From Saprospiraceae bacterium (GTDB taxonomy: Bacteria > Bacteroidota > Bacteroidia > Chitinophagales > Saprospiraceae): 40,402 nucleotides of DNA. Position numbers and translations under genes: made by a program. The stretch is from positions 1 through 40,402 of the forward strand of contig JAYTMW010000057.1 of assembly GCA_043728105.1 (NCBI GenBank). The letters are read 5' to 3'. This document shows positions 1-40,402 of the stretch, in pieces. The notes beneath the pieces are model-generated. The model was not told the origin of the DNA, did not search any database, and was given only the letters and a program-made list of their open reading frames with translations. How positions within the stretch are numbered: position 1 is the first letter of the stretch; every line of letters starts with the position of its first letter.

Positions 1-900
1 TGCCATTTTATGCAATTCACTCCATGATTTGGTGTCTAAAAACAAGTTTGTTGCCTTCAACAAATCTTGACGCAGTTCTAAGGTGTACCATATTTCTTCT
101 AATCCTGCTCGATAATATTTCGCCCGCATCTCATCTAATTCACTCTGCGTAAACACATTCGACGGTTGACCTGTTCCCCATGCACCGCCGCCACCGCCGC
201 CATTGTTTCCGCCTAACCCTCCTGGCGTACCTGACGTAGTCGGTGGCGCATCATCCGTGCATGTGATGTACTCTACATCAATTGTGTAATCGTCACCACT
301 AAACACATACGGACTATAAGTTTGTATTGTATAGGTGTGCAATACGCATCCTCTTACACCCAAGGGCTGCCCACCCGCCTTTGCCCGTTTGGCTTTGGCT
401 TGACCTTTATACTGCCCATTTTCGATATAAAAACCATGTTCGTACTTGCCGCCAAGGCTTGTGTATATGGCGGTGCCTGTAAAATCTTCTACGCTATACG
501 CTCCTTTTTTGGCAGTATGATATGCCTTATCTGGTACGTAAATTACTAACTTTCCTATAATTGTACCGTCTAACTGTCGAGTTGCCAATAATTTGAATTG
601 CGCATGATTATTGCCGCCAATCGCCAAAGGCGTTATTAAAAATTGGTGGGATGTTTGACTAAATCCGTTTTTTGATTGCCCCCATTCGGGCTTGGCTCGT
701 GGCAAAAGTGTGGAATCTTCACCCAAACTATTAGTCCCTTGTTCAACGGCTAATTTTTGCGCATACCATTGTTTCACTTCTTCAACCGTAATTGGATTTT
801 GTTGTGGATTATCTAAGCTTGAATCGATAAATATTAAGGGGTCACTTATTGATTCTATTTTCTGGCACCCCCAAAGCACCCCAAGCACAAGAATGGCCAA
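1..900 (-). CDS. Polymorphic-family lipoprotein, 5' portion only (C-terminus lies beyond window start); paralog of 24953..26683
   Basis: Absent from the ORF track because it runs off the window. Hand translation of the minus strand from TTG at 900 gives 300 codons without a stop (MAILVLGVLWGCQKIESISDP..NPITVEEVKQWYAQK..YSVEDFTGTAIYTSLGG..GGLGGNNGGGGGGAWGTGQ..). Lipobox LWGC. The N-terminal half aligns with the 576-aa ORF (NPLTVEMVQTWFESK; FSVDDFSGLFYQLG). Both have a Gly-run linker and differ after it. Confidence 0.7.
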   Translation of the reverse strand, partial: MAILVLGVLWGCQKIESISDPLIFIDSSLDNPQQNPITVEEVKQWYAQKLAVEQGTNSLGEDSTLLPRAKPEWGQSKNGFSQTSHQFLITPLAIGGNNHAQFKLLATRQLDGTIIGKLVIYVPDKAYHTAKKGAYSVEDFTGTAIYTSLGGKYEHGFYIENGQYKGQAKAKRAKAGGQPLGVRGCVLHTYTIQTYSPYVFSGDDYTIDVEYITCTDDAPPTTSGTPGGLGGNNGGGGGGAWGTGQPSNVFTQSELDEMRAKYYRAGLEEIWYTLELRQDLLKATNLFLDTKSWSELHKMA

Positions 901-912
901 TAAACCAAAATT

Positions 913-939
913 CCGAAAACGGCGTTACGCCGTTTTCGG
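913..939 (-). promoter_or_regulatory. Perfect hairpin CCGAAAACGGCG-TAA-CGCCGTTTTCGG carrying an in-frame TAA between a 16-codon leader ORF (ATG 975) and the lipoprotein frame
   Basis: Read directly. ATG 975, TAA 927..925 and TTG 900 are in one frame. The identical 27-nt hairpin occurs at 26696..26722 in the paralog. Confidence 0.6.
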
Positions 940-1391
940 CGATAATTTGAAATAACACATTAATTTTTTCATCATGTTTTAAATTTAAAAAAATAAAAAA
1001 TTAGGTTAAAAAAAGTTTACCGCCTACGCAGACAAGTAAAATATCGTGTATCCATTCGACTCCACAACTTGGGCTGAAATCGTTTTCAAAAAAGAAAATA
1101 TACTGTTATATCAAACCAACACAAAAAGACGAGACAACTATGTTTAAACTAATAAAAACTTGTGAATTACTACGCTATATTTATTTTAAGTTGCCTTTTG
1201 CAAATGATTACAATGCAATGTAAATACATAACAATCAACTAACAATATTTATTTTAATAAAAATTTTGAATTTGATAAAATTACTATTTATGAAGTAGGC
1301 TTGATATTTTTATTTGTAAATATTTTTGCACATACAAAAATAGTATTTAAAAAATTTTGGTGTAACTACCGTTTTCTGTTTGTTAGGTGTC

Positions 1392-2276
1392 CTATCTAAA
1401 CCCCACCCCCACAAACCGCAAAACATCAGGCAAAGCCGACTTCGCATACTCCATATCATGCCCGCCGTCACGCATCCGATATTCGTGTGGGATTTGTTTT
1501 TTCGTCATCAAAAGATGCAGTGCGCAGTTGCCTTCCGAAAACGCATCATCGTCACCACAATCGAAATACCAACGGGTGTTTTTGAGGATTGGCAGCGGCA
1601 AAATTTCTATTAATTTGAAAATAGAATTTTTTTGAAAATAAGGGTTTAATCGGTCTGGGCCCCTCAGTTTTAAGCCAAATTTACCATCGAATCGAGCATC
1701 GTAATACCCATTGTCCATGTCAACAAACATCGAATCCGTGCGTACCGCCGCACTTAAACCTACGACGGCAGCAAACTTATCAGTGTGTTTCAATCCATAT
1801 AAAGTTGCCCCAAAACCACCCATTGAAACACCGACAATTGCACGATTTGTGCGTTCGGGTTTTGTTCGATAGGTTGAGTCAATAAAAGGTAGTAATTCTT
1901 TGATAAAATAATCTTCATAAAGCACTTTATTATCGTAGGTATTGAGGTAATAATCGTTTCTACCATCAGGCATCACGACAATCATTTCGGGAATTGATTT
2001 ATTCAAAATCAATTTATTTACCACCGAATCCACCTTGCCATACTTTGTCCAACCCTTTTCGTCGCCCCCTTGCCCATGCAATAAAAAGACAACGGGAAAG
2101 CGTTTTTGGCTGTATCTATATCCTTTCGGTAGGTAAATCGTGTATTTCATATCTTGACTCAAAATGGTACTTTTTACGCTACGGCTGTTCATAACCGTGC
2201 CTTTTTGTGCATTAAGTGGAACATAAGCAAGCAAAATCAGCAAAATACTGAGGGGGTAGATGTAACTTGGAATCAT
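1392..2276 (-). CDS. Secreted esterase (putative-esterase / esterase D-like alpha/beta hydrolase)
   Basis: 294-aa ORF with a signal peptide. LLHGQGGDE, nucleophile elbow GVSMGG (GxSxG), and CGDDD..GGH near the C-terminus. Confidence 0.8.
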   Translation of the reverse strand: MIPSYIYPLSILLILLAYVPLNAQKGTVMNSRSVKSTILSQDMKYTIYLPKGYRYSQKRFPVVFLLHGQGGDEKGWTKYGKVDSVVNKLILNKSIPEMIVVMPDGRNDYYLNTYDNKVLYEDYFIKELLPFIDSTYRTKPERTNRAIVGVSMGGFGATLYGLKHTDKFAAVVGLSAAVRTDSMFVDMDNGYYDARFDGKFGLKLRGPDRLNPYFQKNSIFKLIEILPLPILKNTRWYFDCGDDDAFSEGNCALHLLMTKKQIPHEYRMRDGGHDMEYAKSALPDVLRFVGVGFR

Positions 2277-2346
2277 AAAGTGGCTTTTGTTTTTTTATTA
2301 AATCTGATGAATATTAGCAACTATGAAGAACAAAGATAAAGGAAAT

Positions 2347-3228
2347 CTACTTAAAACCGACAGCCACAAACCGCAAAACATCGGGCAAAGCGGTGCGCCA
2401 ATATGTCCAATCATGCGCCCCATCACGCACCCGAAACTCGTGCGGTATTCTGCGTTTATTCATCAAAACATGCAAGGTGCAACTGCCTTCAATCAGATAA
2501 TCATCATCGCCGCAATCGAAATACCAACGAGTGGCTTTCAAGGTTGATTCGGGCATCGTTTCTATCAATTTCAACACCGAATTTTTCTGATAATAGTCGT
2601 TTACTTTGTTTAGGCCCCTCAGTTTTTGACCCAATTTGCTGTCAAAACGAGAATCGAAAAGGCTATCTGACAAGGCAATCATGGCTTCGTCTGTACGAAT
2701 TGCACTACTCAAACCCACACTTACTGAAAACATTTCGGAATGCTTCAAACCATACAAGGCCGCCCCATAGCCACCCATTGAGAGGCCCGCCAAAGCCCGT
2801 GAAGCCCGTTCAGGTTTGGTGCGAAAAGTGGAGTCCACAAAAGGCACGAGTTCTTTTATAAAATAATCTTCATACTTAAATTTTCCGTCAAAAGTATTCA
2901 AATAATAATCATTTCTACCATCGGGCATCACGATAATCATTTCGGGAATTGCTTTGGTTTCCATTAATTTGTTCGCCATGCTATCCGCTTTTCCTATCTT
3001 TACCCAATCGGTTTCGTTACCCGAATAACCGTGCAATAAATACAAAACAGGATACCGTTTTTGGCTCTTTTGATAACCATTTGGCAAATAAATATTGTAT
3101 TTCATCCCCTGTTTCAATATAGCACTTTTGATGATTTGGCTATTTAAAACGCTGCCTTGTTGGGCGTTTAATTGTAAAAAAACGCTTAAAATGATTAAAA
3201 TACTGAGGGGGTATTGACTATTTTTCAT
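2347..3228 (-). CDS. Secreted esterase, tandem paralog of 1392..2276
   Basis: 293-aa ORF alignable end to end with the neighbour (GLSMGG, CGDDD, RDGAHD). Same YPLSIL signal-peptide segment encoded by the 13-mer repeat. Confidence 0.8.
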   Translation of the reverse strand: MKNSQYPLSILIILSVFLQLNAQQGSVLNSQIIKSAILKQGMKYNIYLPNGYQKSQKRYPVLYLLHGYSGNETDWVKIGKADSMANKLMETKAIPEMIIVMPDGRNDYYLNTFDGKFKYEDYFIKELVPFVDSTFRTKPERASRALAGLSMGGYGAALYGLKHSEMFSVSVGLSSAIRTDEAMIALSDSLFDSRFDSKLGQKLRGLNKVNDYYQKNSVLKLIETMPESTLKATRWYFDCGDDDYLIEGSCTLHVLMNKRRIPHEFRVRDGAHDWTYWRTALPDVLRFVAVGFK

Positions 3229-3308
3229 ACTGATTATTTTTATTAAAATTATGGAATAGAATACTATTTGGGTATGTCATCCCGATGAATCGGGATTCGA
3301 CGGGTTCG

Positions 3309-3552
3309 GATAAATCCGACCTGTGCGATTAAAACATCTATCATCTTGAAACCACCGATTTTAATCGGTGGGTAAGTAACTACCACTAATGCCATCTATC
3401 TTCTTTTCAAAAACATCACATCTAATACATGCAGTATGTGATGTTTTTGAAAAGAAGATAGATGTGTTCCGTGGGTTTGCATGACCCACCGATTAAAATC
3501 GGTGGTTTCAAGATGATAGATGTTACCGAACATTTTTAATCGCACAGGTTGG
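3309..3552. repeat. Nested palindromic element, copy A
   Basis: Outer arms cctgtgcgatt(3320)..aatcgcacagg(3548). Inner arms catctatcatcttgaaaccaccgatt / aatcggtggtttcaagatgatagatg. Central hairpin 3393..3463. Small GATT..AATC hairpins at 3352..3369 and 3487..3506. Related copy at 31132..31444, partial copy at 40293..40320. Confidence 0.85.
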
Positions 3553-3565
3553 ATAATTTCGTAAG

Positions 3566-6500
3566 CTACATTACCGTCCGTGTAACCACATTTTGCCGAT
3601 TAAAAAAGGTAATATTTTGCATACTTTCATCCATACCGATTGTTCGAGATTCTTGGCTCATAAATGAATGCCCCCACGGAAACTCTGTTAATCGGTTTTG
3701 TCCATTTTTCAACAAAATCAAGGCTTTTACTTCATTTTTCTCCACTTTAATCAGTTTTTTCACGGTCTTTTTAGGAGAAAAAACTTTTAAATCATCCTTA
3801 AACTGGGTGGCTAAAAGCAATTCATGGGTATTGTTTTGAACGGCAATACGGGTTAAAGCTCGTGCATCGTGCGGCACTACAAATCCACTCTGCTCAATAC
3901 TGAGGGGTACGAAATTTTTACCGTCTTTGTTCTTCAAAACCAAACCATTGAAGGCATCGGCCCGACCTTGTAGCAACTCCATACCAAAATCATTACCGAC
4001 CATCACCACATCTAACAAGCCATCGCCATCATAATCATACGTCATCATACCATACACGGGAGCGAGTTGCGCTTCTGTTGGCAACGGCGTTATTTTGAAC
4101 TTGCCATTGCCTACATTTTCGATAAAACTTGAATACATCCAATTGGCTTGCATTTTTTGTACGCCTTGCATTTCTTCTTTCGTGAAAACATCTTTAACCG
4201 CAGCACTGCCAAATGCCCCATACGTTTTGAATTTGGTACGAATCATCACCAATTGCTTAATCATATCGTCACGAGTATGGTAAAAATACTCCTGTTTTTT
4301 ACCCGTTGAATCCATCCAAAAGCACGAAATAAAGGGGTCATACAAGCCGTTTTTATCAAAATCTTTGGCGTAAATACTGAGGGGTTCATCCGATGAACAT
4401 TGGAAATAAGTATTTTTGCCAAAATTGCCACCGATGTAATCCATATCACCGTCATTGTCAAAATCACCGCCTACGAGACTATTCCACCACCCTATTTTAT
4501 CACCAATACCCGTTTGAGCCGTAACATTTATAAATTTCCCATTCTGATTTTGCAAAAAAGTCAAAGGCATCCACTCGCCCGCAAGGATTAAATCGGGTTG
4601 ATTGTCGCCGTTAAAATCGGTCCAAAGCGCATCACTCACCATGCCAATCATGGACAATTGAGGGCAAACCAATTCTGTAACATCCGTAAATTGAGGTTTA
4701 TTTTGCTTACTATCATTGCGTAAAAGATAGGTTTTATCCGCTTTTGGATAATTTTTAGCCATTAACCGACAAGTGCGGAGTAAATCCAAATCACCATCGC
4801 CGTCAAAATCCACAGCTTTCACGACCGAGCCACTTGACCGTATTTTTGGCAAACTAAGCGAATCTATTTTAAAATTGCCTTTGCCATCATTCACGCATAA
4901 AATATCTTGATACAATGCTGAACCCAATTCCGCTTGCCCGCTTCCCCGCACGATGTAGAGGTCATTGTCACCATCATTATCCGCATCGAAAAGCAACGTA
5001 CCCATGTCTTCCTCTTTTTTCTCCGAATTGGTTTTGTAAGCCACCTTTTTTTGTTGAAACGAGCCATTTGGTTGCTGCATAAACCACGTTTCATCCACCC
5101 CACTACCGCCACTGATGAAAAAATCTTCCAAACCATCCCCATTCACATCCCCCACGGCAATACTCGGATTATACTGTGAAAATTTATGTGGTAATGTTTT
5201 TTGAAAGTTAAAATCAATAAAATCAGTATCCTCACTTCTCCATTTCAAACCCAAAACAGTGACATCAGGCGTTGAAAAAGGCTGAAATACTGAGGGGCCT
5301 GTTGTTTGGTATTTGCTACCCGCTTCTTCAATAACCACAACTTGATTGAGATTAGGATTCGTTATTTTTTGACAAACTCCACTCGCCCATTTTACCAAAA
5401 CTGAATCTACTTTATTCGTTTGCCCCAAACCAAAATGGACAATATCTTCTGATTTAGACAAATATCCACGACCCGAAGCGAGTTGTGCAACTTGTTTTTG
5501 ACCATTAAAAAACGCCGTTACTACCGCCCCATAAGCAAGGCTGTTGGACGACGGCCCCCTCAGTTTTAAGCGCAAAAAATTGTTTTTCTGCGCTTTTTTA
5601 TCGTCATTAAGTGTATTCTTAAAAACAAATGCTTTATCATTCATATTATTCACGACAATGTCTAAGTCTCCATCATTGTCTAAATCTGCGTAAGCCGAGC
5701 CGTTGGAAAATGACGTTTTCACATCCAAACCCCACTCTTTTGACGCATTAGAAAATTTCAAATTACCTTCATTTTTAAACATAAAATTAGGCACTTTTAT
5801 CTGCGGAATTTGTTTTTGCAAATCCATTTCTGTCATCAAATAACTCACGCCACTCCGAAAAGCCCCAAAATCATGATCTGTCACATCTCTTGGAAAACCA
5901 TTCGTGACATAAATATCTCGATTCCCATCGTTATCGAAATCCGCCATCAAAGGTGACCAACTCCATTCGGTCTCTTGCACATTTGCCATGAACGAGACAT
6001 CACTAAAAATAGGCAAACCCGTTTGCGGATTTAGCCCTTGATTGAGTTGTAGCGTGTTCCGTGCATATTGATATTCGTAGCCATACGTTTCGTTGTTGAT
6101 GTAAGACGTGTAGTTATTGGCATTAAGGAAAAGTTTTTTACGCTTATTGTGATAGGGCAACATTTCAGTTGTGAACATATCCAATTTACCATCGTTGTTG
6201 ATGTCCGCAACATCACTACCCATTGCAGAATTTGATTGATGTTTGAAAACCGAAGCTACTTCATTTTTAAAAGTACCATTTTTTTGATTGATATAAATTA
6301 AATCATTCGTAAGGTAGTCGTTAGCTACGTATATATCGAGCCAACCATCTTCATTAAAATCTAAAATCAGGCTGCTGTGAGAATAACCGTCATATTTAAT
6401 GCCCGCTTGTGTCGAACAATCCGTGAATACGGGATGTCCTAAACTCTGATTAAAGTCGTTTCGATAGAGTCTATCTTTATTAACCGTATTTTCTCTTTTA

Positions 6501-7117
6501 TCTTTGGTAAAAAATTGATTTGGATAAGGCGTGTCCATGTAATTCACGCCAATAAAAAGGTCTAAATCACCATCATTATCGTAGTCAAAAAACTGGGCAT
6601 TAGCGGAATGAGTGGTGTCAGATATGCCATACTCTTGGGCTGATTCTTTGAACAAAGGTACCCCCTCAGTATTTCCCCCATTTATGTAGAGTAAATTTTT
6701 TCTTTTTTCTGGATTATTCAAAAAAGTATTACAAACATAAATATCCAACTTACCGTCTTGATTGATGTCGATGAGACTAACACCTGCCGACCATTCGCCG
6801 TTTTTTTTCAAAACATTGGCTTTTTCGGTTATGTCTTCAAAAGATAGATTGCCCCGATTGAGGTAGAGTTTGTTTTGCACTTGGTTGCCCGTGAAAAAGA
6901 GGTCTTGCAAACCGTCACCGTTTAAGTCACCAACCGCCACACCACCGCCGTTGTAGATGAATTCGGAATTAATAATCGTTAAAGTGTCATTTTCAGTGAT
7001 TTGATTGTTGAAATCAATGCCTGATTGGGTGCTGTCGAGTAATTGGAATAATGTTTTTTTGTTGTTGCACGCACTCAACCCCAACGTGATGCAAAAAATG
7101 TATATAATTTTCCTCAT
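3566..7117 (-). CDS. FG-GAP/VCBS-repeat lipoprotein with ASPIC/UnbV-like domain (CRTAC1-like)
   Basis: 1194-aa ORF. I prefer ATG at 7117 (MRKIIYIFCITLGLSAC lipobox) over 7150. Many D-x-D/N-x-D-G-x-x-D FG-GAP calcium-site repeats. Central UnbV/ASPIC-like stretch LRLKLRGPSSNSLAYGAVVTAFFNGQKQV..GRGYLSKSEDIVHFGLG. Confidence 0.85.
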   Translation of the reverse strand: MRKIIYIFCITLGLSACNNKKTLFQLLDSTQSGIDFNNQITENDTLTIINSEFIYNGGGVAVGDLNGDGLQDLFFTGNQVQNKLYLNRGNLSFEDITEKANVLKKNGEWSAGVSLIDINQDGKLDIYVCNTFLNNPEKRKNLLYINGGNTEGVPLFKESAQEYGISDTTHSANAQFFDYDNDGDLDLFIGVNYMDTPYPNQFFTKDKRENTVNKDRLYRNDFNQSLGHPVFTDCSTQAGIKYDGYSHSSLILDFNEDGWLDIYVANDYLTNDLIYINQKNGTFKNEVASVFKHQSNSAMGSDVADINNDGKLDMFTTEMLPYHNKRKKLFLNANNYTSYINNETYGYEYQYARNTLQLNQGLNPQTGLPIFSDVSFMANVQETEWSWSPLMADFDNDGNRDIYVTNGFPRDVTDHDFGAFRSGVSYLMTEMDLQKQIPQIKVPNFMFKNEGNLKFSNASKEWGLDVKTSFSNGSAYADLDNDGDLDIVVNNMNDKAFVFKNTLNDDKKAQKNNFLRLKLRGPSSNSLAYGAVVTAFFNGQKQVAQLASGRGYLSKSEDIVHFGLGQTNKVDSVLVKWASGVCQKITNPNLNQVVVIEEAGSKYQTTGPSVFQPFSTPDVTVLGLKWRSEDTDFIDFNFQKTLPHKFSQYNPSIAVGDVNGDGLEDFFISGGSGVDETWFMQQPNGSFQQKKVAYKTNSEKKEEDMGTLLFDADNDGDNDLYIVRGSGQAELGSALYQDILCVNDGKGNFKIDSLSLPKIRSSGSVVKAVDFDGDGDLDLLRTCRLMAKNYPKADKTYLLRNDSKQNKPQFTDVTELVCPQLSMIGMVSDALWTDFNGDNQPDLILAGEWMPLTFLQNQNGKFINVTAQTGIGDKIGWWNSLVGGDFDNDGDMDYIGGNFGKNTYFQCSSDEPLSIYAKDFDKNGLYDPFISCFWMDSTGKKQEYFYHTRDDMIKQLVMIRTKFKTYGAFGSAAVKDVFTKEEMQGVQKMQANWMYSSFIENVGNGKFKITPLPTEAQLAPVYGMMTYDYDGDGLLDVVMVGNDFGMELLQGRADAFNGLVLKNKDGKNFVPLSIEQSGFVVPHDARALTRIAVQNNTHELLLATQFKDDLKVFSPKKTVKKLIKVEKNEVKALILLKNGQNRLTEFPWGHSFMSQESRTIGMDESMQNITFFNRQNVVTRTVM

Positions 7118-7162
7118 AAGAGTAAAGATATTTAAAAACCTAAAAATCAAATCAAAACAGGT

Positions 7163-8704
7163 TTATTTTAATTTATTTTCCATGAATAAAAACGGTAGTA
7201 TTTTCTCAGTTCTCTCATTTTTATTACTGTTTCCCGCCAAACTTATCACAAAAGAACCCAAAAGAATATCTATATCGCCATCGCCGTCGGCATCTCCAAT
7301 ATCCATTGTCATCCATCTGCCTTGCGTTGCTTCTTTGAATGTGTAAGGTTTAAATTTGAAAGTTTGAGTTTGCTCAAGGTATAAAAAATGAGCTTCGGGT
7401 TTTGTTTTATCGCTTGGGAACATAGAAGTTACAACAATATCCATGTCGCCATCGGCATCAAAGTCAGCGGCTCTTGCTTGGAACGCTCCGTTCATAGGAT
7501 AGAATACCCCCTCAGTAAAATTATCTTTTCCGTCATTTAAAAACACTCTCACGCCGTGGTATGGTTTCAAAATGGGTGAAAAATCTTCATTATCACCATT
7601 TGTGTAGAGAATATCAGTCGTACCGTTTTTGTCGAAATCCAATAATTGTATGTCGCATGAACCATAAACAGACGGAAACTGCAAGACTTGTTTTTCCGTA
7701 AAACTACCATCTTTTTTGGCGTAATAAATATTAATACACTCATTGCCTTGTGCCATCAAAACGGCTAAATCTATCAATCCATCTTTGTTAAAATCGTGTG
7801 GAATAACCTTACTGGCACCTGCCATACCCGACAATGCTACGCCATTCCAGATTTGATTTTTTTTCTTATAAAAAGACAATTGACCTTTTTGGTAGCCATA
7901 TTCACAAATTGCAACGCCTGATTCATTGTTTTGGGCATCAACTGCCGCCATAAAAGTAGGGCGTTTTAGATTTCGTAAGAGCGTTGTGTTTTGTTTAGAT
8001 TTCAGATCTAATTGAAACAGTGCACCCTCAAACTGTTCGTTTGGATGAATCTGACCTATGCCCAAAACCAACCATTTTTCATTGTTGGAACGGATAAGAC
8101 CAACTGGTGGCGAAGAAAAATTATAGGTGTTTTCAATTGTAATGTCTTTTTTTTGCGTAGCGAGCGTGAGAAGGCGACCATCAAACAGACCAATATTCAA
8201 ACGCTTGTTGAGGGTGTCAATTTTCGTCATTGTTAGCAGTGGCGGAATGTTCGTTTCAGAGATTTTTTTAAGGTTAAATCCTTTTAATAATTGAACATTT
8301 TGCCTCTGATACTGAGGGGGTATCAAAGAATCGGGTGCTTCTTTTTTATAAAAATCTACTATTTTATGCCAATCTTCTTCATTAATTAAGGGTGTAGTTG
8401 GGTAGATGTTTTCGGTTTCAATCATCATTTTATCGAACTCTCCCATTTTTGCAAACGGGTCATAGTTGGCTGTTTTGATGCCGAGACGTGCGCCCATATT
8501 GGGCAAAAGTTCTTTGATCCAAGTTTTTTTATCCAAAAGACTTGGTTCGGGATATTGATGACAGTTGCCACAATAGATTTGAGCAAGTTCGTTGCCTAAC
8601 TTGCCCGAAGGCTTTAAAGTTATATTTTGCTGACTCGAAGTGGATGTATTTTGGCAATTTTGAAAGACAACTACAACCACGATAAAAATAATAATTTTCT
8701 TCAT
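7163..8704 (-). CDS. FG-GAP/VCBS-repeat protein with N-terminal CXXCH (heme c-type) motif
   Basis: 513-aa ORF with a hydrophobic N-terminus ending VFQNC. CGNCH motif. C-terminal repeats DFDADGDMDIVV and DADGDGDIDILL. Confidence 0.75.
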   Translation of the reverse strand: MKKIIIFIVVVVVFQNCQNTSTSSQQNITLKPSGKLGNELAQIYCGNCHQYPEPSLLDKKTWIKELLPNMGARLGIKTANYDPFAKMGEFDKMMIETENIYPTTPLINEEDWHKIVDFYKKEAPDSLIPPQYQRQNVQLLKGFNLKKISETNIPPLLTMTKIDTLNKRLNIGLFDGRLLTLATQKKDITIENTYNFSSPPVGLIRSNNEKWLVLGIGQIHPNEQFEGALFQLDLKSKQNTTLLRNLKRPTFMAAVDAQNNESGVAICEYGYQKGQLSFYKKKNQIWNGVALSGMAGASKVIPHDFNKDGLIDLAVLMAQGNECINIYYAKKDGSFTEKQVLQFPSVYGSCDIQLLDFDKNGTTDILYTNGDNEDFSPILKPYHGVRVFLNDGKDNFTEGVFYPMNGAFQARAADFDADGDMDIVVTSMFPSDKTKPEAHFLYLEQTQTFKFKPYTFKEATQGRWMTMDIGDADGDGDIDILLGSFVISLAGNSNKNERTEKILPFLFMENKLK

Positions 8705-8774
8705 AGGTTCTGAGTTAAGGTTCTTTTAGTATTTATACACAAAAGTTTGATTGAAATAATGAACTTTCAAATCT

Positions 8775-8816
8775 AAAAAAGCCCTTGCACATTTTGTACA
8801 AGGGCGTATTTTTTGC
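8775..8816 (-). terminator. Rho-independent-type hairpin downstream of the SusD-like gene
   Basis: gcccttgcac-atttt-gtacaagggc (one mismatch), flanked by A6 on the left and T-run on the right. It can therefore terminate in either direction. Confidence 0.5.
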
Positions 8817-8820
8817 CTTG

Positions 8821-8853
8821 TACTGAGGGGGATAAAATAGTACCCCCTCAGTA
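8821..8853. repeat. Inverted pair of the abundant motif forming an 11-bp-stem hairpin
   Basis: tactgaggggg (8821..8831), 11-nt loop, ccccctcagta (8843..8853), followed by ttttgg. Confidence 0.9.
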
Positions 8854-8894
8854 TTTTGGCTTTAATTCAGAAATAACTGAAAACTAAGGTACAA

Positions 8895-10625
8895 TTAATA
8901 CCCATCATTTTGCTTCAAGATAATTTCTTTCTGGTTGGCAATATCAATTTGACCTTGTGGAATAGGTAAAATAGCATGTTTAGGCAAATAAACCGCACCC
9001 TTAAATGCACCTGGCAAGAATACTTGGTCATGTTTTAGGTATTTGTTAATAGCATCAACATCTTCGCCCCAACGAACTAAGTCATAAAAGCGATAACCTT
9101 CCATGCCTAACTCAATTCTCCGCTCAAAACGAACCGCTTTGGTTGCAAATGCTTTGTCAGCAAATGCGGTGTAAGGTGCTATTTTGTAATTTGCAGCAGG
9201 CTTGCCACCATCTTGTACAAAATCAGCGGCGTTTGCAGCCCTTGCTCTTACCAGATTGGTATATTCTAAAGCTTTTGCCAAGCTACCAACTTCGATTTCA
9301 GCCTCAGCAGCCATTAATAACACGTCAGCGAATCTAATAATAGTAACATTATAACCATTGAACGTTTGATGTCCCCAGCCACCGTTCTCAGTTTGTCCAG
9401 CCCCTTTTTCGGCTTTGGTATATAGGTATTTCTTTGGAGAATATGGCCCAGCATTAGATTGATTACGAATCATGCTAGAACCAGTGTGATTACCCCAATC
9501 CATAAATGGAATACCTCTGCGACCTATTGAGTGATCCAATCTAGGGTCTAAATTACCTGCATCAGGCGTAAATGCGGCATCCGACTTAATATTCATATCA
9601 TTTTTGACCGCTTTTGTAGGTTCATTGTACGACCCATCAAGCAAAGGAAGACCGTTGGCATCGGTACGGAATGAATTGACGAACTCGAAAGTAGGTTGGA
9701 AAAATCCACAGCAAGTACCTGGGTCAACACCTTGAATAAAGTTTAATTGCAAATCAGAATTGGCATTATTACCATCACCCGATTTTACAGTAGCCTGTAC
9801 TGCAAATATTGATTCAGCATTGTTATCATTCGCAACGCGATACAAAGCAGAATAGTTAGGTAGTAAGGCATATTTCTTACCACCAGTGGTTTTACCATTA
9901 GTAATAATCAAATCAAACAAAGCCTTTGCTTCGGTAAACTTCTTTTGAAACATATACGTTTTGGCTAAATACGAAGCGGCAGCCCACTTGTTAGCCCGAC
10001 CAACCGCAGATTGTATTTCGGGCAACCCATCATAAGCAGCTTTAAAATCAGCTTCAATTTTAGGCCAAACCTCGACATTATTTTTGACTTTCTCAATACC
10101 GTTGTTGGTATTCAGCGTTTCATCTACATAAGGAATGTTTTTAAAATTTCTTCTCAGCTGAAAATAAAAATGCGCTCTTAAAAACCGAGCCTCAGCCACC
10201 ATTCTGGCAGTATCAGCAGGTTTAATATCAGCACTTGCTTTTTTTAATAGCGCCAGAGTGTTATTAGCTCTTGCAACACCTTCAAAATGCCCTTTGTACA
10301 ATTCGTCAGAGAAGGTAAGTGAAGGGTCATACTCAAATCTTTGAATTGGGTTGATAGAAGAAAAATCACCAGGATCTGTTCCTTTATTGGCATCGCCCCC
10401 TCTGATGCTACCCCAAACCCAATTTGAAGGCCCCGAAGCGTAACTTCCCAGGCCACTCAATTGAGCGTATGCCGAAATTAAACTTCCTTCTAACCCAGCC
10501 TTGCTGGTTATTAACTGAGCCTCAGCGAGTGATCCCGTCGCTGGAACATCTAAGTAACCATCGCTACAGGCCGAAACGCCCAAAAACAAGGGGATGCTCA
10601 AAATTAAAATTTTTACTTTTTTCAT
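8895..10625 (-). CDS. SusD/RagB-family nutrient-binding outer-membrane lipoprotein
   Basis: 576-aa ORF with lipoprotein signal (LFLGVSAC). Size and position immediately downstream of a SusC-like gene. SusD-like helical N-terminal region. Confidence 0.85.
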   Translation of the reverse strand: MKKVKILILSIPLFLGVSACSDGYLDVPATGSLAEAQLITSKAGLEGSLISAYAQLSGLGSYASGPSNWVWGSIRGGDANKGTDPGDFSSINPIQRFEYDPSLTFSDELYKGHFEGVARANNTLALLKKASADIKPADTARMVAEARFLRAHFYFQLRRNFKNIPYVDETLNTNNGIEKVKNNVEVWPKIEADFKAAYDGLPEIQSAVGRANKWAAASYLAKTYMFQKKFTEAKALFDLIITNGKTTGGKKYALLPNYSALYRVANDNNAESIFAVQATVKSGDGNNANSDLQLNFIQGVDPGTCCGFFQPTFEFVNSFRTDANGLPLLDGSYNEPTKAVKNDMNIKSDAAFTPDAGNLDPRLDHSIGRRGIPFMDWGNHTGSSMIRNQSNAGPYSPKKYLYTKAEKGAGQTENGGWGHQTFNGYNVTIIRFADVLLMAAEAEIEVGSLAKALEYTNLVRARAANAADFVQDGGKPAANYKIAPYTAFADKAFATKAVRFERRIELGMEGYRFYDLVRWGEDVDAINKYLKHDQVFLPGAFKGAVYLPKHAILPIPQGQIDIANQKEIILKQNDGY

Positions 10626-10660
10626 TTTTTAATAGTTTTAAATTTTAAATAGTTGTTATG

Positions 10661-13600
10661 TTAGAATCCAATATTTACCCCAAAAGTAAACTGACGAGTC
10701 ACCGGAAAATTACCTAAATCTATTCCAAAATTAGTATCGGTAGCACCCGCAACTTGAGGGTCAAGTCCACCGTACCCCGTAATTGTGAATAAATTATTAA
10801 CCGAGCCATGAACACGTACTCTGCCCAATCTTAACTTGTTTGTTACATCCAAAGGCAAATTATAGCCAACTGACAAATTTTGAAATCTTAAATAAGAACC
10901 ATCCTCGACGTAAAAGTCACTTGATTGCTTACTGGAACTAAAACCGTTATAGTCTTCAAAAATCGGAATTTTTGCACCCGTGTTTTGAGGTGTCCACGAA
11001 TCCTTTACCCGCTCAGATATTGCAGAACCCGGAAATAATGGATAAAAATCAGTAAATCGCTTCGAGACATTAAAAATTTTATTGCCAATTGATGTGTAAA
11101 AATATGCCGACACGTCAAAATTTTTGTAAGAAATTTTAAAGTTTAGTCCTCCCGTGAAACTGGGAACTGGACTGCCCAAATATGTTCTGTCATCTGAATC
11201 AATTTTACCATCAGGAGCACCTGTCAATTTACCCTCTTTTCTTCCATTTATATCAGCATATCTAAACCTACCTATTGCAGCACCGTCTTGCTCAGGTGCT
11301 GATTTTACCTCGGCTGCAGTTTGAAATAAACCCAGCACTTTAAGACCATAAAAAGAAGACAGAGAATAACCCAATTGATTGCGAATGGGCTCTACATCTC
11401 TAAAAGCAGGATTAACGCTTGTTAAGTAAGTAAGACCTCCTCCAATCTCAGTAATCTCATTTTTAAGAAAGCTACCCGTTAAATCAAATTCGTACTTAAG
11501 GTCACTTGTAAAATTACCTTTTGTTATGACTTGAACATCGATACCTTTATTAATCATAGTACCCACGTTTTGAGCGGGAGCCGCCGCACTACCGACTGTT
11601 GCCAAAAAATCCAAGGCATACAACAAATCTCTTGTGTCTTTCTGCCATAAATCAAAAATAATATCTAATTTCCCCTTAAAAAATGAGCCATCAAAACCAA
11701 TGTTTTTAGTTACACTCGTCTCCCATTTTGCATTTTGATTTCCAATCCTTGATTGCTTAAAGCCGTTGACTACCCCACTATTTGTTCCACCGATATCGTA
11801 TGAAGAATTTGATACACTCGTGGCAAAAAGATCATATTGGTTATCTTGACTAACATTGTTGGAATTACCCATCTCACCATAACCACCTCTAATTTTCAAA
11901 TCTGTAACCCATGATACATCTTTCATGAAGGACTCAGACGACAATCTCCACGCTGCCGATACAGCAGGAAAAATACCATATCTTGTACTTGAACCGAATC
12001 GAGACGAACCGTCTCTCCTTAAAACCCCCGTAATTATGTACTTATCGTTCATGTTGTAAATAGCTCTACCAAAATAAGAATTAAAGGTAGAACCAATATT
12101 GATAAAACTATTTGGAGGATTTCTTTCGTCCAAAGTAGAAACAGTGATGTAATTAGGATCACCCGAAAAGGGCTTCCTACCGTTTGCGTCAAGGCCTTTA
12201 CCAAAACCCGTGTTGAGTGCCTCTTGACCAACCAATAATTCAACACCATGAATGCCAAATTGTTTTTTATATGAGAGCGTATTGGTAAAAGTCCAACCCA
12301 AACCGTATCCACCATACTCAAAATAAGAGAAGTCAACCCCTTTATTTTCAAGAGTCTCGTAAATTGGATTACCATAACCATAACCGTGATAATTAAAGTA
12401 ATTACCACCTATCGAAGAACGGAATGTCAAATCCTTGATTGGATCAATCTCAAGGTAAAAATTACCAGAAGCTAACGCATCAAATCCTTTATTTGACTCT
12501 CTTCTCTTTTGGTTGGCAACTGGATTTGAGCCTTGCCCAAAACCAAGCGCAGTCGTACCCGCATAACCACCAAACTCATCATACACTGGAATAATAGTTG
12601 GTGACCTAAACGCATTTAAAATATCATTCTCATCTTGAGAAGTAGATAAACCATTGTTACCGCCATCACGTCCTAAAATGGAGAGATATGTCATTTGCAA
12701 GTTTTCGCCAATTCTGACGTTTTTAAAAAGGTCAAATTCAGTGTTTATACGAACACCATAACGGGTTGCCCTTTGACTTGACAAAATACCGTATTGATCT
12801 TGTGCTGATAGTCCCACATAAAAGCGAGAAGCATCACCGCCACCTTCAAAACCCAAAGTGTGTCTTTGAATTGGCGCAGCTTGCGTTAGCGCAGCATACC
12901 AGTCTGTTCCTTCTTTGTTGGCTTTAATAACTTGGTAAAAATCACTAATTGCGGGTCCTTTGATGTTGTATTTCTTTTTCTCCGCTGCCAAATCAATCGT
13001 TCCAATTACACCATCTTTATCCCCTACTTTTAGATAATCTGGAATCACTGGCTTTTCGCCCGATCCATATTGTGGGTGCGAAAGCGCAGCACCCGAATTA
13101 CGATAAGCATTCCACGTCCAAGTCGCTTGGTCTTGTGGATTCATCATTTTTTGACCAGTTCCAGGATCTGTAACACCATACATACCGTCATAAGTAACTT
13201 TCAGCTTTTTAGCACCCTTCTTACCTCTTTTGGTGGTATATACAATCACACCGTTGGCAGCTCTTGCACCATAAATTGAAGCCGTAGAAGCATCTTTTAA
13301 TACCGTTGTTGTTTCAATATCTTCGGGATTTAAAAAATTGACATTTCCCACTGGATAACCATCGACAATAATCAAGGGTTCATTACCACCAAATGCACCA
13401 AAACCACGAATACGAATTTGGCTACCCGAACCAGGCTGACTACCCGTCACAACGGTCAAACCAGCAACCCTTCCTTGGAGTTGTTGTTCAACACTTGAAG
13501 AAGGCACTGTTGTAAGGTCTTTGGATTTAACAATCGCAACGGCTCCCGTAGATTGCCGTCTTTTGTCAACAGAGTAACCCGTCACAATGTATTCTTCTAA

Positions 13601-13912
13601 CGTAGAATTGTCCATTCGAATGCTTATGTCACTCTGTGTCCCAACAGCTACCTCTTGCGTCTTTTGACCAACATAAGAAACCACCAAAACTGCATTGTCG
13701 CCTGTTACAGCGATTGAAAATTTTCCGTCAACATCCGTGACAACACCCGTGTTTGTGCCTTTTACAACAACACTTGCACCAACGAGAGGGTCATTATCTT
13801 CACCCGTTATCAATCCCGTTACTTGACGTTGCGCACTCGCCGCAAAGGTTGTCAAGAACAAAATTAACATCACAAAGAGTCGCCCTAAGGGAGAGTTAAA
13901 TTTAGTTACCAT
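10661..13912 (-). CDS. SusC/RagA-family TonB-linked outer-membrane protein
   Basis: 1083-aa ORF with a signal peptide. CarboxypepD_reg-like N-terminus (VTGLITGEDNDPLVGASVVVKGTNTGVVTDVDGKFSI). Plug region (IRIRGFGAFGGNEPLIIVDG). Barrel ending FTFGVNIGF. Confidence 0.9.
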   Translation of the reverse strand: MVTKFNSPLGRLFVMLILFLTTFAASAQRQVTGLITGEDNDPLVGASVVVKGTNTGVVTDVDGKFSIAVTGDNAVLVVSYVGQKTQEVAVGTQSDISIRMDNSTLEEYIVTGYSVDKRRQSTGAVAIVKSKDLTTVPSSSVEQQLQGRVAGLTVVTGSQPGSGSQIRIRGFGAFGGNEPLIIVDGYPVGNVNFLNPEDIETTTVLKDASTASIYGARAANGVIVYTTKRGKKGAKKLKVTYDGMYGVTDPGTGQKMMNPQDQATWTWNAYRNSGAALSHPQYGSGEKPVIPDYLKVGDKDGVIGTIDLAAEKKKYNIKGPAISDFYQVIKANKEGTDWYAALTQAAPIQRHTLGFEGGGDASRFYVGLSAQDQYGILSSQRATRYGVRINTEFDLFKNVRIGENLQMTYLSILGRDGGNNGLSTSQDENDILNAFRSPTIIPVYDEFGGYAGTTALGFGQGSNPVANQKRRESNKGFDALASGNFYLEIDPIKDLTFRSSIGGNYFNYHGYGYGNPIYETLENKGVDFSYFEYGGYGLGWTFTNTLSYKKQFGIHGVELLVGQEALNTGFGKGLDANGRKPFSGDPNYITVSTLDERNPPNSFINIGSTFNSYFGRAIYNMNDKYIITGVLRRDGSSRFGSSTRYGIFPAVSAAWRLSSESFMKDVSWVTDLKIRGGYGEMGNSNNVSQDNQYDLFATSVSNSSYDIGGTNSGVVNGFKQSRIGNQNAKWETSVTKNIGFDGSFFKGKLDIIFDLWQKDTRDLLYALDFLATVGSAAAPAQNVGTMINKGIDVQVITKGNFTSDLKYEFDLTGSFLKNEITEIGGGLTYLTSVNPAFRDVEPIRNQLGYSLSSFYGLKVLGLFQTAAEVKSAPEQDGAAIGRFRYADINGRKEGKLTGAPDGKIDSDDRTYLGSPVPSFTGGLNFKISYKNFDVSAYFYTSIGNKIFNVSKRFTDFYPLFPGSAISERVKDSWTPQNTGAKIPIFEDYNGFSSSKQSSDFYVEDGSYLRFQNLSVGYNLPLDVTNKLRLGRVRVHGSVNNLFTITGYGGLDPQVAGATDTNFGIDLGNFPVTRQFTFGVNIGF

Positions 13913-14304
13913 GATTCTAATAAGAGTTTGATTGTGAATTAATTAATTTTCAATACATTCGGTTGTTGTAATTTTATTAATTGTCATTTTGACATTTATC
14001 GTAATCCTTGCACTAAGAGAAGTGGATGATTTTCACTAACTTTTTTTATCTGAATTTTTAAAAAGACTACTAACTTCTACTCTAAAGGCTTAATCCTTTC
14101 GAGTTATTGAGAGACAATGGTATGGATTTGATTGGTAATTTGCAATTTCTCAGTATTTAATATAAGGCAATATTACGAATAATATTTCAAATAAAAAATT
14201 TTAGGCAAAATAATTCTTACATTTTTCTTTGTACCCCGTTCTTTATCGGCTCTTTATCATTCTAATACCAAATAATATTAATTTCACAAATATTTCATAA
14301 ATTT

Positions 14305-14550
14305 ATGTACTTGGATTTTGCGCTCAAGAATGTAACGACACTCGTAGGGAGCAACATCCAAAGCATCGAAAAAGCCATTGCCAAACGATTAGCTGAAAAT
14401 AGACCTTGATATGTTGAGTGAAATTCCCATGGGCAGGCTTGGGCAGCTCGAAAAACGGTTTATGCTATGGCTATTTTATGTTATCATTTGGCTGATAATA
14501 TTACAGGAATAATTCTGCCCGTTGATGGTGGCGTTTTGAAGGGCGATTGA
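14305..14550 (+). pseudogene. Decayed C-terminal remnant of a short-chain dehydrogenase/reductase (SDR)
   Basis: Hand translation gives pieces in different frames: ..SIEKAIAKRLAENRP*, then LDMLSEIPMGRLGQLE, then (frameshift at the gaaaaac run) KTVYAMAILCYHLADNITGIILPVDGGVLKGD*. IPxGRxG and ITG..VDGG are the classic SDR C-terminal signatures. No intact N-terminal Rossmann part. Confidence 0.6.
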
Positions 14551-14562
14551 CATCGCCTCTAA

Positions 14563-14600
14563 CATCAATAGCGGGCGATTTCAATCGCCCGCTATTGATG
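14563..14600. repeat. 38-bp palindrome catcaatagcgggcgatt-tc-aatcgcccgctattgatg
   Basis: Read directly. The inner part plus right arm recurs at 26923..26950 (gggcgattaaaatcgcccgctattgatg). Confidence 0.85.
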
Positions 14601-14648
14601 CGTACCCCCTCAGTCCCGAAGGAATCGGGATGTCGCATCTCCATATTT

Positions 14649-15014
14649 TCAAGCAATTTCATACTTTTTTGCTTGATAAAATTGAAAAAGTAAAGCTAAA
14701 TCACAGATAACCAAACCACCAAATTCACGGGCTAATTCGATATAAGATTTTTCCGCTTTCATGGTTTCAACAAGGCTGGGCATACCCATTTTTATCCAAT
14801 CTATGACGGCAGGAATATAGGTCAATGTGTAAATAGTTAAGATGATTAAACCGAGGAAAATCAGTCCTTTATTGTATCTTTTCACGGCTGCCAAACCACA
14901 AACCCACGCTACAAAAGCATAAATGGGCATCCATAAATAAGGGTCTGGGTCGTTGTATTGCAAACCCCAAAACAGTAAAAACATGATGCACAAGGCTATG
15001 TTTAAAATCTTCAT
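14649..15014 (-). CDS. Small integral membrane protein (4 predicted TM helices; TMEM220-like by recollection)
   Basis: 121-aa hydrophobic ORF with a QYNDPDPYLW motif near the N-terminus. Confidence 0.6.
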   Translation of the reverse strand: MKILNIALCIMFLLFWGLQYNDPDPYLWMPIYAFVAWVCGLAAVKRYNKGLIFLGLIILTIYTLTYIPAVIDWIKMGMPSLVETMKAEKSYIELAREFGGLVICDLALLFQFYQAKKYEIA

Positions 15015-15030
15015 TTTCTATATTTTTTTT

Positions 15031-15091
15031 TACACGGATTTAAAAGATTATTAGGATTACAAAATAATTCCTTAAATCCAATTAATCCTTA
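15031..15091. repeat. Palindromic element tacacggatttaa..ttaaatccgtgta
   Basis: 13-bp outer arms with internal aggatt/aatcc motifs. Same motif vocabulary as the palindrome at 34613..34710. Confidence 0.7.
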
Positions 15092-15109
15092 AATCCGTGT
15101 AAGTATAAT

Positions 15110-17392
15110 TTAAAATTCTACCTTATAACTCACATTTGGAATCAAACCCAATTGGGTTTTTAAGATTGTTTTTCTTTGAAAATTATCAAAAGCCGTTGCC
15201 CATGCGTTCTCTTTACTCATGACGTTTTGGATGTCTAATTGAACCGTTGAACTCCACTTTTTCTTATTGCTTTTTAGATAAATATTCAAATCAAATCTTG
15301 TGTAATCAGCCACTTTTTTAGTGTTTTGGAATACATTTTCATTCTGATAAATATCATAAAAACCCCCCCTCAGTATTCCACGCAAACTGGCCCCTAAAAA
15401 CCTATTTTGGTTTTTACCCAAAGCCCATTCCTTACCCACAAGTGCATTGGTGACGTATTGATTGTTGAAAAGCATGTCTCTTTCAAAACCATCTTTTAGG
15501 CGTTTTGTATCAAAAAAAGTGGCATTTGCCAACCAAAAATAGCCTTTTTTGAATGATTGTGATAACGAAACCGAGCCACCTACCGTCCTCACACTACCCG
15601 TTGCTGCGCCCAAAGATTGCGCATTGGATGTTTCTAAAATGGTCATAGAAGCAATAGGCGTAGATGTGCTATTTTCATAAACATTGTCATAAAATTGTGC
15701 AAAACCTTCGGCTCTGAAAGTTATATCATTTAATATTTTTCTATCGTAAGCCAAATTCAAATTGTGTGATTTTACTAAATCTTTATTTTTGTAAATGTAA
15801 AAATTATTGATTTGATAGAAATAGTTCTCTGGCGAAATCAATTGACTTTGGCGGCTATACGACAACTGCACGTACTGATTGCGTTTAACATTATAGCGCA
15901 AACTGCCTTGTGGTTCAAAGGAAAATTTATTCAAAAAGTCGAAATAAACACCTCTTGCCCCCACTTGATATTGCCAATCGTCACCCACTCGACCCGACAA
16001 ATCAGCAAATGGAATCAACCAATTACCACTGCCTTTACCGCCTTCTTTAAGTTCATTGACACCTTTGTTATAGGTATCAAAACTTGATGCCACTTCATTT
16101 TTGACAATTACACCCACATTCAATTCTTTGTTGCCCAAACGTCTTTTGACATCCGTTTTGAAGAAATATTTTGCGTGACTGTTTTCAAATCTGGTCGTAT
16201 TTAAAGGTATGTCATTTAAGCCAAAACCCGTTGCATTGCGGGTATTATCCAAAGCCGAAACCACAAAAACGGTTTGCCAATTGCTTTTGCCAAAACCAAT
16301 TTGATGCTTCATACCAGCAACTCCCATGCGACCCTCAAACTTAATGTCTTGACTGTCTTTATCAGAAGTCCATTCAGAACGTACTTTTTTGTGGTCAAAA
16401 ATATTGTCACTCACCCCACCAATAGCAAAAAGGGAAAACGAACCTACTTTTTTGGTTGGAAAATTAAGATGAACCGAAAGGTCTTGAAACCCTACCGCTT
16501 CGTCACCCAAATTCACGCCCAATTTGTTCAACAATCCTGTGAACGAATAACGATAATTGATAAGATATGAAGCCCCACTTTCTTTTGAGAAATAGCCTTC
16601 GGTAGCCAAATCGAAGCCGATAACACCCACCGAAAGCGTGGTTTGCCGCTTTTCATTGTTGCCTTTTCGGATGTTCATATCCAACGAACCCGCCAAAGCA
16701 TTACCGTATTGGACAGGTGCTACGCCTTGAAAAAGAGTCGTTTTCTCCAATAAATTAGACGATAAAATCATTACACCACCACCATTCGCCGCCGCACGGT
16801 CGCTCACAATACCTGCGTTACTCAAATGATTGGGGTTTACGATTTCAGCACCTTCTAAATACCATTGCATGGCGTTGGGCGAAATGCCACGAATAGAAAT
16901 ATTATTCGCTTGGTCGTTGTCAATCGCTACGCCTGGTGCATACGACGCATAGCGGGCAGGGTCGGCAAAAGTAGCGGCATATTGAAAGCGGTCTTTCTCC
17001 AAAACTTTAATGCTTGGCGTGATAGACGGCTCTGTTTTGGTGTCTGAAATAGTGACTGTACCCAAATCAATATTGGTATTGTTGAGGTTAATATCCAATA
17101 CTGTTTCCTTGCCTGACACCACATACACGTTCATTAGAAGAAGGCTTTCATAACCAACGAAACTCACCGATACTATATGCCTACCAACGGGAATATTCTC
17201 CAATTTGAACACCCCCTCAGTATTTGAGGTCGTTTTTAGGTCAAGATTAGAGATTTGGATGGATGCTTCGTTTAGAGGCTTTTTATTTAACGCATCCGTT
17301 ACTCGTCCACGTATTGTTTGAGTGGGCGTTTGAGCGCATACTACGTTTGTTACAAGTAGAAAAAAAGAGCATAATAGGATTTTATGAATCAT
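15110..17392 (-). CDS. TonB-dependent receptor with carboxypeptidase-regulatory-like N-terminal domain
   Basis: 780-aa ORF. I prefer ATG at 17392 (MIHKILLCSFFLLVTNVVCAQ signal peptide), which avoids overlap with 17412..18386. IRGRVTDALNKKPLNEASIQISN..TEGVFKLENIPVGRH, plug-like NISIRGISPN, barrel ending SYKVEF. Confidence 0.85.
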   Translation of the reverse strand: MIHKILLCSFFLLVTNVVCAQTPTQTIRGRVTDALNKKPLNEASIQISNLDLKTTSNTEGVFKLENIPVGRHIVSVSFVGYESLLLMNVYVVSGKETVLDINLNNTNIDLGTVTISDTKTEPSITPSIKVLEKDRFQYAATFADPARYASYAPGVAIDNDQANNISIRGISPNAMQWYLEGAEIVNPNHLSNAGIVSDRAAANGGGVMILSSNLLEKTTLFQGVAPVQYGNALAGSLDMNIRKGNNEKRQTTLSVGVIGFDLATEGYFSKESGASYLINYRYSFTGLLNKLGVNLGDEAVGFQDLSVHLNFPTKKVGSFSLFAIGGVSDNIFDHKKVRSEWTSDKDSQDIKFEGRMGVAGMKHQIGFGKSNWQTVFVVSALDNTRNATGFGLNDIPLNTTRFENSHAKYFFKTDVKRRLGNKELNVGVIVKNEVASSFDTYNKGVNELKEGGKGSGNWLIPFADLSGRVGDDWQYQVGARGVYFDFLNKFSFEPQGSLRYNVKRNQYVQLSYSRQSQLISPENYFYQINNFYIYKNKDLVKSHNLNLAYDRKILNDITFRAEGFAQFYDNVYENSTSTPIASMTILETSNAQSLGAATGSVRTVGGSVSLSQSFKKGYFWLANATFFDTKRLKDGFERDMLFNNQYVTNALVGKEWALGKNQNRFLGASLRGILRGGFYDIYQNENVFQNTKKVADYTRFDLNIYLKSNKKKWSSTVQLDIQNVMSKENAWATAFDNFQRKTILKTQLGLIPNVSYKVEF

Positions 17393-17411
17393 AAACTTAT
17401 ATTTTTTATAG

Positions 17412-18386
17412 TCAATTTTGTTTTTTTTCAATTTTATACTCATAAAAATCAATGTTCTTACCTTTTTTATTCTTTTGTTTAGGATTTATAAGTCTTAAAA
17501 CTTGAATAGGATAATTGTATTTATCCAGCTCTATAATAGTAGATTCCTCATCATTTTTAAAATCCTCATCATCCTCTTTTCCCCAACTTTCATCATCTTT
17601 TATAACATCTTTAAGTTTATCATTAAGCTGCTGCATCATTGTTATTCCTTTATCTTTATCTTCAAAAAGAGTAAAAATTTTGTTACCATTAGGCTTGTTT
17701 TTTACGCTAATTTTAAAGAAAATTATTATCTCATTTTTAGGATTTAAAGTATCAATAGTTTTCAATTTTAAGTCTAAGAAACCCTTCTTAGGCACTAATT
17801 GATCATACATTTGATGGAACATTACTAAATCGTTTGTCAAAAATGTTTTAACGCTTTCGCAGTCTTCCATACGTTTGATGCGATCAGTACAGAAATTAAC
17901 AAAATCTTGATTTTCCCCCATCTTTTGCCCTAATTCTAATACATCTTTCAAATCAGGTATTAAGTGGTTTTGTATCTCCCCACAATTTAATATTTTAATA
18001 TCAGTACCTTTCCTATTAGTATAGTATTGAACCTTATAAAAATCTTTAATCCGTGGATTTTTGGGTATCATATCTTTGGAAAAAACCTGTGCCTGATATA
18101 TTTCTTTGCCTATCCAAGCTATTTGTTCAATAGAGGTATCGGTCATACTAACTACTTGATGAAGTAATTTAGACGTAATACTCTTATTCTTTAATGTATC
18201 TCCATCCTCTATCCACAATTCATTTTGAGTGTAAATAAAAGTATCAGTTTTGCCTACTGTCCAACTTGGCGTTAAGTAGTAAGTTTCACTCTTCTTGGAC
18301 GTAATAAGCGTATCAATTTTAATATTTTGCTGACTAAATAAAATATTAGAAAACAATAGAAAGGCATAAATTATAGGTAATCGCAT
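17412..18386 (-). CDS. Secreted hypothetical protein, very AT-rich, Lys/Asp/Glu-rich C-terminus
   Basis: 324-aa ORF with signal peptide MRLPIIYAFLLFSNILFSQ. No motif I recognise. Lies 20 nt upstream of the TonB-dependent receptor on the same strand. Confidence 0.65.
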   Translation of the reverse strand: MRLPIIYAFLLFSNILFSQQNIKIDTLITSKKSETYYLTPSWTVGKTDTFIYTQNELWIEDGDTLKNKSITSKLLHQVVSMTDTSIEQIAWIGKEIYQAQVFSKDMIPKNPRIKDFYKVQYYTNRKGTDIKILNCGEIQNHLIPDLKDVLELGQKMGENQDFVNFCTDRIKRMEDCESVKTFLTNDLVMFHQMYDQLVPKKGFLDLKLKTIDTLNPKNEIIIFFKISVKNKPNGNKIFTLFEDKDKGITMMQQLNDKLKDVIKDDESWGKEDDEDFKNDEESTIIELDKYNYPIQVLRLINPKQKNKKGKNIDFYEYKIEKKQN

Positions 18387-18391
18387 GATTT

Positions 18392-19111
18392 TTAATAATT
18401 TAATAGGTTAATAAAATCTGTCGTTTCATCCCAAATTAAAAGTCCTTCGTTTTCAGTGTCTAATTGGCCCAATATATCTCCTTTTTTGTTGATAATCGAA
18501 GATTTACCATCGCATAGATAAGCACCCGTTTGCCCAACGCAATTGGCCATTAGAACTGTCATGTTATATTTTTGAGCCGTATTGGATAACTTTACGAGGG
18601 CTTTATCAATCGTATCTTCTACCACGCTCGCAATATAGATTTCCGCCCCTTTTTTATGAGCCGCCTCAGCGTGTTCCGCAACCGAAAGTTCATAACAAAT
18701 TGCCAACGCTATTTTAGTATTTGATATAAACGTTCTATCATTTTTTCCACTCACAAAAAATGGCGTTTCAGAAGCATGAAGATACTGTTTAGAATACACT
18801 TGACGGGGTTTATTAGGATGAAACAAAACCATACTAATTGTAACGCCCCCCTCAGTATTTATGGGTAAACCAACCCCGATGACAATACTATGATTGTTAC
18901 TTAATTGTTGCAGAGGTTCTAAACGAGGGTCGTGAATGTTTGTTGCCAACTCTTTGGATAACTCTGGTTCGTAGCCTGTAAGCGACAATTCTGGGAATAC
19001 TAAAACGTTTGCCCCTTCTGATGCCGCTATTTCAATCATTTTACAATGGTTTTCTAAATTTGCAGCTATATCTCCTTTTATGGGTCGGGTTTGAGCAACG
19101 GCAAGTTTCAT
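18392..19111 (-). CDS. Carbon-nitrogen hydrolase (nitrilase-superfamily) protein
   Basis: 239-aa ORF. MKLAVAQ..VLVFPELSLTGYEP (catalytic Glu context) and KIALAICYE (catalytic Cys context). Confidence 0.8.
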   Translation of the reverse strand: MKLAVAQTRPIKGDIAANLENHCKMIEIAASEGANVLVFPELSLTGYEPELSKELATNIHDPRLEPLQQLSNNHSIVIGVGLPINTEGGVTISMVLFHPNKPRQVYSKQYLHASETPFFVSGKNDRTFISNTKIALAICYELSVAEHAEAAHKKGAEIYIASVVEDTIDKALVKLSNTAQKYNMTVLMANCVGQTGAYLCDGKSSIINKKGDILGQLDTENEGLLIWDETTDFINLLNY

Positions 19112-19227
19112 ATTAAATTCTTAATTTATTAAAAAGTATTTTATCTAAAAAATTTGATTTAAAATTAAATTTTATCACAAATAGTCTTCTATTTTGTCCT
19201 TTATTTAATTAAACATACACCGAGAAA

Positions 19228-20109
19228 ATGCCCAATCAATTCGACCGAATTTTTAAGGAAAATATCAAACCTCTCTTTCATTTTTTTGCAGAAAGAGAGG
19301 GCGTAAAGATAGAAAAAAGTGAAGAAATTAAAGACAAAATTCAAGCAACAGTTGAACGAGAAGCTGATTTTGTTAGAAAAGTTGTTTTAGCCAAAAAGAA
19401 GAAAAATTCAATTTTGCAGCTTGAGTTTCAATTGGGGCCAGGTCGGCGATTGCCACACCGCCTTTTGCTTTATCGTGGTATGCTTTATCACGAACACGAT
19501 TTAGAAGTGAAGCAAATTGTCATTTTTTTAGCGTCGAAACCTATAAAAATGAAGAATTTTATTCAACAAGAAAATCTATATTTAGGGTTTCATATTGTAA
19601 ACGTTTGCGAAATTCCGTATCACGAATTTCTCAAAACCAATGCGCCCGAAGCTATTATCATGGCCATTTTGGCAGATACTGAAAACCAATCGCCCGATAA
19701 AATTGTTGATGACGTATTGACGGCTTTGAGAGAAAACGCCATTGACACAATAGAACTTCAAAAATATTTGGGACAGTTGCAAGTTTTATCAAATCTTCGT
19801 AAATTGCAGTCGAAAGTTTATCAAAAAATAAAAGCCATGCCAATAAAAGTTGATTTATCAAAAGATCCGATGGTTCTTGAATTTACCGAACAAGCTCATG
19901 AAAAAGGTATCGAACAAGGTCTCGAAAAGGGTATCGAACAAGGTATCGAGCAAGGTCGTGAACTGGCGACGATTGCTTTCGTCCGTAATATGTTAAATTC
20001 GGGTGAATCAAACATAGAACGGATAGCCAGCATAACCAATACTTCCGTTGATTTTGTTAATAGAATAAAAAAGGAAATAGATAAAGAAAAGAAAAAAGGG
20101 CAGAAATGA
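19228..20109 (+). CDS. Rpn-family recombination-promoting nuclease / putative transposase (PD-(D/E)xK)
   Basis: 293-aa ORF. FDRIFKE.., EREADFV..LQLEFQ nuclease-core-like motifs. C-terminal EKGIEQGLEKGIEQGIEQGRE..NMLNSG..IASITN tail, typical of this family. Confidence 0.65.
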   Translation: MPNQFDRIFKENIKPLFHFFAEREGVKIEKSEEIKDKIQATVEREADFVRKVVLAKKKKNSILQLEFQLGPGRRLPHRLLLYRGMLYHEHDLEVKQIVIFLASKPIKMKNFIQQENLYLGFHIVNVCEIPYHEFLKTNAPEAIIMAILADTENQSPDKIVDDVLTALRENAIDTIELQKYLGQLQVLSNLRKLQSKVYQKIKAMPIKVDLSKDPMVLEFTEQAHEKGIEQGLEKGIEQGIEQGRELATIAFVRNMLNSGESNIERIASITNTSVDFVNRIKKEIDKEKKKGQK

Positions 20110-20144
20110 CCCCCCTCAGTATTTTCACATATTTTCCAAAAAAA

Positions 20145-20180
20145 ACAAGCGTTTCAACACAATGAAACGCTTGTTTTTTG
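20145..20180 (+). terminator. Rho-independent terminator after the Rpn-like gene
   Basis: acaagcgtttca-acacaa-tgaaacgcttgt followed by ttttt and preceded by an A-run (bidirectional potential). Confidence 0.7.
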
Positions 20181-20186
20181 ATAAAC

Positions 20187-20344
20187 ACTTAGCCAGAACT
20201 TTGACAAAGTGAAAAAACTTTGTCAAAGTATTTAGATTAGAAAATATAGCAATTTTCAAGAAGTTTTCAAGAAGCTTACGAGTAATCTTGCTTGATTTTT
20301 GACTTTGACAAAGTTTTTTCACTTTGTCAAAGTTCTGGCTAAGT
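20187..20344. repeat. MITE-like element: perfect 42-bp inverted repeats flanking a 74-bp core
   Basis: Left arm acttagccagaactttgacaaagtgaaaaaactttgtcaaag (20187..20228) is the exact reverse complement of 20303..20344. The core contains the direct repeat ttttcaagaag x2. Confidence 0.85.
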
Positions 20345-20372
20345 ATTTACGTTTTTTGTTAGAAAAAATATT

Positions 20373-21428
20373 TTACATCCCCAAAATCTTCCGATTCAAA
20401 GCCTCATCAACACCGCCACCGCCTGCAAAATCATCAAACGTTTTTTCCGTCACGTTAATAATGTGTTGCTTGATGAAAGGCGCACCTTCCGCCGCACCTT
20501 GCTCGGGTGATTTGATGCAACACTCCCATTCTAACACTGCCCACCCGTCATAATCGTAGCGAGAAAGTTTTGAGAAAATTTGCTTAAAATCCACTTGCCC
20601 ATCGCCCAAAGAACGAAAACGACCTGCCCTATCGTTCCAATCTTGATAACCACCGTAAACCCCTACCCTACCGTTTGGTCGGAACTCCGCATCTTTGACG
20701 TGGAACATTTTTATTCTTTCGTGATAAAAATCAATGTACTGCAAATAATCCAATTGTTGCAGTAAAAAATGGCTCGGGTCATAAAGGATATTTGCCCGCT
20801 TATGATTTTTGACGTGCTTCAAAAACATTTCAAACGTAATGCCATCGTGCAGGTCTTCGCCTGGATGAATTTCGTAACACAAATCCACGCCACAACGGTC
20901 AAATTCATCCAAAATGGGTTTCCAACGACGGGCTAACTCTTTAAAACAAGTATCCACCAAACCCTTCGGACGTTGGGGCCAAGGATAAACTGTGTGCCAC
21001 ATCAAAGCACCCGAAAAGGTTACATGGGCATTCAAACCCAAATTCTCGCTCGCTTTTGCAGCCCACATCAATTGTTGAACCGCCCATTTCTGACGTTCTT
21101 TTGGCTTGCCTTTCACCTCCGCAGGGGCAAACGCATCGAACCCAATATTATACGCAGGGTTCACCGCCACCAATTGTCCTTGCAAATGCGTGGACAATTC
21201 CGTGATTTCTAAACCAAAAGATTTGATTTTACTCTTTAATTCGTTGCAATAGGTTTTTGATTCGGCGGCTTTTTGAAGATCTATCAAACGACCATCCCAA
21301 GTAGGGATTTGGATGCCGATATATCCTAACGAAGCGGCCCATTTGCAAACGCCTTCGAGGGTGTTAAAAGGGGCCGTATCGCCCATGAATTGTGCCAAGA
21401 AAATGGCTGGCCCTTGTATGGTTTTCAT
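20373..21428 (-). CDS. Sugar phosphate isomerase/epimerase (xylose-isomerase-like TIM barrel)
   Basis: 351-aa ORF. Family-typical segments GYIGIQIP, CYEIHPGED, HVKD..GDG.VDF, AVLEWEC. Confidence 0.75.
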   Translation of the reverse strand: MKTIQGPAIFLAQFMGDTAPFNTLEGVCKWAASLGYIGIQIPTWDGRLIDLQKAAESKTYCNELKSKIKSFGLEITELSTHLQGQLVAVNPAYNIGFDAFAPAEVKGKPKERQKWAVQQLMWAAKASENLGLNAHVTFSGALMWHTVYPWPQRPKGLVDTCFKELARRWKPILDEFDRCGVDLCYEIHPGEDLHDGITFEMFLKHVKNHKRANILYDPSHFLLQQLDYLQYIDFYHERIKMFHVKDAEFRPNGRVGVYGGYQDWNDRAGRFRSLGDGQVDFKQIFSKLSRYDYDGWAVLEWECCIKSPEQGAAEGAPFIKQHIINVTEKTFDDFAGGGGVDEALNRKILGM

Positions 21429-21499
21429 AAATTGTGTCTGTTTTTAATCAGAATGAATAGAATTAGTTACCTTTTATTATAACTCAACGATAGATTTTT

Positions 21500-21531
21500 A
21501 GCTGACAGCTCATTGCTGAAAGCTGACAGCT
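21500..21531. repeat. Short dispersed repeat agctgaNNgctcattgctgaaagctgaNNgct
   Basis: Second copy at 32440..32471. A related gctgaaagcatg piece at 36921..36932 and its complement near 40351..40362. Confidence 0.75.
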
Positions 21532-21634
21532 AATTAGTTACCTTTTTCTCTAAACAAATAAGGTTTAGAAGATTTGCGTGCGAAGCGTTTTCTTCTAAAC
21601 CTTTTTTTTCATACCCCCTCAATATTTTAGCTTT

Positions 21635-21817
21635 TTAAAGTGCTGAAATATGTGGGTAGTATTTTTTTTCGTAGTTATCAACCATGTTGCAGAGCGTTTT
21701 TAACTCTTTTTTTTCAGGTGATTTACTCGTAAGTTTTCCATGCATCAGTCTGAAAATGCGAGCCATAGCTCTTTCATACTGAACTTCATCGTTAATAGGT
21801 TTGATGAATCCTTCCAT
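21635..21817 (-). CDS. Possible N-terminal fragment of a HigA-type (COG5499-like) antitoxin/HTH regulator; HTH part missing
   Basis: 60-aa ORF IKPINDEVQYERAMARIFRLM..KELKTLCNMVDNYEKKYYP resembles the N-terminal helix pair of HigA-like antitoxins. The ORF stops just before a motif copy and hairpin (21561..21626). Confidence 0.35.
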   Translation of the reverse strand: MEGFIKPINDEVQYERAMARIFRLMHGKLTSKSPEKKELKTLCNMVDNYEKKYYPHISAL

Positions 21818-21961
21818 TTTTGTCTGATTTTAAGTTGTAAAACATTGCGATAGTATTAGTAATCAATGTTTTTAAGGTTTTAAAATATTCAGACCGTCGG
21901 GTGAAAAATAAAATGTAAGGTGATTTTCAAGGGCAAGATAATAACAATATCCGCTAATTAC

Positions 21962-23122
21962 TTAAAAATCAACCCATTTTTTTTTGTTACTCGACTCTAC
22001 AACTTTATATATAAATTTCATGCCACGAACACCGTCAGATACGGAGGGGTAGTCGAGCAACGGATTTTGTGGTTGCCCTGCCAATTGCGCTTGTATGTGC
22101 GCCGCAAAATTGCGATAAATGCTCGCAAAGGCTTCCAAGTATCCTTCGGGATGCCCCGCAGGTACACGGGTGTGCAAAGATGCCACTTCATAAGCGGGCG
22201 TTTCGGGATATAAGCCACTATACCCTACTCTATGAATTTGCTTAGGTTTATCTAACCATTTGACTATCAATGAGTTAGGTTCTTCTTGCTTCCATTCTAA
22301 GCCGCCTTTTTCGCCCCAAATGCGGATATTAAGCCCATTTTCCTCACCCGCACAAATTTGTGAACAATGCAAAATACCCTTTGCTCCATTGTCGTAATGT
22401 ATCAAGATATTGGCATCATCATCAAGCAAACGTCCTTCTACAAACGTCGAAACGTCGGCATAGACGCTCTTGATTTGTAAGCCCGTGATGTACTCCGCTA
22501 AGTTCTCGGCGTGCGTACCAATGTCGCCCAAAGAGCCACCAATCCCCGACCGTTTTGGGTCAGTGCGCCAACCCGCTTGTTTAGAATCGGTCGCTTCTCT
22601 TTTCCAAGACAGCCAACCTTGCGGATACTCAACGACAACCTTTCGGATTTTGCCAAACTGCCCTTCTTTCACCATTTGTTTGGCTTGTTTGACCATCGGA
22701 TAGCCCGTGTAATTGTGCGTGAGGGCGAACAACATGCCCGTTTTTTCAACAATTTTCTCCAATTCTTCCGCTTCTTTCAAGCTGAAACTCACGGGTTTGT
22801 CGCATATCACATGGAAACCATTTTCCAACGCCATTTTTGCGGGCGCAAAATGCACGTGGTTGGGTGTCACGATGCTCACGATGTCCATCCGCTTATCGGC
22901 AGGGAGTTTTTTCTCTTTCAAAATCATGGTTTTGAAGTCGGGATAAATCCGTTTAGGGTCTAAATACAACGCCTCACCAGAGCGGCGAGAGCGTTCTGCA
23001 TCACTCGAAAATGCGCCACACACGAGTTCAATTTGTCCATCTATTGCGGCCGCCATGCGGTGAACACCTCCTATAAATGCGCCTTCTCCACCGCCTACCA
23101 TGCCCATTCTTATTTTTCGCAT
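21962..23122 (-). CDS. Gfo/Idh/MocA-family NAD(P)-dependent oxidoreductase
   Basis: 386-aa ORF with N-terminal Rossmann MGMVGGGEGAFIGGVH, VSIVTPNHVH, CDKP. Confidence 0.85.
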   Translation of the reverse strand: MRKIRMGMVGGGEGAFIGGVHRMAAAIDGQIELVCGAFSSDAERSRRSGEALYLDPKRIYPDFKTMILKEKKLPADKRMDIVSIVTPNHVHFAPAKMALENGFHVICDKPVSFSLKEAEELEKIVEKTGMLFALTHNYTGYPMVKQAKQMVKEGQFGKIRKVVVEYPQGWLSWKREATDSKQAGWRTDPKRSGIGGSLGDIGTHAENLAEYITGLQIKSVYADVSTFVEGRLLDDDANILIHYDNGAKGILHCSQICAGEENGLNIRIWGEKGGLEWKQEEPNSLIVKWLDKPKQIHRVGYSGLYPETPAYEVASLHTRVPAGHPEGYLEAFASIYRNFAAHIQAQLAGQPQNPLLDYPSVSDGVRGMKFIYKVVESSNKKKWVDF

Positions 23123-23299
23123 AATTTTTTAGTTTTTATCTTTTAGAATTTTTTTTGTTGAAAAAAGGGGTAAAATACTGAGGGGGTGCTAAATTGTGAA
23201 AAATATCAGAAAGTCAAGTTATTTTTGACAATAATTTATGCTTTTACCCTTGAAAAAACTTCAAAGAGTAAATATCCATCACGTAGAAAAACAGAAGAT

Positions 23300-23590
23300 A
23301 TGAATTTGACAAAAGAACAAATTAAGGAGGTAAATAAAATCAGTAAAAAGGATATTGATTTTATTCTGTCTATCATTTTTCGACATATAACAGTTGTGGA
23401 AGGTGATGATGTTAAAGAAATAGCTAAGAAGGTGGCATGTTTGCGGGCATTTCATCGTTGGTTATCGGACTCTGTTGATGTTAATGCTCTTAAAATTAAG
23501 AAGAGGAAAGCGGATTTTGTGGAGTTAATGTATAAGATGGTGCAGCAAATGGAGGGTTTTGCGGGGTTGATTGGGTTAAAAGTGGGATAG
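23300..23590 (+). CDS. Small hypothetical protein
   Basis: The ORF track gives 23186..23590, but that start is a GTG inside the 13-mer repeat. ATG at 23300 (MNLTKEQIKEV..) is more plausible. No recognisable domain. Confidence 0.45.
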   Translation: MNLTKEQIKEVNKISKKDIDFILSIIFRHITVVEGDDVKEIAKKVACLRAFHRWLSDSVDVNALKIKKRKADFVELMYKMVQQMEGFAGLIGLKVG

Positions 23591-23596
23591 TTTTAT

Positions 23597-24115
23597 TTAC
23601 AAATCAATATTAAAATTATACGCCTCCGCAATCAATGGCAACATCAAAAAAGAGAAAACCATTCTACTCTGTTCGATGGATTTGTCGATGAGTTTGTTGT
23701 ATTCATCTTTGGTGCAAACAACTTCGTTAAAAACGATGTGGCTATTATTCCAAGTAGCGATAAACTGTTTTTTAAATTTTTTATCGTCTATAAATTCAGA
23801 TTTAACATCCATCATAAGAGCCATAAATTTACCACTTTTGCCCAGAGCGTCTAACTTAGACATATCCAGTTTTTGCACATCGGTCGGTTGAAAAATCTCA
23901 TAGTATTTTTTCTTCAATTTGCGTTTAGCCAGTTCTTCAATGGTTTCTCCTTTCGTATTTTTGATTTTGAAAATATTAGCCATCAGTATGGGACAAATAG
24001 AGTCTTTATGCACCAAGTAATACCCAATCATAGTGCTGTTGATGCTTGGATTTTGTTGGGCTTTGATACCGTTTATTAGCGTTGCCAGAAACAATAAAAT
24101 CAGTATTTTTTTCAT
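23597..24115 (-). CDS. Secreted hypothetical protein
   Basis: 172-aa ORF with signal peptide MKKILILLFLATLINGIKAQ. AT-rich. No recognisable domain. Confidence 0.6.
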   Translation of the reverse strand: MKKILILLFLATLINGIKAQQNPSINSTMIGYYLVHKDSICPILMANIFKIKNTKGETIEELAKRKLKKKYYEIFQPTDVQKLDMSKLDALGKSGKFMALMMDVKSEFIDDKKFKKQFIATWNNSHIVFNEVVCTKDEYNKLIDKSIEQSRMVFSFLMLPLIAEAYNFNIDL

Positions 24116-24142
24116 GATTGTATTTTTAATTTTGAAGAAAAG

Positions 24143-24187
24143 AACCCCTCAGTATTTTTGCTTTTTATTCCTAAATACTGAGGGAGT
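24143..24187. repeat. Inverted pair of the abundant motif (hairpin) between two minus-strand genes
   Basis: aacccctcagtattt ... aaatactgagggagt separated by about 15 nt. Confidence 0.85.
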
Positions 24188-24315
24188 GTTGCAGTTTCAA
24201 CTTTACTTTCTCAAATCCCGAAATAATCAGGACAAACTAATACGTAACGAGATAAAATCTCTGACGAGCCATCACAACGGACAGCACAATTGCAAGATAG
24301 GTATCCTATATCAAC

Positions 24316-24951
24316 TTAAAGACTCAATATTTTTTTATACCCAAAAGAATATTCATCGCCATTTGACTCTTCAAAAGACAAAATTCTGTCACATTCAATA
24401 TCATCAACTATTTTAAAACGTGATACAAAATCATTAGCCCCAGAAAAAAATCTCTCATTATCTAAAAGTATATTCAATTGTTGATTTTTCATGAAAAGCC
24501 TAAGTATATAAGAGCATTTGATGTCAATAAAGTAATGATTATCTCCCAATTTGTCTTTTATTATAATCTCTGAATCCTGATTTGAATCAGATTGAAAATT
24601 AAGATAACCATAAAGTTCAACTTTAAAAATTCTCGAATCAACAAAGTCATAATAGACTCCTTGTTCAAGCATATGAGGGTTCAAATCAATCATAGATAAA
24701 TGCTGAACCGATAGTTTCAAATTATTATTTTGATTAATAAATGCTATATCATTTAACGTATATTGAGCTAATACAAGAACTTGCTTAGAGGATAAAGATA
24801 TATAAATATCCTTTCCAAGAAAGATTGAGTCTTTTGAATCTTTATTCTGCCTTATAATGTATTGTGGAGCATAAAGCCCCACAATGTCATTGCCTACCAA
24901 ACTTTCTAAGACAGAACTTATTTCTGTATTAATATTGAACGATTTTTTCAT
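24316..24951 (-). CDS. Cytoplasmic hypothetical protein, translationally coupled to the upstream lipoprotein gene (candidate immunity/partner protein)
   Basis: 211-aa ORF with no signal peptide. Its ATG (24951) lies 1 nt after the TAA (24955..24953) of the 576-aa ORF. AT-rich. Confidence 0.65.
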   Translation of the reverse strand: MKKSFNINTEISSVLESLVGNDIVGLYAPQYIIRQNKDSKDSIFLGKDIYISLSSKQVLVLAQYTLNDIAFINQNNNLKLSVQHLSMIDLNPHMLEQGVYYDFVDSRIFKVELYGYLNFQSDSNQDSEIIIKDKLGDNHYFIDIKCSYILRLFMKNQQLNILLDNERFFSGANDFVSRFKIVDDIECDRILSFEESNGDEYSFGYKKILSL

Positions 24952-24952
24952 A

Positions 24953-26683
24953 TTAAAATCTTATTTTTACAATGGTGCTTTCGCTTCCAGTTGTTGGGTG
25001 CTTGTATATTATTTCTATCGTTGGTGTTTGATAAGAATCAGATGTTGGATACCAATTGAAAATAAAGTTATCAACTTGAAACTTTAACCCGTTTCTACCA
25101 TCTGATATAGGTGTAACTCCAAAAGTATTTTTTAAATCATTCCAAACGTCTTGATCTTTGTTACTATTTGTTAACAGCCCTCCTTTATCATCAACATCCA
25201 ACTTGCTCAATAGTCTGTTTTTTTTCAAACTATCATAAACTTTTTGAAGTTTTTGGTCAATCCCTACAAAATAACGATTTTGCCAAAGACCGCTTAGTCG
25301 TTTATAAACTCTATTGATTTTAGTATAAACTTCTTTAATTTTCCAAAGTGAATTAACTGCTGTAAAACCAGGGAATTTTTTAGCAACAAATTTAAGAATA
25401 GTCCTTGTCACTTTGAATGATAACTTCTCAAGTTTCTGAGTACCATTTTCAAGTAATCCTCTTAATTCAATCAAATCATCTATCCCAAGTAAATTATTAA
25501 GCCATTCCTGTGCTCCTTCCGTAACTAAATCCAATAAAACATTTTTTAATGGGTCTCCACCGCTACCACTTGTCCCTAAGCTGTTGAGCGTATTAGCTAC
25601 CTCTGCAAACTCACTACTCTCATTCGTCAGTTTCTGATAAAGCAAAGCATCCGCTCGGAAATTAGCATCCATGCCTTCTTCTGTTGCTAACCCATCCACT
25701 TCCGCAAAGAGCTCTTTATCAGCATACAAGGCTTCAAATTCAAGAGGATCAAATCCTGCATTGATATACCTAATCTTTGCAGAAGCTTTTTCAATTGCGG
25801 CATCATTGGCTACCGCACCAAAAAACGAGTTATCAATTTCATTCGAGAGACTGCTACTCTGACTGGTTCCAGAAGTGCCCGAATTTTCTCCATCAGGATT
25901 AGTGGGATCTGTATTTGGTGATACAGATGGCTGACTATAGCCAAAACCCAAATTGGCGTAACCACCCCCTCCTTCTCCTCCTCCTGGATTTTGAATGAAA
26001 AATTTTGCAATTGTATTTACAGCACAAGTTGCCATACACCATATTTCATCCAAAATTCCAGCACCAGCTCCACCACTCCAGCAATTACAACTTGACCTGC
26101 CAAAATTATTATTGATAATATTTGCACTCAGATACGCTCGTCCAACAAATTTGCCATTTTCAATAGCAAGTATTTTCTGAATAAGTCCGTCCATTCCTAA
26201 TTGATAAAAAAGGCCTGAAAAGTCATCAACGGAGAATTTACTATGGGATAGTTTATAGTTTCTTGTCGGACGGTAAACTTGCAACCGGGCATCAATATTA
26301 TTCGATGAGTCTTTAAAGCACACTAACAAGTAATTCAGCTCCTTACCATCAAGAACCGAAATTTTACTTACTGGTACTACAACAATAGTGTTTGTTTTGA
26401 GATAAGTTGAAATTTTAGCATGAGACCACAATGGTGTAACGGACAATTGCTCATCAGTAAAAAATTTATCTGAGTGCTTAGTTGTATCGTTTGTTGTAAC
26501 TATTGATTTTGCAGAAGATGCAATTACCTTAGTTACTCCATACTTTGATTCAAACCACGTCTGAACCATCTCTACCGTCAAGGGATTGGCGATAGCTGTA
26601 GTGGGATTGCTTGATACTGAGGGGTCTGTTGCGTCTAAGTTTTTCGAACACCCCCAAAGCACCCCAACCAACAAAGCCGCCAA
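24953..26683 (-). CDS. Polymorphic-family lipoprotein: conserved N-terminal domain, Gly-rich linker, divergent C-terminal region
   Basis: 576-aa ORF from TTG 26683 with lipobox LWGC. Cys-rich patch CNCWSGG..WCMATC, then NPGGGEGGGGY and an S/T/G-rich linker. The C-terminal ~300 aa are unlike the paralog at 1..900. Confidence 0.75.
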   Translation of the reverse strand: MAALLVGVLWGCSKNLDATDPSVSSNPTTAIANPLTVEMVQTWFESKYGVTKVIASSAKSIVTTNDTTKHSDKFFTDEQLSVTPLWSHAKISTYLKTNTIVVVPVSKISVLDGKELNYLLVCFKDSSNNIDARLQVYRPTRNYKLSHSKFSVDDFSGLFYQLGMDGLIQKILAIENGKFVGRAYLSANIINNNFGRSSCNCWSGGAGAGILDEIWCMATCAVNTIAKFFIQNPGGGEGGGGYANLGFGYSQPSVSPNTDPTNPDGENSGTSGTSQSSSLSNEIDNSFFGAVANDAAIEKASAKIRYINAGFDPLEFEALYADKELFAEVDGLATEEGMDANFRADALLYQKLTNESSEFAEVANTLNSLGTSGSGGDPLKNVLLDLVTEGAQEWLNNLLGIDDLIELRGLLENGTQKLEKLSFKVTRTILKFVAKKFPGFTAVNSLWKIKEVYTKINRVYKRLSGLWQNRYFVGIDQKLQKVYDSLKKNRLLSKLDVDDKGGLLTNSNKDQDVWNDLKNTFGVTPISDGRNGLKFQVDNFIFNWYPTSDSYQTPTIEIIYKHPTTGSESTIVKIRF

Positions 26684-26695
26684 TAAACAAAAATT

Positions 26696-26722
26696 CCGAA
26701 AACGGCGTTACGCCGTTTTCGG
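26696..26722 (-). promoter_or_regulatory. Perfect hairpin with in-frame TAA between a 15-codon leader ORF (ATG 26755) and the lipoprotein frame
   Basis: ATG AAA AAA TTA ATG TGT TAT TTC GAT TTA TCG CCG AAA ACG GCG TAA CGC CGT TTT CGG AAT TTT TGT TTA TTG GCG.. is all one frame. The hairpin is identical to 913..939. Confidence 0.6.
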
Positions 26723-26950
26723 CGATAAATCGAAATAACACATTAATTTTTTCATAATGTATAAAAATTTTTAAATAAGTTGTTTTGTCAAAATTGACAC
26801 TTAAAAGTAACCTTTACTCTTCGAAGCCGTATTTTTTTATTGTTATTTTTCAAGAAAATACTTTAAAAATGGTATGAAAAACAATGAAATTTATAAAAAT
26901 ACTGAGGGGGTCGCTTTCTCACGGGCGATTAAAATCGCCCGCTATTGATG

Positions 26951-28096
26951 CTACACTTTCACCCACTTCTGATTACGACTACTCTCCAAAATGCGCTCAC
27001 AAATCAACAACTCACGATAGCCATCCGCAAAGGTCGGAAACGTTGGTTTTTCAGGTTGCTTACCCGCTTCAATTGCCGCATAAACCTCCTTAAACATTTG
27101 CTTCGATGTATCGGGAAAACCCTCATTGTGTCCCCCAGGGAACGACATAATATCACGTGCTTCGGGATACGCCAACGACGGGTCACGCATGAGGCTTTCG
27201 TTATAGCCGTCACGGTTGCCAATCCACAATTCATTGGGTGATTCGGAATTGAAAGCGAAGGTCTTTCTTGAACCCGAAATTTCTAATTTCAACTGATTTT
27301 TACGCCCCGCCGACACTTGCGAAACGGTCACAGAACCACGGTTGCCGTTGTCAAAACGGAGCAAAACGTTGGCGTGGTCTTCGGTCGTGATAGGCACATC
27401 GGCATAGTCTTCTGGTTTCAACATTTTGCCCGAATAGGTTTCAACGGGCTTCAAAGGCTTCTTGCGGGTCTTGTGAATGGTGTTAAAATCAGCCATCACT
27501 TCCACCGTTTTTAAGCCTGTTATGTATTCGATTACATCCATCAAATGCGAGCCAATGTCGGCAATCGCCCGTGAATCGCCCGACTTATCGGGTTCTAAAC
27601 GCCAGTTATAATCGGTTTCATAAAACAACCAATCTTGTAAATAAGACCCAATAATGGAATACACATCGCCCAAATCGCCCTTTTCACGCATCGCTTTCAT
27701 CTGACGCACCAACGGATAGTAACGCAAATTGAAATGCACGGCATTCACCAAACCTGTTTTGGCAGCCAAAGCCACCAATTCTTCTGCCTCATGCAAATCC
27801 TTGGCTAAGGGCTTCTCACACACCACATGTTTGCCCGCCAACAAAGCGGCTTTTGACTGCGCATAATGCAAAAAATTGGGCGTGCAAATATGGATAGACT
27901 GAATATCGTCTTGTTTCAATAAATTTTCAAAAGTATAGGCTCTCGAAATGCCCAATTGTGCCGCTTTTGACTCCGCCAATTCTTGCGTCACTTCGCACAA
28001 CGCCACGACTTCCACATTTGGTAAACGGCGCAATGCCTCTATGTGCGCTGGGCCGATAAATCCTGTACCGACCACCCCTACTTTAATTTTGCTCAT
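26951..28096 (-). CDS. Gfo/Idh/MocA-family NAD(P)-dependent oxidoreductase
   Basis: 381-aa ORF. VGVVGTGFIGPAHIEAL Rossmann, ICTPNFLH, CEKPLA. Confidence 0.85.
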   Translation of the reverse strand: MSKIKVGVVGTGFIGPAHIEALRRLPNVEVVALCEVTQELAESKAAQLGISRAYTFENLLKQDDIQSIHICTPNFLHYAQSKAALLAGKHVVCEKPLAKDLHEAEELVALAAKTGLVNAVHFNLRYYPLVRQMKAMREKGDLGDVYSIIGSYLQDWLFYETDYNWRLEPDKSGDSRAIADIGSHLMDVIEYITGLKTVEVMADFNTIHKTRKKPLKPVETYSGKMLKPEDYADVPITTEDHANVLLRFDNGNRGSVTVSQVSAGRKNQLKLEISGSRKTFAFNSESPNELWIGNRDGYNESLMRDPSLAYPEARDIMSFPGGHNEGFPDTSKQMFKEVYAAIEAGKQPEKPTFPTFADGYRELLICERILESSRNQKWVKV

Positions 28097-28162
28097 AATA
28101 GTTGATTTTTTTATTTGATAAATTAATTGATGTCTAAAATGAAGTAAAAGCCGTTTTTAGTA

Positions 28163-28350
28163 TTTTCCAAATTGGATATTTTTTTTAAGAAAAACGAAGA
28201 GGTAGGCGGTACAGCACTGGCTTAACATTTCGAATAATCTATAAGGAAAAACGTACACTTAAAAAGCCTCAAAATCGTGTAGTGAATTATGCCAATGCCG
28301 TACTGCCTACCTCTTCGTTTTTCCTAAAAAAAAATATCTAATTTAGAAAA
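28163..28350. mobile_element. MITE-like element with ~50-bp terminal inverted repeats (ttttccaaattRgatattttttttaRgaaaaacgaagaggtaggcRgtac)
   Basis: Left TIR 28163..28212, right TIR 28300..28350 (reverse complement, a few mismatches). No ORF. Related copy at 36987..37224 and a solo end at 30990..31036. Confidence 0.8.
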
Positions 28351-28449
28351 TCTTAAAACTACTTTCCGTTTATTGCAATAGTGCATTTTGAAATTTTACG
28401 TCAAAATACTGAGGGGGTAGTGTAGCGGCGGATTCATCCGCCGAATAAC

Positions 28450-28496
28450 ATAACTCATTGATTATCAACGCTTTCGGCGAATAAATTCGCCGCTAC
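28450..28496. repeat. Dispersed repeat ataactcattgattaNCAA..CTT(T)CGGCGAANAAATTCGCCGCTAC
   Basis: Second copy at 31468..31515. Contains the hairpin ggcgaaNaaattcgcc. Confidence 0.8.
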
Positions 28497-28558
28497 ATTG
28501 CGCCAAAATACTGAGAGGGTGCTTTTAATTATGGCGAATTCGCCATAATTAAAAAAAC

Positions 28559-29398
28559 TCACTCCAAATCATCAGGCAATTCAAGCGTCTTATCCCCTTC
28601 TTTCAAATGCTTAAAATTTTGAGCCGAAACTACTTTTTTACCCGATGTCTTTTCAAAATTCTTCCGTGCGCTTCCCGCCGATTTGCCACCCAATTGTGCC
28701 GCATCATGATTCTCTGGAAAGCCCTGTGCATCTTTATCCACGGCAATTTGGCGGGTCGCTTCTTCGCCCAGCATCGTGAAAATGAGTTCCAAATTGGTCA
28801 TGTGGTCACGCAAGTTTTCACGTTGCAAGCCTTTCAAATTTTTATATTCGGAAGGCGACAAACCAAACGTGGCTTTTGAAATCTCCGCCGTTAAAATCGA
28901 ATATTCAATGTTTTCTTTAACGCCCCGTGCTTTCCATTCATCCGTCAATTGTCGTCGAATGTCAATACTTTTCAAGCGGGTTTCAATCCACTCATCAGAA
29001 TACCCTTTTGCTCGGTACAATTCTCGAATACGCTCAATCCCCAACTCGGGGTTTTCGATTTCTTCAATGCGCTCATCCCCCACTTGCGCCAACCACAATT
29101 TAAAAGGCTCGGCTTTGGGCGAAGGGACGGACATAATAAGGCGAAACAAACCTTTGCGATGCGCACAATTCATGCGCTGCGTGCCGCCTTCCGTTGGTAC
29201 AGGAAGGGGGGTGACAATTTGTCCCCACCCTTTGGCGAGTTCGGTATCCCGCTTGCGCAACTTTTTCAGATAATCGGAAGCATTGGGCGTGTCTGTCAAA
29301 ACTTCAACAACATCGGTCAAAACAAACCACCATTGTTCGTCATGCCAAACCCGCCTAACGTTCTTTTCTTGAAAAATAACAATTTTATTTTCAGTCAT
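28559..29398 (-). CDS. Bro-N domain protein (BRO/antirepressor-like family)
   Basis: 279-aa ORF. N-terminal VRRVWHDEQWWFVLTDVVEVLTD, then SPKAEPFKLWLAQVGDERIEEIENPEL..YSDEWIETRL..LTDEWKARGV..ILTAEISKATFG, matching the conserved bacterial Bro-N family as I recall it. Confidence 0.7.
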   Translation of the reverse strand: MTENKIVIFQEKNVRRVWHDEQWWFVLTDVVEVLTDTPNASDYLKKLRKRDTELAKGWGQIVTPLPVPTEGGTQRMNCAHRKGLFRLIMSVPSPKAEPFKLWLAQVGDERIEEIENPELGIERIRELYRAKGYSDEWIETRLKSIDIRRQLTDEWKARGVKENIEYSILTAEISKATFGLSPSEYKNLKGLQRENLRDHMTNLELIFTMLGEEATRQIAVDKDAQGFPENHDAAQLGGKSAGSARKNFEKTSGKKVVSAQNFKHLKEGDKTLELPDDLE

Positions 29399-29496
29399 TT
29401 TAATCAGAATTGATAGAATTTTTAATGTTAATGAATGGAATTTTTCATCAATCCCTCTTCTATTTTAAAATGCTGCTGTTTTTTTGATTGGTTGAA

Positions 29497-29562
29497 TTGC
29501 TGAATTGTTGTATTGTTAAGTTGTTTTTCAACGGTAAAAACAATTTAACAATTCAGCAATAA
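29497..29562. repeat. Imperfect palindrome attgctgaattgtt..gttaaRttgttttt / aaaaacaatttaacaattcagcaat
   Basis: Read directly. Lies between the Bro-N start and the MFS stop, abutting a 13-mer copy at 29563. Confidence 0.7.
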
Positions 29563-29585
29563 AATACTGAGGGGGTGGCACTTGC

Positions 29586-30773
29586 TTATGCTACTGATTT
29601 CTCTTTAACAAAGAAATAAAGCCCAGCAAATGCTACTACTAATAAAATAGGTAACAAATTGATACTACCTAAAACACTTTGACCTGATTGCAATTCAGTC
29701 ATCCCTGCTATTTTATTTGCGTCAAGTTTTGGCCCAATAAAAAAGGTCTGATATGCCCAGTTACCCAACATACCCACGCCACCCATAAGTGACAAGCCCA
29801 ATGCACCAGATTTAGGGATTTTTTCGTTCACAAAACCCAACATTGTGGGCCAGAAGAAACAACATCCTGCCGCAAAAACAGCTGCTGCCAAATAAAGCAT
29901 ATTCCCTTCCGTTGATCTCAACAAATATAAGCCTAAAACTGCCAAAACCGAAGAAACCAATAATACTCTAATGGGATTTAAAGCGTGAATAAAGGGGCCG
30001 CCGAAAAATCGTCCAACAGCCATAATGCCGTTTACCAAAGCCAAAATCAAAAGCGAATTTGCCCCTGCATTGCCCAAAAGTTTATCTACCCATTGACCCG
30101 TACTAAGTTCTGTATTGGCTGTAAAAAACATACAAACTGCCATAATCAAAAACAAAGGCGTAGCACATGCTGCAAACATTTCACTAAATGATGTGCCTGA
30201 TGTAACTCGTTCCGTTTGTGGAAATTCTTGACCCCAAAACATATATCCATAAACTACGGTTGGTATCAAAATCAAAGCAACTTGCAATTCCCAACCTAAT
30301 CCAATAGATTTCATCCCCGCAGCCAACAATGCCCCTATAACTAATCCGCCAGGAAACCAAACGTGAAAACGATTCAACATACCAATCTTATTATCCGTGT
30401 ACATCGAAGCAACGAGTGGGTTACAAACAGCTTCAACCATACCATTCGCAAAACCTACGAGGAATGTTGAGATAAAAAGTGTCCAAAAGCCACCCGCAAA
30501 AATGGTCAAAACAAGACCCAAAAGATGTGCACCAAATGCTACCCACATCCATTTTTTCATACCCAATAAATCTACGAAAAAACCGCCAAGCGTTGTCGCT
30601 ACGGGAAAGCCGAAAAACGCCATACCTGCAATCCAGCCCAATTCGGTATCCGTCAGATTAAATTGTTTGCCTAAATCGCCGAGCATCCCCGCACGAATCG
30701 CAAAAGTCATTGATGTAACTAATAATGCCACACATGAAGCATTAAAGAGACGAGATTTGTTAATTACTGCCAT
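29586..30773 (-). CDS. MFS transporter (sugar-type by context)
   Basis: 395-aa ORF, about 12 hydrophobic segments, MFS-like loop motifs. Confidence 0.75.
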   Translation of the reverse strand: MAVINKSRLFNASCVALLVTSMTFAIRAGMLGDLGKQFNLTDTELGWIAGMAFFGFPVATTLGGFFVDLLGMKKWMWVAFGAHLLGLVLTIFAGGFWTLFISTFLVGFANGMVEAVCNPLVASMYTDNKIGMLNRFHVWFPGGLVIGALLAAGMKSIGLGWELQVALILIPTVVYGYMFWGQEFPQTERVTSGTSFSEMFAACATPLFLIMAVCMFFTANTELSTGQWVDKLLGNAGANSLLILALVNGIMAVGRFFGGPFIHALNPIRVLLVSSVLAVLGLYLLRSTEGNMLYLAAAVFAAGCCFFWPTMLGFVNEKIPKSGALGLSLMGGVGMLGNWAYQTFFIGPKLDANKIAGMTELQSGQSVLGSINLLPILLVVAFAGLYFFVKEKSVA

Positions 30774-30989
30774 TTTCTATCTGTTGTTTAATTTTAAATA
30801 AATAAAGGTGGTTATTCTTAAATTCTTATAAATTCTGTCCAGTTACCTTAGTGTCAATTTGACAATTATTCCCAAAAATAGATATTTCTTGTTTTCTACC
30901 AATTTTCTAAGCCTTTTTTTCTAAAATTAAAGGAATTATATTTGGAAATTTTAGAAATCGGCGAATTGCACAAAAAGAAATTGGTTTTC

Positions 30990-31036
30990 GAGCATCCCAT
31001 ATTAGATATTTTTTTTTTAAGAAAAACGAAGAGGTA
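30990..31036. repeat. Solo terminal repeat of the MITE-like family
   Basis: attagatatttttttttttaagaaaaacgaagaggtag with no matching right end before 31550. Confidence 0.7.
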
Positions 31037-31131
31037 GTTTCCTCCCTGCTTTGATTTAGTCTATCTTTTAAATGGAAGGTTTAGAGTTTTGTGAGTTGGA
31101 CATATCGTAGCGACATTTATGCACCATATAT

Positions 31132-31444
31132 GATTAAAACATCTATCATCTTGAAACCACCGATTTTTAATCGGGGGGTAAGGAATTACCACTAATGCCA
31201 TCTATCTTCTTTTCAAAAACATCACATCTAATACACGCAATATGTGATGTTTTTAAATAGAAGATAGATGGCATTAGTGGGTTTGCATGACCCCCGATTG
31301 ATGAATTTAAAATAATTAACCGTCATTATCTTTTCAGATTTGCAAGGCAAATCATTACAAAACAGCAATGTTATTATGACGGTAATTTATTTTAAATTCA
31401 TAAATCGGGGGTTACAAGATGATAGATGTTTTCAATCGCATAGG
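31132..31444. repeat. Nested palindromic element, copy B, with a second hairpin element inserted in one of its loops
   Basis: Shares gattaaaacatctatcatcttgaaaccaccgatt and the central hairpin with copy A. Its right-hand cccccgatt|aaatcggggg hairpin is split by a ~105-bp insert that is itself a long hairpin (gatgaatttaaaataattaaccgtcattat .. attatgacggtaatttattttaaattcat). Confidence 0.85.
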
Positions 31445-31467
31445 TAGAATTTACCTGCCGAATCTTT

Positions 31468-31515
31468 ATAACTCATTGATTACCAATGACTTCGGCGAAC
31501 AAATTCGCCGCTACC
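31468..31515. repeat. Second copy of the ataactcattgatta..ggcgaaNaaattcgccgctac repeat
   Basis: Aligns with 28450..28496. Confidence 0.8.
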
Positions 31516-31549
31516 TGAAAAACTGCAAAACTGACAAACTGCAAAACGC
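31514..31549 (-). repeat. CAGT-box array g (inverted orientation): ACTG boxes at 31522, 31530, 31538, with degenerate boxes at 31514 and 31546
   Basis: cctgaaaaactgcaaaactgacaaactgcaaaacgc, strict 8-bp phasing. Confidence 0.75.
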
Positions 31550-32332
31550 TTAAAGCATTTTGATTTTCATATTCCGATACCACACCTTATTACCGTGGTC
31601 TTGCAGCGCAATATGCCCTTTCATCATCGAGCCAAACTTTGGCATATCTTTAAATTTACTGCCTTTTATCATTTCTTTCCACGCAGGTGCATTCATATCA
31701 TATCCAACGACCTTCACGCCATTGAGCCAATGCTCTACTTTTCCTTTGTTTTGAACCAATTTTGCATTGTTCCACTCCAAAGCGGGTTTCACGGTTTCTT
31801 GGCTGCATGACTGCAAATCGTATAAATCGCCGGCACGGTGCTTGATGATTTTTGCGTCGGGGTGGCATTTATTGTCTAAAACTTGCATTTCAGGGCCAGA
31901 ACGCCACACAAATTCTAACTTCGGGTCGTCAATGATGTTATATATAATGCCTGAGTTGCCGCAAGTGTCAATTTTCCAATCCACTTGCAATTCAAAATTT
32001 TCGTAACTATCGGCCGTGACAATATCGCCGCCATCGGCATACCACTTGCCGTCTTGCTTTTTCTTCACGTTCAAGTGCATGGATTGTTCGGCTGAGTCAA
32101 CAATCCAATCAGGGCCCAAAGTGGTTTTACCGAAGTTGTGCCATCCAGCAAATGATTTGCCATCAAAAAGGAGTTTATAGCCTTGTTTTGTTTCTTCATC
32201 CGTCAACACATTGGCGGCGGCGGTCACAATTTTTTCAACAACTTTGGTTTCGACAGTCGTAGTGGTCTTTGTGTCACTGTTTTGGCAAGATGCAAATGCC
32301 ACGATAAGCATCATAAAAGCGGTTTTTTTCAT
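31550..32332 (-). CDS. DUF1080 (3-keto-disaccharide-hydrolase-like) lipoprotein
   Basis: 260-aa ORF with lipobox FASC. GWHNFGK..WIVD.., YENFELQVDWKI..GNSGIIY, HIALQDHG..VWYRN. Confidence 0.8.
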   Translation of the reverse strand: MKKTAFMMLIVAFASCQNSDTKTTTTVETKVVEKIVTAAANVLTDEETKQGYKLLFDGKSFAGWHNFGKTTLGPDWIVDSAEQSMHLNVKKKQDGKWYADGGDIVTADSYENFELQVDWKIDTCGNSGIIYNIIDDPKLEFVWRSGPEMQVLDNKCHPDAKIIKHRAGDLYDLQSCSQETVKPALEWNNAKLVQNKGKVEHWLNGVKVVGYDMNAPAWKEMIKGSKFKDMPKFGSMMKGHIALQDHGNKVWYRNMKIKML

Positions 32333-32439
32333 AATCTTCTTTGTTGTTTGATGAAATGATTAAAAATTTAGCTATCAGCTATGAGCAATCAGTAGTCAGC
32401 TTTTTTACACAATAAATTCTTAAAGAGTTTGTGATTAGT

Positions 32440-32471
32440 AGCTGAATGCTCATTGCTGAAAGCTGATGGCT
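32440..32471. repeat. Second copy of agctgaNNgctcattgctgaaagctgaNNgct
   Basis: Aligns with 21500..21531. Confidence 0.75.
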
Positions 32472-32611
32472 TTTAAAATGGATTGCGAAAGATAGTTTTA
32501 AAATCGAATTACCTACCCTACTCTATCCTCATTTTTTAAAAATTTGTCGTACACCTTATTTAAAAGGACAAAAAACAGGCAATTGATGGGAAAATACTGA
32601 GGGGGTGCTTT

Positions 32612-32657
32612 CACTTTTTCAGTTTTGCAGTTTATCAGTTTTTGAGGTTTGCAGTTT
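32612..32657 (+). repeat. CAGT-box array a: boxes at 32620, 32628, 32636, (32644 degenerate), 32652
   Basis: tttttcagttttgcagtttatcagtttttgaggtttgcagttt, 8-bp phasing, directly after a 13-mer copy. Confidence 0.8.
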
Positions 32658-32778
32658 AATGTTAAATATTCGAGATGTACGCCACCTTTTGGTAGAATAT
32701 AATCCTTGTGTTTTTGTGGTATATGTTTAGTATAATTTATATTTTAAAATAAAAAATTTAAAGTTTATTAACGTTTTA

Positions 32779-32809
32779 TTTGCATAATACTTTTTTTATG
32801 GTACATTTG
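32779..32809 (+). promoter_or_regulatory. Candidate Bacteroidota-type promoter (TTTG ..19 nt.. TAcaTTTG)
   Basis: TTTG at 32779..32782 and TACATTTG at 32802..32809 match the -33/-7 consensus TTTG/TAnnTTTG. The region is AT-rich, so chance matches are possible. Confidence 0.3.
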
Positions 32810-32815
32810 ACACAT

Positions 32816-33069
32816 AATTAATTCTTCTTTATACAAGCAATCACAGAATTTTAAATTTTTGCAAATAAACAAACTGTCCAACACAACTGACTTCACTCAA
32901 CCAAACCAGTAAAAAATCAATCAAAAAACCTTATTGGAAATCAAGAGACATTCTGAGTATGTAACGTACTTGAATGATTTAATGAACAATTTTTATTGTC
33001 CTATAACAATTGTGTCCTATTGAATTTAATTGAAGCGCAAACAGTTTAAATACTGTTTGCGTTTTTTTT
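32816..33069 (+). ncRNA. Candidate ~250-nt non-coding transcript (function unknown)
   Basis: Bounded by the candidate promoter and a canonical terminator. Longest internal ATG ORF is 13 codons. Contains the direct repeat ttgtcctat x2. Confidence 0.25.
33036..33069 (+). terminator. Canonical rho-independent terminator
   Basis: cgcaaacagt-ttaaat-actgtttgcg (10-bp stem, 6-nt loop) followed by T8. Confidence 0.75.
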
Positions 33070-33093
33070 GTGCTAATACTGAGGGGGTATCTT

Positions 33094-33139
33094 GCGTTTT
33101 TCAGTTTTGCAGTTTCTACTGTTTTCAGTTTTACAGTTT
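33094..33139 (+). repeat. CAGT-box array b: boxes at 33102, 33110, 33118 (inverted ACTG), 33126, 33134
   Basis: tttttcagttttgcagtttctactgttttcagttttacagttttt, 8-bp phasing, directly after a 13-mer copy. Confidence 0.8.
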
Positions 33140-33158
33140 TTCCGTCTCAAAAAGGCTA

Positions 33159-33327
33159 TCATTGCGAGTGCTACGAAGCAATCTGCCATGTTTCTTCCGA
33201 TTCCCTTTCTCCATGTTTTTTCAATTGCTAAAATTAAGGGTATGCCCTCTTACAAAAATTTAAGTGTGGGGAAAAGGAGAATCGTAGGTCAAATGACAGA
33301 TTGCTTCGTCGTTCCTCCTCGCAATGA
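33159..33327. repeat. Inverted-repeat pair of the cattgcgag..acgaagcaatc type
   Basis: tcattgcgagtgctacgaagcaatctgccat (33159..33189) versus atgacagattgcttcgtcgttcctcctcgcaatga (33293..33327). It yields the spurious peptide DCFVVPPRNDT, which I recall seeing in repeat-derived ORFs of other genomes. Confidence 0.7.
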
Positions 33328-33361
33328 CACGTTGATTTGGCAAAAGTGTGGGTGCGTTTTT

Positions 33362-33399
33362 CATTATTTCAGTTTCACAGTTTTTGCGTTTTGCAGTTT
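33362..33399 (+). repeat. CAGT-box array c: boxes at 33370, 33378, (33386 degenerate), 33394
   Basis: tcattatttcagtttcacagtttttgcgttttgcagtttt, 8-bp phasing. Confidence 0.75.
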
Positions 33400-33447
33400 T
33401 ATATAAATCATTTATTATGTCTTCTTTAATTTAAAAGAAACAAAAAC

Positions 33448-33477
33448 ACGTTTTTCAGTTTCGCAGTTTTTCAGTTT
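33448..33477 (+). repeat. CAGT-box array d: boxes at 33456, 33464, 33472
   Basis: cgtttttcagtttcgcagtttttcagttt, 8-bp phasing. Confidence 0.75.
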
Positions 33478-33865
33478 AAATCAATTTCCATTTTGAAAAA
33501 AGAAATTCAGGACTGAATAAAAACAGTCAAACAATCAAAGTTTAATTTTTTGATTAAAGCCAAATTGAAATTTAATCAAAAATGAAGGTTTGAAGCATGA
33601 GGATTTTGATAAAACTCAAAACAGTTGTCAAAAAAACAATTTCGTGGAAATACGGCATTCCTGCCATTGGGGACTCACAAATTGTAGTTGATACCTCCAA
33701 AACGCCTTAAATTCAAAATAAACAATCAATTTGTGCCAAAAAATGCTTAATTAAAAACATTCCGTGTATCCATTTAGACTTTGGAAGCCTTTTCGCTATT
33801 GGATGTCCAATCCTATTCCTTTTCTCACTTTTCCCTTTTTACCTTTTCTCCTTTCTTCCTTTTTG

Positions 33866-33911
33866 CAGTAAAAAAGTTTTTACTTTTTTCAGTTAATCAG
33901 TTTTGCAGTCT
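33866..33911 (+). repeat. CAGT-box array e overlapping the parA promoter: boxes at 33866, 33890, 33898, 33906
   Basis: gcagtaaaaaagtttttacttttttcagttaatcagttttgcagtc. All boxes fall on one 8-bp register. Confidence 0.75.
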
Positions 33912-33931
33912 CAAAAATCGTTTTATATTTG
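33902..33931 (+). promoter_or_regulatory. Candidate parA promoter (TTTG ..18 nt.. TAtaTTTG)
   Basis: TTTG 33902..33905 and TATATTTG 33924..33931, 30 nt upstream of the parA ATG. The -33 element abuts the CAGT box at 33906. Confidence 0.45.
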
Positions 33932-33960
33932 CACCATAAAACTTTAAACGAAGTATTTTT

Positions 33961-34614
33961 ATGAAAATAGGTGTCTCAAATTTAAAAGGTGGCGTAGGTA
34001 AAACGACCATTGCTCAAAATCTTGCAGTTTGCTTCGCACACATGGGTTACAAGGTGTGCATCGTGGATACGGATACGAACCAAAACTCGCTTGCATGGTC
34101 GGGTGTGCGGGACGAAAGTTTGCCTGGCATTTTGGTTGTGGGCGCAACGGATTCAAAAGCCTTGAACAAAACCGTGGACAAACTCGACCGTGACCACGAG
34201 ATTGTTATCATTGACGGAACGCCTTCGTTGTCAGAAATGACGACTCGGATTATCCTATCAAGTGATATTCTTTTAATTCCCATTTTGCCAAGCGGACATG
34301 ATTTCAGGGCCATGACTCAATTTGTGGAACGCTATGAACAAGCAAAAGAGTTTAAAGCCGAAATTCCCGCTTATTTCATTCTCAATCAATTTTCTGAAAA
34401 TCTCAATGTGCATCAAGATATGAAAAACATGCTGACGCAATTTGAATTGGGCATTATGGAAACCACCGTCAACAAGCGGGTTTCGTATGTCCGCACAGGT
34501 ATTGAGGGCAAGGGTGTGTATGAGTCAAACGACGATAAGGCAAAGGAGGAAATGGTAAAATTGACCCAGGAGGTTTTGAAATTAGCGCATCAATATAAAT
34601 TCGTGGAAGATTGA
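33961..34614 (+). CDS. parA: ParA-family partition ATPase (small type Ib-like)
   Basis: 217-aa ORF with deviant Walker A NLKGGVGKTT. DTDTNQNS, IIDGTP. Confidence 0.9.
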   Translation: MKIGVSNLKGGVGKTTIAQNLAVCFAHMGYKVCIVDTDTNQNSLAWSGVRDESLPGILVVGATDSKALNKTVDKLDRDHEIVIIDGTPSLSEMTTRIILSSDILLIPILPSGHDFRAMTQFVERYEQAKEFKAEIPAYFILNQFSENLNVHQDMKNMLTQFELGIMETTVNKRVSYVRTGIEGKGVYESNDDKAKEEMVKLTQEVLKLAHQYKFVED

Positions 34615-34710
34615 ATTAGGATTATAAGGATCTTAGAGGGATTTAATAGGATTTTTACCAACAGAAAAAATCCTATTAAATCCTTCTAAAAATCCTTATA
34701 ATCCTAATTC
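34613..34710. repeat. 98-bp imperfect palindrome immediately after the parA stop
   Basis: gaattaggattataaggatcttagagggatttaataggattttt - accaacag - aaaaaatcctattaaatccttctaaaaatccttataatcctaattc. Confidence 0.85.
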
Positions 34711-34759
34711 AATTTTACATAAAACATTCACAATCAATCATTTATATAATTTCGTTACA

Positions 34760-35140
34760 ATGACAAAAGATAAAAAAACAGATTACAGCAAATTAAGCCT
34801 CGGCGCAAAAGTTCCGATGAAAGCCGCTACCATAGCCGCAGTTGAACCCGTAGCACCAAAACCTGTTGCGGCAAAAGCCGTGAAAGCAAAAGTGGAAAAG
34901 GTAGAAAAAGCAATCGAATCGCCTAAACAACCTACTAAAATGGAAGCTGCCGTGAAAGCAATTCACGCCACGCCACTCCCTCGCATGATGAAACCTACCA
35001 AAACCGAAGAACGCACTTTGCGGGTCACTTTGGATATTCCGTTGTCGCTTCATGCCCAAATACGCACCAAAACTTTTCAAGAAGGCATCTCTATGAAAGA
35101 ATATTTCTTGGAAATGGCAAAAAAGGAAATGGGGATTTAG
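34760..35140 (+). CDS. ParG-like partition/centromere-binding protein (disordered A/K/P-rich N-terminus plus C-terminal ribbon-helix-helix)
   Basis: 126-aa ORF downstream of parA. The C-terminus RTLRVTLDIPLSLHAQIRTKTFQEGISMKEYFLEMAKKE fits a beta-strand/helix/helix RHH pattern. Confidence 0.6.
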   Translation: MTKDKKTDYSKLSLGAKVPMKAATIAAVEPVAPKPVAAKAVKAKVEKVEKAIESPKQPTKMEAAVKAIHATPLPRMMKPTKTEERTLRVTLDIPLSLHAQIRTKTFQEGISMKEYFLEMAKKEMGI

Positions 35141-35178
35141 TTATTAGTTATTAGTTATTAGTTATTAGTTATTAGTTT
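35137..35178 (+). repeat. Tandem heptad array (TTAGTTA) x6
   Basis: ttagtta repeated five times exactly, sixth unit ttagttt. Starts within the stop codon of the RHH gene. Confidence 0.9.
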
Positions 35179-35191
35179 GAAACGTGATTTT

Positions 35192-35253
35192 GCGTTTTGC
35201 AGTTTTGCAGTTTATCATTTTTACAGTTTTTCATTTAATCATTTTTGCAGTTA
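35192..35253 (+). repeat. CAGT-box array f: boxes at 35200, 35208, 35224, 35248, with degenerate GCGT/CATT boxes at 35192, 35216, 35232, 35240
   Basis: tgcgttttgcagttttgcagtttatcatttttacagtttttcatttaatcatttttgcagtt. Eight consecutive positions of one 8-bp register. Confidence 0.8.
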
Positions 35254-35374
35254 AGAAGCCTATTTTTCTATGTTTGATTAGCCTTATTTTTTGTTTTTGC
35301 TTAAAAAAGACAAAAATGTGGCTCAAATCTCGAAAAATACTGAGGGGGTAGGGGATAACGAACATAAAATTATT

Positions 35375-36361
35375 ATGGAAGAGAATTTATTTAATTTAGA
35401 TAATTTCAATAGCTTAGAACCTAAGAAAAATAGGACGAAAGCGGAAGGCGGGGTGAGCAAAATCACGCAGCGCATTCTTGAAGGTGCGGTTGCGGTGCGG
35501 TTGGATAGGGCGAGCATTGAAGATGCGATTTTTCAGCATTCGGTGTTGTGCCAAACGTTTTTGCCCTATCGCAACCCCGGTGACGAAACCAAAATTTGGC
35601 AACAAAAACAAGGCAATGTCAGTTTGGCGGTGCAAGCCAACCACGTTTTGAATCCTGAAACGGGCGAATTTGAGTTCGTGGGTCTGCCTTATGGGACAAA
35701 ATCCCGCTTGATTTTGGCGCATATCAACTCCGAAGCGGTGAAAACCCAGAACCGTTTGATTGACGTGGAGGAGAGTATGACCGCTTTTATCAAAAAATTG
35801 GGCTTGAATACCGATGGGCGAACCATCAAAGAAGCGAAGGAACAATTGCGCCGTTTGACCGCCTCAATTATCAGTATTGGTTATTCCGATGGTGAAAAAG
35901 GGATGCAAGTGGATTTAAAAATCGTGAAAGCCTTTGACCTTTGGTTTCCAAAAGACCAACGCCAACGGGTGCAATGGACTTCAAAAATCCAACTCACCGA
36001 AGAATATTTCACGAGTTTGATAAACCATGCGATTCCTTTGGACGAAAGGGCGTTGGCGGCGTTGTCTCATAATGCGATGGCACTCGATATATATGCGTGG
36101 CTTGCGCAGAGGTTGCACCGCATTGATTTTAATAAACCACAATTTGTTGCATGGCAAAACCTCAAAGAGCAATTCGGACAAGGCTATGACCGCATGGATA
36201 AGTTCAAAGAGGTGTTTCGCCGCACTTTGAAAATCGTGTTGACGCAATACCCGACTGCCAAATTGTCAGAGGATAAGAACAAAGGTTTTTATCTCTACAA
36301 TTCGCCTTCGCCGATTCCACCAAAGATTATTCACTTGATTGAAAACCCGCCAAAGTTCTAA
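35375..36361 (+). CDS. repA: Plasmid replication initiator protein (Replication initiator protein A / RPA-like RepA)
   Basis: The ORF track starts at 35291, but that extension reads through the 13-mer repeat. ATG at 35375 (MEENLFNL..) is preferred. LPYRNPGDE..GLPYGTKSRLILAHINSEAVKTQNRLIDVEESMTAFIKKLGL..DGRTIKEAKEQLRRL matches my recollection of the RPA family. Iterons follow directly. Confidence 0.75.
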   Translation: MEENLFNLDNFNSLEPKKNRTKAEGGVSKITQRILEGAVAVRLDRASIEDAIFQHSVLCQTFLPYRNPGDETKIWQQKQGNVSLAVQANHVLNPETGEFEFVGLPYGTKSRLILAHINSEAVKTQNRLIDVEESMTAFIKKLGLNTDGRTIKEAKEQLRRLTASIISIGYSDGEKGMQVDLKIVKAFDLWFPKDQRQRVQWTSKIQLTEEYFTSLINHAIPLDERALAALSHNAMALDIYAWLAQRLHRIDFNKPQFVAWQNLKEQFGQGYDRMDKFKEVFRRTLKIVLTQYPTAKLSEDKNKGFYLYNSPSPIPPKIIHLIENPPKF

Positions 36362-36683
36362 CGTGCAGTTTGGTGGAGTTTAGCCAAAAAAAAGGGATAA
36401 ATACTGAGGGGGTGACTTTTCCACGTGCAGTTTGGTGGAGTTTGGTTAAAAACAAGGGCATTTTAAGGCTTTTAAAAATAATCCACGTGCAGTTTGGTGG
36501 AGTTTAGGGGTAAAAAGGAGTAAGCGTGTCTTTATTCACGTGCAGTTTGGTGGAGTTTAGGTGAAAAAGCGATATTCCAACTATAACTCTTCCTTTCAAA
36601 AAGTTATTCACGTGCGGTTTGGGAGTATTATTACCAAAAAGCACGTGTAGTTTGGGATATACGTCACGTGCAGTTTGGTGGAC
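36360..36683 (+). repeat. Seven direct iterons (consensus CACGTGCAGTTTGGTGGAGTTTAG): candidate oriV
   Basis: Copies start at about 36360, 36422, 36484, 36538, 36609 (cacgtgcggtttgggag), 36642 (cacgtgtagtttggga) and 36665. All share one orientation, with spacings 62, 62, 54, 71, 33 and 23 bp. An AT-rich stretch with three CCTATA boxes follows (36687..36770). Confidence 0.85.
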
Positions 36684-36817
36684 AAACCTATATCTTGTTT
36701 TCCTATAATTATTTACCTATACAGGCGTTTGTTTTTAAAAAATTTTGAAAGAAAAAAGAAAAGTTAAAACATGGGGGCGGCGGCGGTTTTTTATAACTTT
36801 TTGAAAGGGTAGGGTAT

Positions 36818-36866
36818 AGTTAATGAGTAATAAGTAATAAGCAATGAGTGATAGGCAATGAGTAAT
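36818..36866 (+). repeat. Degenerate heptad array (RAGYRAT) x7
   Basis: agttaat gagtaat aagtaat aagcaat gagtgat aggcaat gagtaat. AGT-N4 periodicity, as in 35137..35178. Confidence 0.75.
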
Positions 36867-36986
36867 AAATCCATTTTTTGATTAGAAGCAATGAAAATAT
36901 GATGCCTTTGGCTTCATCAAGCTGAAAGCATGACTGAGGGGCCTCCTTTTTGAAAATGCTTACATTTGGAATATGCTTTCTTATAT

Positions 36987-37224
36987 CAGATATTTTTTTT
37001 AGGAAAAACGAAGAGGTAATTTCGCCCGTTCATCTTCTAACGTATCTTTTAGAATTTGGCGGAAGGACATTCATCCATATTTTAACTTTTAATCGCAAAG
37101 GTCATGTAAAAACGACCAAAATACTGAGGGGCCCCTTTTGCCAAATTTTAAAAGATACGTTAGAAGATGAACGGGGCAAATTACCTCTTCGTTTTTCTTA
37201 AAAAAAATATCTAATTTGGAAAAA
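36987..37224. mobile_element. MITE-like element, second full copy; almost the entire element is one long hairpin
   Basis: Ends cagatattttttttaggaaaaacgaagaggtaat / attacctcttcgtttttcttaaaaaaaatatctaatttggaaaa. Inner arms 37024..37061 versus 37140..37177. The centre carries aatactgaggggcc. Confidence 0.8.
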
Positions 37225-37473
37225 TCGAAAACCGCAGGTTTCGTTGTATAAAAAACAGGGTGAACGCCATTGATATAAAAAATCATCGTTTCAGTATAGA
37301 AAAACCACGATTTAGTCACTTTTTAAGGCGTATCAAGTCAATAACTGTTACTTTCATGCGTTAAAGACTGTACATTTGTCCTGTTAAATCCGTTATTCGT
37401 CGGATGAATACAAGATAAAATTTTCAATAACTTAATAAACAATACGAAATTAGCTAAAACCTATAAATTTATC

Positions 37474-40068
37474 ATGTTTAAGAAACCTAAAAGCAACATC
37501 CTTTTGAGGATTCATTTTTTTTGTGCCTTTTTCCTACTTACCATTACAGCGTTTGCTCAAAAAGCAACAATTGTAAGGGGACGAGTAACTGATGAAAAAG
37601 GCAAAGAGGCTTTGCCTTACGTCAATGTTCAATTCGATGGCACTTCCATCGGTGCAACGTCTGATATTGACGGCAATTTTTATTTAGAAACGAAAACCTC
37701 GGTTTCTAAGCTCAAAGTCTCCTACGTGGGCTATCGAACCCAAACGGTTGCCATAAATCAAGGTCAAATGAATGAAGTTTCCGTGAAATTGGTGGAAGGC
37801 TCAAACGATTTGCAAGTGTTGGAGGTGAAGGTTGCGAAGTATCGCAACAAAGGCAATCCCGCCGTTGAGTTAATCAAAAAAGTAATTGACCACAAAGATC
37901 AAAACCGCAAATCAGGTTTTAAATCTTACCAATACAACAAATACGAGAAGGTAGAATTTGCCCTAAACGGCATTTCGGACTCGTTTCGGAACAACCGTTT
38001 CATGAAAAAAGTGGATTTTGTCTTTCAAATTGCCGACACTAATAAGGCTTCGGGAAAAGTCAATTTACCGTTTTATTTGCGTGAACGTCTTTCAGATGTC
38101 TATTACCGCAAAGACCCAAAAGCTGAAAAAGAGCTTGTAAAAGGGGAACATACCACCAAAATGCCCGAGACTTTGGATGATGCGGGTATTTCCGATTACA
38201 TCAATAATCTTTATCAAGAGGTTGATATTTACAACAACCAAATTGAGTTGGTGCGGGTCAATTTTGTGAGTCCATTGAACCCCATTGCGCCTACTTTTTA
38301 CCGTTTTTACATCCAAGATACAAGCGTAGTGAAGGGCGTAAGTTGCGTGCATCTTTATTTTGCCCCCCGCAATAAAATGGATTTGGCGTTCATTGGTCAC
38401 ATGTGGGTGTCGTTGGAAGACTCATCTTATGCCGTCCGAAAAATAGAAATGGGTGTTCCAAAAGACATCAATTTGAATTTTGTGAGAGAAATGGAGATAC
38501 GCCAAGAATTTGATTGGGTAGAGACACCTGACAGTGTTGGTGGCGGTAAAAGTCGTGGCTTGATGCTGTCAAAAGACATTGCTTTAATGGATTTTGCGGT
38601 GGCAAAAGAAGGTCAAAAATCCATAATGGGTACGAAAACAGTCTCTTTTAAAGATTATCAAATCAATCAGCCTATCAAAAACGAGGTTTTTAATGGGTTA
38701 AATAAGGTGATTATGGTCGGTGAAGCTCGACATCAAGATGACTCATTTTGGGTTGAAAGTCGTCATGATTCACTTAACAAACATGAACAAGGCATCTTTA
38801 AAACGATGGATAGCCTCGATAATAGCAAGCCTTATCGGCGTTTTCTTTGGTACACTCATTTGCTGACGACGGGTTCTGCCCGAGTGGGCGTGGTTGATTT
38901 GGGGCCCATGATGTCGCTTTATAGTTTCAACCCCGTGGAAGGTTCGAGGTTTCGTTTAGGCGGTCGTACCAATCCAAGATTTAGCGAAACTGTATTGCTG
39001 GAAGGCTACGCAGCGTATGGTATGAGAGACAATCGTTGGAAGTATTTTGCAGGCGCACGTTTCTTTTTAGGGGGCAAAGCAACGGATAGAGATTCGTTGA
39101 CCCAAGCTCGAATCTGGTATCAAAACGATGTGCGGGTGCCTGGGCAAGACCTTCTTTTTATTCAAGAAGATGCGTTCTTTGCGTCATTTCGTCGAGGTGT
39201 CAACAACAAGATATTTTATCAGACTATGGCAGGTGTAGAGTTTCAAAAATTGGGAAATGGCATTACATATACGGTGGGTATGAAAAAACTCATCACTCGC
39301 CCTTCCGATTCGTTGATTTTTAACCGTGAGGTAGTGGATAGAACAACGCCAATACCGATTGAAAGCATTAATTCGACCGAATTGAACCTTAGTATTCGTT
39401 ATGCACCCAACGAAATTGTATATCAAGGAGCGAGAAATCGTCGGACTTTGCGGTCAAAATATCCGATTATTCAAGCGTGGTATTCTTACGGTATCAAAGA
39501 CTTTTTAGGCGGTGACTATGAATACCATAATCTTCGACTTAGAGCAAAAAAGACTTTTTATTTTCCCGTTGCGGGCTTTGCAGATGTGACCCTCGAAGGT
39601 GGAAAAGTATTTGGTCAATTGCCATATCCGTTGCTCATTCCGCACCGTGCCAACCAACTTTATTACAATATGGTTGACTCTTATAATTTGATGAATTTCT
39701 TAGAATTTGTGAGTGATAAATACGCTTCGGTCAACGTCTATTACAACATGGGCGGCTTTTTATTAAACCGTATTCCTTTGATTCGTCAGTTAAAATGGCG
39801 TGAAGCATTCACTTTCAAAGCTGTTTGGGGCAGTTTAGATGATAAAAATATACCAAGTAAAGAAAATGGCATGTTGCAATTTGCGAAAGCGGAAGACGGT
39901 AGCCCATATACTCATTCGTTGGAAAAAGCACCTTATATTGAAGCCTCTGTGGGCATTTCTAATATCTTCAAATTATTGCGTGTTGACTACATTCGCCGCT
40001 TGAATTATTTGAATTTGCCGAATGTAGATACTTGGGGTATTCGGGCGAGAATTGCTGTTTCTTTCTAA
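37474..40068 (+). CDS. DUF5686-like outer-membrane protein with carboxypeptidase-regulatory-like N-terminal domain
   Basis: 864-aa ORF with a signal peptide. IVRGRVTDEKGKEALPYVNVQFDGTSIGATSDIDGNFYLE. Length and architecture as I recall for DUF5686 proteins. C-terminal aromatic residue (..RIAVSF). Confidence 0.65.
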   Translation: MFKKPKSNILLRIHFFCAFFLLTITAFAQKATIVRGRVTDEKGKEALPYVNVQFDGTSIGATSDIDGNFYLETKTSVSKLKVSYVGYRTQTVAINQGQMNEVSVKLVEGSNDLQVLEVKVAKYRNKGNPAVELIKKVIDHKDQNRKSGFKSYQYNKYEKVEFALNGISDSFRNNRFMKKVDFVFQIADTNKASGKVNLPFYLRERLSDVYYRKDPKAEKELVKGEHTTKMPETLDDAGISDYINNLYQEVDIYNNQIELVRVNFVSPLNPIAPTFYRFYIQDTSVVKGVSCVHLYFAPRNKMDLAFIGHMWVSLEDSSYAVRKIEMGVPKDINLNFVREMEIRQEFDWVETPDSVGGGKSRGLMLSKDIALMDFAVAKEGQKSIMGTKTVSFKDYQINQPIKNEVFNGLNKVIMVGEARHQDDSFWVESRHDSLNKHEQGIFKTMDSLDNSKPYRRFLWYTHLLTTGSARVGVVDLGPMMSLYSFNPVEGSRFRLGGRTNPRFSETVLLEGYAAYGMRDNRWKYFAGARFFLGGKATDRDSLTQARIWYQNDVRVPGQDLLFIQEDAFFASFRRGVNNKIFYQTMAGVEFQKLGNGITYTVGMKKLITRPSDSLIFNREVVDRTTPIPIESINSTELNLSIRYAPNEIVYQGARNRRTLRSKYPIIQAWYSYGIKDFLGGDYEYHNLRLRAKKTFYFPVAGFADVTLEGGKVFGQLPYPLLIPHRANQLYYNMVDSYNLMNFLEFVSDKYASVNVYYNMGGFLLNRIPLIRQLKWREAFTFKAVWGSLDDKNIPSKENGMLQFAKAEDGSPYTHSLEKAPYIEASVGISNIFKLLRVDYIRRLNYLNLPNVDTWGIRARIAVSF

Positions 40069-40152
40069 TTATTTAGTTAGAATAATTTTTACAAAATATT
40101 GATAATCAACCCTTTGCGAGTATTTTTTATTGAAAATACTGAGGGGGTATAT

Positions 40153-40190
40153 AAAACTTTCTAAGCTGTCAAAGTTTAGAAAGTTTTTTT
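40153..40190 (+). terminator. Rho-independent terminator after the DUF5686-like gene
   Basis: aaaactttctaa - gctgtcaaag - tttagaaagtttt followed by a T-run. Confidence 0.65.
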
Positions 40191-40292
40191 GTTTAAGAAA
40201 ATTAGGTAGATAAACTTGTGATAAAAAAACTAATTTTGCAATGCAATGTAACGGCTGATTTATCTGCCGAAGTGCTTAGTTACATTCGGCAG

Positions 40293-40320
40293 ATAAATTC
40301 GACCTGTGCGATTAAAATTA
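40293..40320. repeat. Partial third copy of the left end of the nested palindromic element
   Basis: agataaattcgacctgtgcgattaaaat versus 3309..3334 ggataaatccgacctgtgcgattaaaac. Confidence 0.7.
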
Positions 40321-40402
40321 TAAAGTGCCGTAGGCACGGGTCATATTGTCATGCTTTCAGCTTGATGATGCTTTGCATTCATAGCGGCGGATTTCAATCC
40401 GC

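Follow-up and report, generated by a model that had tools for sequence, protein, structure and literature searches.

A non-palindromic word of 10 to 16 bases, aAAATACTGAGGGGGT, recurs about once per kilobase in a plasmid-like contig that encodes ParA and RepA, and sequence searches suggest that at least 19 uncultured Saprospiraceae species bear it genome-wide. We put the chance at somewhat better than even that this word is a specificity sequence for DNA uptake in one Saprospiraceae lineage, kept by molecular drive, and it would most likely be a functional analogue of the USS of Haemophilus and the DUS of Neisseria.

Copies in the window and in related genomes

The window, by which we mean the whole 40.4-kb stretch of DNA analysed, is nearly all of a 41.7-kb metagenome scaffold. 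We write the core of the word as TACTGAGGGG and its extended form as aaAATACTGAGGGG(G/T)t. Exact AATACTGAGGGGG occurs 17 times in the window (11 on the plus strand and 6 on the minus strand), with no copy in 100 dinucleotide shuffles, and exact ACTGAGGGG occurs 31 times, compared to 0.06 in shuffles and 0.06 to 0.15 expected from Markov models of order 1 to 3. Beside these 31 cores there are four one-mismatch copies, at 21615, 22041, 24177 and 28510, giving 35 copies in total. Spacing of the word is near-random (coefficient of variation of 0.93). A previous sequence-only reading of this DNA had listed 17 exact copies, every one of which we recovered at exactly the same start, and 17 further sites, all of which are present within 0 to 4 nt (14 with an exact 9-mer core and 3 with one mismatch). 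The site at 22041 was absent from that list and may be a chance occurrence. The copies are given below, L119 being an orthologous region.

1658-1673, minus: exact core, TTAAAACTGAGGGGCC; sense in esterase ORF 1392-2276, KLRG; missing in orthologue L119
2242-2257, plus: exact 16-mer; antisense in esterase ORF 1392-2276, PLSI at aa 8; common to L119
2613-2628, minus: exact core; sense in esterase ORF 2347-3228, KLRG; missing in L119
3197-3212, plus: exact 16-mer; antisense in esterase ORF 2347-3228, PLSI at aa 7; common to L119
3894-3909, plus: exact core; antisense in FG-GAP/ASPIC ORF 3566-7150, PLSI at aa 1082; A-I-E-L in motif-free relatives
4371-4386, plus: exact core; PLSI at aa 923; CCC CTC AGT ATT kept by three lineages with the word; word-free lineages read PLTL
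5284-5299, plus: exact core; GPSV at aa 618, hypervariable loop; other frames and opposite orientation in homologues
5554-5569, minus: exact core; KLRG at aa 529; window only, KLKG in closest homologues
6660-6675, minus: exact 13-mer; NTEGV at aa 161; L119 word interrupted by a 30-nt insertion
7506-7521, minus: exact core; sense in FG-GAP ORF 7163-8704, FTEGV
8306-8321, plus: exact core; antisense in ORF 7163-8704, PPQY
8817-8832, plus: left arm of inverted pair; intergenic, downstream of SusD gene
8842-8857, minus: exact 16-mer; right arm of the pair with 8817-8832
14604-14619, minus: exact core; intergenic, adjoins GC-rich palindrome
15364-15379, minus: exact 13-mer; sense in TonB-dependent receptor ORF 15110-17452, ILRG; common to L119
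17211-17226, minus: exact 13-mer; TonB-dependent receptor ORF 15110-17452, NTEGV; common to L119
18846-18861, minus: exact 13-mer; sense in CN-hydrolase ORF 18392-19111, NTEGG
20110-20125, minus: exact 13-mer; intergenic, convergent spacer; stop of ORF 19228-20109 lies 3 nt before
21613-21628, minus: one mismatch, AAAATATTGAGGGGGT; intergenic
22036-22051, plus: one mismatch, CAGATACGGAGGGGTA, perhaps a degenerate copy; oxidoreductase ORF 21962-23122, antisense; maybe chance
23172-23187, plus: exact 16-mer; intergenic, divergent spacer
24143-24158, minus: exact core, arm of inverted pair; intergenic
24172-24187, plus: one mismatch; pairs with 24143-24158 as second arm
26611-26626, plus: exact core; precedes the 538-aa gene call, at the ORF 24953-26683 5' end
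26896-26911, plus: exact 16-mer; intergenic, adjoins GC-rich palindrome
28403-28418, plus: exact 16-mer; intergenic
28505-28520, plus: one mismatch, AAAATACTGAGAGGGT; intergenic
29561-29576, plus: exact 16-mer; intergenic; 3' end of MFS gene 29586-30773 is 12 nt away
32591-32606, plus: exact 16-mer; intergenic, against CAGTTTTG-type repeat array
33073-33088, plus: exact 13-mer; intergenic, against second repeat array
35334-35349, plus: exact 16-mer; N-terminus of repA ORF, NTEGV
36398-36413, plus: exact 13-mer; between iterons, downstream of repA
36928-36943, plus: exact core, weak flanks; intergenic
37118-37133, plus: exact core; intergenic
40133-40148, plus: exact 16-mer; intergenic; DUF5686 gene stop 70 nt before

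The copy at 26611-26626 has a two-mismatch version in a paralogous leader at 820-1000, and MITE-like palindromic elements are present elsewhere in the window.

Given that the window is nearly the entire scaffold, the frequency of the word outside it was checked on related genomes, where the word proved equally frequent. An excess confined to this window, which the earlier reading had named as evidence against itself, is thus not what these genomes show. Scanned against one genome for each species, the 16-mer matched almost only Saprospiraceae MAGs, comprising 19 species with matches on chromosomal contigs, and each of these has 0.34 to 1.0 further cores per kb, while three chance matches in other taxa come with no further cores. 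Two syntenic loci picked by protein, independently of the word, contain 19 and 22 cores per 23.6 kb, and no copy of the word is present in four relatives at equal distance that share the SusC-SusD-FG-GAP synteny. These four, which include a Lewinellaceae MAG, also lack any other abundant 10-mer. Flanking positions vary among species in a dialect-like manner. The word is also found on three phage-like IMG/VR contigs (one with a terminase and a virion protein, another with a lysozyme) at ∼0.6 to 1 per kb, at or near host density; temperate Pasteurellaceae phages likewise accumulate USS (PMC6776037).

Constraint on coding copies

ORFs make up 78% of the window and hold 17 of the 35 copies, consistent with the previous estimate of at least 14; for one or two close to an ORF 5' end, the true start may lie farther downstream. 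Peptides at these copies match those already named (PLSI, PSV, PPQY, NTEGV/TEG and KLRG/ILRG) and represent the five stop-free frames, the sixth containing TGA. As had been suspected, codons used by the word are minor in window genes outside it (GGG 0.14, AGG 0.08, CTG 0.05, CTC 0.08, GAG 0.27 and CAG 0.17). Seven sites are common to an orthologous region of 83 to 88% identity, and the ∼12-nt core is identical in all seven, amounting by an eye count on the alignments to 0 differences in ∼84 nt compared to ∼12 expected at 86% identity. Synonymous sites within the word are identical across lineages, with CCC CTC AGT ATT unchanged between lineages whose proteins are 64 to 87% identical and PLTL present in word-free relatives. 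Within one protein loop, two lineages have the word antisense to the gene and a third has it in sense orientation, and the frames differ. The minor codons, the identity at synonymous sites and these swaps of frame and orientation bear out the suggestion that the constraint is on DNA rather than on protein.

Comparison of orthologues, a check which that reading had proposed, shows that coding copies arise through substitution in place rather than by insertion. Sites that differ between orthologous regions of 83 to 88% identity do so at 4 to 5 of ∼10 core positions at once, by substitution and with no indels. The two paralogous esterases of the window have the word at the same position, and both L119 orthologues lack it there. 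The core is nearly all-or-none, with 560 perfect 10-mers, 106 one-off versions (12.8 expected) and no excess of two-off versions. This state and the 4- to 5-position differences are not obviously predicted by simple gradual drive, and the near all-or-none state leaves room for something newer.

Placement, phased flanks and alternative explanations

In total, 273 copies are on the plus strand and 280 on the minus strand, neighbouring copies have the same orientation in 56% of cases, and no link between orientation and GC skew was found (120 plus and 109 minus copies in skew-positive chunks, 105 and 118 in negative chunks). Equal strands and the lack of a skew link, the comparison recommended earlier, therefore indicate that the word is not Chi- or KOPS-like. 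A polar guide of recombination or chromosome segregation of that type would agree with the G-rich core GAGGGGG and with the 5- to 15-kb runs of one orientation in the window and in L119, but the word is 10 to 16 nt long and the orientation switch at ∼21.8 kb lies away from the replicon region (33 to 37 kb); taken with the strand balance and the neighbour concordance, this makes such a role highly improbable, and we largely reject it. Density is ∼2.5-fold higher in intergenic than in coding DNA (1.63 versus 0.67 per kb), peaks beside gene 3' ends and reaches 2.7 per kb in convergent and 1.3 per kb in divergent spacers, and copies in tandem spacers are shifted toward the upstream stop codon. Genes contain 63% of the copies, in every one of the five stop-free frames, and 7 of the 8 close pairs, which make up ∼3% of copies, are inverted. 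Intergenic enrichment, together with the MITE-like palindromes of the window, could be expected from a mobile repeat of MITE or REP type of which the word is the conserved core. However, flank conservation ends at ∼16 to 17 nt, so that the word is not the core of an ordinary MITE, the other outcome feared for the original proposal; most copies are in genes and in frame, and orthologues show substitutions without indels instead of insertions. We reject a small mobile unit, which has next to no chance of being correct.

The A/T tracts on the A-rich side of the word are helically phased at ∼10.7 bp, with A+T peaks at -3, -13, -23, -33 and -44 from the core and a Fourier amplitude of 0.034, whereas random sites do not exceed 0.007 and generic AAAAT gives 0.008. 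Phasing extends ∼100 bp on both sides, is visible for 4 to 9 turns, and in part rides on a general 10.8-bp periodicity that is unusually clear in word-bearing genomes. DNA wrapped on a protein surface leaves this type of signature, as at gyrase and nucleosome-type sites. An abundant cytoplasmic bending or wrapping protein (nucleoid-associated, or gyrase at a strong site) could read the 10-bp core as an anchor and wrap the flanks, with selection for chromosome organization keeping the sites, and the strength of the phasing over generic A-tracts, the general periodicity and the near-invariant core all favour it. We nevertheless consider it rather unlikely. Known nucleoid-protein sites are degenerate, and those of high information (parS, matS, Noc and SlmA) number tens per genome, unlike a near-invariant word at ∼1 per kb; the near-random spacing also speaks against it, and it explains neither the host-level density on phage-like and plasmid-like contigs nor sites forced into coding DNA with minor codons and amino acid changes.

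The all-or-none core, the simultaneous indel-free changes and the esterase paralogues would also suit an active, sequence-directed short-patch process (templated conversion, or a bias in repair as for VSP/HIP1) that writes and restores the word, its abundance being a by-product or selfish outcome with no signal read outside the cell. This is unlikely, as we know of no enzyme that restores a non-palindromic word of 10 to 16 bp, a ∼10-bp patch leaves the phased flanks without explanation, and very strong uptake bias with allelic patch replacement by transformation would give the same pattern. The similar density on chromosomal, plasmid-like and phage-like contigs fits any benefit to all DNA residing in these cells, including an orientation-free self tag, comparable to Chi without polarity, that a nuclease or defence system reads inside the cell, guarding resident DNA or marking foreign, word-free DNA. 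Chi sites are 5 to 8 nt, read on single strands and strongly polar, but the word is non-polar, and its phased flanks, being of a duplex type, point to a reader of double-stranded DNA; to our knowledge, there is no orientation-free self-tag system of such kind, and we regard this role as very unlikely.

A putative uptake signal in Bacteroidota

The USS of Haemophilus occurs at ∼1 per kb with no orientation bias and consists of a core and two AT-rich segments (Redfield et al. 2006). The word resembles the USS (AAGTGCGGT or ACAAGCGGT) in its density and equal orientations, its copies in genes in tolerated frames and enrichment between genes, its family-level distribution with subclade variants, its GC-rich core of ∼9 to 10 bp followed by one-sided A/T tracts spaced by about a helical turn, and its presence on phage-like contigs, matching the build-up of USS in temperate phages. 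It differs in its unrelated sequence and phylum, in phasing over 4 to 9 turns on both sides rather than two tracts, in having far fewer one-mismatch copies and few terminator-type inverted pairs, and in that its uptake role is a proposed one. With the DUS of Neisseriaceae (GCCGTCTGAA and dialects), a non-palindromic signal of 10 to 12 nt, it shares the density of ∼1 per kb, outer-position dialects by species, and coding and intergenic copies that avoid stop-containing frames. In contrast to the word, DUS have no flanking motifs; about half of the uptake signals of Neisseria and Pasteurellaceae are in terminators, and DUS form many inverted pairs, compared to ∼3% of word copies. DUS are bound by the receptor ComP, whereas for the word a receptor is inferred only. 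HIP1 of cyanobacteria (GCGATCGC), a methylation-linked 8-bp palindrome of debated function, is likewise a hyper-abundant, lineage-specific short word in and between genes, but the word is a non-palindromic 10- to 16-mer with phased flanks. Chi and KOPS/SRS are also over-represented G-rich oligomers, but of 5 to 8 nt and co-oriented with replication. REP/BIME and strong gyrase sites are comparable as repeated sites at which DNA is bent or wrapped and the flanks are periodic; REP elements, however, are palindromic and strictly extragenic, unlike a word with 63% of its copies in coding sequence.

As an uptake signal, the word would be recognized in competent cells by a surface receptor that binds duplex DNA at the GC-rich 10-bp core, and the in-phase A/T tracts would make the flank curved or easily bent, aiding DNA entry through an outer-membrane pore. 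Uptake and recombination would favour fragments carrying the word, and the word would therefore spread and be held at ∼1 per kb by molecular drive. Drive would act alike on chromosomes, long-resident plasmids and temperate phages, with copies settling where the protein or spacer tolerates them. The scarcity of inverted pairs, the long reach of the phasing and the orientation runs of 5 to 15 kb count against this reading. A pilin-signature scan limited to ∼0.8 Mb of loci gave no match, a result of little weight. Within the Bacteroidota, Riemerella is naturally competent with a preference for its own DNA, and Flavobacterium johnsoniae has homologues of type IV pilus-type uptake genes (PMC7965970).

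The sequence-only reading had offered, with hedges, an uptake signal, a tag for recombination or repair, or a very small mobile unit. Its lineage-wide, DNA-level signal like USS and DUS withstood all sequence tests run, the Chi-like word and the small mobile unit did not, and the plasmid-like nature of the contig and the phased A/T flanks are additions to what it had observed. Its remark that no such element was described for Bacteroidota agrees with our search, which found no description. Within this literature, uptake signals like those of Haemophilus and Neisseria are unreported in the Bacteroidota, and the word of these Saprospiraceae may well be one.

Abundance in the window and across a clade

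The 13-mer AATACTGAGGGGG is present in 17 exact copies in the window (6 minus, 11 plus), at precisely the starts reported by the sequence-only reading, and no copy arose in 100 dinucleotide-preserving shuffles of the window. The 17 further near-copies of that reading also proved real at every position. Its claim of an excess over compositional expectation held as well, since the 9-mer core ACTGAGGGG occurs 31 times in the window compared to 0.06 times in shuffles and 0.06-0.15 times under Markov models of order 1-3. Four more sites appear if one mismatch is permitted, three of them with the typical AAAAT flank and the fourth, at 22041, perhaps a chance match. Core density on this plasmid-like contig is 0.77 per kb, with near-random gaps between copies (coefficient of variation of 0.93). 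The word in the window is not its own reverse complement, which rules out a palindromic word of the HIP1 type.

The window represents nearly the whole of a 41,745-bp metagenome scaffold (ENA ERZ28573510, BUSI22-1_SAMN19433715 scaffold_842), whose genes include two esterases, two FG-GAP/ASPIC proteins, a SusC/SusD pair, TonB-dependent receptors, oxidoreductases and a Bro-N protein. It also carries a plasmid-type replicon:

32607-36573, plasmid-type replicon region with parA, repA, repeat arrays and iterons
33961-34614, parA, encoding ParA
35291-36361, repA, with a RepA_C domain
32607-33911 and 35187-35245, arrays of 8-bp-phased CAGTTTTG-type repeats adjoining the replicon
36361-36573, four 36-nt iterons (ACGTGCAGTTTGGTGGAGTTTAG...), about 62 nt apart, flanking the replicon

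The sign of the GC skew switches near 34 kb; the contig could represent a plasmid or else an integrated element. Because the window is nearly a whole plasmid-type scaffold, genome-wide frequency was judged on related sequences.

We scanned one genome per species (185,579 species) with the exact 16-mer AAAATACTGAGGGGGT and obtained at least 104 stretches. Among the matches listed, all but three stretches belong to metagenome-assembled genomes (MAGs) titled 'Saprospiraceae bacterium', with at least 19 species representatives. Most word-bearing MAGs listed carry glacier-type sample labels (GFS_, GL_, OTE_, VAR_); the others include one from Salar de Ascotan, with contigs of up to 470 kb, and one 'new MAG-358'; GCA_016787525.1 is among the word-bearing assemblies. 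The bias of choosing loci by the 16-mer was corrected by counting only extra copies and by adding loci selected by protein. Beyond the selecting copy, every word-bearing Saprospiraceae MAG listed holds a further 0.34-1.0 cores per kb, compared to no further core in the three other matches listed (WOR-3, a Chitinophaga MAG and an unclassified Bacteroidota MAG). The lowest density, 0.34 extra copies per kb, was seen in Salar_de_Ascotan AWA10 (among loci L015-L097), where the commonest 10-mers come from a GCGAAGCGAGC-type tandem repeat and not from the word. A BLAST search found no close copy of the window contig among the word-selected loci.

The protein-selected loci were fetched through the window's 1194-aa FG-GAP/ASPIC protein, independently of the word. 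Cores number 19 in 23.6 kb in the orthologous and syntenic locus L119 (87% amino-acid identity) and 22 in 23.6 kb in L122, from MAG-358 (64%), extending the claimed abundance beyond the window. Neither word cores nor any other abundant 10-mer could be found in L125 (66%), L124 (64%), L123 (62%) and L121 from a Lewinellaceae MAG (59%), four loci that keep the SusC-SusD-FG-GAP order and show protein divergence like that of the word-bearing loci. Word-free relatives include the assemblies GCA_964523725.1 and GCA_016713985.1. In the window and in nearly all word-bearing sets examined, the word ranks first among 10-mers, and it belongs to a clade, not to the window contig alone. Across word-bearing species the 10-mer core TACTGAGGGG is invariant, and the outer positions vary by species, the base three before the ACTGAGGGG core being A or T and the one directly after it G or T; these are mild dialects.

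Phased flanks and conservation as DNA

Alignment of 548 oriented copies from the window and 100 loci (649 kb) confined the information to aaAATACTGAGGGG(G/T)t, with none beyond about 16 nt, and gave the consensus aaAATACTGAGGGGGt. That the word is the core of an ordinary MITE, the refuting case named in the first reading, or a very small mobile unit, one of its proposals, is rejected: the flanks show no longer consensus, and the coding copies arose by substitution in place.

The A+T content of the aligned flanks oscillates at the helical repeat. It peaks at -3, -13, -23, -33, -44, -55 and so on up to about -99 on the A-rich side, and less strongly at +15, +25, +35, +45 and further out on the other, with the two arrays about 3 bp out of phase across the core. 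At 10.7 bp the Fourier amplitude reaches 0.034 upstream of the word and 0.015 downstream of it, compared to a maximum of 0.007 in 200 sets of random sites. Phasing is seen in coding and intergenic copies alike, and also among those that the 16-mer did not select; within the window by itself, A+T in successive half-turns runs 0.87, 0.40, 0.85, 0.54, 0.75, 0.56, 0.75, 0.52 and 0.76. Away from the word, too, these genomes show a general AT periodicity, of about 10.8 bp (autocorrelation lags 11, 22, 32, 43 and 54; pooled loci L002-L105, L119 and L122). Anchoring the alignment on generic AAAAT or on A-tract plus GC-tract patterns, however, gave about a quarter of the word's amplitude (0.008 for AAAAT). 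The phasing is therefore no mere by-product of genome periodicity and of the word's own A-tract: its flanks are specially phased, the first three to five turns being word-specific and the far tail perhaps owed to the genomic background.

Aligned genes of the window and L119 are 83-88% identical, and the two regions share 7 word sites, with 5 sites found only in the window and 2 only in L119. In all seven shared sites the core stretch of about 12 nt is identical, so that no difference falls in about 84 nt (hand count from the alignments) where about 12 would be expected at 86% identity, a probability near 3e-6 by hand arithmetic. Codon alignments show how the coding copies were gained. The codons CCC CTC AGT ATT (PLSI) stand at residue 923 in all three word-bearing lineages, compared to CCN CTN ACG CTN (PLTL), or PLRV, in word-free relatives; at residue 1082, A-I-E-L is replaced by PLSI, and at residue 529, KLKG or KIEG is replaced by KLRG. 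The gains came about by substitution in place, with no indel, at sites where the ancestral peptide was already nearly compatible, and insertion is thus ruled out as the origin of the coding copies. In a hypervariable loop near residue 618, the word runs antisense (GPSV) in the window and L119 and sense (TTTACTGAGGGGGGT) in MAG-358, and other homologues show PPQY, PLSI or NTEGG, which are the word in other frames. Whether the peptides at word sites are conserved in orthologues had been posed as a check on the first reading; the alignments show that the word is conserved as DNA and its peptides are not.

The window agrees in codon use and frame. Its coding copies occupy the five frames that avoid the word's TGA, yielding the antisense-strand peptides PLSI, PSV and PPQY and the sense peptides (N)TEG(V) and (K/I)LRG, and the codons of the word are minor ones in window genes outside it (GGG 0.14, AGG 0.08, CTG 0.05, CTC 0.08, GAG 0.27, CAG 0.17).

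Other features of the coding sequences were also observed. The tandem paralogous esterases (1392-2276 and 2347-3228) are about 70% identical in nucleotides, and each has the word in two matching places, the signal peptide (PLSI) and residue ~202 (KLRG); both L119 orthologues lack the latter copy. Several homologues of window 3566-7150 (among P0015-P0049) have an in-frame insert, ...KSEIRNPxSE[IL]V[HY], directly before the PLSIYAKDF word site, and in others a NTVDGGNPEAGGKG insert interrupts the NTEGV word site; both types may be further repeat-driven insertions in coding loops. The SusC/SusD genes are word-free in three lineages (window 8895-13912, L119 4705-9865, L122 4283-9491), and between the window and L119 they are 63-70% identical in nucleotides compared to 83-90% in the flanking genes. 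This single case suggests a recent cassette replacement by DNA from outside the clade.

Placement, orientation and neighboring repeats

With gene limits approximated by greedy ORF calls, 63% of the 553 cores in the pooled loci fall within ORFs, which account for 81% of the DNA; in the window this is 17 of 35 copies, in ORFs covering about 78%. Core density is 0.67 per kb in coding and 1.63 per kb in intergenic DNA, and among spacers it reaches 2.7 per kb in convergent, 1.7 in tandem and 1.3 in divergent ones. Within tandem spacers, 62 of the 107 copies fall in the 40% nearest the upstream stop and 27 in the 40% nearest the downstream start. A MITE or REP repeat is ruled out by the coding share, by the lack of any longer unit and by the absence of insertion gains.

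The two strands carry 273 and 280 of the 553 cores, coding copies are sense in 189 cases and antisense in 160, and adjacent copies share an orientation in 56%. The first reading had noted that a Chi-like word would be skewed; orientation proved unrelated to local GC skew in pieces of 4-24 kb, and together with the strand totals and neighbor concordance this rules out Chi- or KOPS-type polarity as far as a proxy test on such pieces can show. Copies less than 60 bp apart are inverted in 7 of 8 cases, and such close inverted pairs make up about 3% of copies; the window has two, at 8817-8857 and 24143-24187. Along window 14604-40148, a run of seven minus copies precedes 17 copies of which 16 are plus, and similar runs of 5-8 kb are seen in L119, against the pooled concordance of only 56%.

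The window also holds other repeats:

3331-3524 and 31136-31432, MITE-like palindromic family with inverted arms, two copies
28138-28374 and 36985-37215, second MITE-like palindromic family with inverted arms, two copies
20182-20349, 48-nt inverted repeat (98%) in a convergent spacer
858-986 and 26641-26769, minus strand, duplicated 129-nt 5' leader (87% identical) upstream of two genes

The arms of the two MITE-like families are 54-89 nt long and 74-91% complementary. A GC-rich palindrome, AGCGGGCGATTnAAATCGCCCGCT, occurs twice (14560-14591 and 26922-26953), each time adjoining a word copy, and the stretch between the two word copies 28403 and 28505 holds three further perfect palindromes (region 28420-28555). 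The duplicated leader contains a short ORF (MMKKLMCYF...) leading into a perfect 12-bp hairpin, CCGAAAACGGCG-TAA-CGCCGTTTTCGG, and may act as a leader-peptide or attenuator-type element. After one of the leader copies comes the word (26616), after the other a version of it with two mismatches. The window has no Rfam match and no tRNA, and with sense and antisense copy numbers being similar, an RNA element is ruled out as a reading of the word.

Phages carry the word as well. An IMG/VR scan returned 13 stretches, and three viral contigs have it at or near host density in both orientations. One of them encodes a terminase large subunit, a virion structural/tail-spike protein and a ParB-methyltransferase, with 15 cores in 15.9 kb; another word-bearing viral contig encodes a phage lysozyme. 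This resembles the temperate phages of Pasteurellaceae, which accumulate the uptake signal sequence (USS) of their hosts and have been used for tracing phage-host co-evolution (PMC6776037).

A candidate DNA-uptake signal

We lean towards the view that the word serves as a DNA-uptake specificity sequence. It occurs about once per kb, far above expectation, is shared by a clade with dialects, sits within genes in all stop-free frames and, by the proxy of strand totals and local GC skew, shows no strand or replichore bias. The intergenic enrichment and the accumulation in phages likewise match what is published for USS, and it is on these grounds that the uptake reading is favored. The 3'-end preference of intergenic copies would fit as well, with close inverted pairs being occasional, at about 3% of copies. 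A GC-rich core with A/T tracts spaced by one helical turn on one side is in particular the layout of the Haemophilus USS (Redfield et al. 2006, PMC1626085; a 2025 survey). The accepted cause of such words is molecular drive, in which a biased uptake machine and homologous recombination together enrich the preferred word. USS or the Neisseriaceae DNA uptake sequence (DUS) proper is ruled out by sequence and descent: the USS core is AAGTGCGGT or ACAAGCGGT and DUS is GCCGTCTGAA and its dialects, both different from the consensus derived here, whose hosts are Bacteroidota. As judged from sequence, the word is close to both in genomic behavior and a family member of neither by sequence or host. Natural competence can occur in Bacteroidota. 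Riemerella species show a preference for their own DNA, for which no motif is known, and homologues of ComEC, DprA and type IV pilus-type uptake genes are present in Flavobacterium johnsoniae (PMC7965970). Our pilin-signature scan over about 0.8 Mb of fetched loci gave no match, which tells little about any competence machinery of these genomes.

Several features sit less easily with the uptake reading, among them the orientation runs and the word-free SusC/SusD genes, and two properties of the word invite other explanations. It is nearly all or none: the pooled 697 kb contain 560 perfect 10-mers (0.1 expected) and 106 that are one position off (12.8 expected), those two positions off show no excess, and the inner ten positions have almost no single changes. 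Where the window and L119 differ at a site, four or five core positions have changed at once. Such jumps, together with the esterase copies that the window has and both L119 orthologues lack, could reflect an active conversion process; a very strong uptake bias with replacement of allelic patches could equally yield them. The other property is the phasing, which extends much further around our word than in USS and would also suit a cytoplasmic protein that wraps DNA. Taken to its end, this line of thought would make the word the anchor of a novel genome-marking system of Bacteroidota, not (or not only) an uptake signal, in which a protein would read the 10-bp core in a fixed rotational register with phased A/T tracts 50-100 bp to either side, active multi-base conversion would keep the all-or-none state, and plasmids and phages would be included. 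We regard this as improbable. Should the word not be an uptake signal, its extended helical phasing and all-or-none state would raise its interest, not lower it.

In the searchable literature, known uptake signals come from two proteobacterial families only, Pasteurellaceae and Neisseriaceae, and a survey of late 2025 still treats them as so confined. Our literature text searches found no paper on the word in a bacterial context, on uptake sequences in Bacteroidetes or on competence in Saprospiraceae. The word is usable as a taxon marker when contigs are binned, and could assign plasmids and temperate phages to hosts, as USS did (PMC6776037). Its sharp presence or absence among close relatives offers a comparative route to the putative receptor, through genes unique to word-bearing genomes, and the word added to donor DNA would be a handle toward genetic tractability of these bacteria. 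If the uptake reading is true, this environmental Bacteroidota clade would provide a third, independent case, meaning that uptake specificity evolves repeatedly, and would suggest natural transformation to be a major force in the Saprospiraceae of glacier-stream and lake biofilms.

Follow-up and report, generated by a model that had tools for sequence, protein, structure and literature searches.

This locus raises the question of why a gene for a surface lipoprotein should carry an in-frame stop codon in the middle of its signal-peptide coding region, and whether that stop is a lesion, a fixed regulatory element or one state of a switch. The window, the whole stretch of 40,402 nucleotides from a Saprospiraceae bacterium that was analysed here, contains two such genes, copy A and copy B, both on the minus strand. 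A preliminary description had placed the stop at the apex of a perfect hairpin in the lipoprotein signal frame, and this was confirmed for both copies: the ATG is followed by 14 further codons and then by a TAA that forms the apex of a 12-bp hairpin and shares its frame with the h-region and the lipobox. The orientation in which the loop reads as a stop is called OFF below and that in which it is translated ON; both window copies are OFF. The features are as follows.

26753..26755, minus strand: ATG, start codon of the leader/signal-peptide frame of copy A
26711..26722, minus strand: 5' arm of the inverted repeat of copy A, CCGAAAACGGCG, encoding P-K-T-A of the n-region
26708..26710, minus strand: 3-nt spacer (loop) TAA of copy A, in-frame stop, OFF orientation
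26696..26707, minus strand: 3' arm of the inverted repeat of copy A, CGCCGTTTTCGG
26682..26695, minus strand: T-rich tract AATTTTTGTTTATT 3' of the hairpin of copy A, resembling an intrinsic terminator together with the hairpin
26648..26695, minus strand: remaining signal peptide of copy A, NFCLLAALLVGVLWG, then the lipobox Cys codon (26650-26648), in the same frame
24953..26647, minus strand: mature toxin lipoprotein of copy A, with the family N-domain and a C-terminal domain common to P0002 and P0003
24316..24951, minus strand: candidate immunity gene, a small ORF of 211 aa beginning 1 nt past the stop codon of the toxin ORF (assigned by position only)
970..975, minus strand: leader start of copy B, two tandem ATG
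913..939, minus strand: inverted repeat of copy B, identical to that of copy A, with the TAA spacer at 927-925, OFF orientation
1..912, minus strand: remainder of the signal peptide of copy B (Cys codon 867-865) and N-terminal part of the second toxin

The 15-codon leader of copy A, read from the ATG at 26755-26753, is MKKLMCYFDLSPKTA; past the TAA the frame continues as RRFRNFCLLAALLVGVLWGC and the ORF extends to 24953. TTG 26683 is the sole in-frame start after the stop that yields a long ORF, and it leaves 11 residues, none of them basic, ahead of the Cys. The other lipoproteins of the window have ordinary MKK or MRK signal peptides with 15-19 residues ahead of the Cys, so such a start would be atypical for this genome. 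The leader DNA of copies A and B is near-identical from the ATG through the lipobox and the mature proteins are about 25% identical. On both points, the single restart codon without a basic residue before the Cys and the paralog near 900..975 that shares leader, hairpin and stop with a diverged mature protein, the preliminary description was correct. The 27-nt hairpin sequence occurs twice in the window, in copies A and B, where shuffled sequences give an expectation of 0, and folds alone at -20.4 kcal/mol. No family match was found for the mature toxin of copy A in Pfam. The ORF of copy B leaves the window; the full-length representative of its cluster, P0005, has a DUF6973 domain at its C-terminus. 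The small ORF behind copy A may, from its position, be an immunity gene, and the order of toxin gene and small ORF recurs in L013, L023 and L024.

An exhaustive search of representatives showed the element to be the 5' module of polymorphic lipoprotein toxins that make up a large Bacteroidota family, comprising 580 clusters at 50% identity, with variable C-terminal toxin domains (CdiA_C, Tox-PL-2, AHH and DUF6973). Uninterrupted leaders were exposed by this search, a word-indexed protein search being nearly blind (3, 1 and 7 matches). The DNA of 14 family genes was read, namely both window copies and genes from loci L013-L029, and a single architecture was found in all 14: the loop codon is codon 16, the Cys follows 20 codons on, leader and toxin are in frame, and a T-run stands 3' of the hairpin. 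An ATG lies 15 codons ahead of the loop codon in 13 of them, L026 starting within the leader. The arms are 11-12 bp long and perfect in 13 genes, with a single C-T mismatch in L027, the spacers measure 3-4 nt and the stems range from -16.6 to -20.4 kcal/mol; leader codons 8-10 vary freely. The loop is TAA in three genes, TGAA in six, TTCA in four and TTTA in one, hence a stop in nine and Phe in five. Among 153 proteins examined, 49 N-termini were OFF-like and 10 ON, and each of the nine OFF-like calls that were checked in DNA proved to be a hairpin with a stop. L017, like the window, holds two OFF copies.

The two loop states were found on the same arms. With arms CGAAAAAGGCG/CGCCTTTTTCG, the loop is TGAA in L013, L016, L017_2 and L026 and its exact reverse complement, TTCA, in L024/L025. 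With arms TCAAAAAGACGG, L020/L022 carry TTCA (ON); the prediction that an OFF-looking relative of these would carry TGAA on the same arms was confirmed by L028/L029. On both arm sets the loops are thus exact reverse complements while arms and flanks keep their orientation. TGAA and TTCA are two adjacent bases apart, and the one-step intermediates TTAA (Leu) and TGCA (Cys) were not seen among the family loops examined. Phe occupies the loop codon in all 10 uninterrupted leaders seen, so that every ON loop becomes a stop once reverse-complemented. The flanks of L023 (ON) are 91-92% identical to those of L016/L026 (OFF), and L028 (OFF) is 80% identical to L022 (ON); close relatives are thus a mixture of ON and OFF genes. 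For the window's own type, an ON form (TTA) was not found among the family genes and leaders examined, and in a 3-nt loop an inversion is indistinguishable from a single A/T substitution. If flipped, the TAA loop of copy A would encode Leu, to go by the TGAA/TTCA pairs on identical arms.

The preliminary description had asked whether members without the stop exist, and the 10 uninterrupted leaders answer this in the affirmative. Its view that the arrangement is maintained therefore holds for the hairpin, which ON relatives keep, differing only in loop orientation (TTCA/TTTA versus TGAA); it does not hold for the stop, which is one of two loop states. Its idea of a palindromic insertion in a family with a homogenised 5' module was right about the module, the remainder of it missing the mechanism.

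The element is probably a minimal invertible OFF/ON contingency switch, located where the genes of these polymorphic lipoprotein toxins encode the signal peptide. A perfect inverted repeat of 11-12 bp flanks a spacer of 3-4 nt of the form T..A, the A-rich 5' arm supplying the Lys-rich n-region and the T-rich 3' arm Phe/Ser/Thr-type residues that enter the h-region. In the OFF state the spacer would read as a stop (TAA or TGA-A, with TAA-A predicted), translation would halt after 15 codons and the toxin ORF would be left without a usable start or n-region. In the ON state the spacer would be sense, TTC-A or TTT-A encoding Phe and, as predicted for the window type, TTA encoding Leu, and a single ORF would run from the ATG via a lipoprotein signal peptide of 35-36 residues into the toxin. 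The products are surface- or conflict-related and the multi-copy family is mostly OFF; the loop state would presumably determine expression.

The flip would most likely take place by template switching of the DNA polymerase (a strand switch) within the palindrome during replication, a mechanism proposed because a spacer of 3-4 nt leaves too little DNA for an invertase to form a synapse. Template switching is on record as a mutational process that can invert spacers and homogenise arms (PMC8794818, PMC8604942). Since one arm is copied from the other, template switching would hold the arms perfectly complementary. In an ungapped alignment of the 4-nt-loop genes the arms were found to covary strictly by Watson-Crick pairing: five of 12 pairs differed at both positions and none at just one, no G-U pair occurred and 96.9% of the cells of the arm alignment were paired. 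These double changes, without G-T intermediates, are what copying at the DNA level would predict, whereas selection at the RNA level would be expected to tolerate G-U. RNAalifold missed the hairpin on a MAFFT alignment because the 3-nt and 4-nt loop types are out of register with each other (+1/-1).

An intragenic inverton driven by an invertase was considered and rejected: the segment is only 3-4 nt long, none of the window ORFs scanned against Pfam proved to be a recombinase gene, and the loci L013-L029 have no common neighbour except the small downstream ORF. A generic REP or MITE repeat was likewise rejected. The 27-mer with a free loop, searched against 185,579 species genomes (a set that excludes the source genome), matched only a G+C-rich repeat of Binataceae, never in this leader context. 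That unrelated repeat has the very same arms, and copies of it with the same flanks carry either GGA or TCC loops, which are reverse complements. The pattern of leader plus 5' arm gave one chance match in metagenome contigs, on a G+C-rich contig; the hairpin patterns and the N-domain profile gave nothing in viral contigs, nor did the N-domain in plasmids. An assembly artefact was rejected by reasoning, as the orientation of the loop is settled by any k-mer of at least 17 nt that reaches from a flank across an arm and the loop. The loop states were moreover reproducible across independent samples (L013 = L014 = L015, L024 = L025, L028 = L029).

The hairpin and T-run allow another reading, related to the leader-ORF control or coupling that the preliminary description had favoured. 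The 15-codon ORF would be a leader peptide and the hairpin with its U-run an intrinsic terminator; a ribosome translating the leader as far as the loop stop would melt the hairpin, so that transcription or translation of the toxin would hinge on this coupling, and the toxin would start at a downstream TTG or ATG. The stem is indeed terminator-like, with 12 pairs, 8 of them G-C, followed by AATTTTTGTT; a T-run is present in 14/14 genes, and the leader never varies in length. A TTG or ATG lies in frame 7-9 codons past the stop in the genes of the TAA type and, of the six TGAA genes, in L013, L016, L017_2 and L026; L017_1, of the TAA type, has an ATG where the window copies have TTG. As a conserved restart codon this was rejected, since its position varies (+9 in the TAA type, +7 in the four TGAA genes) and the evidence for it is weak. 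A start there would leave 11-13 residues, none basic, before the Cys, unlike the genome's other lipoproteins. Since homologues on identical arms have one continuous ORF and no stop, the stop cannot count as a constant component of an attenuator, and an attenuator would not need the leader to be always in the frame of the toxin. No alternative antiterminator pairing was seen, as neither single-sequence nor alignment folds gave a helix competing for the 5' arm, and the free variation of leader codons 8-10 does not suggest regulatory codons. Rfam 15 gave no match at the gathering threshold over the whole window and only sub-threshold chance matches around the element. Attenuation in place of a switch is thus unlikely, and leader-ORF control is not what the relatives show. 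Because hairpin and T-run resemble a terminator, it may act as an extra layer, and termination at the hairpin would be compatible with a flip switch.

Recoding by the ribosome appears far less probable still. Either readthrough of the loop stop or bypassing in the style of T4 gene 60, with take-off at GCG and landing on an Ala codon some 30 nt further on, would yield a normal signal peptide. The stop adjoins or sits within a stem-loop, the leader is in frame with the toxin in all cases, and a hop of 29 nt has been reported for a Prevotella adhesin gene (PMC5009743). In the six genes examined for this, of the TAA type or with TGAA on the CGAAAAAGGCG arm (both window copies, L017_1, L013, L016 and L017_2), an Ala codon immediately precedes the stop and another lies about 10 codons downstream. 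When take-off and landing codons were tabulated, the putative landing codons proved to be GCG, GCC, GCA and GCT, differing at the wobble position, whereas gene 60 bypassing is defined by matched codons (PMC5009743). Such hopping was rejected on this ground, in agreement with the preliminary description, which had seen no matched codons conserved in both copies. In the L027/L028 group the stop is preceded by CGG, which is not an Ala codon, and the frame of the 3' arm differs between the loop-size types (RRFR versus TPFS), so there is no conserved peptide signal. Readthrough or bypass is also unnecessary, for relatives with a sense loop simply translate the region.

A further explanation accepts the flip and denies its function. 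The palindrome would be a hitch-hiking quasi-palindrome that knocks genes out again and again by loop inversion, and the interrupted copies, both window copies included, would be dead or dying, with no selected, reversible switch. Template switching is an ordinary mutational process (PMC8794818), most copies are OFF-like, and one OFF copy, the truncated P0004 of L017, may be in decay. Comparisons between relatives never showed both orientations at one locus, and an exact sequence look-up for eight loci found their opposite-state proteins absent from a collection of 15 billion proteins. The protein of copy A occurs on four contigs, evidently all OFF, and P0035 on three, all ON. Switching is therefore too slow to alter the assembly consensus in these samples, and since a state can also pass from one paralog to another when their common 5' module recombines, independent flips may number as few as two or three. 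Against mere damage, OFF copies keep intact ORFs of 538-715 aa, each closely trailed by a small candidate immunity ORF, and the T..A form preserves through each flip the property that an ON loop inverts to a stop. The palindrome has been kept across subfamilies, with five compensated pair changes, although it constrains nine codons; a deleterious hotspot in a needed gene would be expected to be purged by a synonymous change breaking the palindrome. A hotspot without function is accordingly judged improbable.

Returning to the flip switch, a wider reading is quite possible, though we hold it more tentatively and stop short of calling it probable. It sees the element as recombinase-independent, self-maintaining phase variation, in which the palindrome loop would flip by template switching and exchange a stop for Phe or Leu, so that lineages would stochastically express a few members of a mostly silent surface-toxin arsenal. 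Each flip would at the same time restore the match between the arms and in this way keep the switch going. Template switching as the mechanism, a flip that is reversible at one locus, a rate at the level of phase variation and silence of the OFF state are inferred here. Expression of the candidate immunity ORF in OFF cells is not accounted for by a flip switch, which is a point against it.

Should the flip prove reversible and frequent enough to be of use, this would be the smallest invertible genetic switch described, working without a dedicated enzyme. It would be a further mechanism beside slipped-strand repeats, invertase-driven inversion and methylation, adding to the three phase-variation mechanisms of a 2025 review, and would mean that template-switch 'mutations' can be domesticated. 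The truncated, signal-less N-termini annotated for most family members (580 clusters) would also be explained. Gene callers mis-annotate such genes and standard inverton finders need segments far above 3-4 nt, so these switches would go unnoticed. That an A-rich/T-rich palindrome reads as a Lys-rich n-region and then as Phe-rich residues points to a general rule on where in coding sequence switches of this kind can lie hidden.

Among known systems, the opa genes of Neisseria carry CTCTT repeats in their signal-peptide coding region and are contingency loci that vary by slipped-strand mispairing. Simple sequence repeat (SSR) loci, the mechanisms of which have been reviewed (PMC11868660), resemble the switch proposed here in being independent of a recombinase and based on replication errors, in their 5' or signal-peptide site and in their families of surface proteins with many, mostly OFF paralogs; their ON/OFF switching is reversible, as the flip here would be. 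They switch by a frameshift through repeat number, whereas here length and frame are constant and a stop codon is flipped. Phage T4 gene 60 (PMC5009743) shares the interrupted coding sequence, the stem-loop and the stop right after the last decoded codon. The APD1/APD2 effectors of Amoebophilus (Zhang et al. 2012, PMC3482391) likewise combine a signal peptide, a lipobox and a conserved N-domain with variable C-terminal toxins and a small candidate immunity ORF; the four passages on the lipobox or lipoproteins found in that paper mention no switch or interruption of the signal peptide.

Template-switch mutations at inverted repeats, with quasipalindrome correction and inversion of the spacer or loop (Monttinen and Loytynoja 2022, PMC8794818; Sci Rep 2021, PMC8604942), show the same perfect arms, exact replacement of a loop by its reverse complement, several nucleotides changed in a single step and a homogenisation of the arms that looks like compensatory substitution. 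The events described are sporadic, in rRNA, microRNA or yeast genes, and no recurrent two-state ON/OFF device is among them that makes use of both states and has a loop in which every inversion swaps stop and sense. Intragenic invertons, known from Bacteroides thetaiotaomicron and many other bacteria (Chanin et al., bioRxiv 10.1101/2023.03.11.532203), are also segments flanked by inverted repeats inside an ORF, one orientation giving a premature stop and the other the complete protein. The very short intragenic inversions cited by these authors are only 7-bp flips in mitochondrial DNA. Their own example is an inversion of 57 bp for which invertases are presumed, whereas 3-4 nt would be inverted here by an enzyme-independent replication mechanism. 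Unlike those invertons, the present element is a conserved module of a whole gene family, located in the signal peptide.

The two minus-strand toxin lipoprotein genes of the window (copies A and B) carry an in-frame TAA at the apex of a hairpin inside the lipoprotein signal. This arrangement, put forward in the preliminary description for both paralogs, was borne out by coordinates, frame and the uniqueness of the 27-mer of arms plus TAA, which was found in the window at these two sites only (shuffle expectation none).

Elements of the two window copies
26755, minus strand: start ATG of copy A, leader MKKLMCYFDLSPKTA before the stop
26722-26696, minus strand: inverted repeat of copy A, CCGAAAACGGCG / CGCCGTTTTCGG, perfect 12-bp arms with TAA as 3-nt spacer
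26710-26708, minus strand: stop TAA of copy A, in frame with downstream RRFRNFCLLAALLVGVLWGC
975-865, minus strand: leader, repeat and stop of copy B, same as copy A

Past the TAA, the reading frame of copy A is open as far as 24953. The DNA of the copies is almost identical from ATG to lipobox, with only ~25% identity between the mature proteins. The hairpin by itself folds at -20.4 kcal/mol and, with the T-run on its 3' side, was scored terminator-like; Rfam gave zero family matches. Restarting at TTG 26683 in copy A leaves 11 residues, none basic. Such a start would be abnormal for lipoproteins of this window, since the others have MKK or MRK N-termini and 15-19 residues ahead of the Cys. 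Just downstream of the copy B promoter region, two tandem paralogous esterase genes (PF00756; 1392-2276 and 2347-3228) have similar signal peptides and seem unrelated to the hairpin element.

The N-termini of 153 family proteins were sorted into four groups. In 49 only a few residues, none of them basic, precede the lipobox Cys, as in the gene calls of the window copies; 41 start at a point further downstream, 53 carry signal peptides of other, longer kinds, and 10 have the window-type leader without interruption. The stop is thus not always present in other family members. All 10 uninterrupted leaders have Phe at its position, for example MMKKLMCFSKLSPKKA-F-TPFSIFLLMAGLTLGVFYGC in protein P0035 versus MKKLMCYFRLSPKKA-stop-TPFSIFLVGAALSLGVFYGC at locus L013.

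A palindrome is conserved in the n-region coding sequence, and its loop, the spacer between the arms, occurs in two reverse-complement orientations, one reading a stop (OFF) and one a sense codon (ON). DNA was read for 14 different genes. The loop codon is codon 16, with the Cys 20 codons beyond, in 14/14; ATG and 14 codons precede it (the L026 contig begins inside the leader).

Loop states of the 14 genes (L024/L025 and L028/L029 each counted as one gene; L017_1 and L017_2 are two genes of L017)
OFF, loop TAA (stop): window A, window B, L017_1
OFF, loop TGAA (stop): L013, L016, L017_2, L026, L027, L028/L029
ON, loop TTCA (Phe): L020, L021, L022, L024/L025
ON, loop TTTA (Phe): L023

TGAA and TTCA are exact reverse complements that differ in two neighbouring bases; one-step intermediates between them were absent from the 14 genes. 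The reverse complement of TTTA is TAAA, which would also read stop, and that of TAA is TTA (Leu). Two arm lineages each carry both orientations on identical arms: CGAAAAAGGCG with TGAA in L013, L016, L017_2 and L026 and TTCA in L024, and TCAAAAAGACGG with TTCA in L020 and L022 and TGAA in L028 and L029. The latter two confirmed a prediction made from L020/L022, namely TGAA on the same arms in an OFF-looking relative (P0060). The states are interleaved among close relatives, the flanks of L023 (ON) being 91-92% identical to L016 and L026 (OFF), and L028 (OFF) 80% identical to L022 (ON). The L026 contig starts 3 nt ahead of the hairpin (L026:1-30); this assembly break at the common 5' module could stem from loop heterogeneity or from the module being a repeat.

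Control by a leader ORF plus structure had been suggested earlier. The terminator-like shape is compatible with a leader-ORF attenuator, which may coexist as a second layer, but an attenuator leaves the uninterrupted relatives, the invariant frame and the unusable downstream start unexplained. Programmed readthrough or gene-60-like bypass, also raised, is not needed, and bypass did not pass the matched-codon test.

Arm pairing was scored over eight distinct 4-nt-loop sequences. Five of 12 arm pairs are altered on both sides and 0/12 on a single side; pairing holds in 96.9% of cells, and there is a single C-T mismatch, in L027. In the proteins this covariation is visible as the residue pairs K-A/P, N-A/H, R-R/V, R-R/F and K-R/A. 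Copying at the DNA level would give such strict Watson-Crick symmetry and is favoured over RNA-level selection, which would tolerate G-U pairs; G-T pairs were zero here.

The loop elements probably act as a flip switch. Template switching inside the inverted repeat during replication would invert the loop; inversion of spacers and homogenisation of arms by this process are on record (PMC8794818, PMC8604942). A segment of 3-4 nt is shorter than invertase-mediated synapsis requires; the Pfam scan of window ORFs turned up no recombinase gene, and the loci have no common neighbour other than a small ORF downstream. From an ON gene a lipoprotein signal peptide of 35-36 residues would be translated (predicted for the window copies, both OFF, as ..SPKTA-L-RRFRNF...). 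A signal peptide can host the palindrome because the A-rich arm would give the Lys-rich n-region and the T-rich arm Phe/Ser/Thr-type residues leading into the h-region. In the OFF orientation translation would end at codon 16, and the terminator-like hairpin and U-run may add putative transcriptional polarity.

A more tentative reading, rated at slightly below even odds, is that the switch flips reversibly and at a high rate, as true phase variation. Opposite states were seen between relatives, at no single locus: for eight loci the protein of the opposite state was looked up by exact sequence, with zero found; all four contigs with the copy A protein are evidently OFF, and P0035 is ON in all three of its contigs. 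The flip rate is therefore not extremely high. Since states could spread via recombination of the common 5' module, there may have been as few as two or three independent flips. No ON partner of the window's TAA type was observed among the genes read; inverting a 3-nt loop amounts to a point change.

Behind the stops lie intact ORFs of 538-715 aa (one OFF gene, P0004, is truncated), and genomes hold several family copies. Together with the OFF-like excess (49 vs 10 ON), this fits a contingency-locus arsenal. A mutational hotspot without function is weakened as an explanation, as OFF genes retain intact ORFs and the palindrome is kept although it constrains nine codons.

Exactly the same 12-bp arms, CCGAAAACGGCG/CGCCGTTTTCGG, were found in an unrelated G+C-rich repeat family of Candidatus Binataceae MAGs (loci L001-L012). 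Oriented by the same left flank, these copies have loops GGA (4 copies), TCC (2 copies), GAA, AGA and GGC. Judging from the reverse complements GGA and TCC (e.g. L007:2477-2503 vs L010:357-383), loop flipping appears among these copies too, and they serve as an independent illustration. The window also holds a perfect palindrome with 17-bp arms, CATCAATAGCGGGCGAT TTCA ATCGCCCGCTATTGATG (14563-14600), and a partial relative, gcatcaatagcgggcgat TTTA atcgcccg (~26920-26950), just upstream of copy A after a GFO/IDH/MocA gene; the two may belong to a family of terminators or REP-like elements, with loops also TTCA and TTTA. Another perfect palindrome, with 24-bp arms, is GAGGTCCCTCAGTATTTTTGCTTT TTG AAAGCAAAAATACTGAGGGACCTC (L017:893-943), whose CCTCAGTATTTT motif recurs in the window upstream of copy A (~26895-26910) and near 28500.

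The window genome is Bacteroidota-type (SusC/SusD pair). The copy A protein has no Pfam match; its N-terminal domain, used as a profile in an exhaustive search, gave 580 clusters at 50% identity. Members combine the common lipoprotein N-domain with a varied C-terminal toxin domain (CdiA_C, Tox-PL-2, AHH nuclease, DUF6973 or nothing recognisable). Polymorphic toxins whose conserved N-terminal module is lineage-specific are built in this way (PMC3482391). At the loci inspected a small ORF lies close 3' of each toxin gene; the candidate immunity ORF of copy A begins 1 nt past the toxin stop codon. Five members from the profile search (P0007, P0039, P0086, P0110, P0095) have n-regions of in-frame tandem repeats (SLKSQVS x2-3, SQRPNVPT x2-3, NLEPRTS x4-5), which may represent another kind of variable element at this position in the gene. 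At least some toxin loci seem plasmid-borne, given ParA-type ATPase and RepA_C genes in the window (33961-34614 and 35291-36361) and a Rep3 gene adjoining the OFF toxin gene of L027 (L027:1-1226); the 41.7-kb window contig may be plasmid-like. A Bro-N gene also lies nearby in the window (28559-29398).

Among described systems, the intragenic 'premature stop' invertons of Bacteroides come closest. They are presumed to be invertase-driven and are exemplified by a 57-bp inversion; the very short intragenic inversions noted in that paper are 7-bp mitochondrial flips only (10.1101/2023.03.11.532203). Loop inversion by template switching is known as a sporadic type of mutation. Three phase-variation mechanisms are listed in a 2025 review, and the words hairpin, palindrome and template switch are absent from its text (PMC11868660). 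The functional analogue of the loop switch is found in the SSR contingency loci.

Follow-up and report, generated by a model that had tools for sequence, protein, structure and literature searches.

Seven arrays of CAGT tetramer boxes are found in a contig of a Saprospiraceae bacterium (JAYTMW010000057.1, assembly GCA_043728105.1). The ~40 kb analyzed, positions 1–40,402 of the forward strand, are termed the window. The arrays are non-random and are confined to the neighborhood of the par genes. They quite probably represent the recognition sites of a 126 aa protein encoded directly downstream of parA. This protein would be the centromere-binding component, of the ParG/omega kind, in a partition system of type Ib, i.e. 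one with a ParF-like ParA. This reading is based on co-occurrence and analogy, a docking role for a ParG-like protein being the most likely one. The partition system is carried on a large RepA_C replicon of a Saprospirales-like Bacteroidota host. The proposed mechanism is of a kind already known; the locus adds a well-supported further example of such a system, on a Bacteroidota plasmid.

The arrays span positions 31518–35255 and have the consensus TTTGCAGT. Same-strand CAGT pairs in the window show sharp peaks at 8, 16, 24 and 32 bp; on the plus strand there are 10, 7, 7 and 3 pairs at these spacings and 0–1 at neighboring spacings. The pattern CAGT-N4-CAGT-N4-CAGT occurs four times, always within 31522–33909, and is not present in 100 dinucleotide shuffles of the window. 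A tolerant scan for CAGTTT-like units, with an array defined as three or more units, places every array in 31518–35255 and none in the remaining ~36.7 kb of the window (shuffle mean = 0.02 arrays). Over all arrays there are 25 exact CAGT boxes, one inverted ACTG and approximately 15 variants. Spacers are T-rich (TTTG, TTTT, TTAT) and no register slip is found inside any array. The spacing counts, shuffles and register table confirm the first-pass annotation, which described seven 8-bp-phased arrays without slip. Its lettering, however, is off by one: counted in order, the sixth array (33866) is the one at the parA promoter, and the seventh (35192) separates the RHH gene from repA.

Array a (31518–31549, minus strand) has three CAGT and a GCGT box in 8-bp phase and is situated just beyond the 3′ end of a DUF1080 gene. 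In related loci this array precedes the next minus-strand gene by 60–260 bp, whether that gene encodes an MFS transporter or something else, and its position is kept in L013 (2290), L017 (2738), L018 (69) and L019 (918). Array b (32612–32659, plus strand) reads CACT, three CAGT, GAGG and CAGT and lies ~280 bp upstream of the DUF1080 start codon. Array c (33094–33149, plus strand) reads GCGT, two CAGT, an inverted ACTG, two CAGT and CCGT. Copies of the 13-mer AATACTGAGGGGG precede arrays b and c, at 32593 and 33075 respectively; an earlier caveat that two arrays directly follow this 13-mer is therefore correct. Arrays b and c are copies of one 65-nt segment and are 78% identical (repeat family D2). 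A long hairpin element (I3, 33162–33322) separates array c from array d (33354–33401, plus strand; GCGT, CATT, two CAGT, GCGT, CAGT). Array e (33448–33479, plus strand) consists of ACGT followed by three CAGT. The dispersal over 3.7 kb had been considered unusual. The spread is present, but it is partly secondary, as insertion of hairpin elements and local duplication pushed the arrays apart and explain part of it; omega in addition offers a precedent for arrays at several promoters.

Array f (33818–33913, plus strand) is directly upstream of parA. Its second half (33866–33913) reads CAGT, AAGT, ACTT and three CAGT. The first half (33818–33865) carries six pyrimidine-rich boxes, five CCTT and one CACT, in the same 8-bp register; the first-pass annotation began the array at 33866, but with these boxes the block consists of 12 phased units. 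It is predicted to serve as the chief operator and centromere. The end of the array, CAGT-TTTG-CAGT-CTCAAAAA, is kept in L013, L017 and L019, and L015 has the version CAGTCTGAAAAA. The final two CAGT boxes overlap a candidate parA promoter of the Bacteroidota type (33902–33931, plus strand), which shows a −33 TTTG (33902–33905), an 18 nt spacer and a −7 sequence TATATTTG (33924–33931). A TAnnTTTG-like box 8–20 nt past the last array box is also found in L013, L021, L024, L025, L148 and L149. Array g (35192–35255, plus strand; GCGT, two CAGT, CATT, CAGT, two CATT, CAGT), between the RHH gene and repA, is kept in L013, L015, L017, L019 and L145. Its final boxes overlap a candidate repA promoter (35244–35276, plus strand) with a −33 TTTG (35244–35247), a 21 nt spacer and a −7 sequence TATGTTTG (35269–35276). 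Both promoters are predicted from a short consensus that is frequent in AT-rich DNA.

The parA gene (33961–34614, plus strand) encodes a small Walker-type, ParF-like partition ATPase of 217 aa that carries no N-terminal DNA-binding domain. It scores 171 bits with NF041546 (ParA_partition), below the cut-off of 180. The best solved relatives, 5U1G 'ParA' (E-value = 1.7e-25) and TP228 ParF (4DZZ, E-value = 2.4e-25), align end to end. The repA gene (35375–36361, plus strand) encodes a replication initiator of the RepA_C family (PF04796, E-value = 6e-24) that is 61% identical to the RepA of Haliscomenobacter hydrossis pHALHY02. The repA start codon is uncertain, as gene callers also give 35318.

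The gene at 34760–35140 (plus strand) encodes the 126 aa protein, a predicted centromere-binding protein on the basis of family alignments, a model and profile matches. The N-terminal tail is conserved in the family alignments (M-x-KDKKTDYSKL-x-LG) and is followed by a variable linker of Ala, Pro, Lys and Val and by a C-terminal RHH-type domain, ERTLRVTLDIPLSLHAQIRTKTFQEGISMKEYFLEMAKKE. Neither R88 nor T90 varies in the family, and no member departs from the CAGT box or from the predicted DNA-reading residues. The profile built from the family hits an RHH antitoxin of the ParD family (probability = 96.9%, E-value = 1.7e-10) and, across the RHH region, RK2 ParD (2AN7, E-value = 7e-5). Matches of distant family members to ParD and CopG_antitoxin in this part of the protein stay below threshold. 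Judged by these profiles, the C-terminal domain has its relatives among RHH domains of the ParD type. Homology was not detected with ParG (hhalign probability 6%) or omega (probability 1%), and a Pfam search gave no match of the protein's own. The monomer model is of low overall confidence (pLDDT 62); the top matches in a fold search are mostly RHH proteins (Arc, ParG 1P94, CopG, TacA), none of them significant.

Fifteen further loci were picked by homology to the small protein (31–89% identity). In all 15, the small-protein gene is directly downstream of parA and CAGT-type arrays flank the pair, whichever Rep family is present. Thus the arrays and the ParA/small-protein gene pair go together across different Rep families. 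In 12 loci, phased CAGT pairs number 3.0 per kb from −700 to +300 around the gene pair and 0.21 per kb elsewhere, a 14-fold difference, and only a few of the more distant phased pairs are further than ~2.5 kb from it. The possibility had been raised that such arrays occur at unrelated loci genome-wide; in this lineage, none is found elsewhere in the 40-kb window and they are sparse in the flanks of the 12 loci. Over 160 phased boxes from the 12 loci the unit is T (77%), T (93%), T (88%), G (74%), followed by CAGT. An array is also present in relatives upstream of the small protein's own gene and of a flanking gene. When the window is compared with distant relatives by blastn, the conserved non-coding DNA consists of arrays and iterons only. 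Co-occurrence, conservation, position and protein identities thus support the earlier suggestion that the arrays are ParG-type operator and centromere sites of the ParA/RHH pair.

By analogy with ParG and omega, one RHH dimer would bind directly to each (G)CAGT box and read it via a two-stranded beta-ribbon. Dimers on boxes 8 bp apart would be cooperative across the T-rich spacers and would coat each array. The coated arrays, chiefly the 12-unit block upstream of parA, would then act as the centromere and form the partition complex, which would recruit ParA, with the ATPase stimulated through the conserved N-terminal tail. As the final boxes reach into the −33 elements of the candidate parA and repA promoters, the 126 aa protein is proposed to repress the initiator gene as well as its own operon, which would couple segregation to copy control. 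Centromere activity, repression and the role of the tail are, like binding, modeled on ParG and omega.

Similar octamer repeats occur elsewhere in Bacteroidota. Species-representative genomes contain at least 119 blocks of TTTTGCAGTTTTGCAGT, and only one block (L105) among the matches listed has a ParA/RHH pair. About 55 of the blocks among the matches listed come from a few Bacteroidales assemblies, whose megabase-sized contigs carry at least 21 arrays of 5–14 near-perfect units. In several Bacteroidales assemblies, near-perfect tandem runs of (TTTTGCAG)n are dispersed along contigs the size of a chromosome, and no par gene is found near such repeats in any 8-kb block fetched. An array of this kind does not, therefore, identify a par locus by itself. 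The Runella plasmid pSP2_3 shows a CAGT-ATTT array, yet has no homologue of the 126 aa protein. The Bacteroidales repeats and the scarcity of the gene pair would agree with arrays that form a dispersed short tandem repeat family of Bacteroidota intergenic DNA, with proximity to par incidental; such repeats may be microsatellite-like, mobile or recognized by a host factor. Arrays b and c, duplicates of one segment that trail an abundant 13-mer, would fit as well. However, this is improbable here, as no array is present in the remaining ~36.7 kb of the window or, a few pairs aside, in the flanks of the 12 loci. In addition, relatives whose other intergenic DNA has diverged beyond detection still have the arrays in the same places with respect to parA, the RHH gene and the next gene. 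The arrays are degenerate and of mixed orientation, as are protein-binding arrays, whereas the Bacteroidales repeats are near-perfect. The sporadic matches in Saprospiraceae consist of two or three units, mostly within coding sequence.

Two further explanations assign the arrays to other functions at this locus. The predicted replication origin (36361–36685, plus strand) has four full iterons, CACGTGCAGTTTGGTGGAGTTTAG, with spacings of 62, 62 and 53 bp, then three degenerate copies and an AT-rich stretch (36686–36770). These iterons (family D5) are conserved in L015, L017 and L019 and are distinct from, and apart from, the CAGT arrays. The iteron core GCAGTTTGG resembles the array unit, therefore some cross-talk of RepA with the arrays may occur. 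That it is the RepA_C initiator which binds the arrays, as auxiliary iterons or as 'handcuffing' sites for copy control, is very unlikely, although the core GTGCAGTTTGG is like the unit TTTGCAGTTTTG and array g is directly upstream of repA. L021, L024 and L025 have Rep_3 initiators, yet show TTTGCAGT arrays around parA and the RHH gene; in L022, a related Rep_3 locus, the boxes are degenerate (CCGT/ACGG/CAGT) and keep the 8-bp phase. Both L022 and L024 carry their own ~20-bp iterons, unrelated to the arrays. In L152, with a RepA_C of another subfamily, the iterons (TGATACAAACTTCACGTGGA) lack the CAGT box but TGCAGT boxes are kept around the par genes. Around repA of Haliscomenobacter pHALHY02 (L011), the 12.9 kb analyzed contain a RepA_C gene, with no par pair near it and no phased CAGT pair. 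An 8-bp unit is also far shorter than known iterons. The overlap with candidate promoters and the several other repeats at the locus suggest instead that the arrays could be operators only, through which the RHH protein represses parA, repA and neighboring genes, the true centromere being another element; this is unlikely. The heptad repeat at 35137–35177 or a palindrome would be the candidate, but these other repeats lack conservation: the repeat just past the RHH stop codon is different in every relative, and palindromes are mobile and at different sites among relatives. Operator arrays of TP228 and pSM19035 themselves have centromere activity (PMC3130281, PMC9499535), and the 12-unit block upstream of parA exceeds the length needed for repression alone.

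The preferred assignment, to a ParG/omega-like protein, draws on two known systems. In the ParF-ParG-parH/OF system of plasmid TP228, ParG recognizes degenerate tetramer boxes, some direct and some inverted, set apart by AT-rich spacers of 4 bp; eight operator and 12 centromere boxes are found upstream of parF, with one ParG dimer per box (PMC3130281). The locus described here shares with TP228 a small ParA without a DNA-binding domain (ParF is one of its two closest solved relatives), a small centromere-binding protein gene directly downstream of parA, and a predicted protein layout of flexible N-terminal tail and C-terminal RHH domain. Also shared are the degenerate boxes with 4-bp AT-rich spacers in both orientations and a block of approximately 12 units upstream of parA, with promoter-proximal boxes that overlap the (here candidate) promoter. 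Differences are the (G)CAGT box rather than ACTC, spacers that are T-rich on one strand, and a 126 aa protein with a long low-complexity linker versus 76 aa for ParG, with neither significant ParG similarity nor a match to the Pfam ParG family. Further, seven separate arrays are spread across 3.7 kb, one of them at the candidate repA promoter, versus one upstream block, and the host phylum is Bacteroidota.

Arrays bound by omega of the inc18 plasmid pSM19035 overlap the copS, delta and omega promoters (PMC9499535). As in this delta-omega partition and global-regulator system, an RHH centromere-binding protein is predicted here to occupy contiguous short repeats with one dimer per repeat, in several separate arrays that would double as centromeres and operators and overlap promoters of a copy-control gene, parA and the protein's own gene. 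The beta-strand motif T-L-R-V-T-L-D-I is comparable to T-V-R-V-R-A-D-L of omega. However, an 8-bp unit built on CAGT takes the place of the 7-bp WATCACW heptad, ParA is ParF-like and not delta-like, similarity to omega is insignificant, and the epsilon/zeta toxin-antitoxin module is not linked. The closest detectable sequence relatives of the C-terminal domain are the ParD-type RHH antitoxins (PF09386; RK2 ParD, 2AN7), with RK2 ParD aligned over the beta-strand and both helices. Unlike these antitoxins, the protein is encoded in a partition operon and not in a toxin-antitoxin pair, with no toxin gene adjacent, and its RHH domain is C-terminal, following the conserved tail and linker.

The tetramer boxes around the parA and repA genes form true phased arrays. 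The window holds four copies of CAGT-N4-CAGT-N4-CAGT, each within positions 31522–33909; 100 dinucleotide-preserving shuffles contain none. Spacings between CAGT copies on the same strand peak at 8, 16, 24 and 32 bp; on the plus strand these hold 10, 7, 7 and 3 pairs, vs 0–1 at neighbouring spacings. A tolerant scan for CAGTTT-like units in 8-bp register places all arrays of three or more units in 31518–35255 and finds none in the other approximately 36.7 kb of the window; shuffled sequences yield a mean of 0.02 arrays. The unit follows the 8-bp code TTTGCAGT. Together the seven arrays, a to g, contain 25 perfect CAGT copies and a single inverted ACTG; about 15 further boxes are variants with one or two mismatches, namely CATT, CACT, CCGT, AAGT and, opening most arrays, GCGT or ACGT. 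The boxes are set apart by T-rich spacers, and none of the seven arrays displays a register slip. Thus the strict 8-bp phasing described in the first-pass annotation is confirmed by shuffle, spacing and register tests, although the letters assigned there to the last arrays were shifted by one. The array upstream of parA is likewise present, but was drawn too short. Six additional in-register units, five CCTT and one CACT, precede array f at 33818–33865, and the block upstream of parA therefore consists of 12 units (33818–33913). Small open reading frames inside arrays (33092–33406 and 35184–35351) were treated as repeat artefacts.

The genes around the arrays are a DUF1080 (3-keto-disaccharide hydrolase) gene on the minus strand (31550–32332) and, on the plus strand, parA (33961–34614, 217 aa), a gene for a 126-aa protein with no family match (34760–35140) and a RepA_C initiator gene (35375–36361). 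ParA scores 171 bits against NF041546 (ParA_partition), just missing the cut-off of 180 bits. Its best solved relatives, both matched end to end, are 5U1G, named 'ParA' (E-value = 1.7e-25), and TP228 ParF (4DZZ, E-value = 2.4e-25, residues 4–208). The protein is small, Walker-type and ParF-related with no N-terminal DNA-binding domain, as is characteristic of type Ib, and is a ParF-like type Ib ATPase. RepA shows 61% identity to RepA of Haliscomenobacter hydrossis pHALHY02 and 66% to a Runella plasmid RepA, which places the replicon in Bacteroidota. The par pair, i.e. parA and the gene for the 126-aa protein, is missing from both of these closest RepA plasmids. A 107-kb contig of one relative suggests a large plasmid or chromid.

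The 126-aa protein belongs to a family whose N-terminal tail (MAKDKKTDYSKLTLG) is conserved and whose middle is a variable linker of Ala, Pro, Lys and Val, followed by a nearly invariant C-terminal domain, ERT[LK]RVTLDIPLSLHAxIRxxTFxxGI[ST]MKxYFLxLAKKD. The latter runs from a strand into a helix and, through a G-x-S/T turn, into another helix, which is the pattern of ribbon-helix-helix (RHH) domains. The window's protein gives no match in Pfam, which has no model for the family; distant members show sub-threshold matches over the RHH region to ParD (E-value = 5e-4 to 8e-4) and CopG_antitoxin (E-value = 1.5e-3 to 9e-3). In profile comparison the family hits a bona fide ParD-family antitoxin encoded on a metagenome contig (96.9% probability, E-value = 1.7e-10) as well as residues 2–34 of RK2 ParD (E-value = 7e-5), whose sequence was confirmed against PDB 2AN7. 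Comparisons with ParG (6% probability, E-value = 0.0057; sequence verified against 1P94) and with omega (1% probability; verified against 1IRQ) are not significant, and a profile search of solved structures yields nothing at E-values up to 10. The monomer model is of low confidence overall; the two C-terminal helices have pLDDT 74–87 and the N-terminal half is disordered. RHH proteins (Arc, ParG, VapB, CopG, AvtR, TacA) make up most of its top fold matches, all with E-values above 1 and none significant. Both outcomes are expected because the fold forms only as a dimer. There is thus moderate evidence for an RHH-type C-terminal domain with a flexible N-terminal tail. Since neither the window's protein nor the distant members match the Pfam ParG family, and the ParG comparison is as weak as stated, the protein falls outside the ParG family by sequence; it is ParG-like in role and fold class. 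No homologue was found among approximately 72,500 catalogued plasmids, and a protein-pattern scan of metagenome contigs gave six loci only. One of the six, L150, was rejected as a family member; it is a ParD-type antitoxin.

The gene for the small protein is situated directly downstream of parA in the window and in all 15 of the 15 further homologous loci. Five of these are close relatives (L013, L015, L017, L018 and L019; small protein 55–89% identical) and all five keep the order parA, small gene, RepA_C gene. The DUF1080 gene lies upstream in four, the sequence of L015 beginning just before parA. In these relatives TTTGCAGT arrays recur at the same positions. They lie immediately beyond the DUF1080 gene (upstream of the next gene on the minus strand), ahead of parA, where they end in the conserved CAGTCTCAAAAA, and between the small gene and repA; the gap separating parA from the small gene often holds one as well. 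In the more distant L021, L024, L025, L148, L149, L146, L105 and L151 the small protein is 36–49% identical and its gene still directly follows parA, and CAGT arrays at 8-bp phase flank the two genes in distant relatives too. The initiator in L021, L024 and L025 is Rep_3, not RepA_C. The fetched repA region of pHALHY02, which is RepA_C, has no par pair and zero phased CAGT pairs. Persistence of the arrays across RepA_C and Rep_3 replicons and their absence from the pHALHY02 region indicate that they travel with the ParA and RHH pair, not with the initiator.

In 12 loci, selected for similarity of the protein, the stretch from −700 to +300 around the par pair holds 3.0 phased pairs per kb vs 0.21 per kb elsewhere, and all but a few of the distant phased pairs are within about 2.5 kb of it. 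Pooled, 160 phased boxes of 12 loci give the consensus T77% T93% T88% G74%, then CAGT. By blastn, the non-coding DNA conserved between the window and more distant loci consists of the arrays, plus the iterons in RepA_C loci, and nothing else. The proposal that the arrays belong to the ParA/RHH pair is therefore supported by co-occurrence across Rep families, density and selective conservation. On this comparative evidence the arrays are quite probably the sites of the small RHH protein and, rather more likely than not, would serve as both centromere and operators. Neither the CAGT box nor residues R88 and T90 vary in family members as distant as 31% identity, which leaves no co-variation of box and beta-strand to compare; the only differences seen, in two variant groups, are too slight for a conclusion. 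A variant subfamily, TKRITLDIP (L022, L147), displays mixed CCGT, ACGG and CAGT boxes at 8-bp phase, with more CCGT/ACGG. L152, from the most distant subfamily (small protein P0098), carries TGCAGT boxes as inverted pairs 10–11 bp apart at 1880–1990 and 2900–2960, a natural spacing variant of the same box vs the 8-bp tandem phase.

Arrays situated near repA could be RepA iterons, which are tied to one Rep family and located at its origin. This reading is rejected, as the arrays occur with Rep_3 as well as RepA_C replicons, and distinct iterons exist alongside them in the window, L022, L024 and L152. In L024 and the related L022 the iterons are about 20 bp and unrelated to the arrays. In the window, four CACGTGCAGTTTGGTGGAGTTTAG copies spaced 62, 62 and 53 bp are found downstream of repA, followed by three degenerate copies and an AT-rich stretch; these repeats are an iteron-type origin, separate from the CAGT arrays. 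The predicted RepA_C origin spans 36361–36770, and the core of its seven iterons, CACGTGCAGTTTGG, resembles the CAGT array unit. The iterons of L152, a RepA_C relative, are quite different from those of the window. A dispersed octamer repeat, with no particular tie to par genes, is another reading to be weighed. A scan of species-representative genomes for TTTTGCAGTTTTGCAGT returned at least 119 8-kb blocks. Among the matches listed, the ParA/RHH pair is present in only one block (L105), many matches are two-unit and of the size expected by chance, and about 55 blocks are from a few Bacteroidales assemblies with near-perfect (TTTTGCAG)n runs of 5–14 units. These runs lie on megabase-sized contigs, their flanks are not shared, and their 8-kb blocks hold no par genes. 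Non-par matches in Saprospiraceae assemblies are two- or three-unit and mostly inside genes. Most of what this 17-mer scan picked up is two-unit matches due to chance or a Bacteroidales repeat that seems unrelated, and it is no measure of array/par frequency. The scattered runs mean that the octamer alone is not a marker of a par locus; they do not undo the linkage of arrays and par genes in the window's lineage, and the assignment of the arrays to the ParA/RHH pair is retained.

The (TTTTGCAG)n runs are found in L028, L032, L079, L095, L116, L120, L129, L134 and others (assemblies JTS-AC371, MFD05442.bin.1.81, MFD04716, MFD01299). Some start at ATG or encode a signal-peptide hydrophobic core of the QFCSFAVLQF type. 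The runs, some of which appear to be slipped-strand repeats of a different nature, may be phase-variation repeats whose unit is 8 nt long. Plasmid pSP2_3 of Runella sp. SP2 (L012) carries at 6367–6417 an 8-bp phased array, CAGTATTT x3, then ACTGATTT and degenerate units, between a 117-aa open reading frame and an antitoxin/PIN operon. Neither ParA nor a homologue of the RHH protein is found on pSP2_3. Another repeat, the 13-mer AATACTGAGGGGG (extended aAAATACTGAGGGGGt), is present at 27 sites in the 40 kb (2244–40135, e.g. 32593, 33075, 35336 and 36400) vs 0.01 expected, with one copy between iterons 1 and 2. The copies have no shared flanking sequence and are present in related loci too. They fall in strand blocks, plus at 2244–5286, minus at 5555–21614 and plus at 23174–40135, and in density and strand arrangement they resemble uptake signals or orientation-skewed signals.

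Ahead of parA, the array's final boxes overlap a TTTG at 33902–33905, situated 18 nt before TATATTTG (33924–33931), a combination which we take to resemble the Bacteroidota −33/−7 promoter consensus. The first-pass annotation was right that boxes overlap the candidate −33 element, but the letter it gave this array was off by one. Upstream of repA, TTTG (35244–35247) lies 21 nt before TATGTTTG (35269–35276). In most relatives a TAnnTTTG-like box is found upstream of parA, 8–20 nt past the last CAGT box, and arrays are also present upstream of the RHH gene in L015, L017, L019, L021, L024 and L025. These promoters are candidates whose evidence is weak alone, since the motif is short and common in AT-rich DNA; we infer an overlap of arrays with promoters at parA and repA.

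The arrays extend over 3.7 kb, as had been pointed out as unusual, but this spread is partly secondary, through hairpin insertions and local duplication. Long hairpin-forming elements are found at 31136–31432, 32369–32472, 33162–33322, 34604–34719 and 36983–37215. The five are MITE-like palindromes in and around the par/rep region. Rfam gives only sub-threshold matches of the hairpins to plant microRNA precursor models and no real RNA family. The 33162–33322 hairpin splits arrays c and d. A 65-nt segment opening with the 13-mer has been duplicated locally, and arrays b and c are its two copies, 78% identical. The 34604–34719 element, between parA and the RHH gene in the window, is found elsewhere in L017 (3836–3953) and is thus mobile. 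The window has about 480 extra bases vs L013 between the upstream region of the MFS transporter gene and array a, and in L017 the whole DUF1080–parA gap is less than 800 bp yet holds three arrays. A hypervariable tandem repeat begins at the RHH stop codon (window 35137–35177, L013 6385–6442, L019 about 3745–3795). Its position is constant and its sequence changes from relative to relative: the window has (TTAGTTA)x6, L013 the 8-bp (GATTACGA)x6 and L019 GGGTAGAGA-like repeats.

The DUF1080 gene adjoins the par/rep module in the window, L013, L017, L018 and L019, the most distant small protein of this group being 58% identical. The DUF1080 gene's neighbour in the window (region 28559–32332), L013 and L017 is an MFS transporter gene, and a Bro-N gene is found beyond the transporter gene in the window and L013. 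Cargo conserved beside a replication core is unusual. It is a long shot that the small RHH protein acts as a replicon-wide regulator and not only as a local partition adaptor. Were this so, the protein would, through at least seven arrays, couple segregation, initiator expression and flanking cargo, including the syntenic DUF1080 hydrolase and MFS transporter, on a replicon of at least 107 kb. In a wider version, chromosomal relatives of the RHH protein may bind the Bacteroidales (TTTTGCAG)n runs.

To our knowledge, how plasmids and chromids are maintained in Bacteroidota has hardly been studied. A literature search showed no RHH-type partition system described for Bacteroidota, and within the literature searched this is the first RHH-type type Ib case found there. 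It offers a testable pair of protein and DNA site with an 8-bp code, more than 12 natural variants, including a subfamily at 10–11 bp spacing, and the prediction that partition is linked to repA control. It may be of use for stabilising Bacteroidota vectors, spotting plasmid-derived contigs in metagenomes and extending the ParG/omega model of RHH dimers coating repeat arrays.

ParG of TP228 binds degenerate ACTC boxes with 4-bp AT-rich spacers, direct and inverted (PMC3130281), and the parallel drawn earlier with this 8-bp architecture is correct. TP228 has eight OF operator boxes and 12 parH centromere boxes, all upstream of parF; one ParG dimer binds per box, and both OF and parH have centromere activity (PMC3130281). 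The locus described here and its relatives show the same type of array upstream of parA: degenerate tetramer boxes that lie in both orientations and are set apart by 4-bp AT-rich spacers. The locus shares with TP228 the 4+4 geometry as well as a ParF-like ATPase. In pSM19035, 7–10 contiguous 7-bp omega repeats overlap the copS, delta and omega promoters, and at least four contiguous repeats are required for full activation of the ParA ATPase (PMC9499535). Like the omega repeats, the arrays of our locus are spread over several promoters, the replication gene's among them, a likeness of position only, at the candidate parA and repA promoters. It differs from pSM19035 in having an 8-bp CAGT unit, not the heptad WATCACW, and no omega-family protein (1% probability). 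The locus is a predicted type Ib partition system with an RHH-type binding protein and no new mechanism. It would work like the ParG and omega systems while being, in sequence, a member of neither binding-protein family.
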